This document shows positions 1-64,000 of a DNA stretch of 64,000 nucleotides, one piece after another. The stretch comes from an uncultured Chloroflexia bacterium. GTDB taxonomy: Bacteria > Chloroflexota > Limnocylindria > Limnocylindrales > CSP1-4. The stretch spans positions 214,489 to 278,488 of the forward strand of contig CAVTIO010000003.1 in NCBI GenBank assembly GCA_963734935.1. Direction: 5' to 3'. Position 1 is the first letter of the stretch, and each line of letters opens with the position of its first letter. The position numbers and the translations under genes were made by a program. The notes under the pieces were generated by a model. It had not been told where the DNA came from. It did not search any database and saw only the letters and a program-made list of their open reading frames with translations.

Positions 1-92
1 CCGGCGGCGTCGTAGCTCAGGAACCAGTAGATCGTGCCCGCGATCAATGCGAACAGGGAGAGGCGCCCGAAGAACTTGATCTCCTCAGGCAT
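1..92 (-). CDS. N-terminal fragment of a small hydrophobic protein, possibly cytochrome c oxidase subunit IV-like (CtaF-like); truncated by the window edge
   Basis: Reverse-strand ATG at 92..90 overlaps the ctaD stop (ATGCCTGA). It encodes [31 protein letters not shown], a TM helix typical of small oxidase subunits. Only 30 codons are visible. Confidence 0.3.
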
Positions 93-1848
93 CGCGGCCA
101 CCCGAGGCCGTCGGCAGCGTCGCGCCATCGACCAGGGTTGGGACGCCATCGGCCACCGCGGATGGGCCGACCGCCCCTGCCAGGTCGGTTGTTGCCGACC
201 CCGCCCCACCCCCGGACGCCGGTGCGGTCGTGGCCAGCGCCTCCATGCGGGCGTCGAACACCGGCCGCAGCGACCGGATCGGCGGCAGACGGTCGAAGTT
301 GTGATGCGGCGGCGGCGACGACGTCGCCCACTCGAGCGAGTTGCCACCCCACGGATCATCCGGCGCCGTCGGCGGCTGTCGCATGGCGCGGAAGACCGCG
401 AGCAGGAACGGCAGCATGCCCGCGGCGAGGAGCAGCGCACCGATGGTGGAGATGAGATTCAGCGGCTCCCAGCCTCGATCGGCCGGGTAGTCGGCGATGC
501 GCCGTGGCATCCCCTCGGCGCCCAGGATGTACTGGGGGATGAAAGTCAGGGCGAAGCCGATGACCCAGGCGAAGAAGTGCAGCCGTCCGAGCCGCTCGTC
601 GAGCATCCGACCCGTGAGCTTCGGGAACCAGAAGTAGATCCCGGCGAAGCCCGCGAACATGGTCCCGCCGATCAGCACGTTGTGCAGGTGGGCGACGACG
701 AAGTAGGTGTCCTGCGCCTGGTAGTCGATCGGGGGTGAGGCGAGCATGACCCCCGTGATGCCGCCGATCGTGAACACGTACAGCAATCCCAGGGCCCACA
801 GCATCGGCACCGGGAACCGGAGGTTGCCGCCGAACATGGTCCCGGTCCAGTTGAAGATCTTGATGCCGGTCGGGACGGCGATCAGCAGCGACATGATCGA
901 GAAGAACGGCAGGTCGACCCGACCGGTCGTGAACATGTGGTGCGCCCAGACGCCCATCGAGAGGCCGGCGATCGCGATCGTCGCGAAGACCATGAACCGA
1001 TAGCCGAACAGCGGCTTGCTCGAGAACACGGGCACGACCTCGCTCATGATCCCGAAGTACGGCAGGATCAGGATGTAGACCTCGGGGTGCCCGAAGAACC
1101 AGAACAGGTGCTGCCAGAGCACGGGGTCGCCCCCCTGTGTTGGATCGAAGAAGCCGCCCCCGAAATGACGATCGATGAACAGCATCGCGAGGCCGGCGGT
1201 GACGGATGGAAACGCGAACAGGATCAGGATCGCCGTCACCAGGATCGTCCACGTGAACATCGGCATCCGGAACATGCGCATGCCCGGCGCGCGGCGCGTG
1301 TAGATCGTCACCAGGAAGTTGACCGCGCCCAGGATCCCCGAGAAGCCGACCAGGGCGACACCCACGATCCACAGGTCCATGCCCACCTGGGGCGAGTACG
1401 CATAGGAGGACAGCGGCGCGTATCCGGTCCAGCCAGCTGCCGCCGCGCCGCCAGTGGTCAGGAACCCCATCATCACGATCAGGCCGCCGAACAGGAACAG
1501 CCAGAACGACAGGGCGTTCAGGCGCGGGAACGACATGTCCGCGGCACCGATCTGCAGCGGCATGATCGCGTTGGCGAACCCGATCGCGAGCGGACCGGCG
1601 AAGAACAGCAGCATCAGGGTCCCGTGAACCGTGAACAGCTGGTTGTATGTCGAGGCGTCGACGAGCTGCTGTCCCGGCGCGGCAAGCTCCAGGCGGATCA
1701 GCTCGGCGATCGCCCCGCCAGCGAGGGCGAACCCGAACGCCGCGGTGATGTACATCGCACCGATCTTCTTGTGATCGGTGGTCGTCAGCCACTCAAGCAG
1801 GGTGACCCGCTCGACCGGGGCGTGGACCGGGGCCTCGATCGCGCTCAT
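85..1848 (-). CDS. ctaD: cytochrome c oxidase (aa3) subunit I
   Basis: Carries canonical COX1 motifs: [29 protein letters not shown]-like His ligands, and 12 TM segments. I moved the start to the internal M (MSAIEAPVH) at 1848, which has a GGGAGG RBS. The track ORF's 48-aa Arg/Cys-rich extension is implausible. Confidence 0.95.
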
Positions 1849-1873
1849 CGAACGTCCTCCCACCTCGCCGGCG

Positions 1874-2584
1874 TCATGAGCCCTGGCCCCCGGTTGCTGC
1901 CTGATCGGCGAGCCATTGCTGAAACTCCGCCGAGTCCACGGCCCTGACCGTGAACAGCATCTCGTCGTGCCCGATCCCGCAGAACTCGGCACACGCGCCG
2001 TTGTAGACGCCGGGCGCCGTGATCCGGAGGTCGAAGTAGGTGGGCTTGCCCGGGATCGCGTCGCGCTTGAACAGGAACTCGGGGACGAAGAACGCGTGGT
2101 TGACGTCGAGCGAGTCCAACGTCACGTGGACCGGCGTGTCCACCGGCAGCACGATCTCCAGCGGGGCGTCGGTGGTTCCCGTGAGCCTCACCCCCGCGTC
2201 GGGATACTCGGCCGCCCACTGCCAGCGGAAGGCCGTGACGTGGAGGTTGATGCCACCCGGCTCGACGGTGTCCACGGCCGAGATCGTGCGCACGGTCAGC
2301 ACGAACAACACGAGCACGGTGATCAGCGGGATGATCGTCCACGTGGCCTCGACCTTGAGGCTGCCCTCGGTCTGCTTGGGCAGCGTGGCGTCACGCCTCC
2401 GATAGCGCAGCACGGCCCACGTGGTCAGGCCCCACACGATCGCGGCCACGATGATCCCACCGACCAGGAAGACCGTCCACAGGTTGTCGATCTCCCTGGC
2501 CTGCGTGGTGGCCGCGGTCGGCATGCAGCCGCCGACGAGCAGCGCCAGCGCGGCCAGGACGGGGGTCATGCGTCGCCTGCTCAT
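1874..2584 (-). CDS. ctaC: cytochrome c oxidase subunit II (CuA subunit), lipoprotein-type signal
   Basis: CuA centre motif [22 protein letters not shown] near the C-terminus. N-terminal signal with LVGGC lipobox and two TM helices. Start overlaps the qcrB stop by 4 nt. Confidence 0.9.
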
Positions 2585-4026
2585 CGATCCGTCTCCGCCT
2601 CGCTGAAGCCCCCACCCGCGTTGCGCGCCAGGAGCACGCTCGGCGGCTCCTCCGGCAACCCGGACTGCTCAAGGCGTTGATGCTTCGCCTGGGCGTCGCG
2701 CGCCATCCGGTACACGATCAGCCAGGTCACGATCGGTGCCACGAAGAGCAGCACCCGGAACGCGACCGTGATGTCCTCGACCGGGATCGAAAGCAACACG
2801 GCCAGGACGTCATTGCCACCCGCGATGGTGAGGGTGAGGAACAGGGCCACGCCGGCGGCGCCCGTGGCGGTCCGGATCGGCGTCTGCCACGGCGCATCGA
2901 GCAGGTGGTGCTCGGCGTGATCGTGGGTCAGCCGCGCCTCCAGGAATGGCCACAGGGCCAGCAGGGTCATGAGCAGGCCGGGGATCAGCACGCCTGGCAC
3001 GAACACGGAGGGGATGGTCACGCCGAGGATCGTGGGCTCGATCGGCAGCCCGAGCCGAAGAGCGCCCTCGAGCCAGCCCACATACCAGTCAGGCTGGGCG
3101 GGGACGGTGGCCACGTACGGGACGTACGGTCCATACAGCCAGACAGGGTTGATCTGGATCAGGCCCGCGAGCAGCGTGATCACAGCCGCCGTGAGGAACA
3201 TCAGCCCCAGCGAGCGGAACACCTGACCGGGCCAGAACGAGAGGCCCACGACGTTCGACTCGCTCCCACCGTGTCCGCGGAACTGCGTGTGCTTCTGGAG
3301 CCAGAGCAGGGCCAGATGAGCGCCGATGCCACCGATCAGCAGACCCGGCAACAGCATGATGTGGAACACGAACAGGCGGCTGATGATGTCGGCGGTGGGG
3401 TACTCGCCACCAAAGAACAGCGACGATACCCATGGACCCACGAACGGCACCGAGAGCATCACCGAGTCGATGATCCGGAGGCCGACCCCGGACAGCAGAT
3501 CGTCGGGCAATGAGTAGCCGGTGATCCCCTCTCCCAGCGCGAAGGTCAGCAGACCGATGCCGATCAGGTAGTTCAGCTCGCGCGGCCGGCGGAAGGCGCC
3601 GGTGAAGAAGATCCGCGCGAGGTGGGCGGCGATCGCGCCGAGGAAGATGAGCGCCGTCCAGTGGTGGACCTGGCGCATGAGCAGCCCGGCCTGGACGTCG
3701 AATGAGATGCGCATCACCGAGTTGTAGGCGGCCGACACCTCCTGGCCACGGAGGACCTTGTACGAGCCGTCATAGATCACCGTCCGCGTGTCCGGCGTGT
3801 AGAACAGGGTGAGGAAGGTGCCCGTCAGCAACAGGATCACGAACGAGAACAGGGCGATCTCGCCCAGCAGGAAGCTCCAGTGATCCGGGAACACCTTGCG
3901 CATCCCGGTCCGGATCGGTGCCGCCATCCCCGTTCGCTGATCGAACCAGCCGAGGAGGCGTTCGAGCTCGGTTCGCCGTTCGGCGGTGGTCGACGGCTGC
4001 TCGGCGATGGGTTGCCGCTCAGCCAT
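2581..4026 (-). CDS. qcrB: cytochrome bc1 complex cytochrome b subunit
   Basis: Cytochrome b fold with paired His heme ligands in TM helices (RQVHHWTALIFLGAIAAHLARIFFTGAFRRPRELN) and the long actinobacterial C-terminal extension. Start set to MAERQPIAEQ at 4026. The ATGGCTGA overlap with the qcrA stop supports this start. Confidence 0.9.
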   Translation of the reverse strand: MAERQPIAEQPSTTAERRTELERLLGWFDQRTGMAAPIRTGMRKVFPDHWSFLLGEIALFSFVILLLTGTFLTLFYTPDTRTVIYDGSYKVLRGQEVSAAYNSVMRISFDVQAGLLMRQVHHWTALIFLGAIAAHLARIFFTGAFRRPRELNYLIGIGLLTFALGEGITGYSLPDDLLSGVGLRIIDSVMLSVPFVGPWVSSLFFGGEYPTADIISRLFVFHIMLLPGLLIGGIGAHLALLWLQKHTQFRGHGGSESNVVGLSFWPGQVFRSLGLMFLTAAVITLLAGLIQINPVWLYGPYVPYVATVPAQPDWYVGWLEGALRLGLPIEPTILGVTIPSVFVPGVLIPGLLMTLLALWPFLEARLTHDHAEHHLLDAPWQTPIRTATGAAGVALFLTLTIAGGNDVLAVLLSIPVEDITVAFRVLLFVAPIVTWLIVYRMARDAQAKHQRLEQSGLPEEPPSVLLARNAGGGFSEAETDR

Positions 4027-4879
4027 CGGTGATGTCCCAGAAGGCCGGACCGACCGGCTCGAAGAAGTCTCCGTCGGCGACAAACGTGCCATCGCCCTGG
4101 AGCCGGATGGGCAGCTGGGGCAGCGGCCGGCCGGCCGGGCCGAACACGGGCTCGGCGCCGTCGAGCACGTTGAACGTCGACTGGTGGCAGGGGCAGAGCA
4201 GCTGGTGCTCAGGGGCGCGGTACAGGCCCACGGGGCATCCCGCGTGGGTGCACAGCTTTGAGTACGCAACGTAGCCGTCGGGTGCCCAGATCATGCGATC
4301 CGCGGGCAGCTGCAACAGGTCCGGAGCGACCCGGATCAACAGCGTTTGCGCATCGGCAGAGCCCACAAAGCCCTCCGGGAACGCGGTCACGACGCCCTCC
4401 AAGGGCAGGTTCGCGGCCTGGATCGGCTGACCGTCGAGACCCACCAGGCGCAGCCCGCCACGCTTCCAGGGCGTCTCGAACAGGGATCGTCCCGGCGCGG
4501 GACCCAGGGAGAGCACCGGAATCGCCAGCGCGGCTGCCAGCCCGGCCAGTGCCGCACCGAGGGCGCGCACCAGCAACGAGCGACGCGTGATCATCGCCTC
4601 CTCCGCGATGATCTCCTGCTCCGCTTCCGCATTCGCGTGGGTGGCCGATGGGTGCCGGTCCTCGGTCTTGAGCGTCCCGGGCAGCAGCCACCGCGACCAG
4701 GCGATGATGCCGACCCCGATCCCGCCCAGGGTGGTCGCCAGCAGCACGCCCTCGATCTGCGTCTGACCACCCGCGAGATAGACGCCCAGGAGCACGACCC
4801 CGGCGATCGCCGACACACCGAACAGCACGGCGATCACGCGCTCGATCCTGCGGGAGCGCAGATCGTTGGGGCCGCTCAT
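4019..4879 (-). CDS. qcrA: Rieske iron-sulfur protein of the bc1 complex
   Basis: Rieske 2Fe-2S boxes CTHAGCPV and CPCHQSTF. N-terminal TM segments. ATGA overlap with the qcrC stop. Confidence 0.9.
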   Translation of the reverse strand: MSGPNDLRSRRIERVIAVLFGVSAIAGVVLLGVYLAGGQTQIEGVLLATTLGGIGVGIIAWSRWLLPGTLKTEDRHPSATHANAEAEQEIIAEEAMITRRSLLVRALGAALAGLAAALAIPVLSLGPAPGRSLFETPWKRGGLRLVGLDGQPIQAANLPLEGVVTAFPEGFVGSADAQTLLIRVAPDLLQLPADRMIWAPDGYVAYSKLCTHAGCPVGLYRAPEHQLLCPCHQSTFNVLDGAEPVFGPAGRPLPQLPIRLQGDGTFVADGDFFEPVGPAFWDITDG

Positions 4880-5772
4880 TCCGCTGCTCGTCCCGTCTCA
4901 TTCGACGCAGCCGCGTCAGGTGCGGCATTGTCGCGCCGAACCGCCACCCACCGGGCCACGAGCAACAGGGCGAGGAGCACCATGCCGGCCACAAAACCCT
5001 CCGTGACCGGGCCCACGGCCGGGCCGGTCGCGCCACCCGGGTGCGGAGCGTCGCGCAGGTACTCGACGTAGGCGGCCAGGTCATTGAGCTCGTCGGGAGC
5101 GAACGAGAAGCGTGGCATCGGACCTGGTCCAGTGATCGCGGCCTCGCCCACCGTCGTCGCATCGTCGCCCACCAGAGGCGGTGCCACGAAGCCGCCGCCG
5201 ACCGCCCCGCCGCCGCCGGCGGGACCATGGCACGCGGCGCAGTTGGCCACGAACAGATCGCGGCCACGCGTCGTATCCGCTCCCGACGTCACGACGTTCG
5301 GGATCGCCGGACCGTTGCCAAGGGACGCCACATAGGCGACCAGCGCCTGGATCTGCGCATCGTCGAACAGCGGCGCACCGCGCTGGATCGGGTTCGCGGG
5401 GTCGGCCAACGGCATGCGCCCGGTGCGGAGCATGAAGTCGGCGGCCGCCGCACCCGCCTGCCTGATGTCCGGGCCGGTGCTGGTTCCCGCGCCCTGCGGG
5501 CCGTGGCACGCCGCACAGCTGGTGAGGAACAGGCCCTCCCCCGCCGATGCCTCCGTGACCGCACCGGCGGCCGGGCTGGTGGACGGTGGAGGCGCCGTGC
5601 TCGTCGCGTTGACCACCGCGCCGGCCGCTGCCATGAGCAGGACCAGCACGCCGAACATCAGCGCGTAGCCGAGGATCACCCGGCGCCCCGAGGGCGTCCT
5701 CCGGGGGACACGCCGTCGTGGCGGGGCGAGGTTGGGGCCGACAGGGGACGCGGACGCGCGGTCTACCATCAC
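4876..5772 (-). CDS. qcrC: diheme cytochrome c subunit of the bc1 complex (cytochrome cc)
   Basis: Two CxxCH heme-binding motifs (CAACHGPQGAG and CAACHGPAGGG) and an N-terminal TM anchor. First gene of the co-directional block. Confidence 0.85.
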   Translation of the reverse strand: MMVDRASASPVGPNLAPPRRRVPRRTPSGRRVILGYALMFGVLVLLMAAAGAVVNATSTAPPPSTSPAAGAVTEASAGEGLFLTSCAACHGPQGAGTSTGPDIRQAGAAAADFMLRTGRMPLADPANPIQRGAPLFDDAQIQALVAYVASLGNGPAIPNVVTSGADTTRGRDLFVANCAACHGPAGGGGAVGGGFVAPPLVGDDATTVGEAAITGPGPMPRFSFAPDELNDLAAYVEYLRDAPHPGGATGPAVGPVTEGFVAGMVLLALLLVARWVAVRRDNAAPDAAASNETGRAAE

Positions 5773-5896
5773 TCCTTGCTCGGGGTCTTTGGCATGCTAA
5801 CCCCAATCGCTCCGGCTCAGCCACACGGGTCGCACCCGACGGACCGGTCGGAGGGTCCGGGCCTGTCCCCGCGATCCTGGCATCAACGGGAGCCAC

Positions 5897-6250
5897 ATGG
5901 TCGTCACCATCCATTTGCTCGCCGCGCTCCTCGTGGCCGTCAGCGGCGTGGCCGTCATGGCGGTGGTGGTCGTCGGGCGCGTCCTGGGCCGGGACGTGCG
6001 ATTCGCGCTCGACCGCGCGATCCTCGCCGCGCTGGCCCTCGTCATGATCGGGATCGTCCTGGGCCTGGTGATCCTCGTCACGGGCGGGCGACCGGCCGAC
6101 CCGCTCCATCTCCTGTACGCGGCGGTCTCGCTGGTTGTGCTGCCCATCGCGCGCTTCTGGGACCGGCTCGCGAGGCGACGGCCGCTGGCGATCGGGATCG
6201 GTGGGCTGATCGTCGTGGGCCTGGTCTTCCGCCTGTTCCAGACGGGCTGA
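5897..6250 (+). CDS. hypothetical small integral membrane protein (3-4 TM helices)
   Basis: 117-aa ORF with strong GC3 codon bias. GGGAG RBS 5 nt upstream of the ATG. Consecutive hydrophobic helices. Divergent from qcrC across a 125-nt promoter region. Confidence 0.5.
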   Translation: MVVTIHLLAALLVAVSGVAVMAVVVVGRVLGRDVRFALDRAILAALALVMIGIVLGLVILVTGGRPADPLHLLYAAVSLVVLPIARFWDRLARRRPLAIGIGGLIVVGLVFRLFQTG

Positions 6251-6294
6251 CCCGACCACCGCAGCCAGCAGGCGTGGGACGGATCAGCTCGACG

Positions 6295-7671
6295 CTAGGT
6301 CCGAAGGGCCGGAGTGATGTTCGCGTTGAACCGGAAGAGATTGCCGGGATCCCAGGTCGCCTTCACGTCGGCCAGTCGCATGAACGTGGCGCCGTGGCTC
6401 GCCCTGGCCTGCTGCTCTCCCTCCTCAAGGAGGCCGGGAAAGTTCAGGTAGCTTTCACCGCCGACCGCGCTCACGATTTCGCGACCCCACGCGATGTTGG
6501 CCGCATCGTCGGCGGCTTCGTACCAATTTGACTCGGGGCTGATCAGCCAGGGCGACATCCGCTGTCCGAACGCGCTTTCGTCGATGGACACGCGGGCGAT
6601 GGCGCCCAAGTTGGCCCAGATATCGATGGTGGAGTGACGCGAGGGACGCCCCTCAAATCGTTCGACGAGCCCATCGATCACGGTGTCGGGGAGGTCATCC
6701 GAGAACGATGACTTCCAGTAGTAGCGCATCGTGTGAGCCGGATAGTCCGCATCGAAGAACTGCTGGAAGTCGACGTACGGCACCGCACCGCCGATGTCGA
6801 TGGCCGGGCCGGTCCCAAGGGCGCCGATGGGTCGCAGCAGCTCGATCCCCTCCTCGACCGACGCAGCAGCCATGGCGAGGATGAACAAGGCGTCGGTGCC
6901 ACGCAGCTCGGCTGGGAACGCCTCGTCATCGGGAACCGGCGACAGGACCGCAACCGGTGAGACCTCGTCGGGAAGGGTCGGCGCGAGGTCGCGGAGGTCC
7001 CGGAGGCGGGCGGCTGCCTCGTCCATCGGCCAGACGGCCACGGTGGTGGCCACCGTCGGACCTATCGGGAACAGTTCGTACTCGAACTCGGTGACGACGC
7101 CGAAGTTCCCGCCGCCGCCGCGGAGGGCCCAGAACAGATCCGGGTGGTCATCCGCGCTCGCCCGCACGACTCGCCCATCGGCGGTCACCACGGTCGCGGC
7201 ACGGAGCGCATCGCAGCTGAGCCCGTGCTTCCTGCGCAGCCACCCCAATCCCCCGCTCAGCGTGAGTCCCGCGATCCCGGTATCTGACACGACACCACCG
7301 GGAGTTGCGAGGCCGAACGCCTGCGCCGCGGCATCGAGGTCACGCCACCGCGCGCCTGCACCGGCTCGAACCCGCCGGGCGACCGGGTCGACAACGACAT
7401 GCGACATCGGCGAGCAGTCAACGACCAGGGCCCCATCGCCCACGGCCAGGCCGGCGACGTTGTGACCGCCGCCACGAATCGACACCGGCAGCCCGTCGGC
7501 CCGAGCAAGCTCCAGAGCCCTCACCACCTCGGCCGACGAGGTCACTCGGGCGATGACCGCCGGGCGATTCGAGATCATGCCGTTCCAGACCTGCCGCGCC
7601 TCGTCGAACGCAGGATCGTTGGGCCGGACCAGCCGCTCCGCGGGGATTTCGGTAGTCGCCGTTGTGTGCAT
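6295..7671 (-). CDS. FAD-linked oxidase, VAO/PCMH family with C-terminal berberine-bridge (BBE) domain
   Basis: FAD_binding_4-like N-terminal half (PVSIRGGGHN, RGGGGNFGVVTEFEY) and a BBE-like C-terminus (NLFRFNANI). Start moved to MHTTATTE at 7671, which has a GGAGAA RBS. The alternative start is MENPMH at 7683. Confidence 0.8.
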   Translation of the reverse strand: MHTTATTEIPAERLVRPNDPAFDEARQVWNGMISNRPAVIARVTSSAEVVRALELARADGLPVSIRGGGHNVAGLAVGDGALVVDCSPMSHVVVDPVARRVRAGAGARWRDLDAAAQAFGLATPGGVVSDTGIAGLTLSGGLGWLRRKHGLSCDALRAATVVTADGRVVRASADDHPDLFWALRGGGGNFGVVTEFEYELFPIGPTVATTVAVWPMDEAAARLRDLRDLAPTLPDEVSPVAVLSPVPDDEAFPAELRGTDALFILAMAAASVEEGIELLRPIGALGTGPAIDIGGAVPYVDFQQFFDADYPAHTMRYYWKSSFSDDLPDTVIDGLVERFEGRPSRHSTIDIWANLGAIARVSIDESAFGQRMSPWLISPESNWYEAADDAANIAWGREIVSAVGGESYLNFPGLLEEGEQQARASHGATFMRLADVKATWDPGNLFRFNANITPALRT

Positions 7672-7729
7672 CGGGTTCTCCATCGGGCAATCGACAGGCT
7701 CTCTCACGGCTGGGCCCCACACCTGGCTC

Positions 7730-7825
7730 CACGGCCATACCAACCGGTCGGTATGCTAAATGGACCACAGGCCAGCGTCAAGGCCCGATTTGAGCGAGAG
7801 GACGGTAGACCGACCGGTCTGCTAC
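7730..7825. promoter_or_regulatory. divergent promoter/operator region between the FAD oxidase and the TetR regulator, with two ACCGGTC-centred palindromic sites
   Basis: First site is the imperfect 18-bp palindrome ATACCAACCGGTCGGTAT around 7736-7753. Second site is GACCGGTC (a perfect 8-bp palindrome) at about 7812-7819, just upstream of the reassigned tetR start. Both are TetR-operator-like. Confidence 0.3.
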
Positions 7826-7834
7826 GCTCTTCGA

Positions 7835-8476
7835 ATGGATCGAACAGCGGCGCCCACGCGCGAACGCATCCTCGACGTCGCGACGGTGATCGCGTTGGAT
7901 CGCGGGTTCGCCGCCGCGTCACTCGACGAGGTCCTCGGCAAGGCGGGGGTGACCAAGGGCGCCTTCTACCACCATTTCGAGTCGAAGGCCGACCTCGGCC
8001 GGGCAATCCTCGACCGGTACGCCGCGGCTGATCTCGCCACGCTGGACCGCGTGTGGGCGCAGGCCGAGGGACTATCGCGCGACCCCCTCCAGCAGCTGCT
8101 CGTGTTCGTGGGGCTGTTCGCCAACCTCGACGAGCTCGCGACCGACGACCCGGGTTGCCTCTACGCGACCTTCGTCTACGAGCGCCAGCTCGGCGTCGAC
8201 GGTGCGGCCGAGACCATCGCGGCATCGGTGGCAGCCTGGAGGGAACGGTTCCGATCGAAGCTCGCCGAAGTCGTGGTCCGCTACCCGCCCCGCATCGACG
8301 TGGATCTCGACGCGCTCTCGGATCTCGTGCTCACGGCGTCCGAAGGCGCCTACATCGTCGCCCGTGCGACCCGTGATCCCGACCTCGTCCGCGGCCAGCT
8401 GCTCCAGGTGCGCGCCTACTTCGAGCTCCTGTTCTCACCGGATCCGGCCATCGGCCCGCCAGCGCGACGCCTCTGA
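7835..8476 (+). CDS. TetR/AcrR family transcriptional regulator
   Basis: N-terminal HTH: RERILDVATVIALDRGFAAASLDEVLGKAGVTKGAFYHHFESKADL. Start moved to MDRTAAPTRER at 7835. The track start lies upstream and would cover the putative operator. Confidence 0.85.
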   Translation: MDRTAAPTRERILDVATVIALDRGFAAASLDEVLGKAGVTKGAFYHHFESKADLGRAILDRYAAADLATLDRVWAQAEGLSRDPLQQLLVFVGLFANLDELATDDPGCLYATFVYERQLGVDGAAETIAASVAAWRERFRSKLAEVVVRYPPRIDVDLDALSDLVLTASEGAYIVARATRDPDLVRGQLLQVRAYFELLFSPDPAIGPPARRL

Positions 8477-8525
8477 GCGGGACAGGCGGGGAGCACCCGG
8501 ACGCGCCTGCCCGACGCGCGAAGGC

Positions 8526-9839
<1,314 letters not shown>

Positions 9840-9852
9840 GTGATGCCCTGCG

Positions 9853-10536
9853 CTACCGCGCGGTCGCCGGCCCGGACTCGTCCTGTGCCGACGACTTCGC
9901 GCCTGATCCCTTGCCGCCCGCCGCCTCCGCATCGTGCGCCTGCGCGATGAGCGAGTCGCCGGTCAGCGTATACACCGCGTCGATGATGCCATACTCGCGG
10001 GCCTGCTCGGCGCCCATGAAGTAGTCGCGGTCGGTGTCCTTGGTCACCCTATCCAGCGGCTGGCCGGTGTGCTTGGCGAGGATCTCGTGGTTGACCGTGA
10101 CCAGGTGCTCCCATTCCTTCATCTGGATCACGGCGTCGGGTGCGTTGCCGCGGAAGCCACCCGACCCCTGGTGGATCATGACCCGGCCATGGGGCAGCGC
10201 GTACCGCTTGCCCTTGGTGCCGGCGGCCAGCAGCACGGCGGCCATCGAGGCCGCCATACCGATGCAGATCGTGCTCACCGGCGCCCGCAGGTACTGCATG
10301 GTGTCGTAGATCGCGAGCCCACTGGTCACGACGCCGCCGGGCGAGTTGATGTACAGGCTGATGTCCTTCTCCGGGTCTTCGGACTCGAGGAACAGCAGCT
10401 GGGCGATCACCAGGTTGGCCAGGTGATCGTCGATCGCGTCGCCCAGGAAGATGATCCGCTCGCGCAGCAGCCGCGAGTAGATGTCGTAGGCGCGCTCTCC
10501 ACGGCTTGTGGACTCGATGACCATCGGGACGAGCAT
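9853..10536 (-). CDS. clpP: ATP-dependent Clp protease proteolytic subunit ClpP (single copy, with a Gly/Ala/Ser-rich C-terminal tail)
   Basis: [32 protein letters not shown] matches the ClpP N-terminus. Catalytic Ser in the GMAASMAA context. Start at 10536 is preferred because of a GGGGAG RBS. The alternative start is 10590. Confidence 0.9.
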
Positions 10537-10586
10537 GGTGGGTCTCCCCTGTGTCAGGTCGGGCGTCGATGAGTTGGACGCCGACA

Positions 10587-12011
10587 TCATTCGCCGGCGG
10601 TGGCAGGCTCAGCCCCGGGGATCGACCCCGGATCGGTGGCGCCGATCGAGGCGGTCGCCTCGGCCTCGGGCGCATCGACGGCGGTCGGTGCGTCGTCCTC
10701 GGCGTGGGGTAGCGCCGGATGCTCCGGGTGGGCGGCCAGCCAGCGGTCCACCAGGGTCTCCACCACCTGCGTCCGGCGGAGCGTGCTGCGAATGAAGCTC
10801 CGACCCCGCTCGGACTCGAAATAGCGGACCGTCTTGGGATCGCGATAGCGGTTGCGGGCGAGCTCCACCTGCGCCTCGACCTCCTCGTCGGGGACGTCGA
10901 TCCCTTCGACCTCGGCGATCTTGGTCAGCACGAGCAACACCTTGGTCCGCTGCTCGGCGCGCGGCCGGAACTCGGCGTGCAGGTCGTCATTGGTCTTCTC
11001 GGTCGCCTTGAGGTAGGCGTCCTCGCTGATCCCCTGGCGGGTGAGCGTCGAGCGGAACTCGTCGTGCATCACCTCGACCTCCTGGTCCACCAGGGCATCA
11101 GGGAGGTCGATCGTGGCGTTGGCGACCGCGTAGTCGATGATCTTGTCGCTGAACTCGTGGCGGGCTCGGTCCAGCGCGTTGCGCCGCAGCCGGAGCTCGA
11201 CGTCGGCGCGCAGCCCCGGGAGGTCCGGGTACTCACCCATCGAGCGGGCGAACTCGTCATCCGCATCCGGCAGGATCTTCTCGCGCAGCTCCTTGAGCTC
11301 GACCTCGAAGTGCGCCTCCTGGCCGGCCAGTGTTGGTTCGCCGTAGTCCTCGGGGAACATGATCTCGAAGCCCTTCGAGTCACCGGGCCTGAGGCCCACC
11401 AGGTTCGCCTCGAACCCCGGGATCAGACGGTCCTCACCGATCACGAGCGGCATGCGCTCCGCCGACCCGCCTTCGAACGCCTCACCATTGCGGGTGCCCG
11501 CGAAGCCGATGACCGCCCAGTCCCCATCCTTCGCACCCCGATCCTCGACCGCGGCCAGCGTCGCGTTCTGGTCACGGAGCTCCTCGATGACCTTGTCCAC
11601 CTTCTCGTCGTCGATGTCCTCGATCTCCGGCGCGAACTTGAAGTCCGAGTAGTCGCCGAGCGTCACCTCCGGCCGGACCTGGACCGTGGCCTTGAAGCGC
11701 AGAGGCTTGCCCTCGACGGCCTCGACGACCTCGACCTCGGCGTCGGTCAGGGGCACGATCCCCTGCTCGATCACGGCCTCGCGGTAGGTGGACTGCATCA
11801 GCGTCTCGACCGCCTCGTCGAGCACGGCGCTGGGTCCGAGCACGCGCTCCAGGATTGGCCGCGGAGCCTTGCCCGGGCGGAAACCGGGGACGCGCGTCCG
11901 GCGCGACAGACGGCGGACCGCATCGCGCACGGCACGGTCGAGGCGATCGGGGGGAACCTCGATCTCGAGGAGGACGGAGCTCTTGGGGGCGGGTGTGGCT
12001 GTCACTTGCAT
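10587..12011 (-). CDS. tig: trigger factor (ribosome-associated peptidyl-prolyl isomerase/chaperone)
   Basis: [20 protein letters not shown]... N-terminal ribosome-binding domain with the GFRPGKAP motif, FKBP-like middle domain and C-terminal arm. Start moved to 12011. Confidence 0.9.
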
Positions 12012-12185
12012 CGCCGGCGAGTATAGGGTGGGTCGCCCGGGGGAGGTCGAGCGGAGGTCAACCGGGATCAGGGCCGGGACCCGGCACCGTCCCCTGCACG
12101 GCGGAGCCACCCGCGTGCACCGTGCCGCCGCCGGCATGCGACAGCAGGTGGCCCCGGTCTATCCTCGGCTCCGCAAGCGATGCCA

Positions 12186-12273
12186 GGGCGAGTGGCGGAA
12201 TGGCAGACGCGCCGGCCTTAGGAGCCGGTGTCCCGTGAGGGACGTGTCGGTTCGACCCCGACCTCGCCTACCA
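12186..12273 (+). tRNA. tRNA-Leu (anticodon UAG, reads CUA), type II tRNA with long variable arm, CCA encoded
   Basis: Hand-folded. Acceptor GGGCGAG/CTCGCCT with a G-U pair. D-stem GCG/CGC with a long D-loop. Anticodon stem CCGGC/GCCGG with loop CTTAGGA. Long variable arm GTCCCGTGAGGGACGT. T-stem GTCGG/CCGAC with loop TTCGACC. Discriminator A plus CCA. Confidence 0.85.
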
Positions 12274-12302
12274 CCCCGGTTCGTGGTCGAACGTGATCGG
12301 CA

Positions 12303-12887
12303 TCAGCCCTCGTCGGGTGGCGCACCCCGCGTAGCCGACGGGCGGCGGCCGCGCAGTCGGGCCAGCTGGTCCGTGTAGCCGGCAGCGTCCGGGGCGAACA
12401 GGTCGTGACCGAGCCGGAAGCCGGCACGGAGGGCGATCGGTCGAGCGAACGTCCCGAACAGCGACGTCAGCGTATGCACAACGTTGCGGGTCTCGCCTTC
12501 GGGCGCCTTCTCGCGCAGGTATGCCGCGAACTCGCGCTCGATGGTGCCGCGAACCTGCTCGCCATCGGAGCCGAGCGCCGAGAGAGCCCGATTGATCTCC
12601 TCGGGCAGCATCGAGGCCGGCAACGGGTCGGGCTTGCCGAAGATGGCGCTGCGGGTTCGCCGCAACACCTTGCGAGGGCCGCCCAGCACCAGGAACGTGG
12701 CGCCGGCAGCGAGACCGACGGTCCTGACCGGCTCGCGTCGGATCTTGGCCTTGAGATCGACTGCCGCCCGGGCCGATGCCTCGAGCCGCTCGAGCTCCTC
12801 GCCCACCGCCAGTCGTGCCTCACGCGCCTCGTGGCGAGCGGCAACCACCCCCGGGCGACCGGCGAGAATCTCTTCGGGTGCGTTCAT
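12303..12887 (-). CDS. hypothetical protein, downstream partner of the Holin-X-like gene (one predicted TM segment)
   Basis: Start MNAPEEILAGRPG at 12887 overlaps the upstream stop (ATGA). Central hydrophobic segment VGLAAGATFLVLGG. The track's upstream His/Arg-rich extension is rejected. Confidence 0.55.
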   Translation of the reverse strand: MNAPEEILAGRPGVVAARHEAREARLAVGEELERLEASARAAVDLKAKIRREPVRTVGLAAGATFLVLGGPRKVLRRTRSAIFGKPDPLPASMLPEEINRALSALGSDGEQVRGTIEREFAAYLREKAPEGETRNVVHTLTSLFGTFARPIALRAGFRLGHDLFAPDAAGYTDQLARLRGRRPSATRGAPPDEG

Positions 12888-13891
12888 GACTTCGGTGCGA
12901 ACGGGACCTTCGACTTCGCCCACTCGATGGTCTCCTTCGTGGTGTCGATGGTGGCCTGCGGCATGAACCGCGCCTTGAGCGCTTCGGTGTCGATCCCTTC
13001 CCGAGCGACGCGGCCCGCCATCAAGGCAGACCAGGAAGCCAGCCCCACGGCGACCCCCAGCGCGATCCCGACGCGCCACCCGAACGTGATCGCGAGGAAC
13101 GCGCCCAGCATCGCACCGAGGATGAACCCAGACACGGTGCCGGCGACGATCGAGCCCGCATCCCGGGACCTGGCACCGAGCACAAGTCCACTCAGCGCAC
13201 CGACCACACCCACGACCAGCGCACCCGTGGCGAGCGGGCGCCAGGCGGGCTCGCCGAGGTTGATCGCGTCGCCGATACGCCGAAACAGCTCATTCGGGAG
13301 ATTGAGCCCGAGCACGACGGCCACGACCAGGCCGATCACGAACGCGAGGAGCAGGTCGATCCCGAGGCGAGGCACCCGGACCGCGACCAGCACCAGCATG
13401 ATCGCGACGGCGACGAGCAGCTCCGAACCGAGCAGCACGCCCCACCCGATGGACCCGAAGATCCATTCGCCGGTGAACAGGATCAGGCCGATCGGCAGCA
13501 GGAATGCCAGGAGGATCAGTAGCGCGATGGCCCCACCGCCGAGACCCGCCGCGCGGCCGACCTCGCCCTTGATCTCGTCCGCCTCGGCGCGGGCGAGGTC
13601 CATGTGCGCCCGCACCATGCGCGTCACCGCACCGAACGTCGCACCCAGCTGCTCCCGGAGGCCGGGCGGCTTCGGCGGTCGAGAGTGGCGCGATCGAGAC
13701 CCGCGGCCCGATGCGGAGCCCGAGGGCCGCTGCGCCTCCGAGGCCGGGGGTGGGCCTGATGCGGGCGACGTGCGGGACGCCGAGGTCGCCTCGGCGTCAC
13801 CAGCCCCGGCACTCACATCGGGACCGCCGGTACCGGCGGCGGTACCGGCTCCCTCGGTGCTGGGCGCCACGGGCCCGTCGGTGGGCGGCAC
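12884..13891 (-). CDS. Holin-X-like (phage holin superfamily III / actinobacterial DUF-type) membrane protein with a low-complexity Ser/Pro/Gly N-terminus
   Basis: LREQLGATFGAVTRMVRAHMDLARAEADEIKGEVGRAAGLGGGAIALLILLAFLL resembles the Holin-X signature. It is followed by four or more TM helices. The true start may be internal (MVRAHMDL or MDLARAE). Confidence 0.5.
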   Translation of the reverse strand: MPPTDGPVAPSTEGAGTAAGTGGPDVSAGAGDAEATSASRTSPASGPPPASEAQRPSGSASGRGSRSRHSRPPKPPGLREQLGATFGAVTRMVRAHMDLARAEADEIKGEVGRAAGLGGGAIALLILLAFLLPIGLILFTGEWIFGSIGWGVLLGSELLVAVAIMLVLVAVRVPRLGIDLLLAFVIGLVVAVVLGLNLPNELFRRIGDAINLGEPAWRPLATGALVVGVVGALSGLVLGARSRDAGSIVAGTVSGFILGAMLGAFLAITFGWRVGIALGVAVGLASWSALMAGRVAREGIDTEALKARFMPQATIDTTKETIEWAKSKVPFAPKS

Positions 13892-14032
13892 GGTGCCGTC
13901 GGGGTTGGGTTCGGGGTTCGGCCCGGTCGGATCCAGTGGTCGTTCTCCCGGAGGGGTGGGCTACGGGGTCTCGGGGGACGGCCGAATCATAGCAGCGGCG
14001 CTCGAGGCCGCCTCCACGGTACTCTCCGCCGC

Positions 14033-15277
14033 ATGTCCCAGGCCACCGCCACCGACGCCCCGACCGGCTCGGACCGCTCGTTGCTCACGGCAGAGCTGCT
14101 CGCGGTCGGGAGCGAGCTCGTGGCCGGGGAGACGCTCGACACCAACTCGACCGAGCTGGCTCGCTCTCTGGTCTCCCACGGCGCGACCGTGGGCCGGATC
14201 CAGAACCTCCCCGACCATCTCCCGGTGGTGGTCGGCGAGCTGCGCCTGGCGCTCGCCCGTTCCGACCTTGTGGTGACGACCGGTGGACTCGGTCCGACGC
14301 CCGATGACCTGACGCGCGAGGCGGTGGCGGAGGCCTGCGACGAGGCCACGTTCGTTGACCCGGACACGCTGGCGTGGCTGCGGGAGCGCTGGCGCCGTCG
14401 TCGCCTGCCGTTTCCGGACGCGAACATCAAGCAAGCGTGGCTGATCCCGTCCGCGACCGGCCTCCCGAACCCTCACGGGTCTGCGCCGGGCTGGTGGGTG
14501 GACCGCCCCGACGGACGCGTCATCGTCCTGCTCCCCGGCCCGCCGCGAGAGATGCGCCCCATGTGGACCAACGAGGTGCTGCCGAGGCTTTCGGCCCGAG
14601 GCCTGGGGGCCGACCTCGAGGTCCGCACGCTGCGTCTTCACGGGATCGGCGAGTCGCAGCTGGTCGGTGACCTGGGCGAGGCGCTGCTGCGCCGCGCCAA
14701 CCCGATCGTGGCGACCTATGCGCGCCGTGACGCCGTCGACATCAGGATCTCCGCGCGGGCCGGCGACGATCACTCCGCCGTCGAGCTCGCCGACGAGGCG
14801 GAGCGCGCCGTGCTGGCGGCGGTGGGCGATCACGTCTGGGCGCGAGGCAGCACGACCTGGGCCCAGGCGATCGATGCGGCGCTGGCCGAGCATGGCTGGA
14901 CGCTGGCGATCCGGGAGCGCGGCTCGGCGGGCGCGCTGGTCAGCCTGCTGCGCGGGGTCACCGCGCTCCGTCACGCGGACGTGCTGGCCGGACCCGGCGA
15001 TACCGGCGAGCCCGGCGGCAGGACGGACGGGCCACGGACTGACGCCGGAGATCCAGACGATGCCGATCTGGTCCGGCATGCGGGCGAGACGGACGTGGGT
15101 CTGTCGATCCGGATCGAGCCCGCCGACGACGACCTCGACGTCCGGGTTGCCGTCGCGACCCCGGCAGGCGATCGTCGCGAGCGCCACCGCGCCCTGATGC
15201 ACGGCGTGGTCGGTGAGGATCGCGCGGCAATCGCCGCGGCGGCCGTGCTGCTGTCGGTGCTGCGCGAGCCGATGTGA
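14033..15277 (+). CDS. cinA: CinA family protein: competence/damage-inducible protein A (MoCF-binding domain + NMN amidohydrolase PncC-like domain)
   Basis: N-terminal LLTAELLAVGSELVAGETLDTNS and VVTTGGLGPTPDDLTREA (MoaB/MogA-like fold). C-terminal CinA domain. Confidence 0.85.
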   Translation: MSQATATDAPTGSDRSLLTAELLAVGSELVAGETLDTNSTELARSLVSHGATVGRIQNLPDHLPVVVGELRLALARSDLVVTTGGLGPTPDDLTREAVAEACDEATFVDPDTLAWLRERWRRRRLPFPDANIKQAWLIPSATGLPNPHGSAPGWWVDRPDGRVIVLLPGPPREMRPMWTNEVLPRLSARGLGADLEVRTLRLHGIGESQLVGDLGEALLRRANPIVATYARRDAVDIRISARAGDDHSAVELADEAERAVLAAVGDHVWARGSTTWAQAIDAALAEHGWTLAIRERGSAGALVSLLRGVTALRHADVLAGPGDTGEPGGRTDGPRTDAGDPDDADLVRHAGETDVGLSIRIEPADDDLDVRVAVATPAGDRRERHRALMHGVVGEDRAAIAAAAVLLSVLREPM

Positions 15278-15326
15278 GTCCGTCGGCGCCCGATTCTCGC
15301 CTCCGCCGCCCTGGTGACCAGCCGAC

Positions 15327-16061
15327 CTAGCGACGCGCCGCCCGTCGCAGCCCCGGCAGGTCGAGGATCACGATGGCATCGCGATCGAGACGGATCAGTC
15401 CATCGTCCACGAGCCAGCCAAGCATCTTGTTCACGCTCTGGCGGGTGCTGCCGACCATGGCTGCCAGCTCGCTCTGCGTGATGGGGCCGTCGAGCGGGAT
15501 CTCCTCACCCGACCCAGACGTGCCTTGCTCCTCGGCCAGCCTGACCAGACGCGCGGCCAGACGGCCGGCGATGTCCAGGAAATGAAGCTCCTCGACGTGC
15601 GTCGTCAGGCGACGAACCTCGTTCGCGAGCTGCATGATCACGTGATCGCGGATCGCAGGGACCTCGTCGATGAGCTGCCGGAATCGCTCGCGCGGAACCG
15701 TCAGCGTCTCGGTCGCCTCGACCGCCGTTGCCGATGCCGATCGTGGCGCCCCGTCAAGGAGCGCCAGCGCGCCGAAGAACTCGTTTCCACGCAGCGTTGC
15801 AAGGATCGCCTCGCCACCGCCATCGCCCGTGGTCCAGATCTTCACCCGTCCGCTGAGCACCACGTACAAGCCGTCCCCAGTCTCGCCCTGACGGAAGATC
15901 ACGTCGCCACGGCGGTACCGTCGGGTCCTGACCGTGGCGGCCAGCGCCGCCAGGTCATCGCGCTGCAGGTCCCGGAACAGCGGCATGCACTCGAGGGCTG
16001 CCTCGAGGCGAGCCTCACGCGCCGCTGGACGCACGCCGGCCGTCGATCGAGCGGGGCTCAT
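15327..16061 (-). CDS. Crp/Fnr family transcriptional regulator
   Basis: N-terminal cNMP-binding beta-roll (RGDVIFRQGETGDGLYVVLSGRVKI). C-terminal HTH TRQSVNKMLGWLVDDGLI. Confidence 0.85.
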   Translation of the reverse strand: MSPARSTAGVRPAAREARLEAALECMPLFRDLQRDDLAALAATVRTRRYRRGDVIFRQGETGDGLYVVLSGRVKIWTTGDGGGEAILATLRGNEFFGALALLDGAPRSASATAVEATETLTVPRERFRQLIDEVPAIRDHVIMQLANEVRRLTTHVEELHFLDIAGRLAARLVRLAEEQGTSGSGEEIPLDGPITQSELAAMVGSTRQSVNKMLGWLVDDGLIRLDRDAIVILDLPGLRRAARR

Positions 16062-16091
16062 CGTGCCATCTCGGCCAGGTGCGTACGCCGA

Positions 16092-17168
16092 TCAGCTGAC
16101 CGACAGCACGGGGGCCTGGTTGGTCTCCGCGCGAACGCTCATGCGCGCGGCAACCTGGCCGGCGACATTCTCCAGCGCCTCAGCCGCGGCGCCGGGCTCT
16201 CGCTGGGCGACGGCGGGCACCCCGGCATCGCCGCCTTGACGGACGGTCACGTCGAGCGGGATCTTGCCCAGGAAGTCGAGGTTGTGCTCGGCCGCGAAAC
16301 GCTCGCCGCCGCCACGGCCGAAGATCTCGGTCGCCTCGCCGCAGTGGGGACACACGAACGCGCTCATGTTCTCGACCAGGCCGATGACCGGCACGTTGAG
16401 TCGTTCCAGCATCGCCAGCGCCTTGCCCACGTCCGAGAGCGCCACGTCCTGGGGCGTCGTCACCAGCACGGTGCCGCTGATCGGCACCGCCTGGGCGAGC
16501 GTCAACTGCGCGTCGGACGTTCCGGGCGGCAGGTCGACGACCAGGTAATCGAGCTCGCCCCACTCGACGTCCCGCAGGAACTGCGAGATCGCGCCGCCGA
16601 TCAGCGGGCCGCGCCACACGATGGGCTGGCCCTCGGGCACGAAGAACTGGATCGAGATGACCTTCACGCCATGTCGCTCGAGGGGCACGATCCGATTGTT
16701 CTCACTGGCGACCGGCTGGCCCTCGACGCCCAGCATCATGGGGATGTTGGGACCCGTGATGTCGGCGTCCAGCAGACCAACCGACGCACCCGCGCGCGCG
16801 AGCGCCACGGCGAGATTGACGCTCACCGTGCTCTTGCCCACGCCACCCTTGCCGGAAGCCACCGCCAGGACGTTCTTGACGCCGGGGAGGAGCTGCTCGG
16901 CCGATCGCGGAGCCGCGCGCCGGACGGTGGCGCCCCAGGTGATCGACACATCGGTCACGCCAACCGGCTCGAGGGCGCGCCTCGCCTCCGCCTCGATCTG
17001 GTCCTTGAGCGGACAGGCCGGCGTGGTGAGCTCGATCGTGAACGCGACATGAGATCCGTCGATGGAGAGGTCGCGAACCATGTTCCGGGTCACGAGGTCA
17101 CCGCCCAGCTCTGGCTCCTGGACGGTACGGAGGGCATCGAGGACGGCGGACTCGGGGATGGAGGTCAT
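16092..17168 (-). CDS. mrp: Mrp/ApbC/NBP35 family iron-sulfur cluster carrier ATPase with N-terminal DUF59 domain
   Basis: Deviant Walker A GKGGVGKSTVSVNLAVALA. CxxC motif FVCPHCGE. N-terminal MIP18/DUF59 domain. Confidence 0.9.
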   Translation of the reverse strand: MTSIPESAVLDALRTVQEPELGGDLVTRNMVRDLSIDGSHVAFTIELTTPACPLKDQIEAEARRALEPVGVTDVSITWGATVRRAAPRSAEQLLPGVKNVLAVASGKGGVGKSTVSVNLAVALARAGASVGLLDADITGPNIPMMLGVEGQPVASENNRIVPLERHGVKVISIQFFVPEGQPIVWRGPLIGGAISQFLRDVEWGELDYLVVDLPPGTSDAQLTLAQAVPISGTVLVTTPQDVALSDVGKALAMLERLNVPVIGLVENMSAFVCPHCGEATEIFGRGGGERFAAEHNLDFLGKIPLDVTVRQGGDAGVPAVAQREPGAAAEALENVAGQVAARMSVRAETNQAPVLSVS

Positions 17169-17494
17169 GCGGTGGCTGCTCTCGCTTCTACGCGGCCCGG
17201 GCAGGGCCGACCATGAGGTGAACCTGGGGCCAATGACGTGGACCCTAATCGTACCCGCGAGTCGCCCGAACCCGGTCGAGCGTCCGAAGCGTGCGATTCA
17301 CCCGGGACAAGTCGGGTGCGAATCTGCGAATCTCGTACTGTCCGGAGACCAAACCGCGACGTATCGTCGATTTGACACTGAAGAGTCCAGACGCCTATCG
17401 TTCGAGCCCCGAAGGGGCGTCGACGTGCAGCGTCCGCACGGCCGCCGGGTCGGACCTGGCAGCCCCGGTGCAGAACGAGGAGGGTGCCTCACCC

Positions 17495-18649
17495 GTGCGC
17501 CACGTCGACGTGCGCCTCATCCAGGTCACCAAGGCCTTCGGCGATGTCCTGGCGGTCGATCACATCGACCTCGAGGTCGAAGACGGCGACTTCTTCAGTC
17601 TCCTTGGACCCTCGGGCTGCGGGAAGACGACCACGCTGCGCATGATCGGTGGCTTCGAGCAACCGACCAGCGGTGTGATCGAGCTGCACGATCAGGACGT
17701 GACCTGGCTGCCGCCCTACCAGCGCAACGTGAACACGGTGTTCCAGAACTACGCGCTGTTTCCGCACCTCACGATCTTCGAGAACGTCGCCTTCGGGCTG
17801 CGGCGCAAGAAGGTGAAGGATTCCGAGATCAAGTCGCGCGTCACCGAGATGCTGCAGCTGGTCGAGCTGCCGGGCTATGAACGGCGCAAGCCGAACCAGA
17901 TCTCGGGCGGCCAGGCCCAGCGGGTGGCGCTGGCGCGGGCGCTGATCAACCGCCCGTCGGTCCTGCTGCTCGACGAGCCGCTGGGGGCCCTCGACCTCAA
18001 GCTGCGCAAGCAGATGCAGGTTGAGCTCAAGCGCATCCAGCAGGAAGTCGGGATCACCTTCATCTACGTCACGCACGACCAGGAAGAGGCGATGACGATG
18101 TCCGATCGCATCGCCGTCATGAACGGGGGACGATACGAGCAGCTGGGTGATCCGCAGAGCCTCTACGAGCGGCCGGCCACCCGCTTCGTGGCAGGCTTCC
18201 TGGGCGTCAGCAACCTGCTTCCCGGCACCATGGCCGGGGTCGAGGGCAGCTTCGGCGTCGTGCGGCTTGACGACGAGACGACGATCCGGATCCCGGCCGA
18301 CCTCGCAGGCACGGGCCGGCTCGAGGTCGGCGTCCGGCCCGAGAAGATCCAGCTCGGACCAGAGACCGCGGACTCGACCGGGTCGGCCCTGAACCGGCTC
18401 AGGGGCATCATCGCCGACGCCTCCTACCTCGGCGTCAGCACCCAGTACCAGGTCCGGACGCGAGGCGGCCAGACCATCAGCGTGTACGAGCAGAACACCA
18501 AGCGAACCGAGTCCGGCTCGCTGCACCGACAGGGCGACGAGGTCTACCTGACCTGGGCGCCCGATCACACCTTCGTCGTCGCGGGGAACGGCGAGCAGCC
18601 ATCACCGCCGGTCGAGGATCCGGCGGTCACCGTCGGAGGAGACCGATGA
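17495..18649 (+). CDS. potA: spermidine/putrescine ABC transporter ATP-binding protein
   Basis: Walker A GPSGCGKTT, LSGGQAQRVALARAL signature, Walker B LLLDEPLGALD, and C-terminal TOBE/MOP domain. Start set to GTG at 17495 with a GAGGAGGG RBS. The track's 68-aa N-terminal extension is unsupported. Confidence 0.85.
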   Translation: MRHVDVRLIQVTKAFGDVLAVDHIDLEVEDGDFFSLLGPSGCGKTTTLRMIGGFEQPTSGVIELHDQDVTWLPPYQRNVNTVFQNYALFPHLTIFENVAFGLRRKKVKDSEIKSRVTEMLQLVELPGYERRKPNQISGGQAQRVALARALINRPSVLLLDEPLGALDLKLRKQMQVELKRIQQEVGITFIYVTHDQEEAMTMSDRIAVMNGGRYEQLGDPQSLYERPATRFVAGFLGVSNLLPGTMAGVEGSFGVVRLDDETTIRIPADLAGTGRLEVGVRPEKIQLGPETADSTGSALNRLRGIIADASYLGVSTQYQVRTRGGQTISVYEQNTKRTESGSLHRQGDEVYLTWAPDHTFVVAGNGEQPSPPVEDPAVTVGGDR

Positions 18650-19884
18650 CCGACCTCAGAAACCCCCTCGACCGAGGCGTCAGCCGCCGACGCTTCCTGC
18701 AGGGCACGGGGCTCGTTGGCGTGAGCGCCTTTCTGGCCGCGTGCAGCACGAGCGGCACCGCCACGCAGGCACCGACGGCCGCGCCGTCAACAGCACCCGG
18801 TTCGATGGCCCCCGAGTCCATGGCGCCCGAGTCCATGGCGCCAACCCCGGAGCCGACGCCCGCGGACGTCCTTCATTTCGCGAACTGGCCGCTGTACATC
18901 GATACCGACGACAACGACTCGACCAAGCACGCGTCGCTGGAGGCGTTCACCGCCGAGTACGGCACGACCGTGGACTACTCCGAGGTCATCAACGACAACG
19001 AGGAGTTCTTCGGCGCGATCAAGGCCCCGCTGCAGGCGGGACAGGACACCGGCTGGGACCTGATCACGCTGACCCAGTGGATGGCCGCGCGCCTGGTGCG
19101 CCTGGGCTGGCTCGAGGAGTTCGACAAGTCGGTGATCCCGAACTACGTCAATAACCTCGAGGACGCGTACGTCGCACCTGACTTCGACCCCGAGAACAAG
19201 TACCACGCCCCGTGGCAGGGCGGCATGACCGGCCTCGGCTACGACAAGAAGGTCACCGGCCAGCTGAACTCGCTCGACGCGCTGTGGAACCCGAAGTGGG
19301 CGGGCAAGATCACGTACCTCACGGAGATGCGCGATTCCGTCGGCCTGACGCTGCTGAAGCTGGGCTACGAACCCGCGACGGTGACCGACGAGCAGTACAC
19401 CGAGGCGATCGCGGCCATGCAGCAGTCGGTGGACGACGGGATCGTCCGCCGCTTCACCGGCAACGAATACGCCGAGGATCTCGTGTCCGGCGATGTCGTG
19501 CTCGCCATGGCCTGGTCGGGCGACATCATCCAGAAGCAGGCGGATCGGGCCTCGCTCGAGTTCACCGTACCCGACCAGGGTGCGATGCTGTGGTACGACA
19601 ACCTCCTCATCCCCAAGGGTGCCGAGCACAAGTACACGGCCGAGCTCTACATCAACTTCTACTACCAGCCGGACATCGCGGCCGAGGTCGAGGCCTGGGT
19701 CAACTACATCTGTCCGGTCAAGGGCGCCAAGGAGGAGATGGTCAAGATCGATCCCGAGCTCGCCGACAGCCCGCTGATCTTCCCGCCGCCGGACGTGGTC
19801 GCGAAGCTCCACAGCTTCCGCTCGCTCGACGAGTCTGAGGAGCAGCGCTACAACGACCAGTTCTCGACCCTGATCGGGCTGTAG
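18646..19884 (+). CDS. potD: spermidine/putrescine ABC transporter substrate-binding protein (Tat/lipoprotein-type signal)
   Basis: RRRFLQGTGLVGVSAFLAACS Tat motif plus lipobox. PotD/PotF family periplasmic binding fold. ATGA overlap with potA. Confidence 0.85.
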   Translation: MTDLRNPLDRGVSRRRFLQGTGLVGVSAFLAACSTSGTATQAPTAAPSTAPGSMAPESMAPESMAPTPEPTPADVLHFANWPLYIDTDDNDSTKHASLEAFTAEYGTTVDYSEVINDNEEFFGAIKAPLQAGQDTGWDLITLTQWMAARLVRLGWLEEFDKSVIPNYVNNLEDAYVAPDFDPENKYHAPWQGGMTGLGYDKKVTGQLNSLDALWNPKWAGKITYLTEMRDSVGLTLLKLGYEPATVTDEQYTEAIAAMQQSVDDGIVRRFTGNEYAEDLVSGDVVLAMAWSGDIIQKQADRASLEFTVPDQGAMLWYDNLLIPKGAEHKYTAELYINFYYQPDIAAEVEAWVNYICPVKGAKEEMVKIDPELADSPLIFPPPDVVAKLHSFRSLDESEEQRYNDQFSTLIGL

Positions 19885-19916
19885 CCCCGCCAGCAACGAC
19901 GCGGAGGCGATCGGCC

Positions 19917-20933
19917 ATGGGTGTCCTGATCAAGCGCTACGGGCGGGCGGTTCCGTACCTCCTCCTGGCGCCGGGCATCCTGTGGCTGATCGTCTTCTAC
20001 GCCTATCCCTCGCTCCAGATCCTGATTGCGTCGTTCTGGTCGGGCACCCTCGAGACGGGCTTCACGTTCTCGCTGTCGAACTGGACCACGTACCCGGAGG
20101 CGCTCGACCGCTACTCCGAGCAGTTCCTGCGCTCGATCCTGTATGCGGGGTCGGCGACCATCCTCACCCTCCTGATCGCCTACCCACTCGCGTACACGAT
20201 CGCGTTTCGGGGCGGACGCTACAAGAACCTGCTGCTGTTCCTGGTCGTGGCCCCGTTCCTGACCAGCTTCCTGCTGCGCACCATCAGCTGGAAGATCATC
20301 CTGGGTGACACCGGCATCGTCCTCGGCCCGCTCAAGGACCTCGGGTTCCTCGACCCGGAGTTTCGGGTTCTGGCCACCCCGGTCGCCGTGATCTCGGGGA
20401 TCACCTACGCGTTCCTGCCGTTCATGACCCTGCCCATCTACGTCTCGATCGAGAAGGTGGACCGGCGGCTTGTCGAGGCTGCCCAGGACCTGTACGCCGG
20501 CCCGTGGCGACCGGGCGGCACCGTCGCTGGCGCCATCTTCAGCGGCGCGCTGTTCGGTGTGCTCGCATACGCCTTCCAATGGCCCTATGTGCCGATGATC
20601 GCGGTCGGGGCGCTCGCCGGCGCCGTCATCGGCACATTGTTCCTGTCCCAGTCGTTCCTGCGCATCACGCTTCCGCTGTCGCTGCCCGGGGTGTTCGCCG
20701 GATCGTTGCTGGTCATGATCCCCGCCATGGGCGACTACGTGAACTCGTCCCTGCTGGGCAACACCAGCACCAACATGATCGGCAACGTGATCCAGAGCCG
20801 GTTCCTGACCAATGCCGACTATCCCACCGCCTCGGCGCTGAGCTTCATGCTGATGGCCATGATCCTGGTCGCGGTCACCATCTACGGGCGCATGCTGGGC
20901 ACCGAGAACCTCACCTCGAGCCGTGGGCTCTGA
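19917..20933 (+). CDS. potB: spermidine/putrescine ABC transporter permease
   Basis: 6-TM BPD_transp_1 permease with an EAA-like loop. Confidence 0.85.
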   Translation: MGVLIKRYGRAVPYLLLAPGILWLIVFYAYPSLQILIASFWSGTLETGFTFSLSNWTTYPEALDRYSEQFLRSILYAGSATILTLLIAYPLAYTIAFRGGRYKNLLLFLVVAPFLTSFLLRTISWKIILGDTGIVLGPLKDLGFLDPEFRVLATPVAVISGITYAFLPFMTLPIYVSIEKVDRRLVEAAQDLYAGPWRPGGTVAGAIFSGALFGVLAYAFQWPYVPMIAVGALAGAVIGTLFLSQSFLRITLPLSLPGVFAGSLLVMIPAMGDYVNSSLLGNTSTNMIGNVIQSRFLTNADYPTASALSFMLMAMILVAVTIYGRMLGTENLTSSRGL

Positions 20934-21801
20934 GTCGATGAGCGCGAGCGCCGCGACGACCGCGGCCCCGGCGGTGACGCGGCCGTCCCGCTGGTCCCGC
21001 CTCGGGCAAGTCATCACGAACTACGCGGCCTACGTGTACGTGATCGCGGCGATCGCCTACCTGATGCTGCCGATCGTCGTGATCGCCCTGTTCAGCTTCA
21101 ACGACCCGATCAGTCGGAGCAACCTCGTCTGGCACGGGTTCACGCTCAAGTACTGGACGGATCCGTTCGGGGTCCCCGGCCTGGGCGACGCGGTGACGGT
21201 CAGCCTGCAGATCGCGTTCCTGTCGACCATCATCGCGACCACGCTGGGCACGCTGATCGCGCTCGCCCTGGTCCGCTACCGCTTCCGCGGGCGGGGCCCG
21301 ATCGACGCCATCATCTTCCTGCCCATGGCCACCCCAGAGATCGTGATGGGCGCATCGCTGCTGACGATGTTCGTGGCCATCGCGAAACCGCCGTTCTTCC
21401 CCCTCAACACGCTCACGATCCTGATCGCCCACATCATGTTCGACATCAGCTTCGTGGTGGTCACCGTGCGGGCCCGGCTTGCGGGGCTCGACCGGCACCT
21501 CGAGGAGGCGGCCATGGACCTGGGCGCCAACGAGTGGGTGACGTTCTGGCGGGTCACCTTCCCGCTGATCCTGCCGGGCATCGTGGCCGCCGGCCTGCTC
21601 GCGTTCAGCCTCTCGATCGATGACTTCGTGGTCACGAACTTCACGGCCGGTCGAACGCTCACGTTCCCGATGTTCATCTGGGGCTCGGCGCGTATCGGCG
21701 TGCCGGTGCAGGTGAACGTGATCGGGACCATGATCTTCCTGATCGGCATCCTGTTCGTGGTCCTCAGCGTCCTGTTCCAGCGGCGCCGCGAGACGCACTG
21801 A
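20923..21801 (+). CDS. potC: spermidine/putrescine ABC transporter permease
   Basis: Second BPD_transp_1 permease. Start is either the GTG in the track or the ATG (MSASAATT) about 15 nt later. Confidence 0.8.
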   Translation: MGSESMSASAATTAAPAVTRPSRWSRLGQVITNYAAYVYVIAAIAYLMLPIVVIALFSFNDPISRSNLVWHGFTLKYWTDPFGVPGLGDAVTVSLQIAFLSTIIATTLGTLIALALVRYRFRGRGPIDAIIFLPMATPEIVMGASLLTMFVAIAKPPFFPLNTLTILIAHIMFDISFVVVTVRARLAGLDRHLEEAAMDLGANEWVTFWRVTFPLILPGIVAAGLLAFSLSIDDFVVTNFTAGRTLTFPMFIWGSARIGVPVQVNVIGTMIFLIGILFVVLSVLFQRRRETH

Positions 21802-21836
21802 GCCCAGAGCCTGAAGCCGAGCTACAGGAGCCCATC

Positions 21837-23153
21837 ATGGTCGACGCGCTGCCCTCTGCCCCTCCCCTGCCCGACCGGTCGGTGGTGCCCCCGGTCTGGA
21901 GCCGGATCACCAACCTGGTCGTGGACCACGGTGAGGGCTCCTGGCTGGTGACCCCAGACGGCGATCGGTATCTCGACTACACCTCCGGGATCGGGGTCAC
22001 CAACACGGGACACGCCCATCCACGCGTGGTTGCCGCCGTCCAGGCACAGGCGGCGAAGCTGCTCCATGGCCAGCAGAACATCGTCTACCACGAGCCCGGG
22101 CTGCGCCTCTACGAGCGGCTTGCGGGCCTGCTCCCGGGCGGCCCCTGGTCCGCGTTCCTGGCCAACTCGGGTGCCGAGGCGGTCGAGGCGGCAGTCAAGC
22201 TCGCCCGGGTGGCCACCGGTCGGCCGGCGATCATCGCGTTCCGCTACAGCTTCCACGGCCGTACCGCCCAGACGATGGCGCTCACGGCCGCCAAGGACGT
22301 CTACCGCGGGGCGTTCGAGCCGCTGCCGGGGTCGGTCTACCACGCAGCCTACCCGTACTGCTACCGCGCCTCCGGCGGCGCCCACGACCCCGACGATCAC
22401 TGCACCTGCGACTGGGAGGCGCAGCTCGACCTCCTGTTCCACCAGCTCGTCTATCCCGACCGCGTCGCGGCGATCATCATCGAGCCCGTGATCGGCGAGG
22501 GTGGCTACATCGTTCCCCCGCCGGGCTTCCTGCCCCGTCTGCGCGAGATCACCCGTGAGCACGGCATCCTGCTCATCGCCGACGAGGTCCAGACGGGGTT
22601 CGGGCGGACGGGCGAGCTGTTCGCGGTCCGCCACTGGGACGTCGAGCCCGACATCCTGGTCATGGCCAAGGGGATCGCGTCCGGGCTGCCGCTGTCCGGG
22701 ATCCTGGCCCGTCGCGATCTGATGGATCGGTTCCCGCCCGGCTCGCACGGCGGCACCTATGGCGGAAACGTCGTCGCCTGCGCGGCAGCCCTCGCAACGC
22801 TCGATGTCATCGAGGACGAGGGGCTCGTGGCCAACGCCCGCGAGCGTGGTCAGCAGCTGCTCGCCGGCCTGCGTGCTGTCGCGGAGCGCCACCCGGCGAT
22901 CGGCGATGTCCGGGGCCTCGGCCTCATGGTTGCGATGGAGCTCGTGAGGCCCGGCGTCGGTGATGGCCGGTCGCCGGACGCGGCGCTCACCAAGCGCGTC
23001 CAGCAGGCGTGCTTCGATCGCGGTCTGCTGCTGCTGACCGCGGGCAGCCACGCGAACGTGATCCGGATCATCCCGCCGCTGGTGACGACCGCCGAGGAGG
23101 TCGACGAGGCGCTGGTCATCGTGGCCGAGGCCCTGGACATCGCAGGGGCCTGA
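21837..23153 (+). CDS. class-III PLP-dependent aminotransferase (putrescine/GABA aminotransferase-like)
   Basis: Aminotran_3 family. GIGVTNTGHAHPRVVAAVQ, DEVQTGFGRTG, and the PLP lysine in LVMAKGIASGLP. Immediately downstream of potADBC. Confidence 0.85.
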   Translation: MVDALPSAPPLPDRSVVPPVWSRITNLVVDHGEGSWLVTPDGDRYLDYTSGIGVTNTGHAHPRVVAAVQAQAAKLLHGQQNIVYHEPGLRLYERLAGLLPGGPWSAFLANSGAEAVEAAVKLARVATGRPAIIAFRYSFHGRTAQTMALTAAKDVYRGAFEPLPGSVYHAAYPYCYRASGGAHDPDDHCTCDWEAQLDLLFHQLVYPDRVAAIIIEPVIGEGGYIVPPPGFLPRLREITREHGILLIADEVQTGFGRTGELFAVRHWDVEPDILVMAKGIASGLPLSGILARRDLMDRFPPGSHGGTYGGNVVACAAALATLDVIEDEGLVANARERGQQLLAGLRAVAERHPAIGDVRGLGLMVAMELVRPGVGDGRSPDAALTKRVQQACFDRGLLLLTAGSHANVIRIIPPLVTTAEEVDEALVIVAEALDIAGA

Positions 23154-23181
23154 CGCTCGCCGGCACCGGGGTTCACCAGCC

Positions 23182-23862
23182 GTGTCCGATCCCTCTGACA
23201 CCACGCATGACCAGGTCACCCTGCGGGCGGCCCGGGCACGGGTCGAGGCGCTCTTCCGCCGGTTCAATCGGCTGACGCCCGACGAGCTGGGCCGGGTCGG
23301 GCTGCTGCGTTCACCCGAGGAGCGCGCGGCGCTGCTCGCCGCCGTTGACACGGCCGCGAGCGAGGCGGGGCGCCAGGAGCTCGTGGCCGAGGCCAGGGAG
23401 CAGGCGCGCGACATCGTCATGCGCCGGTACTCGGATGGCACGTTTCGCCCGACCTGGATCGCGCTCAACTGGGGGCTGTCCGGGGGCACGGTCGGCGACC
23501 GCGTGGCCGTGGTCGAGGCGCTCGCGGATGCGGCTGCGGCCGCCGCCGTTGCGGATGTGCTCGATCGGGACGCCGCTGCGGCGCTCGCGGCCGACGCGGA
23601 GCACGTCCTCGATCTCGCGGGCGGGTCGGCATTCGACGGCGCGCTCGGGCGTGCGCTTCGTCAGCCCGAGGATCCTGCCCTCCGGCGCACGCCGCGGCGG
23701 CAGCGGGCCGTCCTCGCCGTGGTGGCGGTCATCGTTGTCCTGATCTCGCTCGCCGGGCTGGCAGTCGGAACCGTGCAGGGCGTGATCGGCAGCCTTCTCG
23801 CGGTCGTCATCGCGGTCGGGTTCGTCTACTGGCTGCTCGCGCGATCGAGCGACCGCCCCTGA
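23182..23862 (+). CDS. hypothetical protein with C-terminal TM anchor
   Basis: GTG start. Ala-rich soluble part. C-terminal VLAVVAVIVVLISLAGLAVGTVQGVIGSLLAVVIAVGFVYWLL. Good GC3 bias. No recognisable family. Confidence 0.45.
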   Translation: MSDPSDTTHDQVTLRAARARVEALFRRFNRLTPDELGRVGLLRSPEERAALLAAVDTAASEAGRQELVAEAREQARDIVMRRYSDGTFRPTWIALNWGLSGGTVGDRVAVVEALADAAAAAAVADVLDRDAAAALAADAEHVLDLAGGSAFDGALGRALRQPEDPALRRTPRRQRAVLAVVAVIVVLISLAGLAVGTVQGVIGSLLAVVIAVGFVYWLLARSSDRP

Positions 23863-23895
23863 GCGCGGTCGAGCGTTCCCGGCTCCGGCGATCGC

Positions 23896-24750
23896 TCAGC
23901 CGCCCGACGTCTCCCGGACGCGGCGGAGCGTCGCGTCGTGGACGAGCCCGTTCGAGGCCACGAACGACGGCGCATCGATCCGACGCACGCCCTCGATATC
24001 GCTGACACGCCCGCCGGCCTCCTCGACCAGGACCTGGGGTGCCGCCAGGTCCCAGGGGTGCGCACCAACCTCGAGCGTCACCTCCGCGGCGCCTTCGGCC
24101 ACCAGCGTGTAGCACCAGAAATCGCCGAACCCGCGCGTTCTCCAGGCCGAGTCGAGCAATGCGTCAAACCCGGGCATGAGACCGCTCGCCCTCGCGTCCG
24201 AGCTGCTTCCGTAGACCAGCTGCGAATCCTCCAGCGCGGCGATCCGGGAGACCGAGATCCGGCGCTCGCCGTCGGCGCCCCGGTTCCACGCTCCGCCGCC
24301 CCGCCACGCGAACCACCGCTCTCGCATCGCCGGCGCCGAGATCACGCCGACCTGCGGCTCGCCCTCATGCTCGACGGCAAGCAGCGTTGCGAACACGGGG
24401 ATGCCACGGATGTAGTTGTGGGTGGCATCGATCGGGTCGATCACCCAGCGCGTGACTGCGTCGCCAGCAGCCTCGCCGTACTCCTCCCCCGCCAGGCCGT
24501 GGTCCGGGTAGCGCGCGCTGATCCGGTCGCGGATCTCCCGTTCGATCGCCTGGTCGGCCGCGGTCACGAACGTCCGGTCCGGCTTTCGGCTGGTCGCGAT
24601 CTCGCGGCGGAAGTGCGCCATCGCCAGCGCGTCCGCCGCGTCGCACGCCTCGAGGGCGAAGGACAACCACTCACGCAGGACGGGCTCGGACACCCGGGCG
24701 AGGGACGCAGACCAGGTGGCGCCGAACTCGGGAACGCTCATGCCCGACAT
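23896..24750 (-). CDS. inositol monophosphatase family protein (IMPase / HisN-type histidinol-phosphatase / FBPase-like)
   Basis: IMPase motifs WVIDPIDATHNYIRGIPVF and the WDLAAPQVLVEEAGG C-terminal motif. Start moved to MSGMSVPEF, about 24750. The track's 138-aa Arg/Gly-rich N-terminus is implausible. Confidence 0.8.
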   Translation of the reverse strand: MSGMSVPEFGATWSASLARVSEPVLREWLSFALEACDAADALAMAHFRREIATSRKPDRTFVTAADQAIEREIRDRISARYPDHGLAGEEYGEAAGDAVTRWVIDPIDATHNYIRGIPVFATLLAVEHEGEPQVGVISAPAMRERWFAWRGGGAWNRGADGERRISVSRIAALEDSQLVYGSSSDARASGLMPGFDALLDSAWRTRGFGDFWCYTLVAEGAAEVTLEVGAHPWDLAAPQVLVEEAGGRVSDIEGVRRIDAPSFVASNGLVHDATLRRVRETSGG

Positions 24751-24827
24751 GATGCCCCACGGTCCATGCGGGCGGAGGAGCAGCACAGCGGATGGCCACG
24801 CAGCGGCAGGCTCGGGTGACCGCCCTG

Positions 24828-25430
24828 TCAGGAAAGCGGTCCGAACGCCTCCGGATACCGGACCGTGCCCGCCATCGCCTCGTCCCACGCCGGCAGGCGG
24901 CGGGCCATCCATGCCTCGTCGGGCCAGGCTGCGGCAGGCGGTTCGAGACCGACCGCCCGGGCCGGCTCGAACCCGAACCGCCCGTAGTACTCGGGATAGC
25001 CCAGCAGAACCAGCGCGGGTGCGGCACGCGCGACGGCCAGACCCAGCGCGGCCGTCATGAGCGCCGATCCGACCCCGCGCAGCTGGATCGTTGGCCGAAC
25101 GGCCATGGGCCCGATGGCTAGCACGATCGCCAGGACCCGGCCATCGGCATCCTCGACCGGACATGGCGTCAGCAACAGGTGCCCCAGGACCTCGTCGGCG
25201 CCATCGATCGCAACCAGCGACTGCCAGCCCTCAGGTCGCTCGGCCCGGATCCGATCGACGATGTCGGCCTCCTCCGGACCGGCGAACGCAGCCAGCTCGA
25301 CGGCCCGCACCCCGGGCACGTCACCCGGCGTCTCGAGCCGCACGGAGACCTGAAGCTGAGCCGGCCGAACGCGGATCAGCGGCTCGCCCGTCCCGCCGTT
25401 CACGAGCCCGTCAGCGCCCCGGCGTGCCAC
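24828..25430 (-). CDS. GNAT family N-acetyltransferase
   Basis: Acetyl-CoA binding motif A (IQLRGVGSALMTAALGLA). The start could be internal. Confidence 0.7.
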   Translation of the reverse strand: MARRGADGLVNGGTGEPLIRVRPAQLQVSVRLETPGDVPGVRAVELAAFAGPEEADIVDRIRAERPEGWQSLVAIDGADEVLGHLLLTPCPVEDADGRVLAIVLAIGPMAVRPTIQLRGVGSALMTAALGLAVARAAPALVLLGYPEYYGRFGFEPARAVGLEPPAAAWPDEAWMARRLPAWDEAMAGTVRYPEAFGPLS

Positions 25431-25449
25431 CCGGTGCGGCTGCGCATGA

Positions 25450-26853
25450 TCAGGCGCCGACCGCGTTGCGCAGCGCCTCGGGCACCGGGCGACTGACCGC
25501 TACCGGCTTGATGTATCGCTCCACGAGCACCATCGAGCCGCTCACCTTGAGGTTGCTGAACAGGAACGCGATCTTGGCGGCCTGGCTGGCGAGGATCTCG
25601 TCCTTCGTCTCCAGCTCCCACAGCTCGCGCTTCAGCGGGCCGATCGCCTTCTTTCGCGTCGTGTACAGGAACTGCTCTTCGGTCTGGCCCTCCTTGCGCT
25701 CACCGGCCGCCTTGCTCCGGCACCAGTCGTTCACCGCCTCCATCAGGGAGGACGGGAACGCCGGATGGTCGTAGAGCGCGTTCTGGAAACCCGTCGCGAG
25801 GTGGATCTCGGCCGTCTCGACCGTCGGGAAGTGATGGAACAGCTCGTCGGGCAGGGTCGAGGCGCCGTGCTGCACGGCACCCGCAAGCCCGTACTCGCGT
25901 GCGATCACGCCCAGCTTGGCCAGGACGTCGAAGTCGAGCTTGACCGCGGCAACCCCGCCACCCGGAAGCGGAACGCCACCGTGTGACGTCCCCGTCTGGA
26001 CGCTGACCTTGGACAGCCCCCTGGCTCCCGGAGCCTGCCGCTCAAGCTCGCCTGTATAGCCGTCGAGGTAGGCCCTGAGCTCCTCGGGCGTCGAGTTCTG
26101 CTTGCCGACCTCGCCGATCTCGCCGCCCACACTCACGGTCACGCCGTCCGTCTCGAGGCTGCGGATCAGCGCGGTGAGCTCCGCGGCACGGGTGTAGTTC
26201 TCGCGCTGCTCCTCGTCCACGTTGGGCTTCGAGAGATCGACCAGCGTCGAGCTATCGATGTCGATATTGCGGTATCCGGCATCGATCGCCAGGCGGCAGG
26301 CGCGCCGGATCTCCTCGGTCATCGCCTCGGGGTCGGCGGCGTACTTCTTGGCGTTGAACTGGTAGTGGTCGCCCTGGATGAACACCGGGCCGCGCCAGCC
26401 AGCCGCGATCGCCCCTGCCAGCACCGATGTCGCGAAGTCCCTCGGACGCTGATAGGTGTAGGTCTGCTCGCTGCGGGCAATCTCGAAGATCAGCGCGCCG
26501 ACATCGGCCTTCTCGGCCGTCTCGTAGATCGTTCGCGCCATGTCGAAGGTCTGCGCGCGGAGGTTGATCGCCGGCACCGTGAAGCCCGAGACCTCGCCAC
26601 GGCTGCGAGCCATGTACAGCTCCTGGATGCTCGCGGACCGGGCACCCAGCGCCTGGCTGGCCTCCCACACGATCCAGCGGGCGGCCTCGGCGGTCGGATC
26701 GTCCGACGTGAAGGCCGCCGTCCAGGCCAGATCGTAGACAGCCTCGGATCGGAAGCGGGCCTCGTCGTCGACGACCAGGGCACCGCCGTCAATATGAGCG
26801 ATCTCGTCGAGGCGGGCGAGTAGGTCGACGGGCGAGGTCGCGACGTAGGGCAT
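25450..26853 (-). CDS. class II (metal-dependent) fructose/ketose-bisphosphate aldolase family protein, long form (about 467 aa)
   Basis: F_bP_aldolase pattern GFTVPAINLRAQTFDMARTIYETAEKADVGALIFEIARSEQTY, plus metal-ligand regions IQGDHYQ, GEIGEVG and HGASTLPDE. Start moved to MPYVATSPVDL at 26853 with an AGGAGA RBS. Confidence 0.65.
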   Translation of the reverse strand: MPYVATSPVDLLARLDEIAHIDGGALVVDDEARFRSEAVYDLAWTAAFTSDDPTAEAARWIVWEASQALGARSASIQELYMARSRGEVSGFTVPAINLRAQTFDMARTIYETAEKADVGALIFEIARSEQTYTYQRPRDFATSVLAGAIAAGWRGPVFIQGDHYQFNAKKYAADPEAMTEEIRRACRLAIDAGYRNIDIDSSTLVDLSKPNVDEEQRENYTRAAELTALIRSLETDGVTVSVGGEIGEVGKQNSTPEELRAYLDGYTGELERQAPGARGLSKVSVQTGTSHGGVPLPGGGVAAVKLDFDVLAKLGVIAREYGLAGAVQHGASTLPDELFHHFPTVETAEIHLATGFQNALYDHPAFPSSLMEAVNDWCRSKAAGERKEGQTEEQFLYTTRKKAIGPLKRELWELETKDEILASQAAKIAFLFSNLKVSGSMVLVERYIKPVAVSRPVPEALRNAVGA

Positions 26854-27054
26854 GGCGGGGGTCTCCTGTTGGTCTCGACGTGATGGTAGCCGGGGCGGCT
26901 CGAATCCATCGACGTCGGCGCACCGGCGTCGAGCACAAGCGTGCGCCAACCGACCGTCGGGCAACAGGCGCAGCGGGGCGAACGAGAACGACACAACGCG
27001 TGTCCGAGGGGGCCGCTCGGCACGCGCCGGATGGGCCGAAGCGGCCCGCCCGGC

Positions 27055-27561
27055 TCAGAACACGGGCTTCGTCACCATCAGGATCACGATCAGGACGATC
27101 ATCACGGTCAGGAACATGCCGCCACGCGCCAATCGCTGCGCCGTCGCCGCGACCTCCGGTGGCGGTCCGGCCGGAGCGCCGGCAGGCGGAGCGCCGGCAG
27201 GCGGTCCCCCGGCAGGCGGTCCCCCGGCCGTGAGCTTGACCATCTTCTCGGCCGCCGGCGCCTGGACAAAGATGGCGTACAGGACGGCGATCAGGTAGAG
27301 GACGATCGACACGGACAGCCAGAGGTAGGTCCCGGCGTTCGGATACCAGCCCGTGAGGAAGATCAGGGCGACGCCGGTGATGCCCTGCACGATCGCCCCC
27401 GGAATGACGATCCGGCGCTCGATCAGGTCCATGACCACGGCCGCGAAGTGACCGTTCTGGGGAGACATCGCGGCCTGGCGCGAGATCAGCGGAAACGCGA
27501 ATGTCGGACCGAACACCGCGATCGCACCAAGCACGTGCAGGACCAGGAACAGCTGGATCAT
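27055..27561 (-). CDS. DUF2269-like integral membrane protein with an internal (PAGG)n repeat loop
   Basis: Start MIQLFLVLHVLGAIAVFG at 27561 with a GAGGAGG RBS. Four TM helices. The loop GGPPAGGPPAGAPPAGAPAGPPP is encoded by a 15-nt tandem repeat. Confidence 0.6.
   Translation of the reverse strand: MIQLFLVLHVLGAIAVFGPTFAFPLISRQAAMSPQNGHFAAVVMDLIERRIVIPGAIVQGITGVALIFLTGWYPNAGTYLWLSVSIVLYLIAVLYAIFVQAPAAEKMVKLTAGGPPAGGPPAGAPPAGAPAGPPPEVAATAQRLARGGMFLTVMIVLIVILMVTKPVF
27162..27227. repeat. about four tandem copies of a 15-nt unit (GGAGCGCCGGCAGGC x2, GGTCCCCCGGCAGGC x2) inside the DUF2269 gene
   Basis: Direct reading of the + strand at 27163-27227. The repeat is in frame and encodes a Pro/Ala/Gly repeat. 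Confidence 0.6.
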
Positions 27562-27717
27562 TGGCGCCTCCTCTGGCGCGTCGCGGGCGGGCTCACCCGG
27601 CCTCGTCGGGACGCGTGACAGTTGCGATGAATGTACGACAAGGCCGACCGGACCGTGCGCCCGTTGCGGCTGGCGAACGACGCTGCCCAAGGGGCGGATG
27701 CGCGGCGAGCCGGCGTC

Positions 27718-28563
27718 TCAGGGCGTTGGCCCGGCCAGGTCGCGAAGCAGCTCAATCCGGCGCTGCTGCCCCCGCTCGAAGTCCGCGGTGCTGACGCCGG
27801 TTCTCCCGGCCAGCTCGTCGGTGATCGCCCACGAGAAATGCTCGAACCGCGCCGCGCCCGGGTCCCAGGTCGCGATGACCGCCGGCCCGAAGCGATGGAT
27901 GTGACCCTCAGCATCCCGTGACACGGGCCGCAGGTAGTGCGCCGCGACCACCCGGGACACGCCATTCCCCGTCGGCGCCAGGATGAGGACCATGCCGAGC
28001 CGCGTCAGCTCGTCGTCCATCGCCCCCACCGGTTGGGCCGCCAGCGCGGACAGCACGTGCTCGAGTCGAGCTCCCCGCGTCGTCGCGAGCATGCCGTAAC
28101 CGACGGACAGCGCCCGGATTGCAACCAGAGCCCGCTCGCCCCAGGTCGTGGCGCTTGACCGTCCACCGCCGGCATCTCCCGAGTCGAGATCCGCGACCAT
28201 GACCGTCGGCTGCCGCTGACGCGCCACCCGCTCCTGCGACTCCCGACTCAGCTGTCGATCTCGATGCCAGCCAAGCTCGGCAGCCTCCGGCATCCAGCCG
28301 AACGACTCCTCCTCACCAGCCAACACGACGACGGCGGTCCCGGGCGCGCGAAGGTCGAGCAGCGCCCCTCGCACCTCGGCGGCGTCTGACGGGGTCGACG
28401 CGGCAACGATCGAGGGCACGTTCGCCTCGACCAGCAGCCAGACCAGGGCGGCCAGCTCCGTATCCAGGACGCCATTCCGGATCAGGGAGACGAGGCGATC
28501 GGGCTGGTCCACAGGGGCTCGATCCACCGGGAGGTCTCCTGTCGGCCCTGCGTGTGACGGCAA
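27718..28563 (-). CDS. hypothetical protein (281 aa), no recognisable domain
   Basis: Long ORF with strong GC3 bias, co-directional with and 27 nt downstream of the SH3 lipoprotein gene. No signal peptide. Confidence 0.5.
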   Translation of the reverse strand: MPSHAGPTGDLPVDRAPVDQPDRLVSLIRNGVLDTELAALVWLLVEANVPSIVAASTPSDAAEVRGALLDLRAPGTAVVVLAGEEESFGWMPEAAELGWHRDRQLSRESQERVARQRQPTVMVADLDSGDAGGGRSSATTWGERALVAIRALSVGYGMLATTRGARLEHVLSALAAQPVGAMDDELTRLGMVLILAPTGNGVSRVVAAHYLRPVSRDAEGHIHRFGPAVIATWDPGAARFEHFSWAITDELAGRTGVSTADFERGQQRRIELLRDLAGPTP

Positions 28564-28590
28564 CGTCGCGCGGTGGAGCCGTCGAGTCGC

Positions 28591-29013
28591 CTACTCGAAG
28601 AAGCCCGCGGCCGCGTACACCGACGGCAAGCCGTACGTCGACCTGACGGACTTGCCACCAACCTTCGTGATCCGGTACCAGGTGTCGCCACCGGTCCCGC
28701 AGCTGCCGGCGGTGTAGCTGTCGCCTGTGACGACCTCGGCCGCGCGCACCTTGACGCCGGTCGAGACGCGGCCAACCAGCGCGCCCGTGGTCGACGCGTC
28801 GGCTCGGAGCGCGATGCCGTTGCACTGTGCGACGAGGTTGCGCGGTAGCGACTCGTCGACGACCGGTGCGGAGCTGGGCTCGGCCGATGGTGCCTGCGAC
28901 TCGACAGGGGCGGCGCTCACCGGGGCCTCGGACGGCGCCTCCGTTGCTGAAGAGCCTCCGCAGGCGGCGAGGCTAACGAGGATCAGGCTGACGGCAAGCG
29001 CGCGACCCAGCAT
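28591..29013 (-). CDS. secreted lipoprotein with bacterial SH3-like domain
   Basis: Signal peptide with lipobox MLGRALAVSLILVSLAACGG. Ser/Ala/Pro linker. C-terminal SH3b-like segment (GDTWYRITKVGGKSVRSTYGLP). Confidence 0.6.
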   Translation of the reverse strand: MLGRALAVSLILVSLAACGGSSATEAPSEAPVSAAPVESQAPSAEPSSAPVVDESLPRNLVAQCNGIALRADASTTGALVGRVSTGVKVRAAEVVTGDSYTAGSCGTGGDTWYRITKVGGKSVRSTYGLPSVYAAAGFFE

Positions 29014-29514
29014 TCCGACTCCTTCCCAGTGCTCGTGCCCCCATGCGATCGAGCGCGATCGGCACGGACGACTTCGACTCGCTCCTCAAGGATAGGCTCC
29101 CGGCACCAGTCGGGGCGGCCATCGCCACGACGTTCGGCGTCGCACCGGTGTCTCGACAGACAGCGACCGCACGTGGACCGTCGACCGCCCGACCGTGGAG
29201 CACAGGCCCGAACCATGGACGGCCATGACCAGCACGCGTCCCAACCTTGACCTCCGCCGGCCCGAGCGAACTGGGCGCGACTGTCTCCGCGCGGGCCAGC
29301 CTGACCGCGCGCACGGCGGCACGATCGCGGCTCGCGCGCTGCCACGACCGGGCCGCAGACGTCGCACGCCCCCTGACCCGCTACCCTTCTGAGCGCCCCG
29401 GCTGTTTCCCGGCCGGGGCGTTTCATGCCCGGATGGGCCACAGGCAGGCGAAGCTCAATGCCTTGTCAAGGCTCGCCTCGTGCCTTGCGCCCCGGCAACG
29501 CATTCAGCGCCCCG

Positions 29515-29560
29515 GGTCCGCACCGCGCCTGATCGATCGGCAGCGCAAGCGCGCGACCGG
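29515..29560. promoter_or_regulatory. copy A of an approximately 40-nt imperfect direct repeat with a palindromic core (TCGATCGG), about 40 nt upstream of the small membrane ORF
   Basis: CCTGATCGATCGGCAGCGCAAGCGCGCGACCGGGGCGCC. About 32 of 39 positions match copy B. Lies inside a roughly 1-kb poorly coding region. Confidence 0.3.
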
Positions 29561-29599
29561 GGCGCCTTGGCCGTTGCGCCGCACGCCTACGATGGCGGA

Positions 29600-29863
29600 A
29601 TGGACGGCAGGCGAACGCGCCGCTGGTGGGTCGGGTTGGCGATTGGCTTCGGCCTGGTGGTGGTCGGCATGGTCATCGTCGCCTTCGCCGGTTCAGCGGT
29701 GCTCTACTCGGCACACGGCGCGAGCGCCCCGGATTTGCCGGTCGGCATCGCGGCGCTTGGGTCGCTCGCCACCGTGGTGGTCTGCGCGCTTGCGTGGATG
29801 GTGCACCTCGTCCGTCAGACCAGTGAGGACGAGCCGCCGCCCTGGCGCTACCGGGATCGCTGA
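29600..29863 (+). CDS. hypothetical small membrane protein (2 TM)
   Basis: MDGRRTRRWWVGLAIGFGLVVVGMVIVAFAG...LGSLATVVVCALAWMVHLV. Start chosen at the internal M of track ORF 29480..29863. Confidence 0.35.
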   Translation: MDGRRTRRWWVGLAIGFGLVVVGMVIVAFAGSAVLYSAHGASAPDLPVGIAALGSLATVVVCALAWMVHLVRQTSEDEPPPWRYRDR

Positions 29864-29984
29864 GCCGCCCTCGGACGGTCACGCCAGCCATTCCCCGATT
29901 GGCTGGCCTGCTCCCATGGTCCGGACGGGGCAGGTGCCGCGCAGCATAGACACTCGACAACCCCGGATCAATCCTGGCGCGCTC

Positions 29985-30030
29985 CAGGCCTGACCGATCG
30001 GCGGGGCCAGCGGGCGACCGGGGCGCTACT
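29985..30030. promoter_or_regulatory. copy B of the direct repeat (core CCGATCGG), immediately upstream of the GNAT gene start at 30039
   Basis: CCTGACCGATCGGCGGGGCCAGCGGGCGACCGGGGCGCT. Confidence 0.3.
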
Positions 30031-30038
30031 GTGTCGCC

Positions 30039-30689
30039 GTGGAGATCCTGCCCGCGTCGCCAGAGCTCTGGCCGCAGATCGAGAACCTGTTCGCAGCGGG
30101 CGGTGACCCGAAATGGTGCTGGTGTCAGTTTTGGCGAAAGCCAGGATCGAGCTGGAGCAACGCGGACGTCGGCGCCAACCGCACGGCCCTCGAACGCCTG
30201 GTCGGACAGGATCCGGCGCCTGGATTGGTGGCGCTGGTCGACGGCGCCGCCGTCGGCTGGGTCGGGCTCGGGCCGCGCGAGGACTTCGCTCGGCTGGCCC
30301 GATCCCGGACGCTGCCCACGCTCCCCGGTGATCGCGTGTGGAGCATCAACTGCTTCGTCGTGGCACGGGGGCACCGGCGGCGCGGCATCGCGCAACGGTT
30401 GCTGGTGGCCGCAGTGGAGTACGCGGGCCGGCAGGGTGCACGGATCGTGGAGGGTTTCCCGGTCGAGACCGGCGACAACCGGATGCCATCGGCTGGCGCG
30501 TACACCGGCACGCGCTCGATGTTCGAGGCGGCAGGGTTCACGATGGCTGGCCCGACCACCTCGACAGCCGGGCGGTGGTCGGCCACGCGTCGTGATGCGC
30601 CGCACCCCGTGACGCGCCAGGCCCCAGGAGGCGCCGAATCCATGGCCCGCCGAGGTTTGGGGTTGACGCGCCCCGCGGCGCGCCCGTAG
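30039..30689 (+). CDS. GNAT family N-acetyltransferase with Trp/Cys-rich N-terminal motif (KWCWCQFWRK)
   Basis: Acetyl-CoA motif RGHRRRGIAQRLL. Sits antisense to the start of the giant artefactual ORF. Confidence 0.75.
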   Translation: MEILPASPELWPQIENLFAAGGDPKWCWCQFWRKPGSSWSNADVGANRTALERLVGQDPAPGLVALVDGAAVGWVGLGPREDFARLARSRTLPTLPGDRVWSINCFVVARGHRRRGIAQRLLVAAVEYAGRQGARIVEGFPVETGDNRMPSAGAYTGTRSMFEAAGFTMAGPTTSTAGRWSATRRDAPHPVTRQAPGGAESMARRGLGLTRPAARP

Positions 30690-31036
30690 ACTGCGCGACG
30701 GCCGAGCAGGTCGCTCGTCTGTCCACTACCGGAGGCGAACTCCAGATGGTGCACATGAACCTCGTCAGCCCGCGCACGGCGGCGCCCATCCTCGGCGCTG
30801 TCGACGGGAGAGGTGTGCCCACCAGCAGGTAGGACGCGGGGCCAGGGGCCCCAAGAGCGACCACCGAGCCGTGGGCCACCGGGCCCGCGGCTCAACTGTT
30901 TTCTGGGCACGTCGCTGCCCACCTGACACGAGCCGCAGGTCTCCCGACAACCGGGGCCCGCGGCTCGTTCCATGCCTGGGACATCTGCGGACCCGACGAG
31001 CCACGTGAAGCCAGTCCGTCCACGCAGGAGAGTCCC

Positions 31037-31987
31037 ATGACGACCCTCGCACCCGAACCGAATACGACCACTCCGACGCCGATCCTGCCGCCGGCCCTCG
31101 AGGCCGAGCTGGTGGACGGCGCCCGGATCCCGGCCGCGACGGGAGCGGGGAACCAGCCGGCTCCCCTGCGACCTGCCCCGGTCGGACCGCCGGCCCTGCT
31201 CGTCGACCACGTCAGCAAGCGCTTCGTCGTCGATCGCCGCAAGCCGCCGGTCATCGCGATCGACGACGTCTCGCTCCAGCTGGAGCGAGGCGCGATCCAC
31301 GGGATCCTCGGTGCCAACGGCTCCGGCAAATCGACGCTCATCCGCCTCGTCTCGGGTCTGTTGACCCTCGATGAGGGACGGGTCGAGGTCTTTGGACTCG
31401 ACATCGAGCGCGATGAGCTGGCGGTCAAGCGGCTCATCAACCGTGTCAGCGTCGATGCAGCGTTCTTCAAGAAGCTGAGCCCGATGGAGAACCTCCTGTT
31501 CGCGGCTCGCCTGTACGGCCTCGATGCCGGCCAGGCGAAGCGACAGGCGACGGTGATCCTCGGTCGGCTCGGCATCGCGCAGAGCCGCCTCGGCCGGCCG
31601 GTGGAGCAGATGAGCCGGGGGATGCAGCAGAAGGTCGCGATCGCGCGAGCGCTGCTGACGAGCCCGACCCTGCTGCTCCTCGACGAACCGACGACGGGCC
31701 TCGACCCGCGGAGCAAGCTCGACGTCCAGGCGTTCGTGGAGGAGGTCAACGCGTCGAACGACGCAACGATCGTCCTGACCACGCACGACCTGGCCGAGGC
31801 GGAGCGCCTCTGTAACCGGATCACGATCCTCGACGAGGGTCGCGTGGTCGCCGAGGACTCGCCTGCCGGGCTCAAGGAGCTGGTCGCCATCGACCACGGT
31901 CAGCCGCCCACCCTCGAGGCCGTGTTCATGACCTTCACGGGCCGGTCCCTCGACGACGACGTCGAAGAGGACGGGGATGGGGATTGA
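31037..31987 (+). CDS. ABC transporter ATP-binding protein (ABC-2 / DrrA-like exporter ATPase)
   Basis: Walker A GANGSGKST, signature MSRGMQQKVAIARAL, Walker B LLLDEPTTGLD. Pro/Thr-rich N-terminal extension. Confidence 0.85.
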   Translation: MTTLAPEPNTTTPTPILPPALEAELVDGARIPAATGAGNQPAPLRPAPVGPPALLVDHVSKRFVVDRRKPPVIAIDDVSLQLERGAIHGILGANGSGKSTLIRLVSGLLTLDEGRVEVFGLDIERDELAVKRLINRVSVDAAFFKKLSPMENLLFAARLYGLDAGQAKRQATVILGRLGIAQSRLGRPVEQMSRGMQQKVAIARALLTSPTLLLLDEPTTGLDPRSKLDVQAFVEEVNASNDATIVLTTHDLAEAERLCNRITILDEGRVVAEDSPAGLKELVAIDHGQPPTLEAVFMTFTGRSLDDDVEEDGDGD

Positions 31988-32025
31988 TCCAACCACAGCC
32001 AAACAGCAAACGAACGGAGAGTGAC

Positions 32026-32238
32026 ATGTACCAGGGACAACACTGGCTCGATGAACACAACGCGCGCCACGCTCGTGACGAGCGATCGCGCATCCACCTG
32101 CATCGCCAGGCCATCCGGGAGGCGCAGCAGGCGCGGCGGGCCTCGAGCCCCCTGCGTCGGCGCCTGGGCGGGTCGATCGTTCGACTCGGCCACCGCGTTG
32201 CCGGCGAGCAGCTCGGCTCCCCCGTCCTGACCGGCTGA
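32026..32238 (+). CDS. small basic hypothetical protein (70 aa) between the ABC ATPase and permease genes
   Basis: GGAGAG RBS 5 nt before ATG (MYQGQHWLDEHNARH...). GC3-biased. Start chosen as the internal M of the track ORF. Confidence 0.35.
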   Translation: MYQGQHWLDEHNARHARDERSRIHLHRQAIREAQQARRASSPLRRRLGGSIVRLGHRVAGEQLGSPVLTG

Positions 32239-32281
32239 GCCGGTCGGGGCGGGGGCCCACCAAACGCGAAAGGAACCAACG

Positions 32282-33085
32282 TTGGCTCTGCTGACGCACG
32301 AGCTGAAGGCGTCGTACGCCTTCGTCGAGCGCAACTTCTTTCTGACCCGCCGGTACTGGGGTTGGGAGGTTGCGTTCCTCGTCTACTCCGTCGCCGGTGC
32401 ACTGTCGATCTCGCTCATCGGCGCGGCGTCGGGCGACGACCGCCTGCTCCTGACCCTGATCATCGGCGCCATCTTCTGGAACTACCTCTCGGTGGTCTTC
32501 TCGTGGATCGCGGAGACGATCTCGGTCGAACGCTGGGAGGGCACGCTCGAATACACGTTCATGGCGCCGGTCCGGCGCTGGACCCAGCTGCTGGGCTCGT
32601 GTCTGTATGCGATGGGCTACGGCCTCGTGCACACCGCCGCGATCCTGGTCGTGCTGATCCTGTTCTTTCCGCAGCTCAACCCGGGATCGATGAACATGGC
32701 CACCGCGGCGATCTTCGTCCTCCTCGGCTCGTTCAGCGTGGTCGGCATCGGGATGATGGCCGCCATCCTGCCGCTGCTCTACGTGGAGCGCGGGGCGCAG
32801 ATGACGTTCGTCCTCCAGTCGGTCCTGCTGCTCGTGTCGGGTGTCTACTACCCGATCGCGGTGCTGCCGGAATGGATGCAGGTGCTCTCGCGCCTGTCGC
32901 CGGCCACATATGTGCTGAACGGCGTCCGGGCCGGCCTGCTCGACGGCACGCCCGTTACCGCGCTCCTGTACGACGTGGTGCCATTGATCGTGATGGGGAT
33001 CGTCCTCATCCCGGCCGGTCTGTGGGCATTCGGACGTGCCGAGCGCTACGCGAAGCGAACCGGCAAGCTGAAGCGGGTGGGCTGA
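32282..33085 (+). CDS. ABC-2 type transporter permease
   Basis: Six TM helices. ABC2_membrane-like architecture. Follows the DrrA-like ATPase. Confidence 0.8.
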   Translation: MALLTHELKASYAFVERNFFLTRRYWGWEVAFLVYSVAGALSISLIGAASGDDRLLLTLIIGAIFWNYLSVVFSWIAETISVERWEGTLEYTFMAPVRRWTQLLGSCLYAMGYGLVHTAAILVVLILFFPQLNPGSMNMATAAIFVLLGSFSVVGIGMMAAILPLLYVERGAQMTFVLQSVLLLVSGVYYPIAVLPEWMQVLSRLSPATYVLNGVRAGLLDGTPVTALLYDVVPLIVMGIVLIPAGLWAFGRAERYAKRTGKLKRVG

Positions 33086-33086
33086 G

Positions 33087-34226
33087 ATGGACCGGCACCA
33101 GACTGTCAATGGCGCCGAGGGCGCCACGCCCGCGCTCGTCGAGCTGGGCTGGGACCCGGGGTGGGCATCCGCCTTCCGACCGCACGGCGGGACGGGATGG
33201 GCGCCGGCCCGGGTCCTGGCCGCACACCGCGACGCGTGGGTTGTCGCCGGTCCCGACGGGGATCGAGACGCGGTGATCTCCGGACGTCTGCGCCACGAGG
33301 CGCTCGGACCCGCCGACCTGCCGGCCGTCGGCGACTGGGTCGCGGCCGCCGGGACGCGGACCACGGGCACGTGCGTGATCCACGCCGTCCTCCCTCGCCG
33401 GACCGTGTTCCGGCGCGGCACGGCCGACGACGACGCGGCTCCGTCGATCGCCGCCGAGCAGGTGCTCGCGGCCAACGTGGACACGGCCCTGGTCGTCACC
33501 GGTCTCGACGGCGACTTCAACCTGCGCCGTCTCGAGCGATACCTCGCGGTCGCCTGGAGCGGCGGCGTGACCCCCGTGATCGTGCTCAACAAGACCGACC
33601 TGGACGTCGATGTCAACGCGTTCCAGGTGGCGGCGGAGGCCGTCGCCCCAGGGGTCGAGATCCGCCCGCTGTCCGCGCTCGCCGGGACCGGGGTCGCGAG
33701 CCTCGCCGTCGACCATCTCACGCCCGGCAGCACGGCCGTCGTGCTCGGCTCGTCCGGCGTCGGCAAGTCAACATTGGTCAACGCCCTGGTCGGCCAGGTC
33801 CGGCAGCGCACCGCCGCCGTGCGCGAGGACGACGCCCGCGGGCGCCATACCACGACCCACCGCGAGCTGATCCGACTGCCGGATGGCGGGCTCCTGATCG
33901 ACACACCCGGGATCCGATCGCTCGGCGTGGCCGGTGCCGCGGACGGCATCGGCTCAGCGTTCGCGGACATCGAGGCCCTCGCCGAGGGGTGCCGGTTCCG
34001 GGACTGTCGCCACGAGACCGAGCCCGGCTGCGCCGTGCGTGCCGCGCTGGCCGACGGACGGCTGGACGAGGATCGGTTCGCAAGCCATCGCAAGCTGGAG
34101 AAGGAGGCGGCGTATGTCGCCCGCGCGTCCGACCCGGTGCTCCAGGCCGCCGAGCGCCGGCGCTGGCGGGCAATCAGCGCCTCGGTCGCCGTGCACATGC
34201 GGCACAAGTACGGAGATGAACGATGA
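33087..34226 (+). CDS. rsgA: ribosome small subunit-dependent GTPase A (RsgA/YjeQ)
   Basis: Circularly permuted GTPase: G4 VLNKTDL precedes G1 GSSGVGKSTLVNAL, with DTPGIRS. C-terminal zinc motif CRFRDCRHETEPGC. Confidence 0.9.
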   Translation: MDRHQTVNGAEGATPALVELGWDPGWASAFRPHGGTGWAPARVLAAHRDAWVVAGPDGDRDAVISGRLRHEALGPADLPAVGDWVAAAGTRTTGTCVIHAVLPRRTVFRRGTADDDAAPSIAAEQVLAANVDTALVVTGLDGDFNLRRLERYLAVAWSGGVTPVIVLNKTDLDVDVNAFQVAAEAVAPGVEIRPLSALAGTGVASLAVDHLTPGSTAVVLGSSGVGKSTLVNALVGQVRQRTAAVREDDARGRHTTTHRELIRLPDGGLLIDTPGIRSLGVAGAADGIGSAFADIEALAEGCRFRDCRHETEPGCAVRAALADGRLDEDRFASHRKLEKEAAYVARASDPVLQAAERRRWRAISASVAVHMRHKYGDER

Positions 34227-35326
34227 GAGAACAGTCGATCGCCGGGCATTCGATGATCCCGGGCCTCACGCTGCGGGCTGGCGACCCGGCCGACTGGGAC
34301 GCCCTCGCCGAGCTCGAGAACCGCGCCCATGCCGCCGACGGTGTCGAGGAGCGCCAAACGGGTGCTGAGCTGGCGGCCGAGCTGCAGCGGCTGGACGAGT
34401 TCCGCCCTGAGCGCGACGTGCTGGTCGGGGAGGTGGACGGCACCATCGCTGGCTTTGCCGCCGGCTACCGCGTCACCAGGGACGGCGTGCTGACCGGCGA
34501 GCTGTGGGGGGTCATCGACCCACAGTTCCGTCGTCGTGGGATCGGGACGGCCATGTTCGAAGCCAACCGGGATCGGCTCACCGTCGAGCTGGCCGAGGAT
34601 CCTCGGCCGGGCCCCCGCGTGCTCCACTCGTGGGCGCTGGACGCCGAGACCTCGGCTCGTGCGCTGCTGGCAGACCGCGGCTTCGTGCCGATCCGCTTCG
34701 GCTTCGAGATGCGGCGGTTCCTGACGGGCACCCTCCCGGTCCGCGCCCTCCCGGAGGGCATCGAGATGAGGCCCGTGACCCCGGACCAGCATCGGGCGAT
34801 CTTCGAGGCCGACGAGGAGGCGTTCGCGGACCACTGGGGCCACCGGCCCGCAGGCGAGGGCGACTTCGTGACCATGTTCAACGGCCCGAACGTCGATACC
34901 TCGCTGTGGTGCGTCGCGTGGGACGGAGACCAGGTCGCCGGGAGCGTGATGAACGCCGTGTTCGAACGCGAGAACGCCGAGCTGGGGATCCGCCGCGGCT
35001 GGCTGGAGCACGTCTCGGTCCGGCGCCCATGGCGCGGACGCGGGGTGGCCAAGGCCCTGTGTGCGGCCTCGTTTCGGGTGCTCCGCGAACGCGGCATCGA
35101 CGAGGCGTGGCTGGGCGTCGATGGCTCGAACCCGACGGGGGCGCTGGCCCTCTACGAGGGGCTCGGGTTCCACGTTGCCCGCCGCTGGCAGGCCTATGGG
35201 CGCCCCGTGGACGGCCCGGCACCGGCGGGCTGGCGCTCGCCAGGCGAGGCTCGAGGCGAGGTGGCCCCGGGAGCAGATGCGGAGGCGGCGGACACGGCGA
35301 GCGCGGGGGCTGGATCGGGCGGCTGA
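34223..35326 (+). CDS. tandem-GNAT acetyltransferase (two acetyltransferase domains, MshD-like architecture)
   Basis: Two GNAT cores (QFRRRGIGTAMF and RPWRGRGVAKALC). ATGA overlap with the rsgA stop. The MshD-like assignment rests on architecture only. Confidence 0.7.
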   Translation: MREQSIAGHSMIPGLTLRAGDPADWDALAELENRAHAADGVEERQTGAELAAELQRLDEFRPERDVLVGEVDGTIAGFAAGYRVTRDGVLTGELWGVIDPQFRRRGIGTAMFEANRDRLTVELAEDPRPGPRVLHSWALDAETSARALLADRGFVPIRFGFEMRRFLTGTLPVRALPEGIEMRPVTPDQHRAIFEADEEAFADHWGHRPAGEGDFVTMFNGPNVDTSLWCVAWDGDQVAGSVMNAVFERENAELGIRRGWLEHVSVRRPWRGRGVAKALCAASFRVLRERGIDEAWLGVDGSNPTGALALYEGLGFHVARRWQAYGRPVDGPAPAGWRSPGEARGEVAPGADAEAADTASAGAGSGG

Positions 35327-35386
35327 CCCATCTCACGCGGCGGCGCCGCCGCTTGCGCGGACCCGGGCAACGACCGAGGATCAGGG

Positions 35387-36106
35387 GTGATGAGCCAAAC
35401 CCCGCGGCACCCACGGTCGCTCGAGGCATCCAGGCGTCTTGCCTGGATGCTGGCGACCGTCGCCCTCGCCGGATGCGCGGCGGCCCCGACTGCCGCGCCG
35501 TCGGTCGGGTTCGCGTCCATCGGGGCGCCCTCCACGGCAGCGCCCTCCGTGGCCGCGTCCGCCGCCGAGGCACCGACGCCCCAGCCCGTCTCCCCATCCA
35601 CCGCGACCTCGTCGACCCCGACGTCGTCGCTCACCCCGGAGCCGACCATGTCCGAGTTTGTGCTGACCTCCACCTCGTTCGAGCCGGGTGGCTCGATCCC
35701 GACCCGCTACACGTGTGACGGGGCTGACGTGTCGCCCGAGCTGTCATGGTCCGGGGCACCATCGGGCGCAGCGGCACTGGTGCTCCTGGTCTCCGATCCA
35801 GACGCGCGCGACTTCGTCCATTGGATCGTGCTGGACATGACGGGGACCGCGAGCGGGGCGCTCCCGCGCGGGATCGGTACCTCCCCCGACGCGCCGGCGC
35901 AGGGCCGCAACGACTTCGGCCGGATCGGATGGGGCGGGCCGTGCCCACCGTCCGGGACGCACCGCTACACGTTCACGATCTACGCGCTCGCGGCCCCCCT
36001 GGCACTCCCCGGGCAGCCGGATGGGCGCGCGGTTCGGAGGGCCCTGGACGGCGTGGAGGTGCTGGGCACCGCGGTGCTCGAGGGCCGATATCGCCGCACC
36101 GGCTGA
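35387..36106 (+). CDS. YbhB/YbcL (PEBP/RKIP) family lipoprotein with long Ala/Pro/Ser/Thr linker
   Basis: PEBP motifs LVLLVSDPDARDFVHWIV and GPCPPSGTHRYTFTIYAL. Signal peptide with lipobox LAGCAA. Confidence 0.8.
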   Translation: MMSQTPRHPRSLEASRRLAWMLATVALAGCAAAPTAAPSVGFASIGAPSTAAPSVAASAAEAPTPQPVSPSTATSSTPTSSLTPEPTMSEFVLTSTSFEPGGSIPTRYTCDGADVSPELSWSGAPSGAAALVLLVSDPDARDFVHWIVLDMTGTASGALPRGIGTSPDAPAQGRNDFGRIGWGGPCPPSGTHRYTFTIYALAAPLALPGQPDGRAVRRALDGVEVLGTAVLEGRYRRTG

Positions 36107-36120
36107 CGTCCCGCCAGCCC

Positions 36121-36759
36121 TCAGAGCAGCAGCCGCCGCTCGCGCGTGACAAGCTCCATCCAGGCTCGTTCCCGGGCGATGGTCGTGGCCGGACCGTGAC
36201 CGGGCATGACCCGGACCTGGTCCTCGAGCTCGGTGAGGCGTGCGATCGACGCGACCATGTCGTCGGCCGAGCCACCGGGCAGGTCGACCCGGCCCCAGCC
36301 GCCGCTGAACAGGGTGTCTCCGCTGAACAGGATCCCCTCGTCGGCGGCGACCAGGCAGACCGACCCCTCGGTGTGTCCGGGCGTGTGCATCACCCGCAGC
36401 CGCAGGTCGTCGAACCGGATCTCGCCACCCTCGGCAAGCTCGATCGCCGGCACAGACGGGACGATCGCGAACGGCGCGAACTGGGCGGTCGGCGCGAGCA
36501 GGCGATGCCGATCCGCCGGGTGAACGGCGATCTCGGCGCCCGTGTGCGCCGCCACCGCAGCGTTGTCGCCGATGTGATCCCAGTGACCATGCGTGGTGAC
36601 GATGAGCTTGAGGGTCCAGTCGCGTTCCTCGAGCGACGCCCGGACCCAGGCCAGCGACGGCGTCGCAGTGTCGATCGCGATCGCCTCCCGGGTGCGGGGG
36701 TCGGCGAGCACGTAGACGTTGGTCGCGACCGGGCCGACGACCGCGTGCAGGTACTCCAC
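36121..36759 (-). CDS. MBL-fold metallo-hydrolase (glyoxalase II-like)
   Basis: TTHGHWDHIGD and HTPGHTEGS metal-binding motifs. Start set to the GTG (VEYLHAVVGPVATNVYVL) at about 36759. The track ORF's 108-aa upstream extension overlaps a better small gene on the other strand. Confidence 0.75.
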   Translation of the reverse strand: MEYLHAVVGPVATNVYVLADPRTREAIAIDTATPSLAWVRASLEERDWTLKLIVTTHGHWDHIGDNAAVAAHTGAEIAVHPADRHRLLAPTAQFAPFAIVPSVPAIELAEGGEIRFDDLRLRVMHTPGHTEGSVCLVAADEGILFSGDTLFSGGWGRVDLPGGSADDMVASIARLTELEDQVRVMPGHGPATTIARERAWMELVTRERRLLL

Positions 36760-36861
36760 AGGCTCAGTCTCGCACGGGTTGGGCGGTCCATCGAGATCCG
36801 GCCATCCGGCTCTCGGCGCGAGGCGAGCGACCGGCGCACAATGCGGCTGGAGGTGATCGGC

Positions 36862-37107
36862 ATGACCACACCGCGAATCCAGGCCAAGATCACCCCTTGG
36901 GACGACCCGGCCTTCGTCCGCGCGTTCGAGCAGGCCCGCGATGAGATCGAGCAGTCCGGCTGCTGCCCGGAAGGGCCCGAGGCCGCCTCCGAGGTCCAGC
37001 ACCGGCTCCGCCAGGGGGGCTATCCGAGCGCGAGCGTCGAGGTGATCCGGACGGCCCGGGAGGCGCTCGCGCACACCTCCCACTGGATCGTGACCCGGGA
37101 CGCCTGA
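36862..37107 (+). CDS. small hypothetical protein (81 aa) with CCPEGPE motif
   Basis: Strong GGAGGTGA RBS 5 nt upstream of ATG. GC3-biased codons. In the track it is hidden inside the 3' end of the artefactual 453-aa ORF 35746..37107. Stop is 4 nt from the coxG stop (convergent). Confidence 0.45.
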   Translation: MTTPRIQAKITPWDDPAFVRAFEQARDEIEQSGCCPEGPEAASEVQHRLRQGGYPSASVEVIRTAREALAHTSHWIVTRDA

Positions 37108-37110
37108 CCC

Positions 37111-37554
37111 TCAGCCGGCCTCGAGCTTGGCGCGGATGCAGTCGAACGTCTGACCGATCATCTTGTTCGCGGTGCCCTCGACCATCCGTGCGCCGACCGA
37201 GGCCAGCGTCCCGGAGATCGTGACGTCGGCGGACCAGTCCATCGTGGTCGGGCCCGCCTCGGCGCCCGAGAGGCGCATGTCCGCCGTCGCGTCGACCGCT
37301 GATCCGGGCGCCTGTCCGTGGGCCTTGAGCACCGCGAGCTCGGGCTCGGTACGCTCCGCCACGGTCATGTCGACCACGAACCGCGCCGAGATGAAGCCGA
37401 CGCCCACCTTCGCCTTGGCCTTGAAGTGATCGGCGTCGATCACCTCGATCGACTCCACGCCGGGCCCGCACGACCCGACCTGGTTGGGGTCCATCAGGAA
37501 GGCCCACACGCGGTCGCGTGGTGCGTTGATGTCGACGCTGCCCTTGAACTGCAT
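37111..37554 (-). CDS. coxG: CoxG-like SRPBCC protein (carbon monoxide dehydrogenase subunit G family)
   Basis: MQFKGSVDINAPRDRVWAFLMDPNQV... matches the CoxG/SRPBCC fold family. Start moved to 37554 with a GGAGA RBS. The track's 72-aa Arg-rich extension is rejected. Confidence 0.75.
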   Translation of the reverse strand: MQFKGSVDINAPRDRVWAFLMDPNQVGSCGPGVESIEVIDADHFKAKAKVGVGFISARFVVDMTVAERTEPELAVLKAHGQAPGSAVDATADMRLSGAEAGPTTMDWSADVTISGTLASVGARMVEGTANKMIGQTFDCIRAKLEAG

Positions 37555-37622
37555 ACCCTTGGATCTCCGTGCTGGTGGGTGGTGCCGGTGGCGACGCGGT
37601 GCCCGCCGCGCCGGGACCGCCC

Positions 37623-38666
37623 TCAGGCGTCGGCGGTGGCGGACCCAGTGACGTACGCGCCCGGCTCCTTGATGAACGCCGTTCGGCAGCCCATCGAGCA
37701 GAAGGCGTAGACGGTCCCCTCGTGCTCGGCGAGGTGCCGGGCATGCGCGCGGTCGACCGTCATCCCGCACACGGGGTCGAGAAGCACGATGTCGTCCACG
37801 ATCGGTGCCTGCTCCGGGCCCGGCTGTCCGGTCGCCTCACCGGCGACGGTTGCCGGGCCGGGTCGGGCGACGAACGCCGCGCGACCGCGCCGCACCTGGA
37901 CGAGCTCTCCCAGGATCGAGATCGCGATCTCCTCGGGTGTCTCCGCGCCGAGGTCGAGCCCGCACGGCGCCCGAAGCGCGGCCAGGCGATCCTCGGGGAT
38001 GCCCGCCTCATCGCGCAGCCATTCGCGCACGACGCGAGCTCGGGTCGGTGAGGCCACGAGGCCCACGTATGCGACGTCGCGTCGGAGCGCGGCCGCCAGG
38101 GCCTCCTCGTCCCAGACGCCCTGCGTCGCGACGACGACATGGGGCGAGAGCTCGGGGTCCACGCGCCCCAGCGCCGTGTCGCTCGACACCCGCTCGGCAT
38201 CGGGGAAGGCATCGGCGTCCGCGATCGGGTCGAACACGGATACCCGCCAGCCGGTCGCCGTGCCCAGCGCGGCCAGCGCGCCCACGATGGGTGTCGTGCC
38301 TGCGAGCCAGAGTGACGGCATCGGAAGGTGCGGTTCCACGTAGATCTCCAGGGTGCCCCCCGAGTGACAGGTCATGACCAGCTCGACGACGCCGTCGGCC
38401 CGGCGGCCCTCGGCCGGGCCGTCCTTCGACAGCCGGAGCAGCCGGGGATGACCGTCGACCAGCGCCCGCAGCGCCTCGCGGACGACCACCGGCTGGGCGC
38501 AGCTGCCGCCGACCCAGCCCTCGATCGTGCCGTCCGGATGGACGATGCCAGCCGACCCGGGACGGGCCGACGTCGGCCGCTGCACCGCGACGACCGTCGC
38601 GACCGCGAACGTCGAGCCCGTCGCCTCGAGCTCTGCGACCCGGCGGAAGACCGATCGTCCGGGCAC
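37623..38666 (-). CDS. XdhC/CoxI-family molybdoenzyme maturation factor fused to a C-terminal YHS (TRASH-superfamily) metal-binding domain
   Basis: XdhC_CoxI N-terminal domain (FAVATVVAVQ...GSAGIVHPDGTIEGWVGGSC) and XdhC_C Rossmann-like domain. C-terminal YHS motif DPVCGMTV...GTVYAFCSMGCRTAF (C-x22-C-x3-C) as found in Cu-ATPase N-termini. Confidence 0.8.
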   Translation of the reverse strand: MPGRSVFRRVAELEATGSTFAVATVVAVQRPTSARPGSAGIVHPDGTIEGWVGGSCAQPVVVREALRALVDGHPRLLRLSKDGPAEGRRADGVVELVMTCHSGGTLEIYVEPHLPMPSLWLAGTTPIVGALAALGTATGWRVSVFDPIADADAFPDAERVSSDTALGRVDPELSPHVVVATQGVWDEEALAAALRRDVAYVGLVASPTRARVVREWLRDEAGIPEDRLAALRAPCGLDLGAETPEEIAISILGELVQVRRGRAAFVARPGPATVAGEATGQPGPEQAPIVDDIVLLDPVCGMTVDRAHARHLAEHEGTVYAFCSMGCRTAFIKEPGAYVTGSATADA

Positions 38667-38669
38667 GGG

Positions 38670-41042
38670 TCAGGCCACGCCCTTCTCGTGCAGCACCTGC
38701 CACACCTTCTGGGGCGTGAACGGGATGTCGAGGTGGGTGACGCCGAGCGGCGACAGCGCGTCCACGACGGCGTTCGCGATGGCGGGCGGGGCACCCACGG
38801 TCGCGGACTCCCCCACTCCCTTGGCACCCAGCGGATGGTGCGGCGACGGGGTGATGGTCTTGGCCGTCTCCCAGGGGGGCGTCTCGACGGCGGTCGGCAG
38901 CAGATAGTCCATGAACGTGCCGGCGAGGTTGTTGCCGTTCTCGTCGTACGGGATCTCCTCCAGCAGCGACGGAGCGAATCCCATCGTCAGCCCGCCGTGG
39001 ATCTGCCCGTCGACGATCATGGGGTTGATGATGTTGCCGCAGTCATCGACCGCCACGAAGCGCCGGACGGTGACCTGCCCTGTGCCCTTGTCGATGTCGA
39101 CCACCGCCACGTAGCTCCCGAACGGGAAGGTGAGGTTCGGCGGATCGTAGTAGTCGACCGCCTCGAGCCCGGCCTCCATGCCCTCCGGGTGGTTGGTGTA
39201 GGCGGCGAACGCGAGCTCCGCGATCGTCTTGACCCGATCAGGCGAGCCTTTGACGCTCCACTGTCCGGGCGACCACTCGAGGTCGTCGGGCGAGCACTCG
39301 AGGAGGTGCGCGGCGAGGAGACGCGTCTTCTCGCGGATCTTGCGCGCGGCCACCGCGGTCGCAGCACCGGCGGTCGGGGTGGACCGCGAGGCATACGTGC
39401 CGAGGCCGTACGGTGCGGTGTCCGTGTCGCCCTCCTCGACCTTGACCTTGGACGCGGGGATGCCCAGCTCCTCGGCCACGATCTGGGCGAACGTCGTCTC
39501 GTGACCCTGCCCCTGGCTCTGGACGCCGAGGCGCACGATGGCCGAGCCCGTGGGATGGACCCGGATCTCGGCCGAGTCGAACATCTTGATGCCGATGATG
39601 TCGAACGTGTGCGAGGGACCGGCGCCGACGATCTCGGTGAAGCTGCTGATGCCGATGCCCATCAGCTCGCCCTTCGCGCGCTTCTCCACCTGCTCCTTGC
39701 GCAGGTCGTCGTAGCCGATCAGGTCGAGCGCCTTGCGCAGTGCCGTGTGGTAGTCGCCCGAGTCGTAGTCCCACCCGGTCGGGGTGTGGTACGGGAACTG
39801 GTCCTTCCGGATGAAGTTCTTCATGCGGAACTCGGCCGGGTCCATGCCCAGCTCGCCGGCCGCCTTGTCGACCAGCCGCTCGATCGTGTGGACGGCCTCG
39901 GTGACCCGGAAGCTGCAGCGGTACGCGACGCCACCCGGCGGCTTGTTGGTGTACGCGGCATCGACCTCGACGAACGCCTCCGGCACCTGGTAGCTGCCGG
40001 TGATGACGTTGAACAGGCCGGCCGGGAACTTCGACGGATCCGCGGCCGCATCGCTGTAGCCGTGGTCGGCTAGGGTCTTGACCCGCAGGCCGGTGATCGC
40101 GCCGTCGTTGCTCACGCCCAGCTCGGCGTGGATGTGGTAGTCGCGGGCAAACGAGTCGGCCTGGAGATTCTCGGACCGGTCCTCGATCCACTTCACCGGC
40201 CGGCCCAGCGTGAGCGACGCGACGATCGCGCACACGTACCCCGGGTAGACCGGCACCTTGCCGCCGAACCCGCCGCCGATGTCGTGCGTCTTGACGCGGA
40301 TGTCCGACTCGGGCACGCCCGACACGAGGCTGATCACCGTTCGATAGACGTGGGGCGCCTGGCTCGTGACGTGGAAGTCGAGGTGGCCGCGGACGGGGTC
40401 GAAGTCGGCGATGCAGCCGCAGGTCTCGATCGAGGCGACGTGGATCCGGGGGATGTACACATCGATCGGAACGACCCGATCGGAGCCGGCCAGCGCGGCG
40501 TCGGTCGCCGGCTTGTCGCCCGACTCCCAGTGCCAGATGTGATTGGTCTGCTTGTCCTCGCCGCGATCCGGACGCAGGATCGGCGCGTCCGGCTCGAGCG
40601 CCTTGAACGGGTCGACGACCACCGGCAGCGGTTCGTAGTCGACGTAGACCGCCTGGATCGCGTCGGCCGCCTGGTAGCGGGTCTCAGCGATGACCGCGGC
40701 GACCTCCTGGCTCTGATACATGACCGTGTCGACCGGCAGCACCATCTGCTTGTCGCCGGCCAGGGTGGGCATCCAGTGGAGGCCTGCCTTCTCGAGATCC
40801 TTGCCGGTGATGACCGCCAGCACGCCCGGCATCGCGAGCGCCTCGCTGGCGTCGATCGACTTGATCTTCGCGTGTGCGTACGGGCTGCGCACGATGTCCA
40901 TCCAGACCATGTTGGGCAGGACGACATCCTCGATGTACTCGCCCTGGCCGCGGATGAAGCGGGGATCCTCCTTGCGCTTCATCGAATGGCCCATGCCGCA
41001 GACCTCGGCGGTCGTGGTCGGTGCCTGTGCCTCCGTCATCAC
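38670..41042 (-). CDS. coxL: form I aerobic carbon monoxide dehydrogenase large (molybdopterin) subunit
   Basis: Form I-specific active-site loop VAYRCSFR (in KPPGGVAYRCSFRVTEAVH). N-terminal KRKEDPRFIRGQGEYIED. Aldehyde oxidase/xanthine dehydrogenase a/b hammerhead plus MoCo-binding domains. Confidence 0.9.
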   Translation of the reverse strand: MMTEAQAPTTTAEVCGMGHSMKRKEDPRFIRGQGEYIEDVVLPNMVWMDIVRSPYAHAKIKSIDASEALAMPGVLAVITGKDLEKAGLHWMPTLAGDKQMVLPVDTVMYQSQEVAAVIAETRYQAADAIQAVYVDYEPLPVVVDPFKALEPDAPILRPDRGEDKQTNHIWHWESGDKPATDAALAGSDRVVPIDVYIPRIHVASIETCGCIADFDPVRGHLDFHVTSQAPHVYRTVISLVSGVPESDIRVKTHDIGGGFGGKVPVYPGYVCAIVASLTLGRPVKWIEDRSENLQADSFARDYHIHAELGVSNDGAITGLRVKTLADHGYSDAAADPSKFPAGLFNVITGSYQVPEAFVEVDAAYTNKPPGGVAYRCSFRVTEAVHTIERLVDKAAGELGMDPAEFRMKNFIRKDQFPYHTPTGWDYDSGDYHTALRKALDLIGYDDLRKEQVEKRAKGELMGIGISSFTEIVGAGPSHTFDIIGIKMFDSAEIRVHPTGSAIVRLGVQSQGQGHETTFAQIVAEELGIPASKVKVEEGDTDTAPYGLGTYASRSTPTAGAATAVAARKIREKTRLLAAHLLECSPDDLEWSPGQWSVKGSPDRVKTIAELAFAAYTNHPEGMEAGLEAVDYYDPPNLTFPFGSYVAVVDIDKGTGQVTVRRFVAVDDCGNIINPMIVDGQIHGGLTMGFAPSLLEEIPYDENGNNLAGTFMDYLLPTAVETPPWETAKTITPSPHHPLGAKGVGESATVGAPPAIANAVVDALSPLGVTHLDIPFTPQKVWQVLHEKGVA

Positions 41043-41059
41043 AGCTCTCCTTCCGGGGC

Positions 41060-41575
41060 TCAGGCCGACGCCGCGGCGGCTTCGGACTCGGATTCAGCGG
41101 GCGCGGACCGGAGCTCGGCCGCGGCCTGCTGGACCGCCTTGACGATGTTCACGTAGCCGGTGCACCGGCACAGGTTGCCGGCGATGCCCTCGCGGATCTC
41201 CAGCTCGCTGGGATCCGGGTTCTGGCCCAGCAGCCAGCTGGTCTGCATGATCATCCCCGGCGTGCAGAAGCCGCACTGGAGGCCGTGCTGGTCGGAGAAC
41301 GCCTGCTGGAGCGGGTGGAGCGCTCCGCCCTGCTCCATGCCCTCGATGGTCGTGATCGAGGCTCCGTTCGCCTGGACGGCGAGCATGGTGCATGACTTGG
41401 CGCTGTTGCCGTTGACGAGCACCGTGCACGCGCCGCAGTTGCTCGTGTCGCAGCCGGTGTGGGTGCCGGTCAGGCCGAACACGTCGCGCAACAGGTGGGT
41501 AAGCAGGAGGCGGGGCTCGACGTCGGCCTCGCGGTCCTGGCCGTTGACGGTGACCGAGATGTGCTGGGTGGTCAT
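41060..41575 (-). CDS. coxS: CO dehydrogenase small subunit, [2Fe-2S] ferredoxin-like
   Basis: Plant-type cluster [11 protein letters not shown] and second cluster CGFCTPG...CRCTGY. Confidence 0.9.
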
Positions 41576-41589
41576 GACCGGGCCCTCCT

Positions 41590-42462
41590 CTATGCGCCCT
41601 GGGCCCGAGCCGCGGCCTGTCGCAGCGCCCGGATCGTGATCTCGCGGACCATCGCCCGCTTGTACTCGGCCGGCCCGTGACTGTCCGAGGCCGGACTCGA
41701 CTGCGCGGCTGCCGCCGAGCCCGCGGCGGCGAAGGCCTCCTCCGAGGGCGCCGAGCCGACCAGGCCCTCTTCCGCGTCGCTGGCGGCGAACGGGGCCTCG
41801 CTGACCGCCGTGAGCCCGATGCCGGCCGCCTCGACACGACCGTCCGCCCCGAGCGTCAATACCGCGGCGGCACCCACCGTCGCGAAATCGCCCGCCCGAC
41901 GCTCGAGCTTGACGTAGGCGCTGCCGGTCCGGGCCGGAGCCGCGGGCAACCGGACCTCGGTCAGCACCTCGGTGGGCTCGATCTCGGTCATGAACGTGCC
42001 GGTGAAGAAGCCGCGCGCCGGGAGTGTCCGCTCGCCGCCGCTGCTGCGGCAGATGAAGCTGCCGCGCAGGGCCTGGATCACCGCCGGCCAGTCCGAGCTC
42101 GGGTCAGCGTGCGCGCACGACCCGCCGATGGTGCCCCAGTTGCGGACCTGGGGATCGCCGATCCCCCCGGCCGTGTCGCGCATGATCGGCCACTGGGCAG
42201 CGAGGCCGTCGTGCTCCTGGATGTGGTGATGGGTCACGCGACCCCCGATGTGCCAGCCGTCGGCGGCCTGCGTGATGGCGCCGAGGCCGGTGACCGCCTG
42301 AAGGTCGACAAGGAGCGCCGGCTGCGCCAGTCGAAGCTTGAGCAGCGGCAGCAGGCTGTAGCCGCCGGACAGGACCTTCGCCTCCCCTTCCCGCTCCTGC
42401 AGGATCCGGAGGGCCTCGTCAAGCGATGCTGGCCTGACATAGTCGAACTGACCGGGAATCAT
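41590..42462 (-). CDS. coxM: CO dehydrogenase medium subunit, FAD-binding (PCMH fold)
   Basis: [18 protein letters not shown]...[19 protein letters not shown], a CoxM/XdhB-type FAD domain. Start moved to 42462. Confidence 0.85.
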
Positions 42463-42760
42463 GCGCTGCCTGCCCTCCTTCCCACGCCAGGGGACGCGGG
42501 ACCGATGTCGGGCCCGTCTTCGAGGGGACGGGCTCGGGGATGCCATGACAGTCGGTCGGCGGTCGTCGCCTCGGGCCGGCGAACGCCGCGTGGGCGGAGC
42601 CCACGGAAAGCTGCTTCTCCGAGTATCCGCGCGTGCCGACGAGGCGTCAATCAGGTGACGCCCGCGGTGCGGGAACGTTGCGGACGGTGAGCCTCACGCC
42701 CTGCGCAGCCGAAGACGCCGGGCTGCGGCCGACTGATCGTCCGGGCGTGCCAGGGGTGGG

Positions 42761-43630
42761 TCAGGCGCCGGGCGGGCTCCAGGTCACGATCCCCAGCGAC
42801 CCCGCCGATGGCATCGCGAGCGTCCAGGCACCGTCCCGCGACTCGGCGAGGTCGGGCAGGCGACGGAGCAGCTCGCGGTCCTTCTCGCCGCCCTCCGCGA
42901 TGAACAGCTGCCGGCGCAGGAACGCCGCCAGCGCGGTCATGGACTCGAACGAGCGGGCCGGGCGCTCCACCCGGATGACCTCGGTGTCTCGGCCACGCGC
43001 ACGCAACAGCGCAAGGAGCTCCACGAGCGCCGGCAGCGGAACCCGTTCCTCGCCGTGGATCAGCGGCCACAGGGGATCGACCAGCGACGCCGGGCTCCGG
43101 TCGGTGAGCACCGCGATGCAGTGCTCGCGCGCGGCGGCCTCCATGGCATCGAGGAACGGGCCGATGGGCTCGATGTCGTAGGCGACATGGGCGATCAGGG
43201 CGACGTCCGCCGCCGGCAGCGTGTCGAGCTGGGCGAGCGCGTCCGGCCAGGTCCCGGCCACCATCCGGATGTTGTCGATGCCGTGCTCGCTGATGCCCGA
43301 CTTGAGCGCCTGGCGCATGCCGGGCGACGGCTCGACGGCGATCACCTCGCGAATGGCAAGCGCCAGAGGGAGCGCATAGCGGCCGGCCCCGGCGCCGATG
43401 TCCAGCCAGACGTGGTCCGGGCGCGCCGTGGCCCGAAGGACGTCGAGCGCGGGCTCGTCGGTGCGCCTGGGATCGGACACGAACTGCGCCGTCACCGGGG
43501 CGTAGAAGTCAGCCAGCTGCGACTCGCGCAGGCGCTCGGCCTGCTCGCGGTTGGCCAGCACGCGCTCGGTCCACTCGGCTTCGAGCGGGTCGACGAGGGC
43601 GGTGGTCTCGGCTTCGGGCATGGGCCTCAC
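42761..43630 (-). CDS. class I SAM-dependent methyltransferase
   Basis: Motif I VWLDIGAGAGRYALPLA. Located between the two CODH gene sets. Overlaps the mocA stop by 4 nt. Confidence 0.7.
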   Translation of the reverse strand: MRPMPEAETTALVDPLEAEWTERVLANREQAERLRESQLADFYAPVTAQFVSDPRRTDEPALDVLRATARPDHVWLDIGAGAGRYALPLALAIREVIAVEPSPGMRQALKSGISEHGIDNIRMVAGTWPDALAQLDTLPAADVALIAHVAYDIEPIGPFLDAMEAAAREHCIAVLTDRSPASLVDPLWPLIHGEERVPLPALVELLALLRARGRDTEVIRVERPARSFESMTALAAFLRRQLFIAEGGEKDRELLRRLPDLAESRDGAWTLAMPSAGSLGIVTWSPPGA

Positions 43631-44217
43631 GATACGCCCGACAGCCGTTCCAGGTCGTCACGGGTATCGATGTCGGGGTTCGAGCCCGCGACCGCGACCT
43701 CCGCCACCAGGTCGGAGCGGGCGACGAGCAGCGCGCCGAGGCCACGGTCACCCACCAGGCCGGCCGCCAGCGCCCAGCCCGAGCGCTTGACGAGGACGGG
43801 ATTGGGGGCGTCGTCGTTCGCGTATCGGGCGCGCAGGAGCGGTTGCTCGGTGGTCACCGCCGCATCGATCACCGCGCGCACCACGTCGGGACGCAGCGTC
43901 GGCTGGTCGCCGAGCACGATCAGGGCCGCGTCGGCGGCGGGGTCCTCGGCTGCCGCGTCGAGACCCACGCGCAGCGAGCTCGAGAGCCCGTCCTGCGGTC
44001 GCGGGTTGACGGTCCGCCGTTCCGCTCGCCAGCGGATCGCCCTCTCCACCGTGTCGGCATCGGTGCCGAGCACGACGGCGACATCGGCCAGGCCGGCGAC
44101 GGCGAGCGCATCGAGGACGTGCTGGAGGACCGGCCGCCCGCGCAGCGGGGCGAGCAGCTTCTGGGACCCGAAGCGACTGGACGCTCCTGCGGCGAGGACG
44201 ACCGCGACGACGTTCAC
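43627..44217 (-). CDS. mocA: MobA-like nucleotidyltransferase, probable molybdenum cofactor cytidylyltransferase (MocA)
   Basis: MNVVAVVLAAGASSRFGSQKLLAPLRGRPVL matches the MobA/MocA N-terminus. Required for the MCD cofactor of CODH-family enzymes. Confidence 0.75.
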   Translation of the reverse strand: MNVVAVVLAAGASSRFGSQKLLAPLRGRPVLQHVLDALAVAGLADVAVVLGTDADTVERAIRWRAERRTVNPRPQDGLSSSLRVGLDAAAEDPAADAALIVLGDQPTLRPDVVRAVIDAAVTTEQPLLRARYANDDAPNPVLVKRSGWALAAGLVGDRGLGALLVARSDLVAEVAVAGSNPDIDTRDDLERLSGVS

Positions 44218-45362
44218 CCGGGGGCTGCGTCCGGGCCGCGCGCGAGGGCGCGCCCGTCCCGGGCACGTGCGAGGTCGCGCATCGGCTGCCCGGTTCCGGC
44301 ACGCCGCTCGGCGACGATCTCGGCCATGATCGCGAGCGCCGTCTCGGCCGGCAGGCGGCCGCCGAGGTCGAGACCGATCGGCCCCCGCAGTCGGTCCAGC
44401 TGCGCCTCGTCCACGCCCACGTCCTTGAGCCGCGCCCGTCGATCGGCCTGCGTCTTGCGCGACCCGACAGCTCCCACGTACCGACAGCCGCGGCGCAGGG
44501 CCTCGACGATCGCCGGCTCATCGAACTTCACGTCATGGGTCAGGACCGCCACGGCGTCGGCCGGCCCGAGTCCGATCTCGTCGGCGACCTCGTCGGGCCA
44601 GCCCACGATCAGCCGGTCAACGTCCGGGAACCGCGCCTCGGTCGCGAACGCCGCCCGGCCATCCACGACCACCGTCTCGTAGCCCAGCTCGCGCGCGAGG
44701 TGCACCAGCGATCGCGCCACCTCGACGGCGCCCACGACGACCAGCCGCGGGCGGACCGGGTAGGCCTCGATGAACAGCTGCCGGCCAGCGATCTCGACGG
44801 TCCTCGATACTCCCTTGGCGAGCGCCGCCGTCGCCGCGCCGGACAGCTCCGCGTCGGCAGCCTGATCGCCAAGCGTGCCGTCGACCCGACCGTCATCGTG
44901 GACCACCAACGGTTCGGCGGCCGTCCCACCGCTGCCGGGCTGGTGGGCGCCGAAATCCGGCGGCGGCGAGTCCGGCGGCAGAGGCGTGACGATCGCCCGC
45001 CCGTCGCCGCGGCCCTCGTGCGTCTCGCGGGCGGCGGTGATCGCCACCTCGGGCACCCGGGGCGAGATCAGGACGTCGATCGTGCCCCCGCACGCGAGCC
45101 CGACATCCCATGCCTGCTCGTCGCTGATGCCGTAGCGGATCACTCGCTCACGACCCGATCGTCGGGCCTCCCGGATCTCCTCGGCCGCGGCCCCTTCCAC
45201 GCAGCCACCCGAGACCGAGCCCGCAAGCCTCCCATCGTCGGTCACCAGCAGGACGGCGCCTTCGGGCCGCGGCGCGCTGCCAAAGGTGCGTACGACGACG
45301 GCCCTGCCTATCCCGGCACGCTCGGCACGCCAGGCATCGAGCGAGTCAAGCAGCTCCTGCAT
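44214..45362 (-). CDS. XdhC/CoxI family molybdoenzyme maturation factor (second paralog, no YHS domain)
   Basis: XdhC_CoxI N-domain (RAVVVRTFGSAPRPEGAVLLVTDDGRLAGSVSGGCVEG) plus XdhC_C domain. Confidence 0.8.
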   Translation of the reverse strand: MQELLDSLDAWRAERAGIGRAVVVRTFGSAPRPEGAVLLVTDDGRLAGSVSGGCVEGAAAEEIREARRSGRERVIRYGISDEQAWDVGLACGGTIDVLISPRVPEVAITAARETHEGRGDGRAIVTPLPPDSPPPDFGAHQPGSGGTAAEPLVVHDDGRVDGTLGDQAADAELSGAATAALAKGVSRTVEIAGRQLFIEAYPVRPRLVVVGAVEVARSLVHLARELGYETVVVDGRAAFATEARFPDVDRLIVGWPDEVADEIGLGPADAVAVLTHDVKFDEPAIVEALRRGCRYVGAVGSRKTQADRRARLKDVGVDEAQLDRLRGPIGLDLGGRLPAETALAIMAEIVAERRAGTGQPMRDLARARDGRALARGPDAAPG

Positions 45363-45386
45363 CGTGGCTCCTTTCGATCGTGAGGG

Positions 45387-46796
45387 TCACGCCAGCGGGC
45401 GGGCGCGCTGTCCGTCCACGGCCTCGGCATCCAGCGGTCGCGGTGCCGTCGCGTCGGGCGCGAACAGCCCCAGCGACGGCGTCACGGCAGTTGCGCGCGT
45501 CACGGCCGTGCCCTTGCGGGCAGTCCCCTGCGAGGCGCCCGCCAGCACCTCGCCGAGTCGCTCGAGCGACGCCAGGGTGCCGGCCGGCAGGAAGTCGTCG
45601 ATGAACGGGTAGGCGGCCTTCATTCCGGCCGCCAGTGGCTGGTAGCCGGGGGTCGAGGCCAGCGGGTTGAGCCATACCAGCCGGTGGCAGTTGCGGCGCA
45701 GCCGGGCCGTCTCGGCCGCAACCAACGCAGGGTCGCCCCGGTCCCAGCCGTCGGACACGACGATCACGACGCCCGAGGTCCGCAGCGTCCGCCGTGCCCA
45801 GCGATGGTTGAACTCGCGGAACGACTCCCCGATCCGGGTACCGCCCGCCCAGTCCGTCACCGTGTCCGCGACCCGCGTCAGCGCCCGGTCCCGGTCCCGG
45901 TCGCGCATCAGCCGCGTGACCCGCGTCAGCCGCGTGCCGAACACGAACGACTCGGTCCTCACCTCGTTGGTCCGGGCCAGCGCCTGCGCGAACCGCAGCA
46001 GGAGGCGCGAATGCCGCTCCATCGACCCCGAGATGTCGCACAGGATGACCAGCTGCCGAGGCTCCCGGATCGGCCGTCGCCAGACCCACTCGGTCAGCTC
46101 GCCGGTTGCGAGGTTGCGTCGGAACATGGCCCTCGGTGCGAGCCGGCGCCCGTGCGGATGGAGCTCCTGGCGACGCGTCCGGCGTCGCTCGAGACGCGGG
46201 CGCAGGAGGTCGACGAACCGCTCCGCATCCCGCAGCTCGGCCGCGGTCATCCGATCGAAGTCGCGATGGCGCATCACCTCGCCGCGCGAGTACGCGTCGG
46301 GCGAGATGGTCGTGCCCTCGACCTCCGCCCCCTCGTCGGCATCGGACGCCAGCTGGACACCCATGGTGGCCAGCTCGGTCATCTCGCCCTCGCCGCCGTC
46401 GCCGCCCTCCTCGCCAGGTCCTGGCTCGCCGTCCTGCTCGCGCTCGGCATCGGGCGCCACCCCCTCCAGACGTGGCCCGGGCAGGGACCGACCCCGCCGT
46501 CGCCAGAAGCGGTCGAACACGCGGTCGTAGACCTCGCGCTCGTCGCGTCGCCGGACGAACACCGCGGCACCTGCGTCCCGAACGAGCTCGCGCCGGCCCA
46601 CGTCGACCAGCGACAGGGCGCGCGCGAAGTCGATCGAGGCGCCGAGGTCGATCGCCAGGCCCGCGGCTCGCAGCGCGCGACCGAAGCCCACGGCCTCGGC
46701 CAGCAACCGGCGCCCGTCCACGAGCTCCCCCGTCGGGGCACGCAGGATCGGGGTCGCGCTGTCGCTCGTCGGCTCGCGGCTGGGGGCGCCCGGCAT
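45387..46796 (-). CDS. coxE: VWA domain-containing CoxE-like protein
   Basis: C-terminal VWA with MIDAS context LVILCDISGSM. CoxE-like architecture. Overlaps the coxD stop. Confidence 0.8.
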   Translation of the reverse strand: MPGAPSREPTSDSATPILRAPTGELVDGRRLLAEAVGFGRALRAAGLAIDLGASIDFARALSLVDVGRRELVRDAGAAVFVRRRDEREVYDRVFDRFWRRRGRSLPGPRLEGVAPDAEREQDGEPGPGEEGGDGGEGEMTELATMGVQLASDADEGAEVEGTTISPDAYSRGEVMRHRDFDRMTAAELRDAERFVDLLRPRLERRRTRRQELHPHGRRLAPRAMFRRNLATGELTEWVWRRPIREPRQLVILCDISGSMERHSRLLLRFAQALARTNEVRTESFVFGTRLTRVTRLMRDRDRDRALTRVADTVTDWAGGTRIGESFREFNHRWARRTLRTSGVVIVVSDGWDRGDPALVAAETARLRRNCHRLVWLNPLASTPGYQPLAAGMKAAYPFIDDFLPAGTLASLERLGEVLAGASQGTARKGTAVTRATAVTPSLGLFAPDATAPRPLDAEAVDGQRARPLA

Positions 46797-46798
46797 GG

Positions 46799-47752
46799 CT
46801 AGGCCTGCGCCGTCGCCTCGGCGAGGTACTGCTTGGCGACGTTGCCGCGCACCTGGCGGATGTCCTCCTCGTACTTGAGCACGACACCCAGCGTCTCATC
46901 GACCATGTCCGGGGCGAGCTCGGTGGCACCCAGCGACAGCAGCGCGGCCGCCCAGTCCAGTGTCTCGGCCACGCCCGGCACCTTGGTCAGATCGGCCTGG
47001 CGCAGCCGGTGGACGAACGACACGACCTCGCGCGCCAGCCGCGGCGGGGCGCCGGGCACGCGGGTAGCCACGATCTCGAACTCCTTGCTCGCGGTCGGGT
47101 AGTCGATCCAGTGGTACAGGCAACGGCGCTTGAGCGCGTCGTGGACCTCACGTGTGCGGTTGGAGGTGAGCACCACCCGCGGCGGCTGATGGGCGGTGAT
47201 GGTGCCGATCTCGGGCACGGTGACCTGGTAGTCCGACAGGATCTCGAGCAGATACGCCTCGAACTCCTCGTCGGCGCGGTCGATCTCGTCGATCAGCAGG
47301 ACCGGCGCGTTGCCGTCGGTCGCTTCGAGCGCCTGGAGCAGCGGCCTTTTCAGCAGGAAGTCAGGCCCGAAGATGTCGTGGGCCGACGCCTGGGCGATCT
47401 CGCCGCGCGCCTCGAGCAGCCGGATCTCGAGCATCTGGCGCGGGTAGTTCCATTCGTAGACGGCGGTGTTGACGTCGAGCCCCTCGTAACACTGGAGCCG
47501 GATCAGGCGGGTATCGAGCGTGGCGGCCAGGACCTTGGCAAGCTCGGTCTTGCCCACCCCCGCCTCGCCCTCGAGCAGCAGCGGGCGGCCGAGCTCGAGC
47601 GAGAGGAACACCGTCGTTGCGAGCGATCGCTCGGCGATGTACCCCTGCTTGCGGAACGCCTCGGTGAGGCCCTCGATCGAACGAGCGGCCTCGGGAGAAG
47701 CGGGCGCCGGGCTGACGGATGAGCTGGCGGAAACGGGCGGATCAGGCTCCAT
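46799..47752 (-). CDS. coxD: MoxR-type AAA+ ATPase (CoxD-like)
   Basis: Walker A GEAGVGKT, Walker B LLIDEIDRA, and sensor motifs of the MoxR family. Start moved to MEPDPPVSA at 47752. The track's 114-aa extension is rejected. Confidence 0.85.
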   Translation of the reverse strand: MEPDPPVSASSSVSPAPASPEAARSIEGLTEAFRKQGYIAERSLATTVFLSLELGRPLLLEGEAGVGKTELAKVLAATLDTRLIRLQCYEGLDVNTAVYEWNYPRQMLEIRLLEARGEIAQASAHDIFGPDFLLKRPLLQALEATDGNAPVLLIDEIDRADEEFEAYLLEILSDYQVTVPEIGTITAHQPPRVVLTSNRTREVHDALKRRCLYHWIDYPTASKEFEIVATRVPGAPPRLAREVVSFVHRLRQADLTKVPGVAETLDWAAALLSLGATELAPDMVDETLGVVLKYEEDIRQVRGNVAKQYLAEATAQA

Positions 47753-47874
47753 GCTTGGCGATGCTACACCGGCGGAGCGCGGTCGCACCGCGACCAGAGC
47801 GCCGTCGCGCCATCGCGACCGGACGGGTGGGACCCCGGGGCACCATGGGCGATCTCGCCGGGCGCCGACCGGGC

Positions 47875-48942
47875 TCAGCCGTCGGGAGCCGCGAGCTCCT
47901 GTGCATAGGCGGGGAACCGGAACCGCTGGCTGCGGGTCAGGATGCCGCCGTGGCCGAGGCGTGAGACCGTCTGCAGGGTCGGCGGCTCTCCGGTCAGGAG
48001 CCGGGGCAGCAGCAAATCGGCCGCGGTCGCCTTGGAGTAGGCGCCACAGGTCGGCAGCCCGAGCACCGCCGTCCGCCGCGCCCGTCCCAGCCACAGCATC
48101 GATCCCGGATGAGCCGGCACGCCCCGGCGGATGATGCGGCCGCCGACCCGTTCCAGCGCCATGAACAGCGGATCACCCGGATCCGTGGAGCGGCCGCCGG
48201 CGGTGAGGACGATGTCGACGGCAGCTGGTCCACGGGTCAGACGGTTCAGCACAGCCACCACCGCGTCGATCTCGTCGGGAACATAGTCGAAGCCGGTCAC
48301 GAGGGACCCGAGCGGCTCGACCTTGTCGCGCGCGCTGCGCTCGAACCGGGCGCGGTTGGCGGCCCGGATCGACTCCTTGACAAGCACGGCCACCCGGCGG
48401 CCCACGAACGGCGCCACCCAGACCAGCGGGCGCGTCCCACCACGCGTGTGCCGAACGCCGGCCTCGACCACCGCCTCCGGAACCACGTGCGGCGCGACCT
48501 TGGCCGACGCCACCAGCTGGCCGGCGGCGACCACCGAGCCGTCGAACGCCGTGAACACCTCGAGCGGATCGATCCGGTTGAGCAGCTCGAGCTCGCGAAC
48601 CCGGACATGCAGGACGCCGTCCGCGGCGGCCAGCAGATCGACGCGGCTCTCGCCCGGGCCGCGCTGGACCAGGCCCGATCCACCAACAGCGGCGGCAAGG
48701 CGCAGCGCGGCCTCGTCCTCGTGCAGGTCGCCGGGCTCGAGCACGAGCACGGTGACGGGGCTGACCGCGGCACCGGAGGCCACGTCGGGCGTGCCCGACC
48801 CGGCCCACGCGTCGAGGTCCGCCGCCGTCAGGCGACGGCCCTTCGACCAGCGCTGTCCACCCACGTGGAGGTCGCGTGCCAGCACGGCCCCCGCAAGGTG
48901 GCCGGGCGGGCGGCGGCCCGGGACGATGTGCTCGAGCCGCAC
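47875..48942 (-). CDS. molybdopterin-binding (MoCF biosynthesis/MoeA-CinA-like domain) protein associated with the CODH cluster
   Basis: C-terminal MoCF_biosynth-like segment VDIVLTAGGRSTDPGDPLFMALERVGG. Position matches the MoCF-binding gene found in form II CODH clusters. Confidence 0.6.
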   Translation of the reverse strand: MRLEHIVPGRRPPGHLAGAVLARDLHVGGQRWSKGRRLTAADLDAWAGSGTPDVASGAAVSPVTVLVLEPGDLHEDEAALRLAAAVGGSGLVQRGPGESRVDLLAAADGVLHVRVRELELLNRIDPLEVFTAFDGSVVAAGQLVASAKVAPHVVPEAVVEAGVRHTRGGTRPLVWVAPFVGRRVAVLVKESIRAANRARFERSARDKVEPLGSLVTGFDYVPDEIDAVVAVLNRLTRGPAAVDIVLTAGGRSTDPGDPLFMALERVGGRIIRRGVPAHPGSMLWLGRARRTAVLGLPTCGAYSKATAADLLLPRLLTGEPPTLQTVSRLGHGGILTRSQRFRFPAYAQELAAPDG

Positions 48943-48964
48943 CCCTGGTTCCGAGCCTGCTCGC

Positions 48965-49825
48965 CTAGCCCAGCCGGGCCAGGGCAGCCCGGATGGCCCG
49001 GCCGGCGATCACGCCGGCCATGGCCGACCGGTATTCGGCGGACGCGTGGATGTCGGCGTTCACCGTGCGACCACCGACGACCGCCGCGGCAGCAGCCGCG
49101 ACGTCCGCGTCGCCCGCCGTGGTACCGGTGAGCGCCGCCTCGGCCTCGGTCGCGCGGTAGGGATGCTCCCCCACCCCGGTGACGCCGATCCCGGCCCACA
49201 GGACGTGGTCGTCAGGGCCGAAGATGAGCACGGCTCCCACGCCGACCATCGGGTAGCCCGACGCGGGCTGCTCGAGGCTGACGTAGGCGGAGCCCGCGTT
49301 GTCGAGCGGTTTCGGCAGGACGACCCGCGTGAGCAGCTCGTCCTCGCTCATGATCGTCGTGAACGGCCCGGTGAAGAACCCGTCGGCCTTGACCGTCCGC
49401 GTCCCCGATGCGGACTGGAGGACCAGATCCGCGTCAAGCGCAAGCGCGACGGCTGCGAAGTCCGAGGCCGGGTCGGCGTGCGCGATCGCACCACCGACCG
49501 TCCCCCGGTTCCGCACCTGGACGTCGCCGATGGTCGGCAGCGCGTCCCTGAGCAGGCCGTAGGGGGCCGCTGAAGAGTCCGCGAGCTCCGAGTACGTGGT
49601 GAGCGCGCCGATGGACAGTCGGCCGTCGTCGAGCCGCTCCACCCCCCGCAACTCGCCCAGGCGGCCGATGTCGACCAGCGTCCCGACCGACGCCAGCCGC
49701 AGCTTCATGAGCGGCAGCAGGCTCTGGCCGCCGGCGATGACCTTGGTTCCGTCGCCGGATGCGAGCGCCCTGAGCGCCTCGTCGAGGCTGGCAGCCCGGG
49801 TGTACTCGAACGAAGCCGGGATCAT
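48965..49825 (-). CDS. FAD-binding medium subunit of form II CODH-like molybdoenzyme
   Basis: [21 protein letters not shown]...VIAGGQSLLPLMKLRLA. ATGA overlap with the large-subunit stop. Start moved to about 49825. Confidence 0.85.
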   Translation of the reverse strand: MIPASFEYTRAASLDEALRALASGDGTKVIAGGQSLLPLMKLRLASVGTLVDIGRLGELRGVERLDDGRLSIGALTTYSELADSSAAPYGLLRDALPTIGDVQVRNRGTVGGAIAHADPASDFAAVALALDADLVLQSASGTRTVKADGFFTGPFTTIMSEDELLTRVVLPKPLDNAGSAYVSLEQPASGYPMVGVGAVLIFGPDDHVLWAGIGVTGVGEHPYRATEAEAALTGTTAGDADVAAAAAAVVGGRTVNADIHASAEYRSAMAGVIAGRAIRAALARLG

Positions 49826-52245
49826 GCCTGACCTCCCTTCGCGGAGCCGTTGCCATCGGACGCCGCCTGGATGGCGCCCCACACCTTCTGGGCGGTGTAC
49901 GGCATGTCCAGGTGACGGATGCCCAGCGGGCTCAGCGCGTCGATCACGGCGTTTGACACGGCGGCCGTGCTGGCGATGCAGCCGGCCTCTCCGACGCCCT
50001 TGACGCCCAGTGGGTTGACGGGTGACGGTGTCACCGTCTCGTCCAGCTCGAAGCTGGGCAACCACGACGCCCGCGGCAGCGCGTAGTCGAGCATCGAGCC
50101 CGACAGCAGCTGCCCGTCATCGTCGTACACCGCGCCCTCCCAGAGCGCCTGGCCGATGCCCTGGGCGATGCCGCCGTGGAGCTGGCCGTCGACGATCATG
50201 GGGTTGATCTTCTTGCCCACGTCGTCCACCGCGACGTAGCGAACGAGGTCCACGACGCCCGTCTCCTCGTCGATCTCGACGATCGCGATGTGGGTCCCGA
50301 ACGGGAACGTGCAGTTCTCGGTGTCGTGGTAGGCCGTCTCGTCGAGATACGGCTCCATGCCGGGTGGGGTGTCGAACGCCAGGTCCAGCGCAAACGCGAT
50401 CTCCTGGAGCGTCTTCTTCTTGTCGGGCGAGCCCTTGACCCGGTACTCGGCGCCATCGATCTCGATGTCGTCCGGGCTCGCCTCGAGCATGTGGGCCGCG
50501 TAGCGTTTCGCCTTGTCGCGGATCTTGGCCGCCGCCTTGAGCGCCGCTCCGGTGCCCACGTTCGACGTCCGTGATCCATACGAGCCGTAGCCGAACGGCG
50601 TGCCCTGCGTGTCCGAGTGCTGGACGACGATGTCCTCCATCGGCACCCCGAGCTCGTGACTGACGATCTGGGCGTACGTCGTCTCGTGGCCCTGGCCCTG
50701 CGGCTGGGTGCCCATGGTGACCACGACCTTGCCGGTGAGGTGGACCTTGATGTTGGAGGACTCCCACATCGCCGCCCCCCAGCCTTCGCCGACGGCGCCG
50801 ATCCACTTCGAGGGCGCGACGCCGCAGACCTCGATGTAGGTCGAGAGCCCGACGCCCAGCAGCTTGCCGCGGCCCTTCGCGTCGGCCTTCTTCGCGGCCA
50901 TGTCCGCGTAGCCGGCCATCGCCAGCGCCTTGTCCATGGCGGGCTCGTAGTTGCCCGAGTCGATGTACAGCTTGCTGCCGTTGACCGCGGTCAGCAGCCC
51001 CGACGGGTTGTCGTAGGGGAACGAGTCCGGCGGCAGGAAGTTCCGGCGCCGGATCTCGGCCGGGTCGATGCCCAGCTCGTCAGCCACCAGGTCCATCGCT
51101 CGCTCGACGACATAGGTGGCCTCCGGTCGGCCGGCGCCGCGGTAGGCGTCCACGAACGTGGTGTTGGTGTAGACGCCGGTGACCTCGCAGAAGACGTTCG
51201 GGATCTTGTATGGCCCCGACAGGATCCGGCCATAGAGGGTGGTCGGGATGCCGGGCCCGATCGTGGACAGGCGGCCGCCCAGGTTGGCGTACGTCTTGAC
51301 GCGGAGGCCCTTGACCTCGCCATCCTTCGTGGCCGCCGCCTCGAGGTACGTGATGTGGTCGCGGCCGTGGATCGTGCTCTGGTAGTTCTCACGGCGCGTC
51401 TCGACCCACTTGACGGGCCGGCCACCGATGAGCTTGCTGGCGAACAGGACGAGCGCCATGTCCGCGTAGCAGAAGATCTTGGTGCCGAAGGCGCCGCCGA
51501 CGTCGGGGCTGATGCAGCGGAGCTTCTGCTCCGGGATGCCCATGGTGAAGATGCCCACCAGCAGGCGCTGGATGTGGGGCGTCTGGCTGGACATCCAGAT
51601 CGTGTACTCGTCGGTTCCCGGGTTGTACCAGCCGATATCGCCGCGAACCTCCATCGGGTTCGGGATCAGCCGCTGGTTCACCACGCGTTGGCGGACAACG
51701 ACCTCGGCGCCATCGAAGGCTGCCTCGGTGCCGTCCTTGTCGCCCACCGACCATTCGAACACGATGTTGTTGGGGGCGTTCTCGTGGAGCTGCGGGGCTC
51801 CCGGCTGGGTGGCCTTCTCGGCGTCGACCACGGTTGGCAGCGGCTCGAAGTCGACCTGGATCAGCTCCAGGGCATCGACCGCCTGCTCGGGCGTCTCGGC
51901 CACGACCGCGGCCACCCCCTCGCCTGTCCACTTGACGTCGTCCGTGGCGAGCACGCGCGGCGTGTTGGTGTTGTTCTGGATGCCCGAGGCACCGCCGGCC
52001 GGCCAGGCCATCGGCAGCGGGTTGTACGGGATGTCCGCCCCCACCACCACCGCGATGACGCCCGGGGCGGCCCTGGCGGCGCTGGTGTCGATCGAGCGGA
52101 TGTTGGCGTTCGCGTACGGGCTTCGCAGGATGGCCATGTGGACCATCCCCTGGAGGCTGATGTCGTCGAGGTAGCGGCCCTTGCCGGTGATGAAGCGCGG
52201 GTCCTCGACCCGCTTGACCGGAGCGCCCAGGACGTCGGTGGTCAC
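49822..52245 (-). CDS. form II CODH-like molybdopterin large subunit (xanthine dehydrogenase family, substrate unknown)
   Basis: Form II active-site loop AYRGAGR (in VDAYRGAGRPEATYVVERAMD) replaces the Cu-ligating AYRCSFR. 807 aa, with the full XDH-family domain set. Confidence 0.9.
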   Translation of the reverse strand: MTTDVLGAPVKRVEDPRFITGKGRYLDDISLQGMVHMAILRSPYANANIRSIDTSAARAAPGVIAVVVGADIPYNPLPMAWPAGGASGIQNNTNTPRVLATDDVKWTGEGVAAVVAETPEQAVDALELIQVDFEPLPTVVDAEKATQPGAPQLHENAPNNIVFEWSVGDKDGTEAAFDGAEVVVRQRVVNQRLIPNPMEVRGDIGWYNPGTDEYTIWMSSQTPHIQRLLVGIFTMGIPEQKLRCISPDVGGAFGTKIFCYADMALVLFASKLIGGRPVKWVETRRENYQSTIHGRDHITYLEAAATKDGEVKGLRVKTYANLGGRLSTIGPGIPTTLYGRILSGPYKIPNVFCEVTGVYTNTTFVDAYRGAGRPEATYVVERAMDLVADELGIDPAEIRRRNFLPPDSFPYDNPSGLLTAVNGSKLYIDSGNYEPAMDKALAMAGYADMAAKKADAKGRGKLLGVGLSTYIEVCGVAPSKWIGAVGEGWGAAMWESSNIKVHLTGKVVVTMGTQPQGQGHETTYAQIVSHELGVPMEDIVVQHSDTQGTPFGYGSYGSRTSNVGTGAALKAAAKIRDKAKRYAAHMLEASPDDIEIDGAEYRVKGSPDKKKTLQEIAFALDLAFDTPPGMEPYLDETAYHDTENCTFPFGTHIAIVEIDEETGVVDLVRYVAVDDVGKKINPMIVDGQLHGGIAQGIGQALWEGAVYDDDGQLLSGSMLDYALPRASWLPSFELDETVTPSPVNPLGVKGVGEAGCIASTAAVSNAVIDALSPLGIRHLDMPYTAQKVWGAIQAASDGNGSAKGGQA

Positions 52246-52256
52246 GTCGTCCCTCC

Positions 52257-52763
52257 TCAGGCCGTCGCGGTCGCGGCTGCCGGGTCGGCAGGCTCGCGGA
52301 GCATGCGGGCAGCCTCGGCCACGGCGAGCACGATGTTGTGGTAGCCGGTGCAGCGGCAGATGTTGCCCTCGATCGCGTGCCGGATCTCCGTCTCGCTCGG
52401 CTCCGTGTCACGGGCCAGCAGGTCGGCCGCGGCCATGATCATGCCCGGCGTGCAGAACCCGCACTGCAGCCCGTGCTTGGCCCAGAAGGCCTGCTGGAGC
52501 GGGTGGAGGTCGTCGCCTGCGGCCATCCCCTCGATCGTCGTGACCGAGCTACCGTCGGCCTGCGCCGCGAGCATCGTGCAGCTCTTGATCGCGTGGCCAT
52601 CGACGTGAACCGTGCACGCGCCGCACTGGCTCGTGTCGCACCCGACGTGCGTACCGGTCAGTCCGAGATCCTCCCGCAGGACCTGGACGAGGAGCCGCCT
52701 TGGCTCGACATCCACCTCCCTTGGCTCGCCGTTCACCTCGAGTGCCACATGCAGCTCGGTCAC
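52257..52763 (-). CDS. [2Fe-2S] small subunit of the form II CODH-like enzyme
   Basis: [11 protein letters not shown] and CGFCTPG...CRCTGY. Start set to the GTG ([12 protein letters not shown]) with an AAGGAGG RBS 8 nt upstream. The track's 43-aa extension is rejected. Confidence 0.85.
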
Positions 52764-52913
52764 GGGGACGACCTCCTTTCCCCCGTCGAGCGGGGGTCGC
52801 GACGTGGGTGCGGCGCCCGACCGCTGATCGCCCTTGGGGTCAGCCGCGCGGACGGTGAGCCGGATGGTGGCACCGTGACGTCGTCGGCGCAACCCGGTTG
52901 CAGCGCGTGATGC

Positions 52914-53924
52914 CTAGGGCGTCTCGCCACGACCTCGGCGCCGGTTGGCACGACCGTGGCCGGTGGCGAAGCTCCGCGGGTCGAGGCCCTCGGCCACGGC
53001 GTCCGCGGGCGCCATGACCGCCAGCCGCGCCGCGCGGGCGAGCGTCGCCAGTGCCTCCTGCGCGGCGACGGGCGTCAGGAGGTGCAACGACGACGCGTTG
53101 GCGAGTCCGACCCGGCTGGGGCCGCGACCCTTCGACGAGGCCGCGTAGCGGGCCGCCCAGTCGAGCGTCGGTCCCGGGTCCCCGCGGGCGGGCACCTCGA
53201 GCGCGGCGCACACGATGCCGCGATCGCCCGGTGCCGCCCTGACCAGGTACCAGTTGTCGGGACCAGAGATAAGGTCGAACAGATACGAGCTGTAGGGCGC
53301 GGACAGGATCGCGTCCGTGCCGGCCTCCCATGCGGAACCACCCTGGATGACGAGCATCGCGTGGAGCTCGCGTGCCTCGGCAAGGAGCGCGGATTGAGCG
53401 GCCGCGAACAGCTCGCGCTCGGCATCGTCGTTGCCGATGGCCGTCGCGTCAGGCTCCTCCACGTGGACCATCGGGCACCCAGCGGCGTGCAGCGAACCCA
53501 GCTGCCTCGCGAGACGACCGGCCAGCTCGAGCGTGATCTCGGCTCGTGCCTCCGGGTCCTGCCCCTCGGTCCCCCGCCGCCCGAGCGAGTACGGACCCGG
53601 GATGACCTGGGCGACGGTCCGCTCCGTCAACACCGCGGTCTCCCGCCAGGCGCGCGTGATCGGGCCGTCGGCGCCAAGGTCGTCGGCGTGGACCGCGCGG
53701 AGAACGGCGGCGCCGGGATCGGCGCTCCTCACCTGGCCATCGGTGACGAGGTCCAGGCCGGCCGCCTCCTGGGCGCGCACGGCCTCCGCGACCAGCGTCT
53801 CGATCGTCGATTCCAGGCGGTCCCGGGCGCCGGCGTCTCCGGTCGCCGCGGCCGCCTCGAGCGACGCCACGTCGAGCCCCTCGGCTGTCGTCCGCGGCCA
53901 GCGGCCGCTGAGCATCGCGAACAC
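52914..53924 (-). CDS. cobalamin-independent methionine synthase (MetE) C-terminal-domain-like protein (UROD/MetE fold)
   Basis: LVTDGQVRS and GCPMVHVEEP resemble the IxDGE and IQIDEP regions of the Meth_synt_2 family. Immediately upstream of, and co-directional with, the form II CODH genes. Confidence 0.6.
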   Translation of the reverse strand: MFAMLSGRWPRTTAEGLDVASLEAAAATGDAGARDRLESTIETLVAEAVRAQEAAGLDLVTDGQVRSADPGAAVLRAVHADDLGADGPITRAWRETAVLTERTVAQVIPGPYSLGRRGTEGQDPEARAEITLELAGRLARQLGSLHAAGCPMVHVEEPDATAIGNDDAERELFAAAQSALLAEARELHAMLVIQGGSAWEAGTDAILSAPYSSYLFDLISGPDNWYLVRAAPGDRGIVCAALEVPARGDPGPTLDWAARYAASSKGRGPSRVGLANASSLHLLTPVAAQEALATLARAARLAVMAPADAVAEGLDPRSFATGHGRANRRRGRGETP

Positions 53925-53931
53925 CGGGTTG

Positions 53932-55098
53932 TCAGCCCCAGATCGAGACGCCCTGCATCCAGAGCAGGACGAGGGCGATAGCGAGGATGACGAGGGCGAC
54001 GACCTGGATCAGCTGCATCCCCCCGCCGCCGACCACCGGCTCCATCGTGCCCTGCGTCGGTCCGGGACGCGTCCACAGCGAGCGCATCGTCGGAACGTGC
54101 GTGGGCGCAAACAGGGCACCAAGCCAGACACCGGCCAGGAGACCGCCCAGGTGGGCCGTGTTGTCGATCCCGGCCACAACGAACCCGAACACGAGGTTGA
54201 TGGCGATCAGGCCGCCCATCTGCCCCAGCAAAGCCCGCGATTGGCGGTCGAGCACGGGACGGTGGATGACCTGGTTCGCGAACAGCAGCCCGAACAGGCC
54301 GAAGATGGCCCCCGAGGCGCCGACGCCCAGGGGAGCCGGGCCGAAGGCGAACGACATCAGCGAACCGGCGGCGGCGAATATCAGGTAGAACGCCAGAAAC
54401 CGCCAGCGACCGTACAGCCGCTCCACGAACGGACCTGCGATCCACAGCGCATACATGTTGAACCCGAGGTGGAGGATGCTGGCGTGCACCAGCGTCACGG
54501 TCCACAGTCGCCAGAGCTCGCCCTGGGCGATCGCGGGCTTGTCCAGCTCCAGCAGCCTCCCGAGGTCCCTCCCGGCCGGGCCGCCGAACAGCACGATCAG
54601 TGACACCACCGAGGTAACGGCGATGATCACCAGGGACAGCGAGATCCCGGTATCCCCCCGAGCGCGGGAGAAGTAGCGTCCCGCCGCGCCCTTGTCCCCC
54701 AGCTCCTTGGACAGCCAGCCCAGGCGCGATGCGATCTCGGCCTTGTCGGCGGCCGGCGCGCGACGGTCCGCCTCCCGGTACGCCGCCAGCGCGCCTCGAA
54801 GGTCACCGTCACGCACCCGGGCGGCCGCGACGTTGCGCCAGGCCGGGTATGTTGCCGGGCTCTCTGGCAGCCGCGTGACCTCTTCCCAGGTACGCAGCGC
54901 CTGGGCGTCGTCGTTGAGCCGGTACCACGCCTCGCCCAGGCCGAGCAGCGCCGCGCCGGTCACGCCCGGGTCGTCGAACCCGACCACCCGCTGGTAGAGG
55001 CGGGCGGCATCGACGAAGTCCGCCGACTCCATGAGCTCGGCCGCGTGGTCGAGCGCGGCCATTGCCGCTTCACGCGACAGCGGTCCGTCGTGGCTCAT
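53932..55098 (-). CDS. rhomboid family intramembrane serine protease with N-terminal TPR repeats
   Basis: Rhomboid catalytic GASGAIFGL (Ser) and HLGGLLAG (His). N-terminal TPR-like soluble domain. Start moved to MSHDGPLS at 55098. Confidence 0.8.
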   Translation of the reverse strand: MSHDGPLSREAAMAALDHAAELMESADFVDAARLYQRVVGFDDPGVTGAALLGLGEAWYRLNDDAQALRTWEEVTRLPESPATYPAWRNVAAARVRDGDLRGALAAYREADRRAPAADKAEIASRLGWLSKELGDKGAAGRYFSRARGDTGISLSLVIIAVTSVVSLIVLFGGPAGRDLGRLLELDKPAIAQGELWRLWTVTLVHASILHLGFNMYALWIAGPFVERLYGRWRFLAFYLIFAAAGSLMSFAFGPAPLGVGASGAIFGLFGLLFANQVIHRPVLDRQSRALLGQMGGLIAINLVFGFVVAGIDNTAHLGGLLAGVWLGALFAPTHVPTMRSLWTRPGPTQGTMEPVVGGGGMQLIQVVALVILAIALVLLWMQGVSIWG

Positions 55099-55192
55099 CG
55101 CGCCGTGGTAGTCGAACGGGGGTCGATCGGTCACGCCGGCGACTGTACAGGAGGTCGCGACGGTAGCGTCGGGCCGGCCTAGACTCGCGGAC

Positions 55193-55984
55193 GTGTGCGG
55201 TCGCTTCACCCAGCAACGACCAACGTCCGAGCTCGCCGAGATCTTCGAGGCCGAGGACCTCGCCGACGACCCCGGAGGGCGCTACAACGTGGCGCCCACC
55301 GATGGCGCCGCGGTCGTGGTCCAGCGCGACGGACGCCGGGCCGTCGTGCGCTACGGATGGGGCCTGGTCCCCGGCTGGGCCGCGGATGCGCGGGGCGCCG
55401 CGCGAGCCTTCAACGCACGGGCCGAGACCGTGGCAACCAGCCCGCTGTTCCGGGACCCGTTCCGGCGCCGGCGCTGCCTGGTTCCGGTGGACGGGTTCTA
55501 CGAATGGCGGCGGACCGGCTCGACGCGCCAGCCGATGTGGATCCACGATCCGGGTGGCGGAGTGCTGGTCCTCGCTGGACTGTGGACCGGCCGGCGGGAG
55601 CCGGAGACCGGCGAGTGGCGCCGCACGTTCACGATCGTGACCACGGGACCCAACTCGTTCATGCGCGAGATCCACGATCGGATGCCGGTAGTCCTGCCCC
55701 GCGATGCGTGGACGGCATGGCTCGCGGTGCCGGGCGCGACCGTCGGCGCGGCCGACGCCTCCGGCCCCGGTGTCGGCTCCGACGTCGCCGGCGGATCGCG
55801 CCCGCCGTCCCACGCGATCGGCGCGGAGCGGACTGACGCGGAGCTCAGGGCGCTGCTCGAGCCGCGCGACGACATCCCGCTCAGCGCGCGGCCGGTGCCG
55901 ACGCTCGTGAACAACGTGCGTAACGACGGCCCGGCGCTGATCGAGCCGCTCGCGGGTCCATCGGACACGCCGACGCTGCTCTGA
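55193..55984 (+). CDS. SOS response-associated peptidase (SRAP/YedK/HMCES family), abasic-site sensing
   Basis: N-terminal MCGRF with the catalytic Cys2. Conserved RYNVAPT, PVDGFYEW and MPVVL motifs. Confidence 0.85.
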   Translation: MCGRFTQQRPTSELAEIFEAEDLADDPGGRYNVAPTDGAAVVVQRDGRRAVVRYGWGLVPGWAADARGAARAFNARAETVATSPLFRDPFRRRRCLVPVDGFYEWRRTGSTRQPMWIHDPGGGVLVLAGLWTGRREPETGEWRRTFTIVTTGPNSFMREIHDRMPVVLPRDAWTAWLAVPGATVGAADASGPGVGSDVAGGSRPPSHAIGAERTDAELRALLEPRDDIPLSARPVPTLVNNVRNDGPALIEPLAGPSDTPTLL

Positions 55985-56024
55985 TCACGCTCGTGGCCCC
56001 GGCTCGAAACAGATGGCGGGCGAG

Positions 56025-56606
56025 CTAGGGCTCGACGCGCTCCCACCCGTCGCCTGCGGCCGCGGCGAAGGCGGCGCCTGGCGAATCGCCTCGATCCAGC
56101 CCCGCGGCATAGCGTCCGATCAGCCTCGCAAACGACCCGTCGTCGTCGGCCGGCGCGATCAGCACGGTCGCGTCTGGATCGACACGCGTCGGCGCTTCTC
56201 CTCCGGGCGGCAGGGCCAGCACGAGATGGGCACCGGCGAACGAGGCGCCGTCAAGGCACACCGGGTGAACGCCCGGCGGCGCGTCGTCGCTCACGACCAG
56301 AACGGAGAACCCGGGGAGGTACCGCAGCCCGAGATCCACATCGGCCGGTTCGAGCTCGGGGGCGTCATCGGTTGCGCCGATCACCCTGGTCGGCCGGGCC
56401 GGGTCCCGCAGCAGCGCCACATGGCCGACGCCAGCACCCGCGAGCGCGAGCAGCAAGGCGTCACCGGCATCGTCGTCGCCCGTGCGGCCCACGAGCTCCA
56501 CCGCCGAACCGGCTGCGGCGGCAGCGATGCCGATCTCACACGCGCGGCCACCGGCACGCCCTTCGTCCGTGGCATCCCACGCCGGGACGCCGACCACCAC
56601 GATCAT
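56025..56606 (-). CDS. hypothetical protein
   Basis: ORF with GC3 bias starting MIVVVGVPAWD. No confident family assignment. Confidence 0.4.
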   Translation of the reverse strand: MIVVVGVPAWDATDEGRAGGRACEIGIAAAAAGSAVELVGRTGDDDAGDALLLALAGAGVGHVALLRDPARPTRVIGATDDAPELEPADVDLGLRYLPGFSVLVVSDDAPPGVHPVCLDGASFAGAHLVLALPPGGEAPTRVDPDATVLIAPADDDGSFARLIGRYAAGLDRGDSPGAAFAAAAGDGWERVEP

Positions 56607-56712
56607 GGCCCCGAATCTACGCGACCTCGCGTTTCCGGTCCGGCCAATCGGGCGATGTCCGGCTCCGGGGAGCCCTCAAGTCAGGGGACGCCCCCGCGGG
56701 TCAGGGGACGCC

Positions 56713-57489
56713 CTACGAGTCAGGGCTGCCGGTCGGCTCAGCGGTGCCCTGCGGCTCCTGGGTCGAATCGGGCTCCTGGGTCTCCGGCGCGTCGGTCGCG
56801 CTCCCGCCATCGTCCTCGGGTTCGTGCGTGCGCGTGGGCGTGGGCGTGGCGGGCGCCTTGGTCGGCTTGACCGTCGAGGTCTCGCCACCACCCCCCTCGC
56901 CGTCCGCAGTGTCGGTCGGCTCCGCCGTGTGCGTGGGCTCGGTCGATGGCTCGGGGCTCGGGCTCGGCTCGACCGACTCGGTGGGTTCGGCGGTCGTCGA
57001 TGGTCCCGGCTCGAGCGATGCCGGGGCGATCGTCGGCAACGGCGTCGTCACGACAGCCGGCGGCGACGGCGCGGCATTGTCCCCGGCGAGCAGCCCGGCG
57101 GCACCCGCGGCGGCCAGGCTCGAGCCGGTCACGACGCCGACCACGACCAGAACCAGCGCGAATGCCTGTGCCCGGACGGCGACCGGGAAGCCTCCTCCGG
57201 TCGCCACTCGCCAGGCGTCGCGCAGCGAGGCGAGGAACGCGCCCAGGGAACCGGCCCGAAGCGCGGTGCCCGCTGCCCGGACCGGCGCCGGAACGGGTTC
57301 CACGGCCACCGCCGCCATCACACGCTTGGTGAAGTCCCGCGTGGGGGCGGCGCCCGAACGGTCGGCGAAGACCTCCAGCTCCCGAGCCATCCTCGTCGTC
57401 TCGACGATGTCCTCGGTGAGCCCGTCGGCGCCCTCGAGCTCGCGAGCGTCAAACGGCGGCCGGCCGCCCTGCGGGCCCATGCCGGTCAC
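56713..57489 (-). CDS. putative anti-sigma factor: cytoplasmic N-domain, one TM helix, Pro/Thr/Glu-rich extracytoplasmic tail
   Basis: 4-nt overlap with the ECF sigma stop. TM segment ALVLVVVGVVTGSSLAAAGAAGLLAG. The tail is low-complexity (EPT/EPS repeats). Confidence 0.55.
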   Translation of the reverse strand: MTGMGPQGGRPPFDARELEGADGLTEDIVETTRMARELEVFADRSGAAPTRDFTKRVMAAVAVEPVPAPVRAAGTALRAGSLGAFLASLRDAWRVATGGGFPVAVRAQAFALVLVVVGVVTGSSLAAAGAAGLLAGDNAAPSPPAVVTTPLPTIAPASLEPGPSTTAEPTESVEPSPSPEPSTEPTHTAEPTDTADGEGGGGETSTVKPTKAPATPTPTRTHEPEDDGGSATDAPETQEPDSTQEPQGTAEPTGSPDS

Positions 57490-58124
57490 CGGTCTGCCTC
57501 ATCGAGGGAGCGGCGGAGCCGTGCCAGCCCGCGATGGAGGTGGGTCTTGACCGTGCCGAGGGGACGCGCGGTCGTCTCGGCGATCTCGTTGAGCGAGCGC
57601 TGGGCGAAGAACCGGAGGGCGACGACCTCGCGGTACGGCTCGTCGAGCGAGGCAACCGCGGCGCGCAGCCTGGCGTCTCGCTCCGAGCGAAGGACGGCAT
57701 TTGCAGGGTCGATGGCGTCGCTGGCGCCGCTGGCGCCGGCCGTCCGGAAGCGGTCCCGACCCGGCTGGTCGGCATCCGCCGCGAGCGGGTCCAGCCAGAC
57801 CACCTGCTTGCGCTGCGCGGCACGCCGCGTCGCAAGCCGCACGGCGATCCGCGACAGCCACGCGCCGAACGGTCCCTCGGAGCGCCAGGATGCGAGCGAC
57901 CGGTAGGCGATCACGAACGCCTCCTGGGCAACATCTTCGGCCTCGTGGCGGTCACCGAGAATCCGGGCGCACGTCGCGACGACCTGGCGGCTCTCGCGCT
58001 CGACGAGGATTCCGAAGGCATCGCGATCCCCGGCCAGCACGTCAGCGACGACCTGGCGCTCATCGCGCGTTGCTCCAAGGTCCGATGCGACCACCGAGGT
58101 CCGGTCCGTGGGCCCGTCCTCCAT
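57486..58124 (-). CDS. ECF (sigma-70 family group IV) RNA polymerase sigma factor
   Basis: Region 2 (AQEAFVIAYRSLASWRSEGPFGAWLSRIA) and region 4 HTH (EVVALRFFAQRSLNEIAETTARPLGTVKTHLHRG). Start chosen at MEDGPTDR. Upstream in-frame ATGs are also possible. Confidence 0.8.
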   Translation of the reverse strand: MEDGPTDRTSVVASDLGATRDERQVVADVLAGDRDAFGILVERESRQVVATCARILGDRHEAEDVAQEAFVIAYRSLASWRSEGPFGAWLSRIAVRLATRRAAQRKQVVWLDPLAADADQPGRDRFRTAGASGASDAIDPANAVLRSERDARLRAAVASLDEPYREVVALRFFAQRSLNEIAETTARPLGTVKTHLHRGLARLRRSLDEADR

Positions 58125-58517
58125 TCCGCGTGTAACTGCAAGGGCGACGCCGGAGGTACCCGGCACAGACACGCTCCCGCGTGGCTGCATGATCGACCAT
58201 CGAGCCGACGTCCATTGCAGATCGTTGGTCACGGGGACCCATGGGACCGCTGGGTGCGGGATGGGATCGACGCGGAGAGGATGGCTGCCGCGGCGGTCCT
58301 GTCGGACGATGCGTCCGACACGGGGGTCAGCGGGGTTGCCGTCGCCGGCGTGACCGACGCCCCGCGGGCGTCAGTGCTGGGGCCGGATCGGCGGGCGGGT
58401 GCCATGAGGTCTCCCAGGGTCGCGGGCCGAAGCCGGCCGCGTCACCCCTCCTGAGGCGTCCGAACGGGGGAAGGTTTCACGAGCCGTGGATCAACCACGG
58501 GCAAGATCCGTCCGGCG

Positions 58518-59918
58518 TCAGTCGTGCGGCGGCTGCTCGTCCCGTTCCACCTCGATGCCGCCCAGCCCGGCGGTCTCGAGCTCACTCGCGAACTGCTCGT
58601 GATCGCCCACGACCACGATCGCCGCCCGCTCCGGGTCGATGTGCTCGCGCGCCACGCGCAGCACGTCCTCGGCCGTCACCGACTCGATCGCGGTGCGATA
58701 CCTGTCCAGCTCGTCATCCGGGAGCCGGTGGACGAACAGCCCGGCCAGCGCACCGACCACCGGACCCGGGGTCTCGAACCGCAGGGGGAACACGCCCACG
58801 AGATAGTCGCGGGCGGCCCGGAGCTCGGCGTCAGTCACCGGTGCCTCCCGGATCCGGCCGAGCTCGAGCAGAGTCTCCCGCAGCGCGGGGACGGTGACGT
58901 CGGTATCGACGGCCGCGCGCGCGGAGAACGGCCCGCGGTGACGGCGAAGATCGAACCCCGCCCCCGCCCCGTACGTGTAGCCCTTCTCCTCGCGGAGGTT
59001 CATGTTCAGCCGCGAGTTGAACAGGCCGCCGAGGATCGCGCTCATCACGGACACGGCGTGAAAATCGGGATGGCGGCGCGGCAGCCCGGGATGCCCGATG
59101 CGGATCTCCGATTGCGCTGACCCCGGTCGGTCAATCACGCGCACGTATCGCTCGGACACCTTCGACGCGTCGGAGATCGGGGACTCGCCGCCATCGTCGG
59201 GACCCGACCAGTCGGCGAACAGGTTGGTCGCCAGGCGGACGACCGCCTCCGGGTCGACCTCGCCTGCCACGACCAGCGCCGAGTGGGCCGGGACGAAGCT
59301 CCGCGCCTGGATCGTGCGCAGGTCCCCGGCGGTGACGCCGGCCACGGTCTCCCGCGTGCCTCCGGGGGGGCGGTGGTACGGGCTCGCCGGAACATAGATC
59401 GCGTCCACGAACTCCTGGTCGGCCCGGCGGCGCGGGTCGGCCCTCGCCTGGAGCAGGTCCGTCAGCCGCTCGTCCCGGATTCGGTCGACCTCGGCGTCCG
59501 GGTACGCGGGCTGGCGCACGATCTCGGACAGCAGCTCGAGCGCCGGTCCAAGCCGGCTCACCGGCACGTCCACACCCGCCGATGTCGCGTCCCAGCCGGC
59601 TTCGCTGTGGAGCGACGCCCCGAGGCGCTCCGCCGCCTCGACCAGCGCGATGGCGTCCCGGAGCTCGGTGCCCTCCGTCATCCCCCGGGCGGCCAGGACC
59701 GTCGCCCCGCCGAGCTCGCGGGGCTCGTCGGCCGCACCGGCTCGCGCGACCACCGAGGCGGTGACCAGGGCGCGGCCCGCCATCGGGGTCACGATCAGCC
59801 GCAACCCGCTCGCCAGCTCCGTCCGGATGGTCGTCGGAAACTCGTAGGGCCTCGGCTGCCCGGGTTCGGGACGCTGCGCCACGAGCCCGGTATCGGCGCC
59901 CGATCCCCCACCGCTCAT
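58518..59918 (-). CDS. M16 family peptidase-like protein, non-catalytic partner (lacks the HxxEH motif)
   Basis: Peptidase_M16 / M16_C fold without the inverted zinc motif. 4-nt overlap with the upstream M16 gene. Confidence 0.75.
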   Translation of the reverse strand: MSGGGSGADTGLVAQRPEPGQPRPYEFPTTIRTELASGLRLIVTPMAGRALVTASVVARAGAADEPRELGGATVLAARGMTEGTELRDAIALVEAAERLGASLHSEAGWDATSAGVDVPVSRLGPALELLSEIVRQPAYPDAEVDRIRDERLTDLLQARADPRRRADQEFVDAIYVPASPYHRPPGGTRETVAGVTAGDLRTIQARSFVPAHSALVVAGEVDPEAVVRLATNLFADWSGPDDGGESPISDASKVSERYVRVIDRPGSAQSEIRIGHPGLPRRHPDFHAVSVMSAILGGLFNSRLNMNLREEKGYTYGAGAGFDLRRHRGPFSARAAVDTDVTVPALRETLLELGRIREAPVTDAELRAARDYLVGVFPLRFETPGPVVGALAGLFVHRLPDDELDRYRTAIESVTAEDVLRVAREHIDPERAAIVVVGDHEQFASELETAGLGGIEVERDEQPPHD

Positions 59919-61234
59919 GCCGCCGCCTCCCCGGTCCCGTCCGTGGCCGTGCCCGCGGCCTCATCGGCGGGGACATATGTGAGGACCACCCGGTTGTCCG
60001 CCCGGAACACGTCCGCCGCAACCTCCCGGATCTGGTCGCCGGTCACCGACAGGTAACGCGGCAGGAGCGTGTTGATCAGGCCAGGATCGTCGAACAGGGT
60101 CGCGAACATCGACAGCCGGTCGGCTCGCTCCTCGACGCGCGCCAACGCCCCCAGCTCGTCGGCCTCGGTCAGGGCCTTGGCTCGGACCAGCTCGTCGTCG
60201 GTCGGCGGCTCGGCCCCGAGCCGCTCCAGCTCGTCGGTCAGGGCCGCTTCCACGCGCGCGATGTCGATCCCGGGCCGCGCGGTCGCCCAGCCCAGGAACT
60301 GCGACGAGCCTCCCACGAACGGCAACGTGAACACGGCGACGTCCTGCGCGATTCGCTCCTCGCGGACCAGCCGCCGGTGGAGGCGGCTCCCCTTGCCGCC
60401 CGAGAGCATCTGGGACGCGAGATCGAGCGCGTCCAGCCGACGATCCCCGAACACGGGTGCCCGGAACCCGACGTAGACGCGGGCCAGCGGGACCCGCTCC
60501 GTGACGACCTCTCGTCGCTCCTCGCCGATCACCGACGGCAGCGAGAGGTTGGGCAGCGACGGGATATCCAGGTTGGGTGCGATGGGGCCGAAGTATCGCT
60601 CGGCCCAGGTGCGGACCTGGCTCGGATCGCAATCACCGACGACGGAGAGCACCGCGTTGTTGGGCACGTAATAGGTCCGGAAGAACGATCTGACGTCGTC
60701 GAGCGAGGCGGCGTCGAGGTCCTCCATCGACCCGATGGTGGGGTGATGGTAGGGATGGTCCACCGGGTACATGTGCGCGAGCAGCTTCTCGTTCCAGGTG
60801 CCATAGGGCCGGTTGTCGTAGCTCCAGCGCTTCTCGTTCTTGACCACGTCGCGCTGGTTGTCGAGGTTGTCCTGGTTGAGCGCATCCAGCAGCGATCCCA
60901 TCCGGTCGGCCTCGAGCCATAGTGCGAGCTCGAGCTGATGCGACGGCATCGTCTCGAAGTAGTTGGTCCGATCCAGCCATGTGGTGCCGTTGAGGGTGCC
61001 GCCGGCTGCCTGGACGAGCGCCATGTGCTCCGCCTTGCCCACGTGCGCCGACCCCTGGAACATCACGTGCTCGAACAGGTGCGCGAAGCCGGTCTTGCCC
61101 GGCACCTCGTGCTTTGATCCGACGTCGTACCAGACGTTCACGGCGACCACCGGCGCCAGGTGATCCTCAACCACGATCAGGCGGAGGCCGTTGGCCAACC
61201 GCTCGTCGCTGAACTCGACGACGGGTACGGACAT
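59915..61234 (-). CDS. M16 family zinc peptidase (pitrilysin/insulinase-like), catalytic subunit
   Basis: Inverted zinc motif HLFEH plus downstream Glu (GKAEHMALVQ). Start moved to MSVPVVEFSDERLANGLRL at 61234. Confidence 0.8.
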   Translation of the reverse strand: MSVPVVEFSDERLANGLRLIVVEDHLAPVVAVNVWYDVGSKHEVPGKTGFAHLFEHVMFQGSAHVGKAEHMALVQAAGGTLNGTTWLDRTNYFETMPSHQLELALWLEADRMGSLLDALNQDNLDNQRDVVKNEKRWSYDNRPYGTWNEKLLAHMYPVDHPYHHPTIGSMEDLDAASLDDVRSFFRTYYVPNNAVLSVVGDCDPSQVRTWAERYFGPIAPNLDIPSLPNLSLPSVIGEERREVVTERVPLARVYVGFRAPVFGDRRLDALDLASQMLSGGKGSRLHRRLVREERIAQDVAVFTLPFVGGSSQFLGWATARPGIDIARVEAALTDELERLGAEPPTDDELVRAKALTEADELGALARVEERADRLSMFATLFDDPGLINTLLPRYLSVTGDQIREVAADVFRADNRVVLTYVPADEAAGTATDGTGEAAA

Positions 61235-61436
61235 GCGTGGTGGGTCCTCGCGCGAAAGCTGCAGGTCGAGTGGCATTGTAGGCGGAGCCGCGGCATTCCC
61301 GGCCCCGGGGGCAGAGCGAACGAGACCGGCACGCCCGGCAGGCGTCCCGGAATCGCATCGCGCGGGCGCCGGCCAGGTGCAAGGATGGCCCCGGCACAAC
61401 AGGCGGCCACGACACACAACGACGGAGGAGAGGATC

Positions 61437-62213
61437 GTGACCGGTTCGCGCGGCAGCGTCGCCTGGGGGCCCCTGATCATGGGCGTCGTCCTGCTGGTGG
61501 TGGGCGGCGCGTTCCTGCTTCGCAACCTGGGCGTCGTGGACCTGGACTGGGGCCTGCTTTGGCCGCTGATCCTGGTGCTGGTCGGGTTGATCGTGCTGGT
61601 CGCCGCCGTGCGCGGCCCGGCTGATCGCGGCGGTACCGCGCAGGTGTCGATCCCCAGCGACGGCGCGGCCCGCCTGGAGCTCCAGCTCCGGCTCGGCGCA
61701 GGCCACTACCGGCTGCGCGGCGGGTCCGGCGCGCTGGTCGAGGCAACGGCCAGTGATGCGACCATCGATCATGCCGCCGATCGCCTGGGCGACCTCGCCC
61801 GCGTCCGGCTGTCGACGTCACGCCACTCGTGGCTATGGGGCTGGGGGCGAGGGCTGGAATGGACGATCGGTGTCGCATCCGGCGTGCCCGCCATGATCGA
61901 CCTGCGGGCGGGCGCGGGGTCGATCGATCTCGATCTGACCGACGTGGCGGTCGCCCGCGCGTCGATGGCCATCGGTGCCGCCGAGCTGCGGGTCGTCCTG
62001 CCTCGCCCGCTGGGCGACGTCCCGATCCGCGTTGAGGGCGGAGCCGCGTCGTTCACGTTCGAGGTCCCGGCAGGCGTGGAGGCCCGCGTGACGAGCACCG
62101 GGTTGGTCACGACCAGTGGGCCCAGCGAGACGGCAGGCTACGCCGCCTCCCGCGATCGAGTGACGGTCACTGTCACCGGCGGCGCGGCCTCGGTGCGCGT
62201 CATCCGTCGCTGA
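61437..62213 (+). CDS. LiaF-like / DUF2154-type membrane protein (cell-envelope stress module)
   Basis: GTG start with a GGAGGAGAGG RBS. Two N-terminal TM helices. C-terminal beta-rich repeat region (AGSIDLDL...AAELRVVLP...VTVTVTGGAASVRVI). Confidence 0.6.
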   Translation: MTGSRGSVAWGPLIMGVVLLVVGGAFLLRNLGVVDLDWGLLWPLILVLVGLIVLVAAVRGPADRGGTAQVSIPSDGAARLELQLRLGAGHYRLRGGSGALVEATASDATIDHAADRLGDLARVRLSTSRHSWLWGWGRGLEWTIGVASGVPAMIDLRAGAGSIDLDLTDVAVARASMAIGAAELRVVLPRPLGDVPIRVEGGAASFTFEVPAGVEARVTSTGLVTTSGPSETAGYAASRDRVTVTVTGGAASVRVIRR

Positions 62214-62275
62214 GGTCGTCCACGCCAGGGCCCCCGCACGGCGCTGAATCGAGCGGACCGTTAGACTCCCCAGCC

Positions 62276-62962
62276 GTGAACACCGGACATGCCGCCGGGC
62301 TGTCGGCGCGGCCCAGACACCAGCCCATCGGCCCACGTATCCAGCTGCTTTCCCCACTGGCGGCCGCTCTGCTGATGCTGCTGCTGGTCGGACCCGTGGC
62401 CGCCCATGCCGAGCTCGTGTCGTCCGATCCCCAGGACGGCGCCGTCCTCGACACGCCGCCGCCCAGCGTCACCCTGACCTTCAGCGAGGGGCTCAACGCG
62501 TCCAGGAGCAAGTTCCAGCTCCTGGCATCGGACGGCTCGTTGATCGGCACCGGCACGGCCGCCGCCGACGGCGACGAGACGATGACCCTCGGTGGGCTCG
62601 ATCTCGGCCCTGGCAAGTACCTGATCAAGTGGACCTCGGTCTCGGTCGATACCGACGTCGAGCGCGGCGAGCTCCGCTTCACGGTTACCGAGGCGAACCC
62701 GACCCCTCCCCCGACGGCCGGGCCAACCACGGGACCAAGTCCCTCGCCCAGCACGCCCGCTGTCACCGCCGAGCCGTCCGGACCCACGATCGAACCGATC
62801 GCTGTTCCCGCATCCGCCGAACCCTCGGTCGTGCCCGTCGACGCCGGGCAGCCCGCATCCGGGAGCGGTGGCCTGGGTGACGCCCTGCTTCCGATCGTGG
62901 CCGTGCTGGTCCTCGTCGCGGGATTGGGCATCTACCTGCGCCGCCGCAACCAGAGCGCCTGA
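62276..62962 (+). CDS. copC: copper resistance protein CopC (periplasmic Cu chaperone) with C-terminal Pro/Thr linker and TM anchor
   Basis: Signal peptide, then mature N-terminus HAELVSSDPQDGAVL, which is the CopC His1 Cu(II) site context. CopC beta-sandwich region. C-terminal LLPIVAVLVLVAGLGIYLRRR anchor. Confidence 0.8.
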   Translation: MNTGHAAGLSARPRHQPIGPRIQLLSPLAAALLMLLLVGPVAAHAELVSSDPQDGAVLDTPPPSVTLTFSEGLNASRSKFQLLASDGSLIGTGTAAADGDETMTLGGLDLGPGKYLIKWTSVSVDTDVERGELRFTVTEANPTPPPTAGPTTGPSPSPSTPAVTAEPSGPTIEPIAVPASAEPSVVPVDAGQPASGSGGLGDALLPIVAVLVLVAGLGIYLRRRNQSA

Positions 62963-62964
62963 TC

Positions 62965-64000
62965 GTGAACGATAGGAGGCGCGTCGCGCTCACCCGCCTG
63001 GCGAGTGCCGCCGGCGTGACCGTCGTCCTTGCCGCGGTTCCGGCGGCCGTCTCCGCCCACAACATGTCGACGGTCTACGAGAGCCCGCTCCCGCTCTCGG
63101 CCTATCTCGCCGGTGCCGCAGTGACGGTGGCGCTGTCGTTCGCCTTCGTGCTCGCCACCGACGTGCGCGCCGCACCGCCCGCACCCGGACGCATCGTCCA
63201 GGTCCCGGCGCCGATCCGCCTCGTCCTGCGGGCGATCGGCATCCTCGGCTGGGCGTGGATCCTGGTCCAGGGCATCGCGGGCGGTTCGTCCGATGCGGCG
63301 GTCGCCCCGCTGTTCCTGTGGGTCTACGGCTGGGTTGGGCTCGCCGCGATCTCGGCCCTGTGGTTCCCGATCTGGGAGTGGCTGGACCCGTTCGCAACCC
63401 TCCACGACATGCTCGCGTGGGCCCTCCGCCGCCTCGGCGTGCGCGGCTGGGGCGCGTCGGATCTGCCCGCGCCGATCCGCCTCTGGCCCGCGGTCGCGGG
63501 GCTCGTGTTCTTCGTGTGGCTCGAGCTTGTCGCGCCCGCCGGGGTCGGGACCCTGACCGTGGTCGTGGCGGGCTACACGCTGCTGACGCTGGCGATGATG
63601 GCCCAGTTCGGGCGTGAGCAGTGGCGCGCACAGGGCGAGACCTTCACCGTCTGGTTCCGGACCCTCAACCGGCTGGCGCCGTACGGCATCGTGCCGGCCA
63701 CCGACACCGCCACCGACGCTGACGGCGCGACAGACGACGCGTGGGTCGACCCGGATGGCGTCGATCCGGCGGTCGTCGTCCGCCGCTCGTTCGCGAGCGG
63801 ACTCCTGGGGGTGAGCTGGGAGATCCCCCGGATCACGCTCATTGCGATCGGCGTCGGATCAATCCTGTTCGACGGGCTGAGCCAGACGGTTCCCTTCGCG
63901 GCAACGTTCGGGGCGCCCGCCATGGTGCCCAAGACGCTGCTGCTCGCGGCATTCCTGGGGATCATCGTCGGTGCAGCCCTGCTCGTCGCCCGGACGGTCA
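62965..64000 (+). CDS. CopD-like multi-pass copper-handling membrane protein, 3' end truncated by the window
   Basis: Not in the ORF track because there is no stop in the window. GTG start 2 nt after the copC stop. Manual translation gives at least 7 TM helices and a signal-like N-terminus (VTVVLAAVPAAVSAHN). Confidence 0.45.
   Translation, partial: MNDRRRVALTRLASAAGVTVVLAAVPAAVSAHNMSTVYESPLPLSAYLAGAAVTVALSFAFVLATDVRAAPPAPGRIVQVPAPIRLVLRAIGILGWAWILVQGIAGGSSDAAVAPLFLWVYGWVGLAAISALWFPIWEWLDPFATLHDMLAWALRRLGVRGWGASDLPAPIRLWPAVAGLVFFVWLELVAPAGVGTLTVVVAGYTLLTLAMMAQFGREQWRAQGETFTVWFRTLNRLAPYGIVPATDTATDADGATDDAWVDPDGVDPAVVVRRSFASGLLGVSWEIPRITLIAIGVGSILFDGLSQTVPFAATFGAPAMVPKTLLLAAFLGIIVGAALLVARTV

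Follow-up and report, generated by a model that had tools for sequence, protein, structure and literature searches.

Much of the CO in the atmosphere is removed by form I CO dehydrogenases. Among the described systems nearest to the locus reported here, the coxMSLDEFG cluster of Oligotropha (Afipia) carboxidovorans pHCG3 has the same M-S-L gene order, AYRCSFR loop, XdhC-family CoxF, and CoxG. It differs in that its own coxD, coxE, coxF, and coxG genes follow coxL and its CoxF lacks a YHS domain, whereas the coxD and coxE of our locus are found upstream and beside a form II enzyme, and by phylogeny they belong to the form II-linked type. In O. carboxidovorans, formation of an active [CuSMoO2] site requires each of CoxD, CoxE, and CoxF (PMC4240915). 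The coxMSLIG operon of Thermogemmatispora sp. T81 (Chloroflexota, Ktedonobacteria) resembles our form I genes in that an XdhC-family gene and coxG follow the structural genes and coxDE are absent from within it (PMC6776052), but its published description mentions neither a form II enzyme nor an accessory block next to it. The form II coxSLM clusters of Azospirillum lipoferum 4B AZO_p3, the Ralstonia solanacearum megaplasmid, and a Halobaculum plasmid share the S-L-M order and the AYRGAGR motif, followed by MoxR-VWA-XdhC genes, but are without a form I cassette. Finally, the form I clusters of Deinococcus sp. AJ005 p380k and Paraburkholderia aromaticivorans pBN2 also encode a protein combining XdhC_CoxI, XdhC_C, and YHS domains, but next to coxL they have MoxR and VWA genes of their own.

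Our locus lies at positions 37111 to 53924 of the window (i.e., the whole 64-kb stretch of DNA analyzed) and belongs to a Limnocylindria-like soil Chloroflexota. Soils are rich in members of the Ellin6529/Limnocylindria class, for which CO use was predicted earlier (bioRxiv 10.1101/2020.08.06.239558). Profile searches (Pfam and NCBIfam) revealed 15 co-directional genes, all on the minus strand, which encode a form II-type Mo hydroxylase (S-L-M), an accessory block, and a form I CO dehydrogenase (CODH; M-S-L), after which come an XdhC-YHS protein and CoxG. The locus holds a CO dehydrogenase and a related enzyme adjoining one set of cofactor-maturation genes; the parts are well known, and the novelty lies in how they are arranged rather than in the type of system. 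All the genes named in a preliminary description of this DNA were found on the minus strand, close to or exactly at the positions it had assigned, including the six co-directional genes placed between the two enzymes (MoCF, coxD, coxE, xdhC, mocA, and a methyltransferase [MTase] gene). Gene starts were corrected by start-codon and ribosome-binding-site (RBS) analysis and by comparison with homologues.

The form I genes occur in the order coxM (41590..42462, minus strand), coxS (41060..41575), and coxL (38670..41039). CoxM, the FAD subunit (290 aa; start set at 42462; RBS GGAAGGAGGG; PF00941 and PF03450), and CoxS, the [2Fe-2S] subunit (171 aa; PF01799 and PF00111), are 43% and 62% identical to their O. 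carboxidovorans counterparts, respectively. CoxL, the Mo-Cu large subunit (789 aa), is 58.6% identical over 789 aa to O. carboxidovorans CoxL (WP_013913730.1), where the criterion for form I is monophyly with characterized CoxL plus an identity of at least 55% to a reference CoxL (PMC6794299). Its loop, GGVAYRCSFR, in the open reading frame (ORF) at 38670..41042, contains VAYRCSFR and agrees with the form I definition, AYXCSFR with a Cu-ligating cysteine (PMC13203968); Cys376 aligns with the Cu ligand Cys388 of O. carboxidovorans. The protein scored 1214.1 bits against TIGR02416 (equivalog cutoff, 991.15) and more than 1,000 bits against PDB entries 1ffu, 1n5w, and 8uem, versus 478 against quinoline oxidoreductase. 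Its start is more likely the ATG at 41039 than the annotated 41042, because a 789-aa database protein is 100% identical. CO oxidation is predicted for this enzyme.

The form II-type genes occur in the order S2 (52257..52763, minus strand), L2 (49822..52245), and M2 (48965..49825). The small [2Fe-2S] subunit S2 (168 aa; PF01799 and PF00111) begins at a GTG codon preceded by the RBS GGAAAGGAGG, its start having been corrected from 52892 to 52763, and shares 63% identity with the S subunit of the Azospirillum form II enzyme. The molybdopterin large subunit L2 (807 aa) is 47% identical to the Azospirillum form II protein and has the motif DAYRGAGR (ORF 49822..52245), with Gly370 at the position of the Cu-ligand Cys388 and the equivalents of Gln240 and Glu763 retained. 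It scored 742 bits against TIGR02416, below the cutoff of 991, and fell under every NCBIfam equivalog cutoff. The FAD-binding subunit M2 (286 aa; PF00941 and PF03450) was assigned an ATG start at 49825, giving a 4-nt overlap with the L2 stop. Next to it lies the gene for a MoCF_biosynth-domain (molybdopterin-binding) protein (47875..48942, minus strand; 355 aa; PF00994), for which there was no PDB sequence match. This gene travels with the form II genes, following M2 in relatives and occurring in form II clusters of Gemmatimonadota and Thermoanaerobaculia.

The preliminary description had classed the two large subunits as form I and form II and had proposed a phylogeny of both, which supported the assignments. 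In an NJ tree with E. coli XdhA as the sole outgroup and with the reference form II accessions of the literature left out, CoxL was grouped with Afipia OM5 CoxL in a form I clade (100% bootstrap), and L2 fell in an AYRGAGR clade (100% bootstrap) that was sister to form I. Motif, gene order, TIGR02416 score, and PDB matches agreed with the tree for both proteins.

Two further genes follow coxL. The first (37623..38666, minus strand; 347 aa), 3 nt after coxL, encodes an XdhC-family protein with a C-terminal YHS/TRASH domain (PF02625, PF13478, and PF04945). It has the XdhC N-terminal motif and the XdhC Rossmann domain, and its gene is in a form I cluster, which are the features that characterize CoxF (PMC4240915). 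Among reference XdhC-family proteins, O. carboxidovorans CoxF was the best match (40.6%; E value, 5e-45), and CoxI was weaker (E value, 6e-12). What had been described as a second, YHS-fused xdhC is indeed present after the form I genes, but as a CoxF orthologue. It bears a CGM...FC..GC motif, and its YHS domain is putatively copper-binding and probably the copper-handling part; CoxF-YHS fusions also occur in the Deinococcus and Paraburkholderia form I clusters. CoxF is a form I-specific factor that travels with coxMSL, and CoxF-YHS was always present in the form I cassettes of the lineage. The second gene encodes CoxG (37111..37554, minus strand; start set at 37554), an SRPBCC protein (147 aa; PF06240; E value, 1e-33) that is 28% identical to O. 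carboxidovorans CoxG. CoxG is a quinone shuttle that occurs with non-CODH family members too (PMC12202499).

Between the two enzymes, the accessory block continues after the MoCF gene with a CoxD-like MoxR AAA+ ATPase (46799..47752, minus strand; 317 aa; start set at 47752; PF07728) that shares 54% identity with Afipia/Oligotropha pHCG3 CoxD and 60% with the form II-linked MoxR of Azospirillum. In an NJ tree in which some deep nodes were weak, it was grouped (bootstrap, 90) with CoxDs that adjoin AYRGAGR enzymes in several phyla, including that of the alphaproteobacterium Azospirillum. This grouping indicates that, by descent, the block is the accessory set of the form II cluster itself, from which the form I enzyme apparently borrows, and that CoxD may be specialized for form II. 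Directly after CoxD lies a CoxE-like VWA protein (45387..46796, minus strand; 469 aa; PF05762 VWA_CoxE; E value, 1e-57) that is closer to the Azospirillum form II-linked protein than to O. carboxidovorans CoxE. The XdhC/CoxI-type Moco chaperone of the block (44214..45362, minus strand; 382 aa; PF02625 and PF13478) best matched form II-linked XdhC and CoxI, not CoxF. A MocA-like molybdenum cofactor cytidylyltransferase (43627..44217, minus strand; 196 aa) has a clear PF12804 domain (E value, 2e-29) and scored 111 bits against TIGR03310 (equivalog cutoff, 186). It is followed by a SAM-dependent MTase (42761..43630, minus strand; 289 aa; PF13649 and PF08241), which is fused to MocA in one relative (L084; 474 aa) and, among the loci compared, adjoins MocA only in Limnocylindria-like ones. 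As a candidate orthologue of the form I-linked CoxDs, our CoxD was rejected: those of Afipia, Pseudosulfitobacter, Paraburkholderia, and Deinococcus fell outside its bootstrap-90 clade (NJ only).

Comparison with about 90 related loci revealed that the locus is modular. Among species-level relatives with both flanks on the contig, seven had both enzymes, four or five had form II only, one had form I only, and six had neither; the form I-only count rises to three when L084 and L096, with partial upstream coverage, are added. CoxD-CoxE-XdhC was kept in all these relatives. Both enzymes with one CoxD-CoxE-XdhC set were found in at least eight other species-level genomes, in two gene orders. The tighter order, seen in L098, runs coxM-S-L-F-G, a 2-nt gap, S-L-M-MoCF, a 433-nt gap, and CoxD-E-XdhC, with one CoxD/E; the orders in L032 and L085 are similar. 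Loss events are visible in several loci: a truncated M2 remnant and MoCF precede the block and form I in L096, MoCF is kept without S-L-M in L049, and CoxG, which stays directly after the MTase in relatives without form I, does so in L006, L017, L018, and L026. Identities of the form I large subunit (L1), L2, and CoxD to those of the window move together across relatives (91, 90, and 88% in L057; 80, 82, and 80% in L040), a pattern that points to long co-inheritance and not to a recent transfer.

Spacing and promoter signals were considered together. From the 5' side, the intergenic distances are 150 nt (MetE-like gene to S2), 11 nt (S2 to L2), a 4-nt overlap (L2/M2), 22 nt (M2 to MoCF), 122 nt (MoCF to CoxD), 2 nt (CoxD to CoxE), 24 nt (CoxE to XdhC), 4-nt overlaps (XdhC/MocA and MocA/MTase), 298 nt (MTase to CoxM), 14 nt (CoxM to CoxS), 17 to 20 nt (CoxS to CoxL), 3 nt (CoxL to CoxF), and 68 nt (CoxF to CoxG). 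The earlier statement that nearly all junctions measure 0 to 25 nt, many of them overlapping, holds for 10 of the 14 (24 nt or less), only 3 of which overlap; four are larger, and the ~300-nt gap it mentioned is not the only one. That gap contains a putative sigma70-like promoter for the form I cassette (TTGACG-17-GATACT; 42622..42650, minus strand), conserved in relatives. The promoter scan gave three matches in the scanned region, versus 0.6 expected, and TTGAC and the A/T positions of the -10 element were the sole invariant columns of the gap across 11 relatives. Given a separate promoter-like element (TTGAC-N17-ATACT) for the form I cassette, the locus is probably not one transcript. A long polycistronic operon from 53.9 to 37.1 kb, by which both enzymes and all accessory genes would be expressed together, is very unlikely in spite of the co-directional genes and mostly short junctions. 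Neither an intrinsic terminator-like site on the minus strand nor gap hairpins more stable than those of shuffled sequence were found, so read-through would be possible; the conserved internal promoter, the 122-nt gap ahead of coxD, and the independent loss of modules argue against such an operon. In relatives, the MoCF-CoxD junction is a hot spot for insertions (0.6- to 8.6-kb inserts, including an ECF sigma factor gene), which, with the promoter, contradicts the single unit implied by the title of the preliminary description.

We consider it fairly probable that the locus is a composite of three modules, in which a single accessory module matures both enzymes and CoxF-YHS performs a copper step. 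On a conserved backbone of rhomboid, MetE-like, CoxG, and MBL hydrolase genes, three separable, co-directional modules would be set: module A, the Cu-free form II-type Mo hydroxylase (S2-L2-M2) with the molybdopterin-binding protein; module B, with the CoxD ATPase, CoxE, the XdhC chaperone, the MocA cytidylyltransferase, and the SAM MTase; and module C, the form I Mo-Cu CODH cassette coxM-coxS-coxL-coxF with its own sigma70-type promoter. MocA would make the MCD cofactor; XdhC, CoxD, and CoxE would then carry out the cofactor insertion and sulfuration needed by both enzymes; CoxF-YHS, encoded in and moving with the form I cassette, would add the copper-specific step; and CoxG, kept with either enzyme, would link the soluble enzyme(s) to membrane quinone. 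We infer both the action of module B on the two enzymes and its division of labor with CoxF. Shared maturation is plausible because the coxD/coxE pair is the only one in the 64-kb window and the loss of either enzyme leaves the block in place. The preliminary description suggested that one maturation set could serve both enzymes; the single coxD/coxE pair and the co-localization in at least eight genomes favor this, but the set would not be wholly shared, CoxF being form I-specific.

A rather unlikely alternative is juxtaposition without sharing, with module B belonging to form II alone and form I maturing by CoxF alone or by distant CoxD/E-like proteins. The position of CoxD within the form II-linked clade is consistent with it, as are CoxE and XdhC, which resemble the form II-linked proteins of Azospirillum more closely than CoxE and CoxF of O. 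carboxidovorans, and the MoxR-VWA-XdhC genes that form II clusters of other phyla have of their own. The separate conserved promoter points the same way, since form I expression would then need no coordination with module B, and the T81 operon (PMC6776052) suggests that form I may not need adjacent coxDE. However, an intact block still adjoins form I in L049, L084, and L096, where form II has been lost. None of the six CoxL-centered loci of the lineage has a form I cassette with its own coxDE, and the form I enzyme of the model organism depends on both CoxD and CoxE (PMC4240915); outside the lineage, Afipia, Deinococcus, Paraburkholderia, and Pseudosulfitobacter encode CoxD/E within their form I clusters. 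It is quite improbable that module B is a general trans-acting maturation system for MCD molybdoenzymes, to which the adjacent enzymes would be two functionally unrelated clients among several of the xanthine oxidase family. Six relatives keep the block with neither enzyme adjacent, and block-only loci (L002, L003, L025, L035, L095, and others) indicate that enzymes not encoded beside the block can be served by it. In L002 it lies between anti-sigma factor and PGA_cap genes, and Sinorhizobium meliloti (L095) has a stand-alone MoxR-VWA-XdhC-NTP-transferase block. Form I equally could be served by genes elsewhere. On the other side, both enzymes recur by the block in two gene orders, including the 2-nt coxG-S2 junction of L098, which argues for selection on the linkage of the three modules. 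A general role would also overlap with shared maturation of the two enzymes, our preferred reading, rather than exclude it.

We propose, tentatively and with some doubt, that the Cu-free form II enzyme and the Mo-Cu CODH are both matured by one CoxD-CoxE-XdhC-MocA set whose ancestry lies in form II. If so, CoxD and CoxE would not insert copper but would act on a step common to both enzymes, such as Mo sulfuration or opening of the active site, and CoxF-YHS would be the sole copper-specific factor. The coxG/form II coxS junction of L098 would then place the form II enzyme in a CO oxidation program, e.g., starvation or trace-gas respiration via the common CoxG quinone shuttle. The locus bears on the function of form II "CODH" enzymes (PMC13203968, PMC6794299) and on the mechanism of CoxD and CoxE. 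Its lineage provides natural genetic variants with both, either, or neither enzyme around the same accessory block, and the segregation of the copper-related CoxF-YHS with form I offers a concrete, testable division of maturation labor. A minimal gene set for heterologous expression would be coxMSLF plus coxDE-xdhC-mocA.

Both flanks of the locus are conserved. Downstream of coxG, an MBL-fold hydrolase gene (36121..36759, minus strand; PF00753; start uncertain, possibly up to 37083 upstream) follows CoxG in most relatives and is on the opposite strand in L001. At the other end, within the range of the preliminary description though not mentioned there, is a MetE-like (cobalamin-independent synthase-like) gene (52914..53924, minus strand; 336 aa) that is a conserved flank and not a cox gene; its product had a weak Meth_synt_2 match (PF01717; E value, 6e-7) and no PDB match. 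It serves as a synteny anchor, staying upstream in relatives even without form II genes (e.g., L049, L038, and L067).

The adjoining form I and form II clusters are encoded on the minus strand, which carries every real gene from position 53924 to position 37111 of the window (G+C content, ~70%). Genes were identified with Pfam and NCBIfam scans, and their coordinates were refined by inspecting start codons and ribosome-binding sites and by comparison with a 91%-identical relative. A gene for a MetE-like protein (53924-52914) is followed by those for the [2Fe-2S] (S2; 52763-52257, refined start), large (L2; 52245-49822, with the motif AYRGAGR), and FAD (M2; 49825-48965, refined start) subunits of a form II-type enzyme and for a MoCF_biosynth-domain (MoCF) protein (48942-47875). 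An accessory block then encodes a CoxD-like MoxR ATPase (47752-46799, refined start), a CoxE-like VWA protein (46796-45387), XdhC (45362-44214), a MocA-like nucleotidyltransferase (44217-43627), and a SAM methyltransferase (MTase; 43630-42761). After a gap of 298 nt come the form I genes, which encode CoxM (42462-41590, refined start), CoxS (41575-41060), CoxL (L1; 41039-38670, with the motif VAYRCSFR), an XdhC-YHS protein orthologous to CoxF (CoxF-YHS; 38666-37623), and CoxG (37554-37111, refined start). A gene for an MBL-fold hydrolase follows on the same strand, from 37083 (furthest upstream start) to 36121. This gene set agrees with the preliminary description apart from several corrected start codons, and both motifs quoted there occur exactly in the window sequence. 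The claim that nearly all junctions are tight holds in part: 10 of 14 measure at most 24 nt, including three 4-nt overlaps, but four are larger (150, 122, 298, and 68 nt). In a PDB sequence search, no match was found for the MoCF-binding protein or the MetE-like protein, and the MTase matched generic class I methyltransferases only.

Form I and form II enzymes are told apart by motif (AYXCSFR versus AYRGAGR) and gene order (coxMSL versus coxSLM) (PMC13203968, PMC7645674), and on both counts L1 is form I and L2 is form II. Scored against TIGR02416, the equivalog model for form I (cutoff, 991 bits), L1 reached 1214 bits and L2 742 bits, below the cutoff. Each of four solved form I enzymes matched L1 with >1000 bits, compared with 478 bits for the match to quinoline oxidoreductase. 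With 58.6% identity to Oligotropha carboxidovorans CoxL, L1 passes the ≥55% identity rule for CoxL (PMC6794299). The Cu-ligand cysteine is kept in L1 (Cys376 aligns with Cys388) and replaced by Gly in L2, which retains the equivalents of Gln240 and Glu763; the closest solved relatives of L2 in the PDB search were form I enzymes (600-690 bits). In a bootstrapped neighbor-joining (NJ) tree rooted on Escherichia coli XdhA, L1 formed a clade with form I CoxL of Afipia, Pseudosulfitobacter, Paraburkholderia, and Deinococcus (100% bootstrap), and L2 grouped with AYRGAGR proteins only, including those of Azospirillum and Halobaculum (100% bootstrap). As proposed earlier, the AYRCSFR protein was placed inside form I CoxL, not outside it.

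The nearest proteins and loci came from MAGs labelled Candidatus Limnocylindrales/Limnocylindria or Chloroflexota. The comparison covered 80 species-representative loci built around CoxD homologues, six built around CoxL homologues, reference clusters from plasmids, and the outgroup E. coli XdhA, all mapped by tblastn with the window proteins. Modules were counted for Limnocylindria-type loci with contig coverage of both flanks, and CoxD-CoxE-XdhC was kept in all tallied loci, whichever enzymes were present. Both enzymes adjoin it in seven loci plus the window, with L032 as a likely further case. Four loci (L006, L017, L018, and L026) have form II only, and in these coxG comes immediately after the MTase gene. 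Form I occurs alone in L049, and likewise in L084 and L096, whose contigs cover the upstream side only in part. Neither enzyme is present in six loci, e.g., L002, where the block is flanked by an anti-sigma factor gene on one side and a PGA_cap gene on the other. In L096, the block is preceded by a MoCF gene and a 156-aa M2 fragment comprising only the C-terminal CO_deh_flav_C domain (964-1434), and L049 keeps MoCF without S-L-M; both loci look like deletions of form II. Across relatives, L1, L2, and CoxD diverge from the window proteins in step (identities of 91, 90, and 88% in L057; 80, 82, and 80% in L040; 81% for L1 and 80% for CoxD in L084), so the modules seem to have been long co-inherited and then lost piecemeal. 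This proportional divergence of all modules, together with the M2 remnant in L096, favors loss rather than insertion as the explanation for relatives missing the form I cassette. Among relatives without form I, the MTase-coxG spacer retained traces of the coxM promoter only inconsistently, with a clear case in L018 alone.

A different arrangement was found in the comparison locus L098 (PNAP01000081.1, 8591-22360), where S2-L2-M2-MoCF (4-nt overlaps) begins 2 nt after coxM-S-L-F-G, and CoxD-E-XdhC comes after a further 433 nt. There, the structural genes of form I and form II seem to share an operon, and L032 and L085 are similar. Exactly one CoxD/E set is present in each of the two arrangements. 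The MoCF-CoxD junction, which measures 122 nt in the window (47753-47874), is an insertion hot spot, with insertions of 0.6 to 8.6 kb carrying unrelated genes in relatives (L001 [750-3357], L048, L015, L037, L024, and L053); in the 91%-identical relative, an ECF sigma factor gene and two uncharacterised genes are inserted.

In a tree of 89 CoxDs built by NJ with few form I references, the window CoxD belonged to a clade (bootstrap, 90) whose members adjoin AYRGAGR enzymes and which spans Chloroflexota, Gemmatimonadota, Acidobacteriota, and Alphaproteobacteria, whereas the form I-linked CoxDs of Afipia, Pseudosulfitobacter, Paraburkholderia, and Deinococcus lay outside it. XdhC, CoxE, and CoxD of the accessory block are each nearer to their counterparts in the form II cluster of Azospirillum than to CoxI/F, CoxE, and CoxD of pHCG3, the O. 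carboxidovorans plasmid bearing the model form I cox cluster. The clade and this closeness indicate that the accessory block is a form II accessory set by descent. Form I clusters of other phyla have their own coxDE; in the loci examined from the window lineage, the form I cassette never does.

The protein initially described as a second, YHS-fused XdhC is of the XdhC family and has a YHS domain, but it is the CoxF orthologue (40.6% identity to O. carboxidovorans CoxF, E value of 5e-45, versus 6e-12 for CoxI) and is found with the form I cassette. The [CuSMoO2] site requires CoxF, an XdhC family member that bears a putative Cu-binding motif (PMC4240915). The YHS/TRASH motif (CGM...FC..GC) at the C terminus is conserved in the lineage, and the fusion likewise occurs in the form I clusters of Deinococcus and Paraburkholderia (L086:7901-8962; L090:11054-12109), unlike O. 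carboxidovorans CoxF, which is without this domain. Among the comparison loci, the MTase was detected in Limnocylindria-type loci only. Its gene and that of MocA overlap by 4 nt in the window (42761-44217), and the two proteins (MocA as NTP_transf_3) are fused in L084 (7030-8454; 474 aa). This Rosetta-stone fusion suggests that the MTase may act in the biosynthesis or maturation of the MCD cofactor, a pathway with no known methylation step.

The reading of the locus as a simple single operon was not borne out, because the MTase-coxM gap contains a conserved, very probable internal promoter. The element TTGACG-17-GATACT (42650-42622, minus strand) was the sole sigma70-like minus-strand match in the 19.5 kb scanned, and all relatives examined have it ahead of coxM. 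In an 11-sequence alignment of the intergenic region, which included L085, where the upstream neighbor differs, essentially the sole invariant columns were TTGAC and the A and T of the -10 element. Given this conservation, form I is very likely to be transcribed from a promoter of its own. A search for TTGAC-N16-18-nAnnnT upstream of coxD (48 relatives) and form II coxS (22 relatives) revealed no conserved promoter, and a terminator scan returned no site on the minus strand; read-through from upstream may occur. The four larger intergenic gaps folded no more stably than shuffled sequence (z, -1.65 to +0.8). In an Rfam scan of the whole window, the sole gathering-threshold match was a tRNA gene (12186-12270, plus strand); neither the ~150-nt coxM leader nor any other gap contained a riboswitch, whether for Moco or of another type.

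From the observed gene identities, module structure, conserved promoter, and clade affiliations, we infer a scheme in which MocA would make MCD; XdhC, CoxD, and CoxE would bring the cofactor to both enzymes and sulfurate it; CoxF-YHS would supply copper to form I only; and CoxG would link the enzyme or enzymes to quinone. The role of CoxG in Mycobacterium smegmatis has been reported, as has its occurrence with family members other than CODH (PMC12202499). On balance, we consider it probable that one CoxD/E block matures both enzymes. This reading draws on the single CoxD/E within the 64-kb window, the retention of the block when either enzyme is lost, the failure to see a form I-specific coxDE in the examined loci of the lineage, and the strict requirement for CoxD and CoxE in the model organism (PMC4240915). 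Counting against it are the form II origin of CoxD, the separate promoter of form I, and block-only loci, which show such blocks acting in trans. One of these, in S. meliloti (L095; CP090106.1 1981413-1998294), is a stand-alone MoxR-VWA-XdhC(split)-NTP-transferase block with no structural genes for a molybdoenzyme closer than 8 kb, and accessory sets can thus be encoded apart from their client enzymes. Most of the remaining weight falls jointly on two readings: that the form I and form II enzymes are juxtaposed but do not share maturation, and that the block is a general trans-acting maturation system.

All parts of the locus belong to known families, CO dehydrogenase has been reported before in Limnocylindria, and atmospheric CO oxidation has already been predicted for that class (Ellin6529) (bioRxiv 10.1101/2020.08.06.239558); the finding is no surprise to a specialist. 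A non-exhaustive literature search found no description of adjacent form I and form II clusters and no paper mentioning a YHS domain in connection with either CoxF or CO dehydrogenase. Three features appear to be undescribed in the literature searched: form I and form II recurrently lie together around a single accessory block descended from form II, either enzyme may be present or missing as a module, and CoxF-YHS segregates with form I. The locus offers a testable division of labor in Mo-Cu site maturation and hints at a physiological tie between form II function and CO oxidation.

Two long ORFs near the locus were rejected. A 1682-aa ORF without a Pfam match (30125-35173, minus strand) is almost certainly a high-GC shadow ORF, because it overlaps plus-strand genes conserved in the relative (ABC transporter, RsgA GTPase, and GNAT acetyltransferase; ~31.1-35.3 kb), and a 453-aa plus-strand ORF (35746-37107) overlapping the MBL-fold gene is likewise spurious. 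The MBL-fold hydrolase gene lies downstream of coxG in most relatives, and its product has weak glyoxalase II and persulfide-dioxygenase-like matches. In a haloarchaeal form II cluster (L092:13639-14832), an MBL-fold gene adjoins TusA/DsrE/YeeE sulfur-transfer genes. It is conceivable that the hydrolase handles sulfur for Mo sulfuration. One MAG bin (JBJMMH01) contains two contigs (L009 and L042), each with the CoxD block and then form I genes, which could reflect strain heterogeneity or duplication. The isolate name of this MAG, "12C16O_48h_50_P13...", suggests a CO incubation or isotope-probing experiment; such an origin, if published, would be direct evidence of CO use by this lineage.

Follow-up and report, generated by a model that had tools for sequence, protein, structure and literature searches.

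A C-terminal YHS domain on CoxF orthologs encoded beside form I coxL as a probable copper-binding arm in carbon monoxide dehydrogenase maturation

Introduction

Aerobic Mo-Cu carbon monoxide dehydrogenase (CODH) oxidises atmospheric CO in both soils and oceans, and to our knowledge the production of Cu-replete Mo-Cu CODH in heterologous hosts has been a long-standing failure. The question we address here is how the buried Mo-S-Cu centre of this enzyme receives its copper. The sole model of Cu insertion into this centre was built on mutants of Oligotropha (Afipia) carboxidovorans and on weak sequence motifs (PMC4240915). In this organism, sulfuration depends on CoxD; coxE and coxF mutants make CODH that is sulfurated yet Cu-free, with Mo-SH and Mo-SSH species accumulating in the coxF mutants, and CoxF was proposed to be the Cu supplier (PMC4240915). 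The need for CoxF in Cu incorporation is known only from the F::km mutants of O. carboxidovorans, and its putative Cu site was assigned by Pelzmann 2014 to the segment M107CPSHGTM (PMC4240915).

The CoxF of O. carboxidovorans OM5, encoded on plasmid pHCG3, consists of a two-domain XdhC core and ends ∼15 residues past the Rossmann domain, with no YHS domain, HMA domain or Cys tail. The same core, composed of the Pfam domains XdhC_CoxI and XdhC_C, is found in the XdhC protein of Rhodobacter capsulatus and in the solved structures 2WE7/2WE8 (M. smegmatis) and 3ON5, again with no metal-binding tail. XdhC inserts sulfurated Moco, whereas CoxF works on a cofactor that is already within the folded enzyme (PMC4240915).

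YHS domains of one Pfam family occur in Cu-transporting P1B-ATPases and in an adenylyl cyclase of M. phlei. In the cyclase, the domain confers Cu-specific activation, and Linder 2015 proposed the conserved Asp and three Cys of YHS domains as Cu ligands (PMC4626032). We found no description of an XdhC-YHS fusion, or of any link between YHS domains and CODH, in the open-access papers searched, although absence there is not proof; similarly, a Parageobacillus paper on CoxF and CoxD makes no mention of a CoxF tail.

Results

The window, a stretch of 64,000 nucleotides, contains a cox cluster in which a first-pass annotation had described an XdhC-family maturation factor fused to a YHS domain. The features of this gene and its neighbours are:

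37111..37560, minus strand: coxG (SRPBCC; PF06240 COXG, 118 bits), 62 nt downstream of coxF-YHS
37623..38666, minus strand: coxF ortholog with C-terminal YHS domain (coxF-YHS), 347 aa, GTG start, TGA stop (from ORF and translation, Pfam and identity to CoxF)
37647..37778, minus strand: YHS domain, residues 297-340, D297-P-V-C300-G-M302 ... F322-C323-S-M-G-C327 (Pfam, alignment, AlphaFold2)
37794..37874, minus strand: Pro/Gly/Ala low-complexity linker, residues ∼265-291, predicted disordered (AlphaFold2 pLDDT)
37902..38312, minus strand: XdhC Rossmann domain (XdhC_C), residues 119-255 (Pfam)
38355-38375, minus strand: conserved motif MTC(100)xSGG, just upstream of the Rossmann domain (alignment)
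38433..38624, minus strand: XdhC_CoxI N-terminal domain, residues 15-78, with the family-wide GGxC motif (C56) (Pfam)
38670..41042, minus strand: form I CoxL, 790 aa, three Mo-hydroxylase large-subunit domains (Pfam); AYRCSFR at nt 39906-39926
41060..41575, minus strand: form I CoxS, 2Fe-2S subunit (Pfam Fer2_2 and Fer2)
41590..42546, minus strand: form I CoxM, FAD subunit (Pfam FAD_binding_5 and CO_deh_flav_C)
43627..44217, minus strand: MobA-like nucleotidyltransferase, MocA-type (PF12804, 103.6 bits)
44214..45362, minus strand: second XdhC paralog, CoxI-like, without YHS (Pfam, CoxI comparison)
45387..46796, minus strand: coxE (VWA; PF05762 VWA_CoxE, 195 bits; 34% identity to O. carboxidovorans CoxE)
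46799..47752, minus strand: coxD, MoxR-type AAA+ ATPase (AAA_5 and AAA_3), start inferred at MEPDPP by ORF inspection
49822-52245: second large subunit, with the form II motif AYRGAGR

Elsewhere in the window, a 1682-aa ORF at 30125-35173 is most likely an artefact of the 70% GC content; it lies antisense to four plus-strand genes with Pfam matches.

The fusion at 37623-38666 is confirmed. Its product scores above the curated cut-offs of Pfam for both XdhC domains (62.7 bits versus 24.3 for PF02625, XdhC_CoxI, and 103.4 bits versus 29.7 for PF13478, XdhC_C), and thus belongs to the XdhC/CoxI family. The C-terminal segment, whose failure in YHS profile searches had been named as grounds for discarding the idea, matches PF04945 (YHS) over profile positions 3-45 of 47 with 36.3 bits, against a gathering cut-off of 30.3 (E 5.7e-9), and the strings DPVCGMTV and GTVYAFCSMGCRTAF are both found in the 347-aa translation. 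The position directly downstream of form I coxL is also as annotated: a 3-nt gap separates the CoxL stop from the start of coxF-YHS, and CoxL carries VAYRCSFR at residues 372-379, that is, the form I active-site loop AYXCSFR with its Cu-ligand Cys. CoxL is 58.6% identical to that of O. carboxidovorans and 73.8% identical to that of Thermomicrobium roseum, and the coxD product is 55-57% identical to the MoxR proteins encoded by the cox clusters of Deinococcus and Caballeronia.

By sequence comparison, the coxF-YHS product is specifically a CoxF ortholog rather than just any XdhC paralog. It is 40.6% identical to O. carboxidovorans CoxF (E 3e-45, CoxF residues 3-266), but only 24.7% identical to CoxI (E 4e-12), and the pHCG3 gene beneath its best tblastn match is CoxF. 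Its conserved MTC(100)xSGG motif (M-x-C-x-S-G) aligns with the M107CPSHGTM segment, while RHGQRQS, the ‘phytase motif’ of O. carboxidovorans CoxF, is absent. The locus has the form I context of a coxF gene (coxMSL, coxD and coxE), and its neighbourhood logic, coxG included, matches that of O. carboxidovorans, but the gene order differs, in that coxF here directly follows coxL, and coxD and coxE lie upstream of coxM. A PDB sequence search with the product matched 2we7 (E 1.3e-21), which has a duplicated N-domain like that of the second XdhC paralog in the window. This paralog, which had been set against the fusion as lying nearer the form II genes and lacking YHS, does lack the domain. It is CoxI-like: it aligns over its full length with O. 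carboxidovorans CoxI (28.5% identity, E 3e-27), is grouped with coxD, coxE and mocA between both enzyme operons, and showed no sign of form II specificity in gene arrangement or sequence comparison.

The residues that could bind a metal are strictly conserved in the YHS domain. Among 61 aligned fusions with 34-73% identity to the protein in the window, D297, C300, M302, F322, C323 and C327 are invariant, and C56 of the core is near-invariant. The match to the YHS profile is thus not due to chance, since six residues are invariant across 61 diverse fusions. The Asp and three Cys proposed as ligands by Linder 2015 are all among the six, and M302 is likewise invariant; the Asp, the three Cys and the Met most likely bind Cu(I). 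The AlphaFold2 model has pLDDT values below 50 at model residues 264-290, a tether of ∼27 residues, with confident domains on both sides, and a model of the YHS domain by itself has a pLDDT of 83.7. The long disordered tether and the C-terminal position on a cofactor-maturation protein distinguish this domain from that of the M. phlei cyclase, which has a linker of 8 residues and a regulatory role.

Solved homologs of the tail are limited to eL24 and a C-terminal subdomain found in the hydroxylases of phenol and toluene monooxygenases. In a Foldseek search, the 58-residue YHS model had no match better than E 0.3; it resembles the eL24 fold weakly, and we take the result as no more than consistent with the YHS/TRASH fold. 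Among solved structures, only the YHS-like subdomain of the phenol hydroxylase PHN (2INP/2INN) is significantly similar in sequence to the CoxF tail (profile E 3e-7; 35% identity in the Foldseek alignment). This similarity is limited to the second half of the domain (FCxxGC...F...P..Y), and the PHN subdomain is integral to a large catalytic subunit, unlike the tethered CoxF tail. The phenol hydroxylase site reportedly binds structural Zn (Sazinsky et al. 2006), and PDB searches with the CoxF tail found no Cu-bound YHS structure. The strict TRASH motif is said to be C-X2-C-X19-22-C-X3-C (Ettema et al. 2003); the CoxF tail reads C300-G-M302 in place of its N-terminal CxxC pair, and the TRASH-related Pfam model gave no match to the coxF-YHS product.

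Equal occurrence of the fusion in genomes without form I CODH had been named as the other ground for discarding the idea; at the loci surveyed, the fusion almost always has a form I CoxL next to it. We scanned genomes with a 16-sequence subset of the fusion alignment and examined the best 80 of at least 576 matches, which are not a random sample and are enriched for intact YHS domains, because DPVCGMTV was one of the two search patterns. These best 80 loci come from many bacterial phyla and from two archaeal lineages; 61 of them encode a CoxL with [A/S]YxCSFR, and another 7 end in a form-I-like CoxL fragment cut off by the contig edge. No CoxL was seen at 11 of the 80; each of these has one or both flanks shorter than 8 kb, and coxD, coxE, coxG or coxM is present in several of them; a single locus of the 80 is a clear negative, with 10 kb on both sides and no CoxL. 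By inspection, one locus (L055) has a SYRCSFR variant of the form I motif, and Caballeronia has AYRCSFM. In Acidobacteriota, Gammaproteobacteria, Burkholderiales and further groups, the fusion is encoded where coxMSL-(G)-D-E-F clusters have coxF, and the D-E-F slot of O. carboxidovorans is the exact position of many YHS-bearing orthologs. Similarly, among 263 plasmid records with XdhC-family matches, the tail is covered in only 6, and all 6 adjoin a form-I-type CoxL. In the reverse survey, which started from metagenome loci with AYRCSFR form I coxL, 33 of 49 complete CoxF-like genes encode a YHS domain; in environmental form I clusters, CoxF more often carries the fusion than lacks it, and the gene in the window is nothing unusual.

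CoxF orthologs without YHS differ in what replaces it. Tail-less CoxF proteins, including that of O. carboxidovorans, form one clade in a neighbour-joining tree that has no support values and is read as a coarse clustering only. The tail is not universally required, since a tail-less CoxF suffices for the maturation of active CODH in O. carboxidovorans and its clade. One CoxF, encoded within coxMSL(AYRCSFR)-G-D-E-F-mocA, has an HMA domain at the YHS position (Pfam 40.9 bits); HMA is a carrier-type domain with the canonical Cu(I)-chaperone fold. Other orthologs, whose genes directly follow coxE, have short CC-rich tails in this position; two of these (P0235 and P0265) come from contigs of 1.2-1.5 kb in which the upstream coxE is visible and coxL does not fall. 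Degenerate YHS tails also occur: those of Deinococcus sp. AJ005 and P0258 have neither the first Cys nor the Met, that of L090 retains only one of the three Cys and has no Met, and P0208-type tails are missing the Met.

Discussion

We consider it probable, though well short of certain, that the YHS domain of the CoxF maturation factor acts as a tethered arm, binding Cu(I) and serving copper insertion into form I CODH. Such a role extends the published model, since CoxF is already genetically implicated in Cu insertion in O. carboxidovorans. The Cu-delivery module that the first-pass annotation had considered plausible is thus supported by the form I linkage and the CoxF identity, with the refinement that it is widespread; that the metal is copper and that the tail binds it and donates it is what we infer. 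In the sequence of events we envisage, the Mo centre in folded apo-CODH would be sulfurated by CoxD, and the CoxF core would then dock on CoxL, possibly along with CoxE. The tethered arm would load Cu(I) from the cytoplasmic pool or from a chaperone and pass it, directly or via the core cysteines C56 and C100, to Mo-SH and the Cys of AYRCSFR, a transfer that would complete the CuSMoO2 site. The predicted structure, in which a disordered linker connects two confidently modelled domains, has the geometry expected of a swinging arm.

The tail might act as a copper sensor rather than a donor, with Cu switching on the CoxF core or licensing it to dock with CoxE or CoxL, and with another source for the copper of the enzyme itself. 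We found a single functional study of a YHS domain, that of the adenylyl cyclase, and it shows Cu-specific allosteric activation (PMC4626032); the tail is also dispensable in the O. carboxidovorans clade. However, a disordered tether of 27 residues is poorly suited to conformational signalling, and YHS is replaced in other orthologs by HMA, a carrier-type fold, and by simple CC tails, which are unlikely transmitters of allostery; we regard a sensor as unlikely.

We also think it improbable that the domain is a structural Zn ribbon for docking or dimerisation, for example with CoxL, CoxE or CoxG, with no role in copper chemistry. Its closest solved relatives, an integral hydroxylase subdomain and ribosomal eL24, would fit such a ribbon, as would the persistence of degenerate tails with an incomplete ligand set in Deinococcus and P0258. 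An invariant Met near the first Cys is nevertheless a soft-ligand signature that is atypical of Zn-ribbon ligands, the HMA and CC replacements preserve thiol chemistry but not the fold, and the plasmid records tie the tail specifically to the Cu-dependent form I enzyme rather than to XdhC proteins at large.

A Cys-rich tail could in principle relay sulfur, as persulfide, to supply the bridging sulfide of the Mo-S-Cu site, and XdhC proteins, according to a review cited in PMC4240915, do act with cysteine desulfurases in Moco sulfuration. Three conserved Cys are compatible with such a relay, but HMA is not a persulfide carrier, and the O. carboxidovorans coxF mutants lack Cu rather than sulfur (PMC4240915), which makes this role very improbable. 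A generic Moco chaperone whose tail is unrelated to CODH, and whose adjacency to coxL is incidental, would account for the one fusion that lies among unrelated genes with no cox genes nearby (L046), but is close to refuted by the form I coxL synteny across phyla in both the forward and the reverse survey, and we give it almost no weight.

Outside one tail-less clade, a recognisable metal-binding domain is present in most CoxF proteins, and some lineages have a Cu(I)-chaperone fold instead of YHS; these fusions provide independent support, of the Rosetta-stone type, for CoxF as a copper-handling step, and suggest that O. carboxidovorans is atypical for copper insertion. A broader proposal, which we offer tentatively and which may well prove wrong, is that a C-terminal arm for soft metals (YHS, with HMA or CC tails able to take its place) is ancestral and prevalent in CoxF and is the immediate Cu(I) donor to the Mo-S-Cu site, with the tail-less CoxF of O. 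carboxidovorans a derived exception that relies on an external donor. If so, co-expression of a YHS-type CoxF could yield Cu-replete CODH in heterologous hosts. As a small, soluble domain, the tail lends itself to mutation at five residues (D297, C300, M302, C323 and C327), and the fusion is carried by the cultured organisms T. roseum, Thermogemmatispora carboxidivorans, Paraburkholderia aromaticivorans, Natronorubrum bangense and Nocardioides mangrovi.

An XdhC-YHS fusion directly downstream of form I coxL

The first-pass annotation had described an XdhC-family gene directly downstream of form I coxL whose product ends in a YHS motif, and a second XdhC paralog that lacks this motif; the description is correct in every particular. 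The ORF runs from 38666 to 37623 on the minus strand (GTG start, 347 codons), and its GC3 of 0.89 is usual for real genes in the window, which has 70.3% G+C. The quoted tail, ...LLDPVCGMTVDRAHARHLAEHEGTVYAFCSMGCRTAFIKEPGAYV..., is present in the translation, and three Pfam profiles match the protein above their curated cut-offs.

Pfam domains of the XdhC-YHS protein
Residues 15-78, XdhC_CoxI, 62.7 bits
Residues 119-255, XdhC_C, 103.4 bits
Residues 297-340, YHS, 36.3 bits (cut-off 30.3, E 5.7e-9)

Beyond the form I set, the minus strand continues upstream with, in this order, genes for a methyltransferase, a MobA/MocA-like transferase, the second XdhC, coxE, coxD, a MoCF_biosynth protein and a form II set.

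Cox genes around the fusion
37111-37560, minus, CoxG, 62 nt downstream of XdhC-YHS
38670-41042, minus, form I CoxL, Mo-hydroxylase large subunit (790 aa, VAYRCSFR), ending 3 nt upstream of XdhC-YHS
41060-41575, minus, form I CoxS, preceding CoxL
41590-42546, minus, form I CoxM, preceding CoxL
44214-45362, minus, second XdhC paralog, no YHS by Pfam
Upstream of the form I set, minus, coxE (VWA_CoxE)
Inferred start 47752, minus, coxD (MoxR AAA+)
Farthest upstream of these genes, minus, form II set in the order S-L-M (large subunit AYRGAGR)

The SAM-methyltransferase gene (42761-43630, minus) is wedged between mocA and coxM, a position kept in Limnocylindria-like relatives (fetched loci L001, L005, L006, L008, L009 and L011), while in Ktedonobacteria (L027, L033) it follows coxG; we know of no role for it in CODH. 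Next to coxG on its downstream side is a gene of the metallo-beta-lactamase fold (36121-37083, minus), which close relatives keep at that place (L001, L002, L004, L006, L007, L009-L011, L039). The MoCF_biosynth (molybdopterin-binding) gene (47875-48942, minus) lies between form II coxM and coxD, and L014 and L043 have homologs of it within their cox clusters. A 1682-aa ORF at 30125-35173 (minus) runs opposite four plus-strand genes that have solid Pfam matches (ABC transporter, RsgA GTPase, GNAT), and almost certainly arises only from the high GC content.

The fusion is, by sequence similarity, a CoxF ortholog

A tblastn search of plasmids matched XdhC-YHS to pHCG3 of O. (Afipia) carboxidovorans OM5, and the gene under the match, an XdhC-family gene that follows MoxR and VWA genes, is coxF. 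By BLASTP, XdhC-YHS is 40.6% identical to O. carboxidovorans CoxF (E 3e-45, CoxF residues 3-266) but 24.7% identical to CoxI (E 4e-12). The second paralog matches CoxI over its full length (28.5%, E 3e-27) and CoxF only in part (best 36.9%, E 2e-17); its N-domain is duplicated, as in PDB 2we7. Since BLASTP favours CoxF over CoxI, the fusion is, on these alignments, a CoxF ortholog. This matters because coxF has been tied to the copper of CODH: in coxE and coxF insertion mutants of O. carboxidovorans, CODH was folded and sulfurated, without copper, and CoxF was proposed as a copper escort that might bind Cu at the segment M107CPSHGTM (Pelzmann et al. 2014, PMC4240915). Its aligned counterpart in the window protein is M98-T-C100-H-S-G-G, a stretch conserved family-wide in XdhC proteins, including 2we7, and therefore not CoxF-specific. 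In O. carboxidovorans, unlike in the window, CoxF lacks a metal domain at its C-terminus.

Spread of the fusion and conservation of candidate ligands

A word-indexed search returned 4792 homologs of the window protein. None of the best 120 falls below 77% identity to it, and 118 of them carry a precomputed PF04945; the few with a named source come from Chloroflexota or 'Candidatus Limnocylindrales' MAGs, and this places the window. When 50%-identity cluster representatives were searched exhaustively, 509 proteins reached E ≤ 1e-30. Among the best 150 (33-89% identity, mostly fragments above ~55%), a regular expression detected a C-terminal CxM...CxxxC tail in 112, and a few further representatives have Met-less tails that nevertheless pass Pfam YHS.

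When 61 diverse fusions are aligned, D297, C300, M302, F322, C323 and C327 do not vary at all, and P298, V304, G317, F331 and P335 are nearly invariant. At position 324, where the window protein has Ser, 36 of these fusions have a fourth Cys. Many YHS tails of one CoxF subgroup (L097, L113, L114, L143, L157, L179 and others) end in a conserved ...K(K/R)ETRC, and those of L155 and L185 in ...QEASC and ...QEAKC; this terminal Cys may be an extra ligand.

Database pipelines already assign PF04945 to CoxF-YHS proteins, so the architecture is visible there. Our searches of open-access literature found no publication on an XdhC/CoxF-YHS fusion, and a Parageobacillus sp. G301 paper with a detailed cox cluster list (bioRxiv 10.1101/2023.01.17.524042) does not mention the tail; copper handling may have a further link in that paper. 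There is nothing unusual about the window gene within its large, unremarked subfamily, CoxF with an appended metal module; the value of the finding is that the copper-insertion question becomes directly testable.

The tail is exchanged, degenerate or absent in some CoxF proteins

In one cluster representative (P0169, core 49% identical to the window protein), an HMA domain (GMSCAHC, Pfam 40.9 bits) replaces YHS. Its gene (10001-11038 of L083, complete genome record AP019797.1) lies in the order coxM-S-L(GGVAYRCSFR)-G-D-E-[F-HMA]-mocA, and the metal module was swapped here independently. Short Cys-rich tails with no folded domain (CC...CCGG, ...CCHG, ...CCH) occur in representatives P0235, P0245, P0247, P0257 and P0265 and in loci L118, L091, L122 and L150; the P0235 and P0265 genes (CC...CCGG) directly follow a coxE homolog. 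That three unrelated thiol-rich modules share one position in one ortholog group argues that the property selected in the CoxF tail would be soft-metal binding, not a particular fold.

P0208 has a Met-less YHS in the context coxL(AYRCSFR)-G-D-E-F-I, and P0135, P0166 and P0181 (533-565 aa) are MocA-XdhC-YHS triple fusions with a MobA/MocA-like nucleotidyltransferase part; P0264 has XdhC then MocA, without YHS. The tail is degenerate in Deinococcus (SPVDGEEI...YYFTCANC; L209 8986-10047, sp. AJ005 p380k) and P0258, where the first Cys and the Met are lost, and in L090 (VDPTSGSEV...YYFSCHGC), where two of the three Cys and the Met are lost; the Deinococcus and L090 genes lie near form I CoxL.

In a reverse survey, metagenome contigs were scanned for AYRCSFRVT(E), back-translated into a degenerate DNA pattern, yielding at least 120 loci. 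A CoxF-like ORF, defined by a higher score against CoxF than against CoxI references, was found in 59 of the 120 listed loci; 10 were 3'-incomplete and 49 complete.

Tails of the 49 complete CoxF-like ORFs among the listed loci
YHS tail, 33
Short tail with CC pair (L118, L091, L122, L150), 4
Degenerate YHS (L090), 1
Likely fragment (L099), 1
No tail, 10

Against the CoxF references (O. carboxidovorans CoxF included), seven tail-less ORFs out of these 10 reach 284-342 bits, far above the other tail-less and most YHS-bearing ORFs. In a rough neighbour-joining tree of the core domains, computed without support values, all tail-less forms and O. carboxidovorans CoxF form one clade that adjoins the CC-tail group, with YHS forms elsewhere throughout. 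The named tail-less CoxF proteins found on plasmids are all alphaproteobacterial (Afipia, Bradyrhizobium, Rhizobium, Shinella, roseobacters). Thus, the model organism O. carboxidovorans represents the minority state of CoxF.

Predicted structure and role of the tail

An AlphaFold2 model (61-sequence alignment, mean pLDDT 87.4) has a confident XdhC core, a linker below 50 (model residues 264-290) and a YHS domain at 83-93; the tail alone is predicted as two beta-hairpins then helices (pLDDT 83.7). In the PDB, sequence and profile searches with the tail matched a YHS-like segment in phenol hydroxylase PHN (E 3e-7) and, weakly, toluene monooxygenases and eL24, but nothing else. Foldseek returned the same relatives, below significance, and none of these searches found a Cu-bound YHS structure.

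The best-supported reading is that YHS acts in copper insertion, as an arm tethered to CoxF that binds Cu(I). The arm might acquire Cu(I) and hand it on to the core cysteines, or alternatively might deliver it straight into the CoxL funnel. We infer that the metal is copper because the enzyme needs it, the Met is invariant, HMA can take the place of YHS and an M. phlei YHS domain responds specifically to Cu (PMC4626032); the tail would probably act as donor. Counting against a Cu(I) arm are the tail-less clade, which still matures active CODH, and the degenerate tails of Deinococcus, P0258 and L090. A copper sensor is unlikely. The phenol hydroxylase segment, which we take to be a Zn-type precedent, also counts against the Cu(I) arm, and a structural Zn docking module is a similarly doubtful prospect. 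That the thiols of the tail form a persulfide relay is very improbable; CODH is sulfurated in coxF mutants.

Linkage of the fusion to form I coxL

When one genome per GTDB species was scanned for the fusion, at least 576 matches were confirmed. The best 80 loci, with flanks of up to 10 kb, were examined by six-frame motif search and tblastn with the window's cox proteins. Their sources are Chloroflexota (including Thermogemmatispora carboxidivorans PM5), Acidobacteriota, Actinomycetota (including Nocardioides mangrovi), Myxococcota, Gammaproteobacteria (Saccharospirillum impatiens), Dormibacterota, Methylomirabilota, Trueperaceae, Longimicrobiales and one Thermoplasmata archaeon.

CoxL in the best 80 loci, a set enriched for intact YHS by one of its two search patterns
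[A/S]YxCSFR large subunit within the locus, 61
Contig-edge CoxL fragment adjoining the fusion, nearer form I than form II, 7
CoxL not seen, flank <8 kb on at least one side, several with coxD, coxE, coxG or coxM, 11
CoxL absent with 10 kb on both sides (L046), 1

The association with form I CODH proposed in the first pass holds in most of these loci, and incidental adjacency is scarcely credible. The exception, L046 (Acidimicrobiaceae MAG), has a genuine XdhC-YHS (9851-10963) among unrelated genes (amidohydrolase, binding protein, DUF202, glycosyltransferase), with no cox genes within 10 kb; it is the sole fully flanked case of this kind among the best 80. Recurring orders are MSL-F, MSL-D-E-F (the O. 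carboxidovorans order), F-D-E-MSL and F-MSL.

Similarly, the tail is covered in only 6 of 263 plasmid records with XdhC-family matches, and all six adjoin form-I-type CoxL: Thermomicrobium roseum, Deinococcus sp. AJ005, Paraburkholderia aromaticivorans (coxMSL-G-D-E-F(YHS)-mocA-x-coxI), Natronorubrum bangense, and Caballeronia SBC1 (AYRCSFM) and SBC2, the last by a match identical to SBC1.

Form I loop variants that keep the Cu-ligand Cys include AYRCSFM (L211 ~3821-6187, Caballeronia sp. SBC1) and SYRCSFR (L055 ~5750). Five actinomycetotal loci (L050, L059, L060, L071, L072) have a second coxMSL, divergent or tandem, with AYSCSFR or AYACSFR beside the AYRCSFR set, and coxF-YHS follows only the AYRCSFR set; in L077, the sole coxMSL set has AYACSFR.
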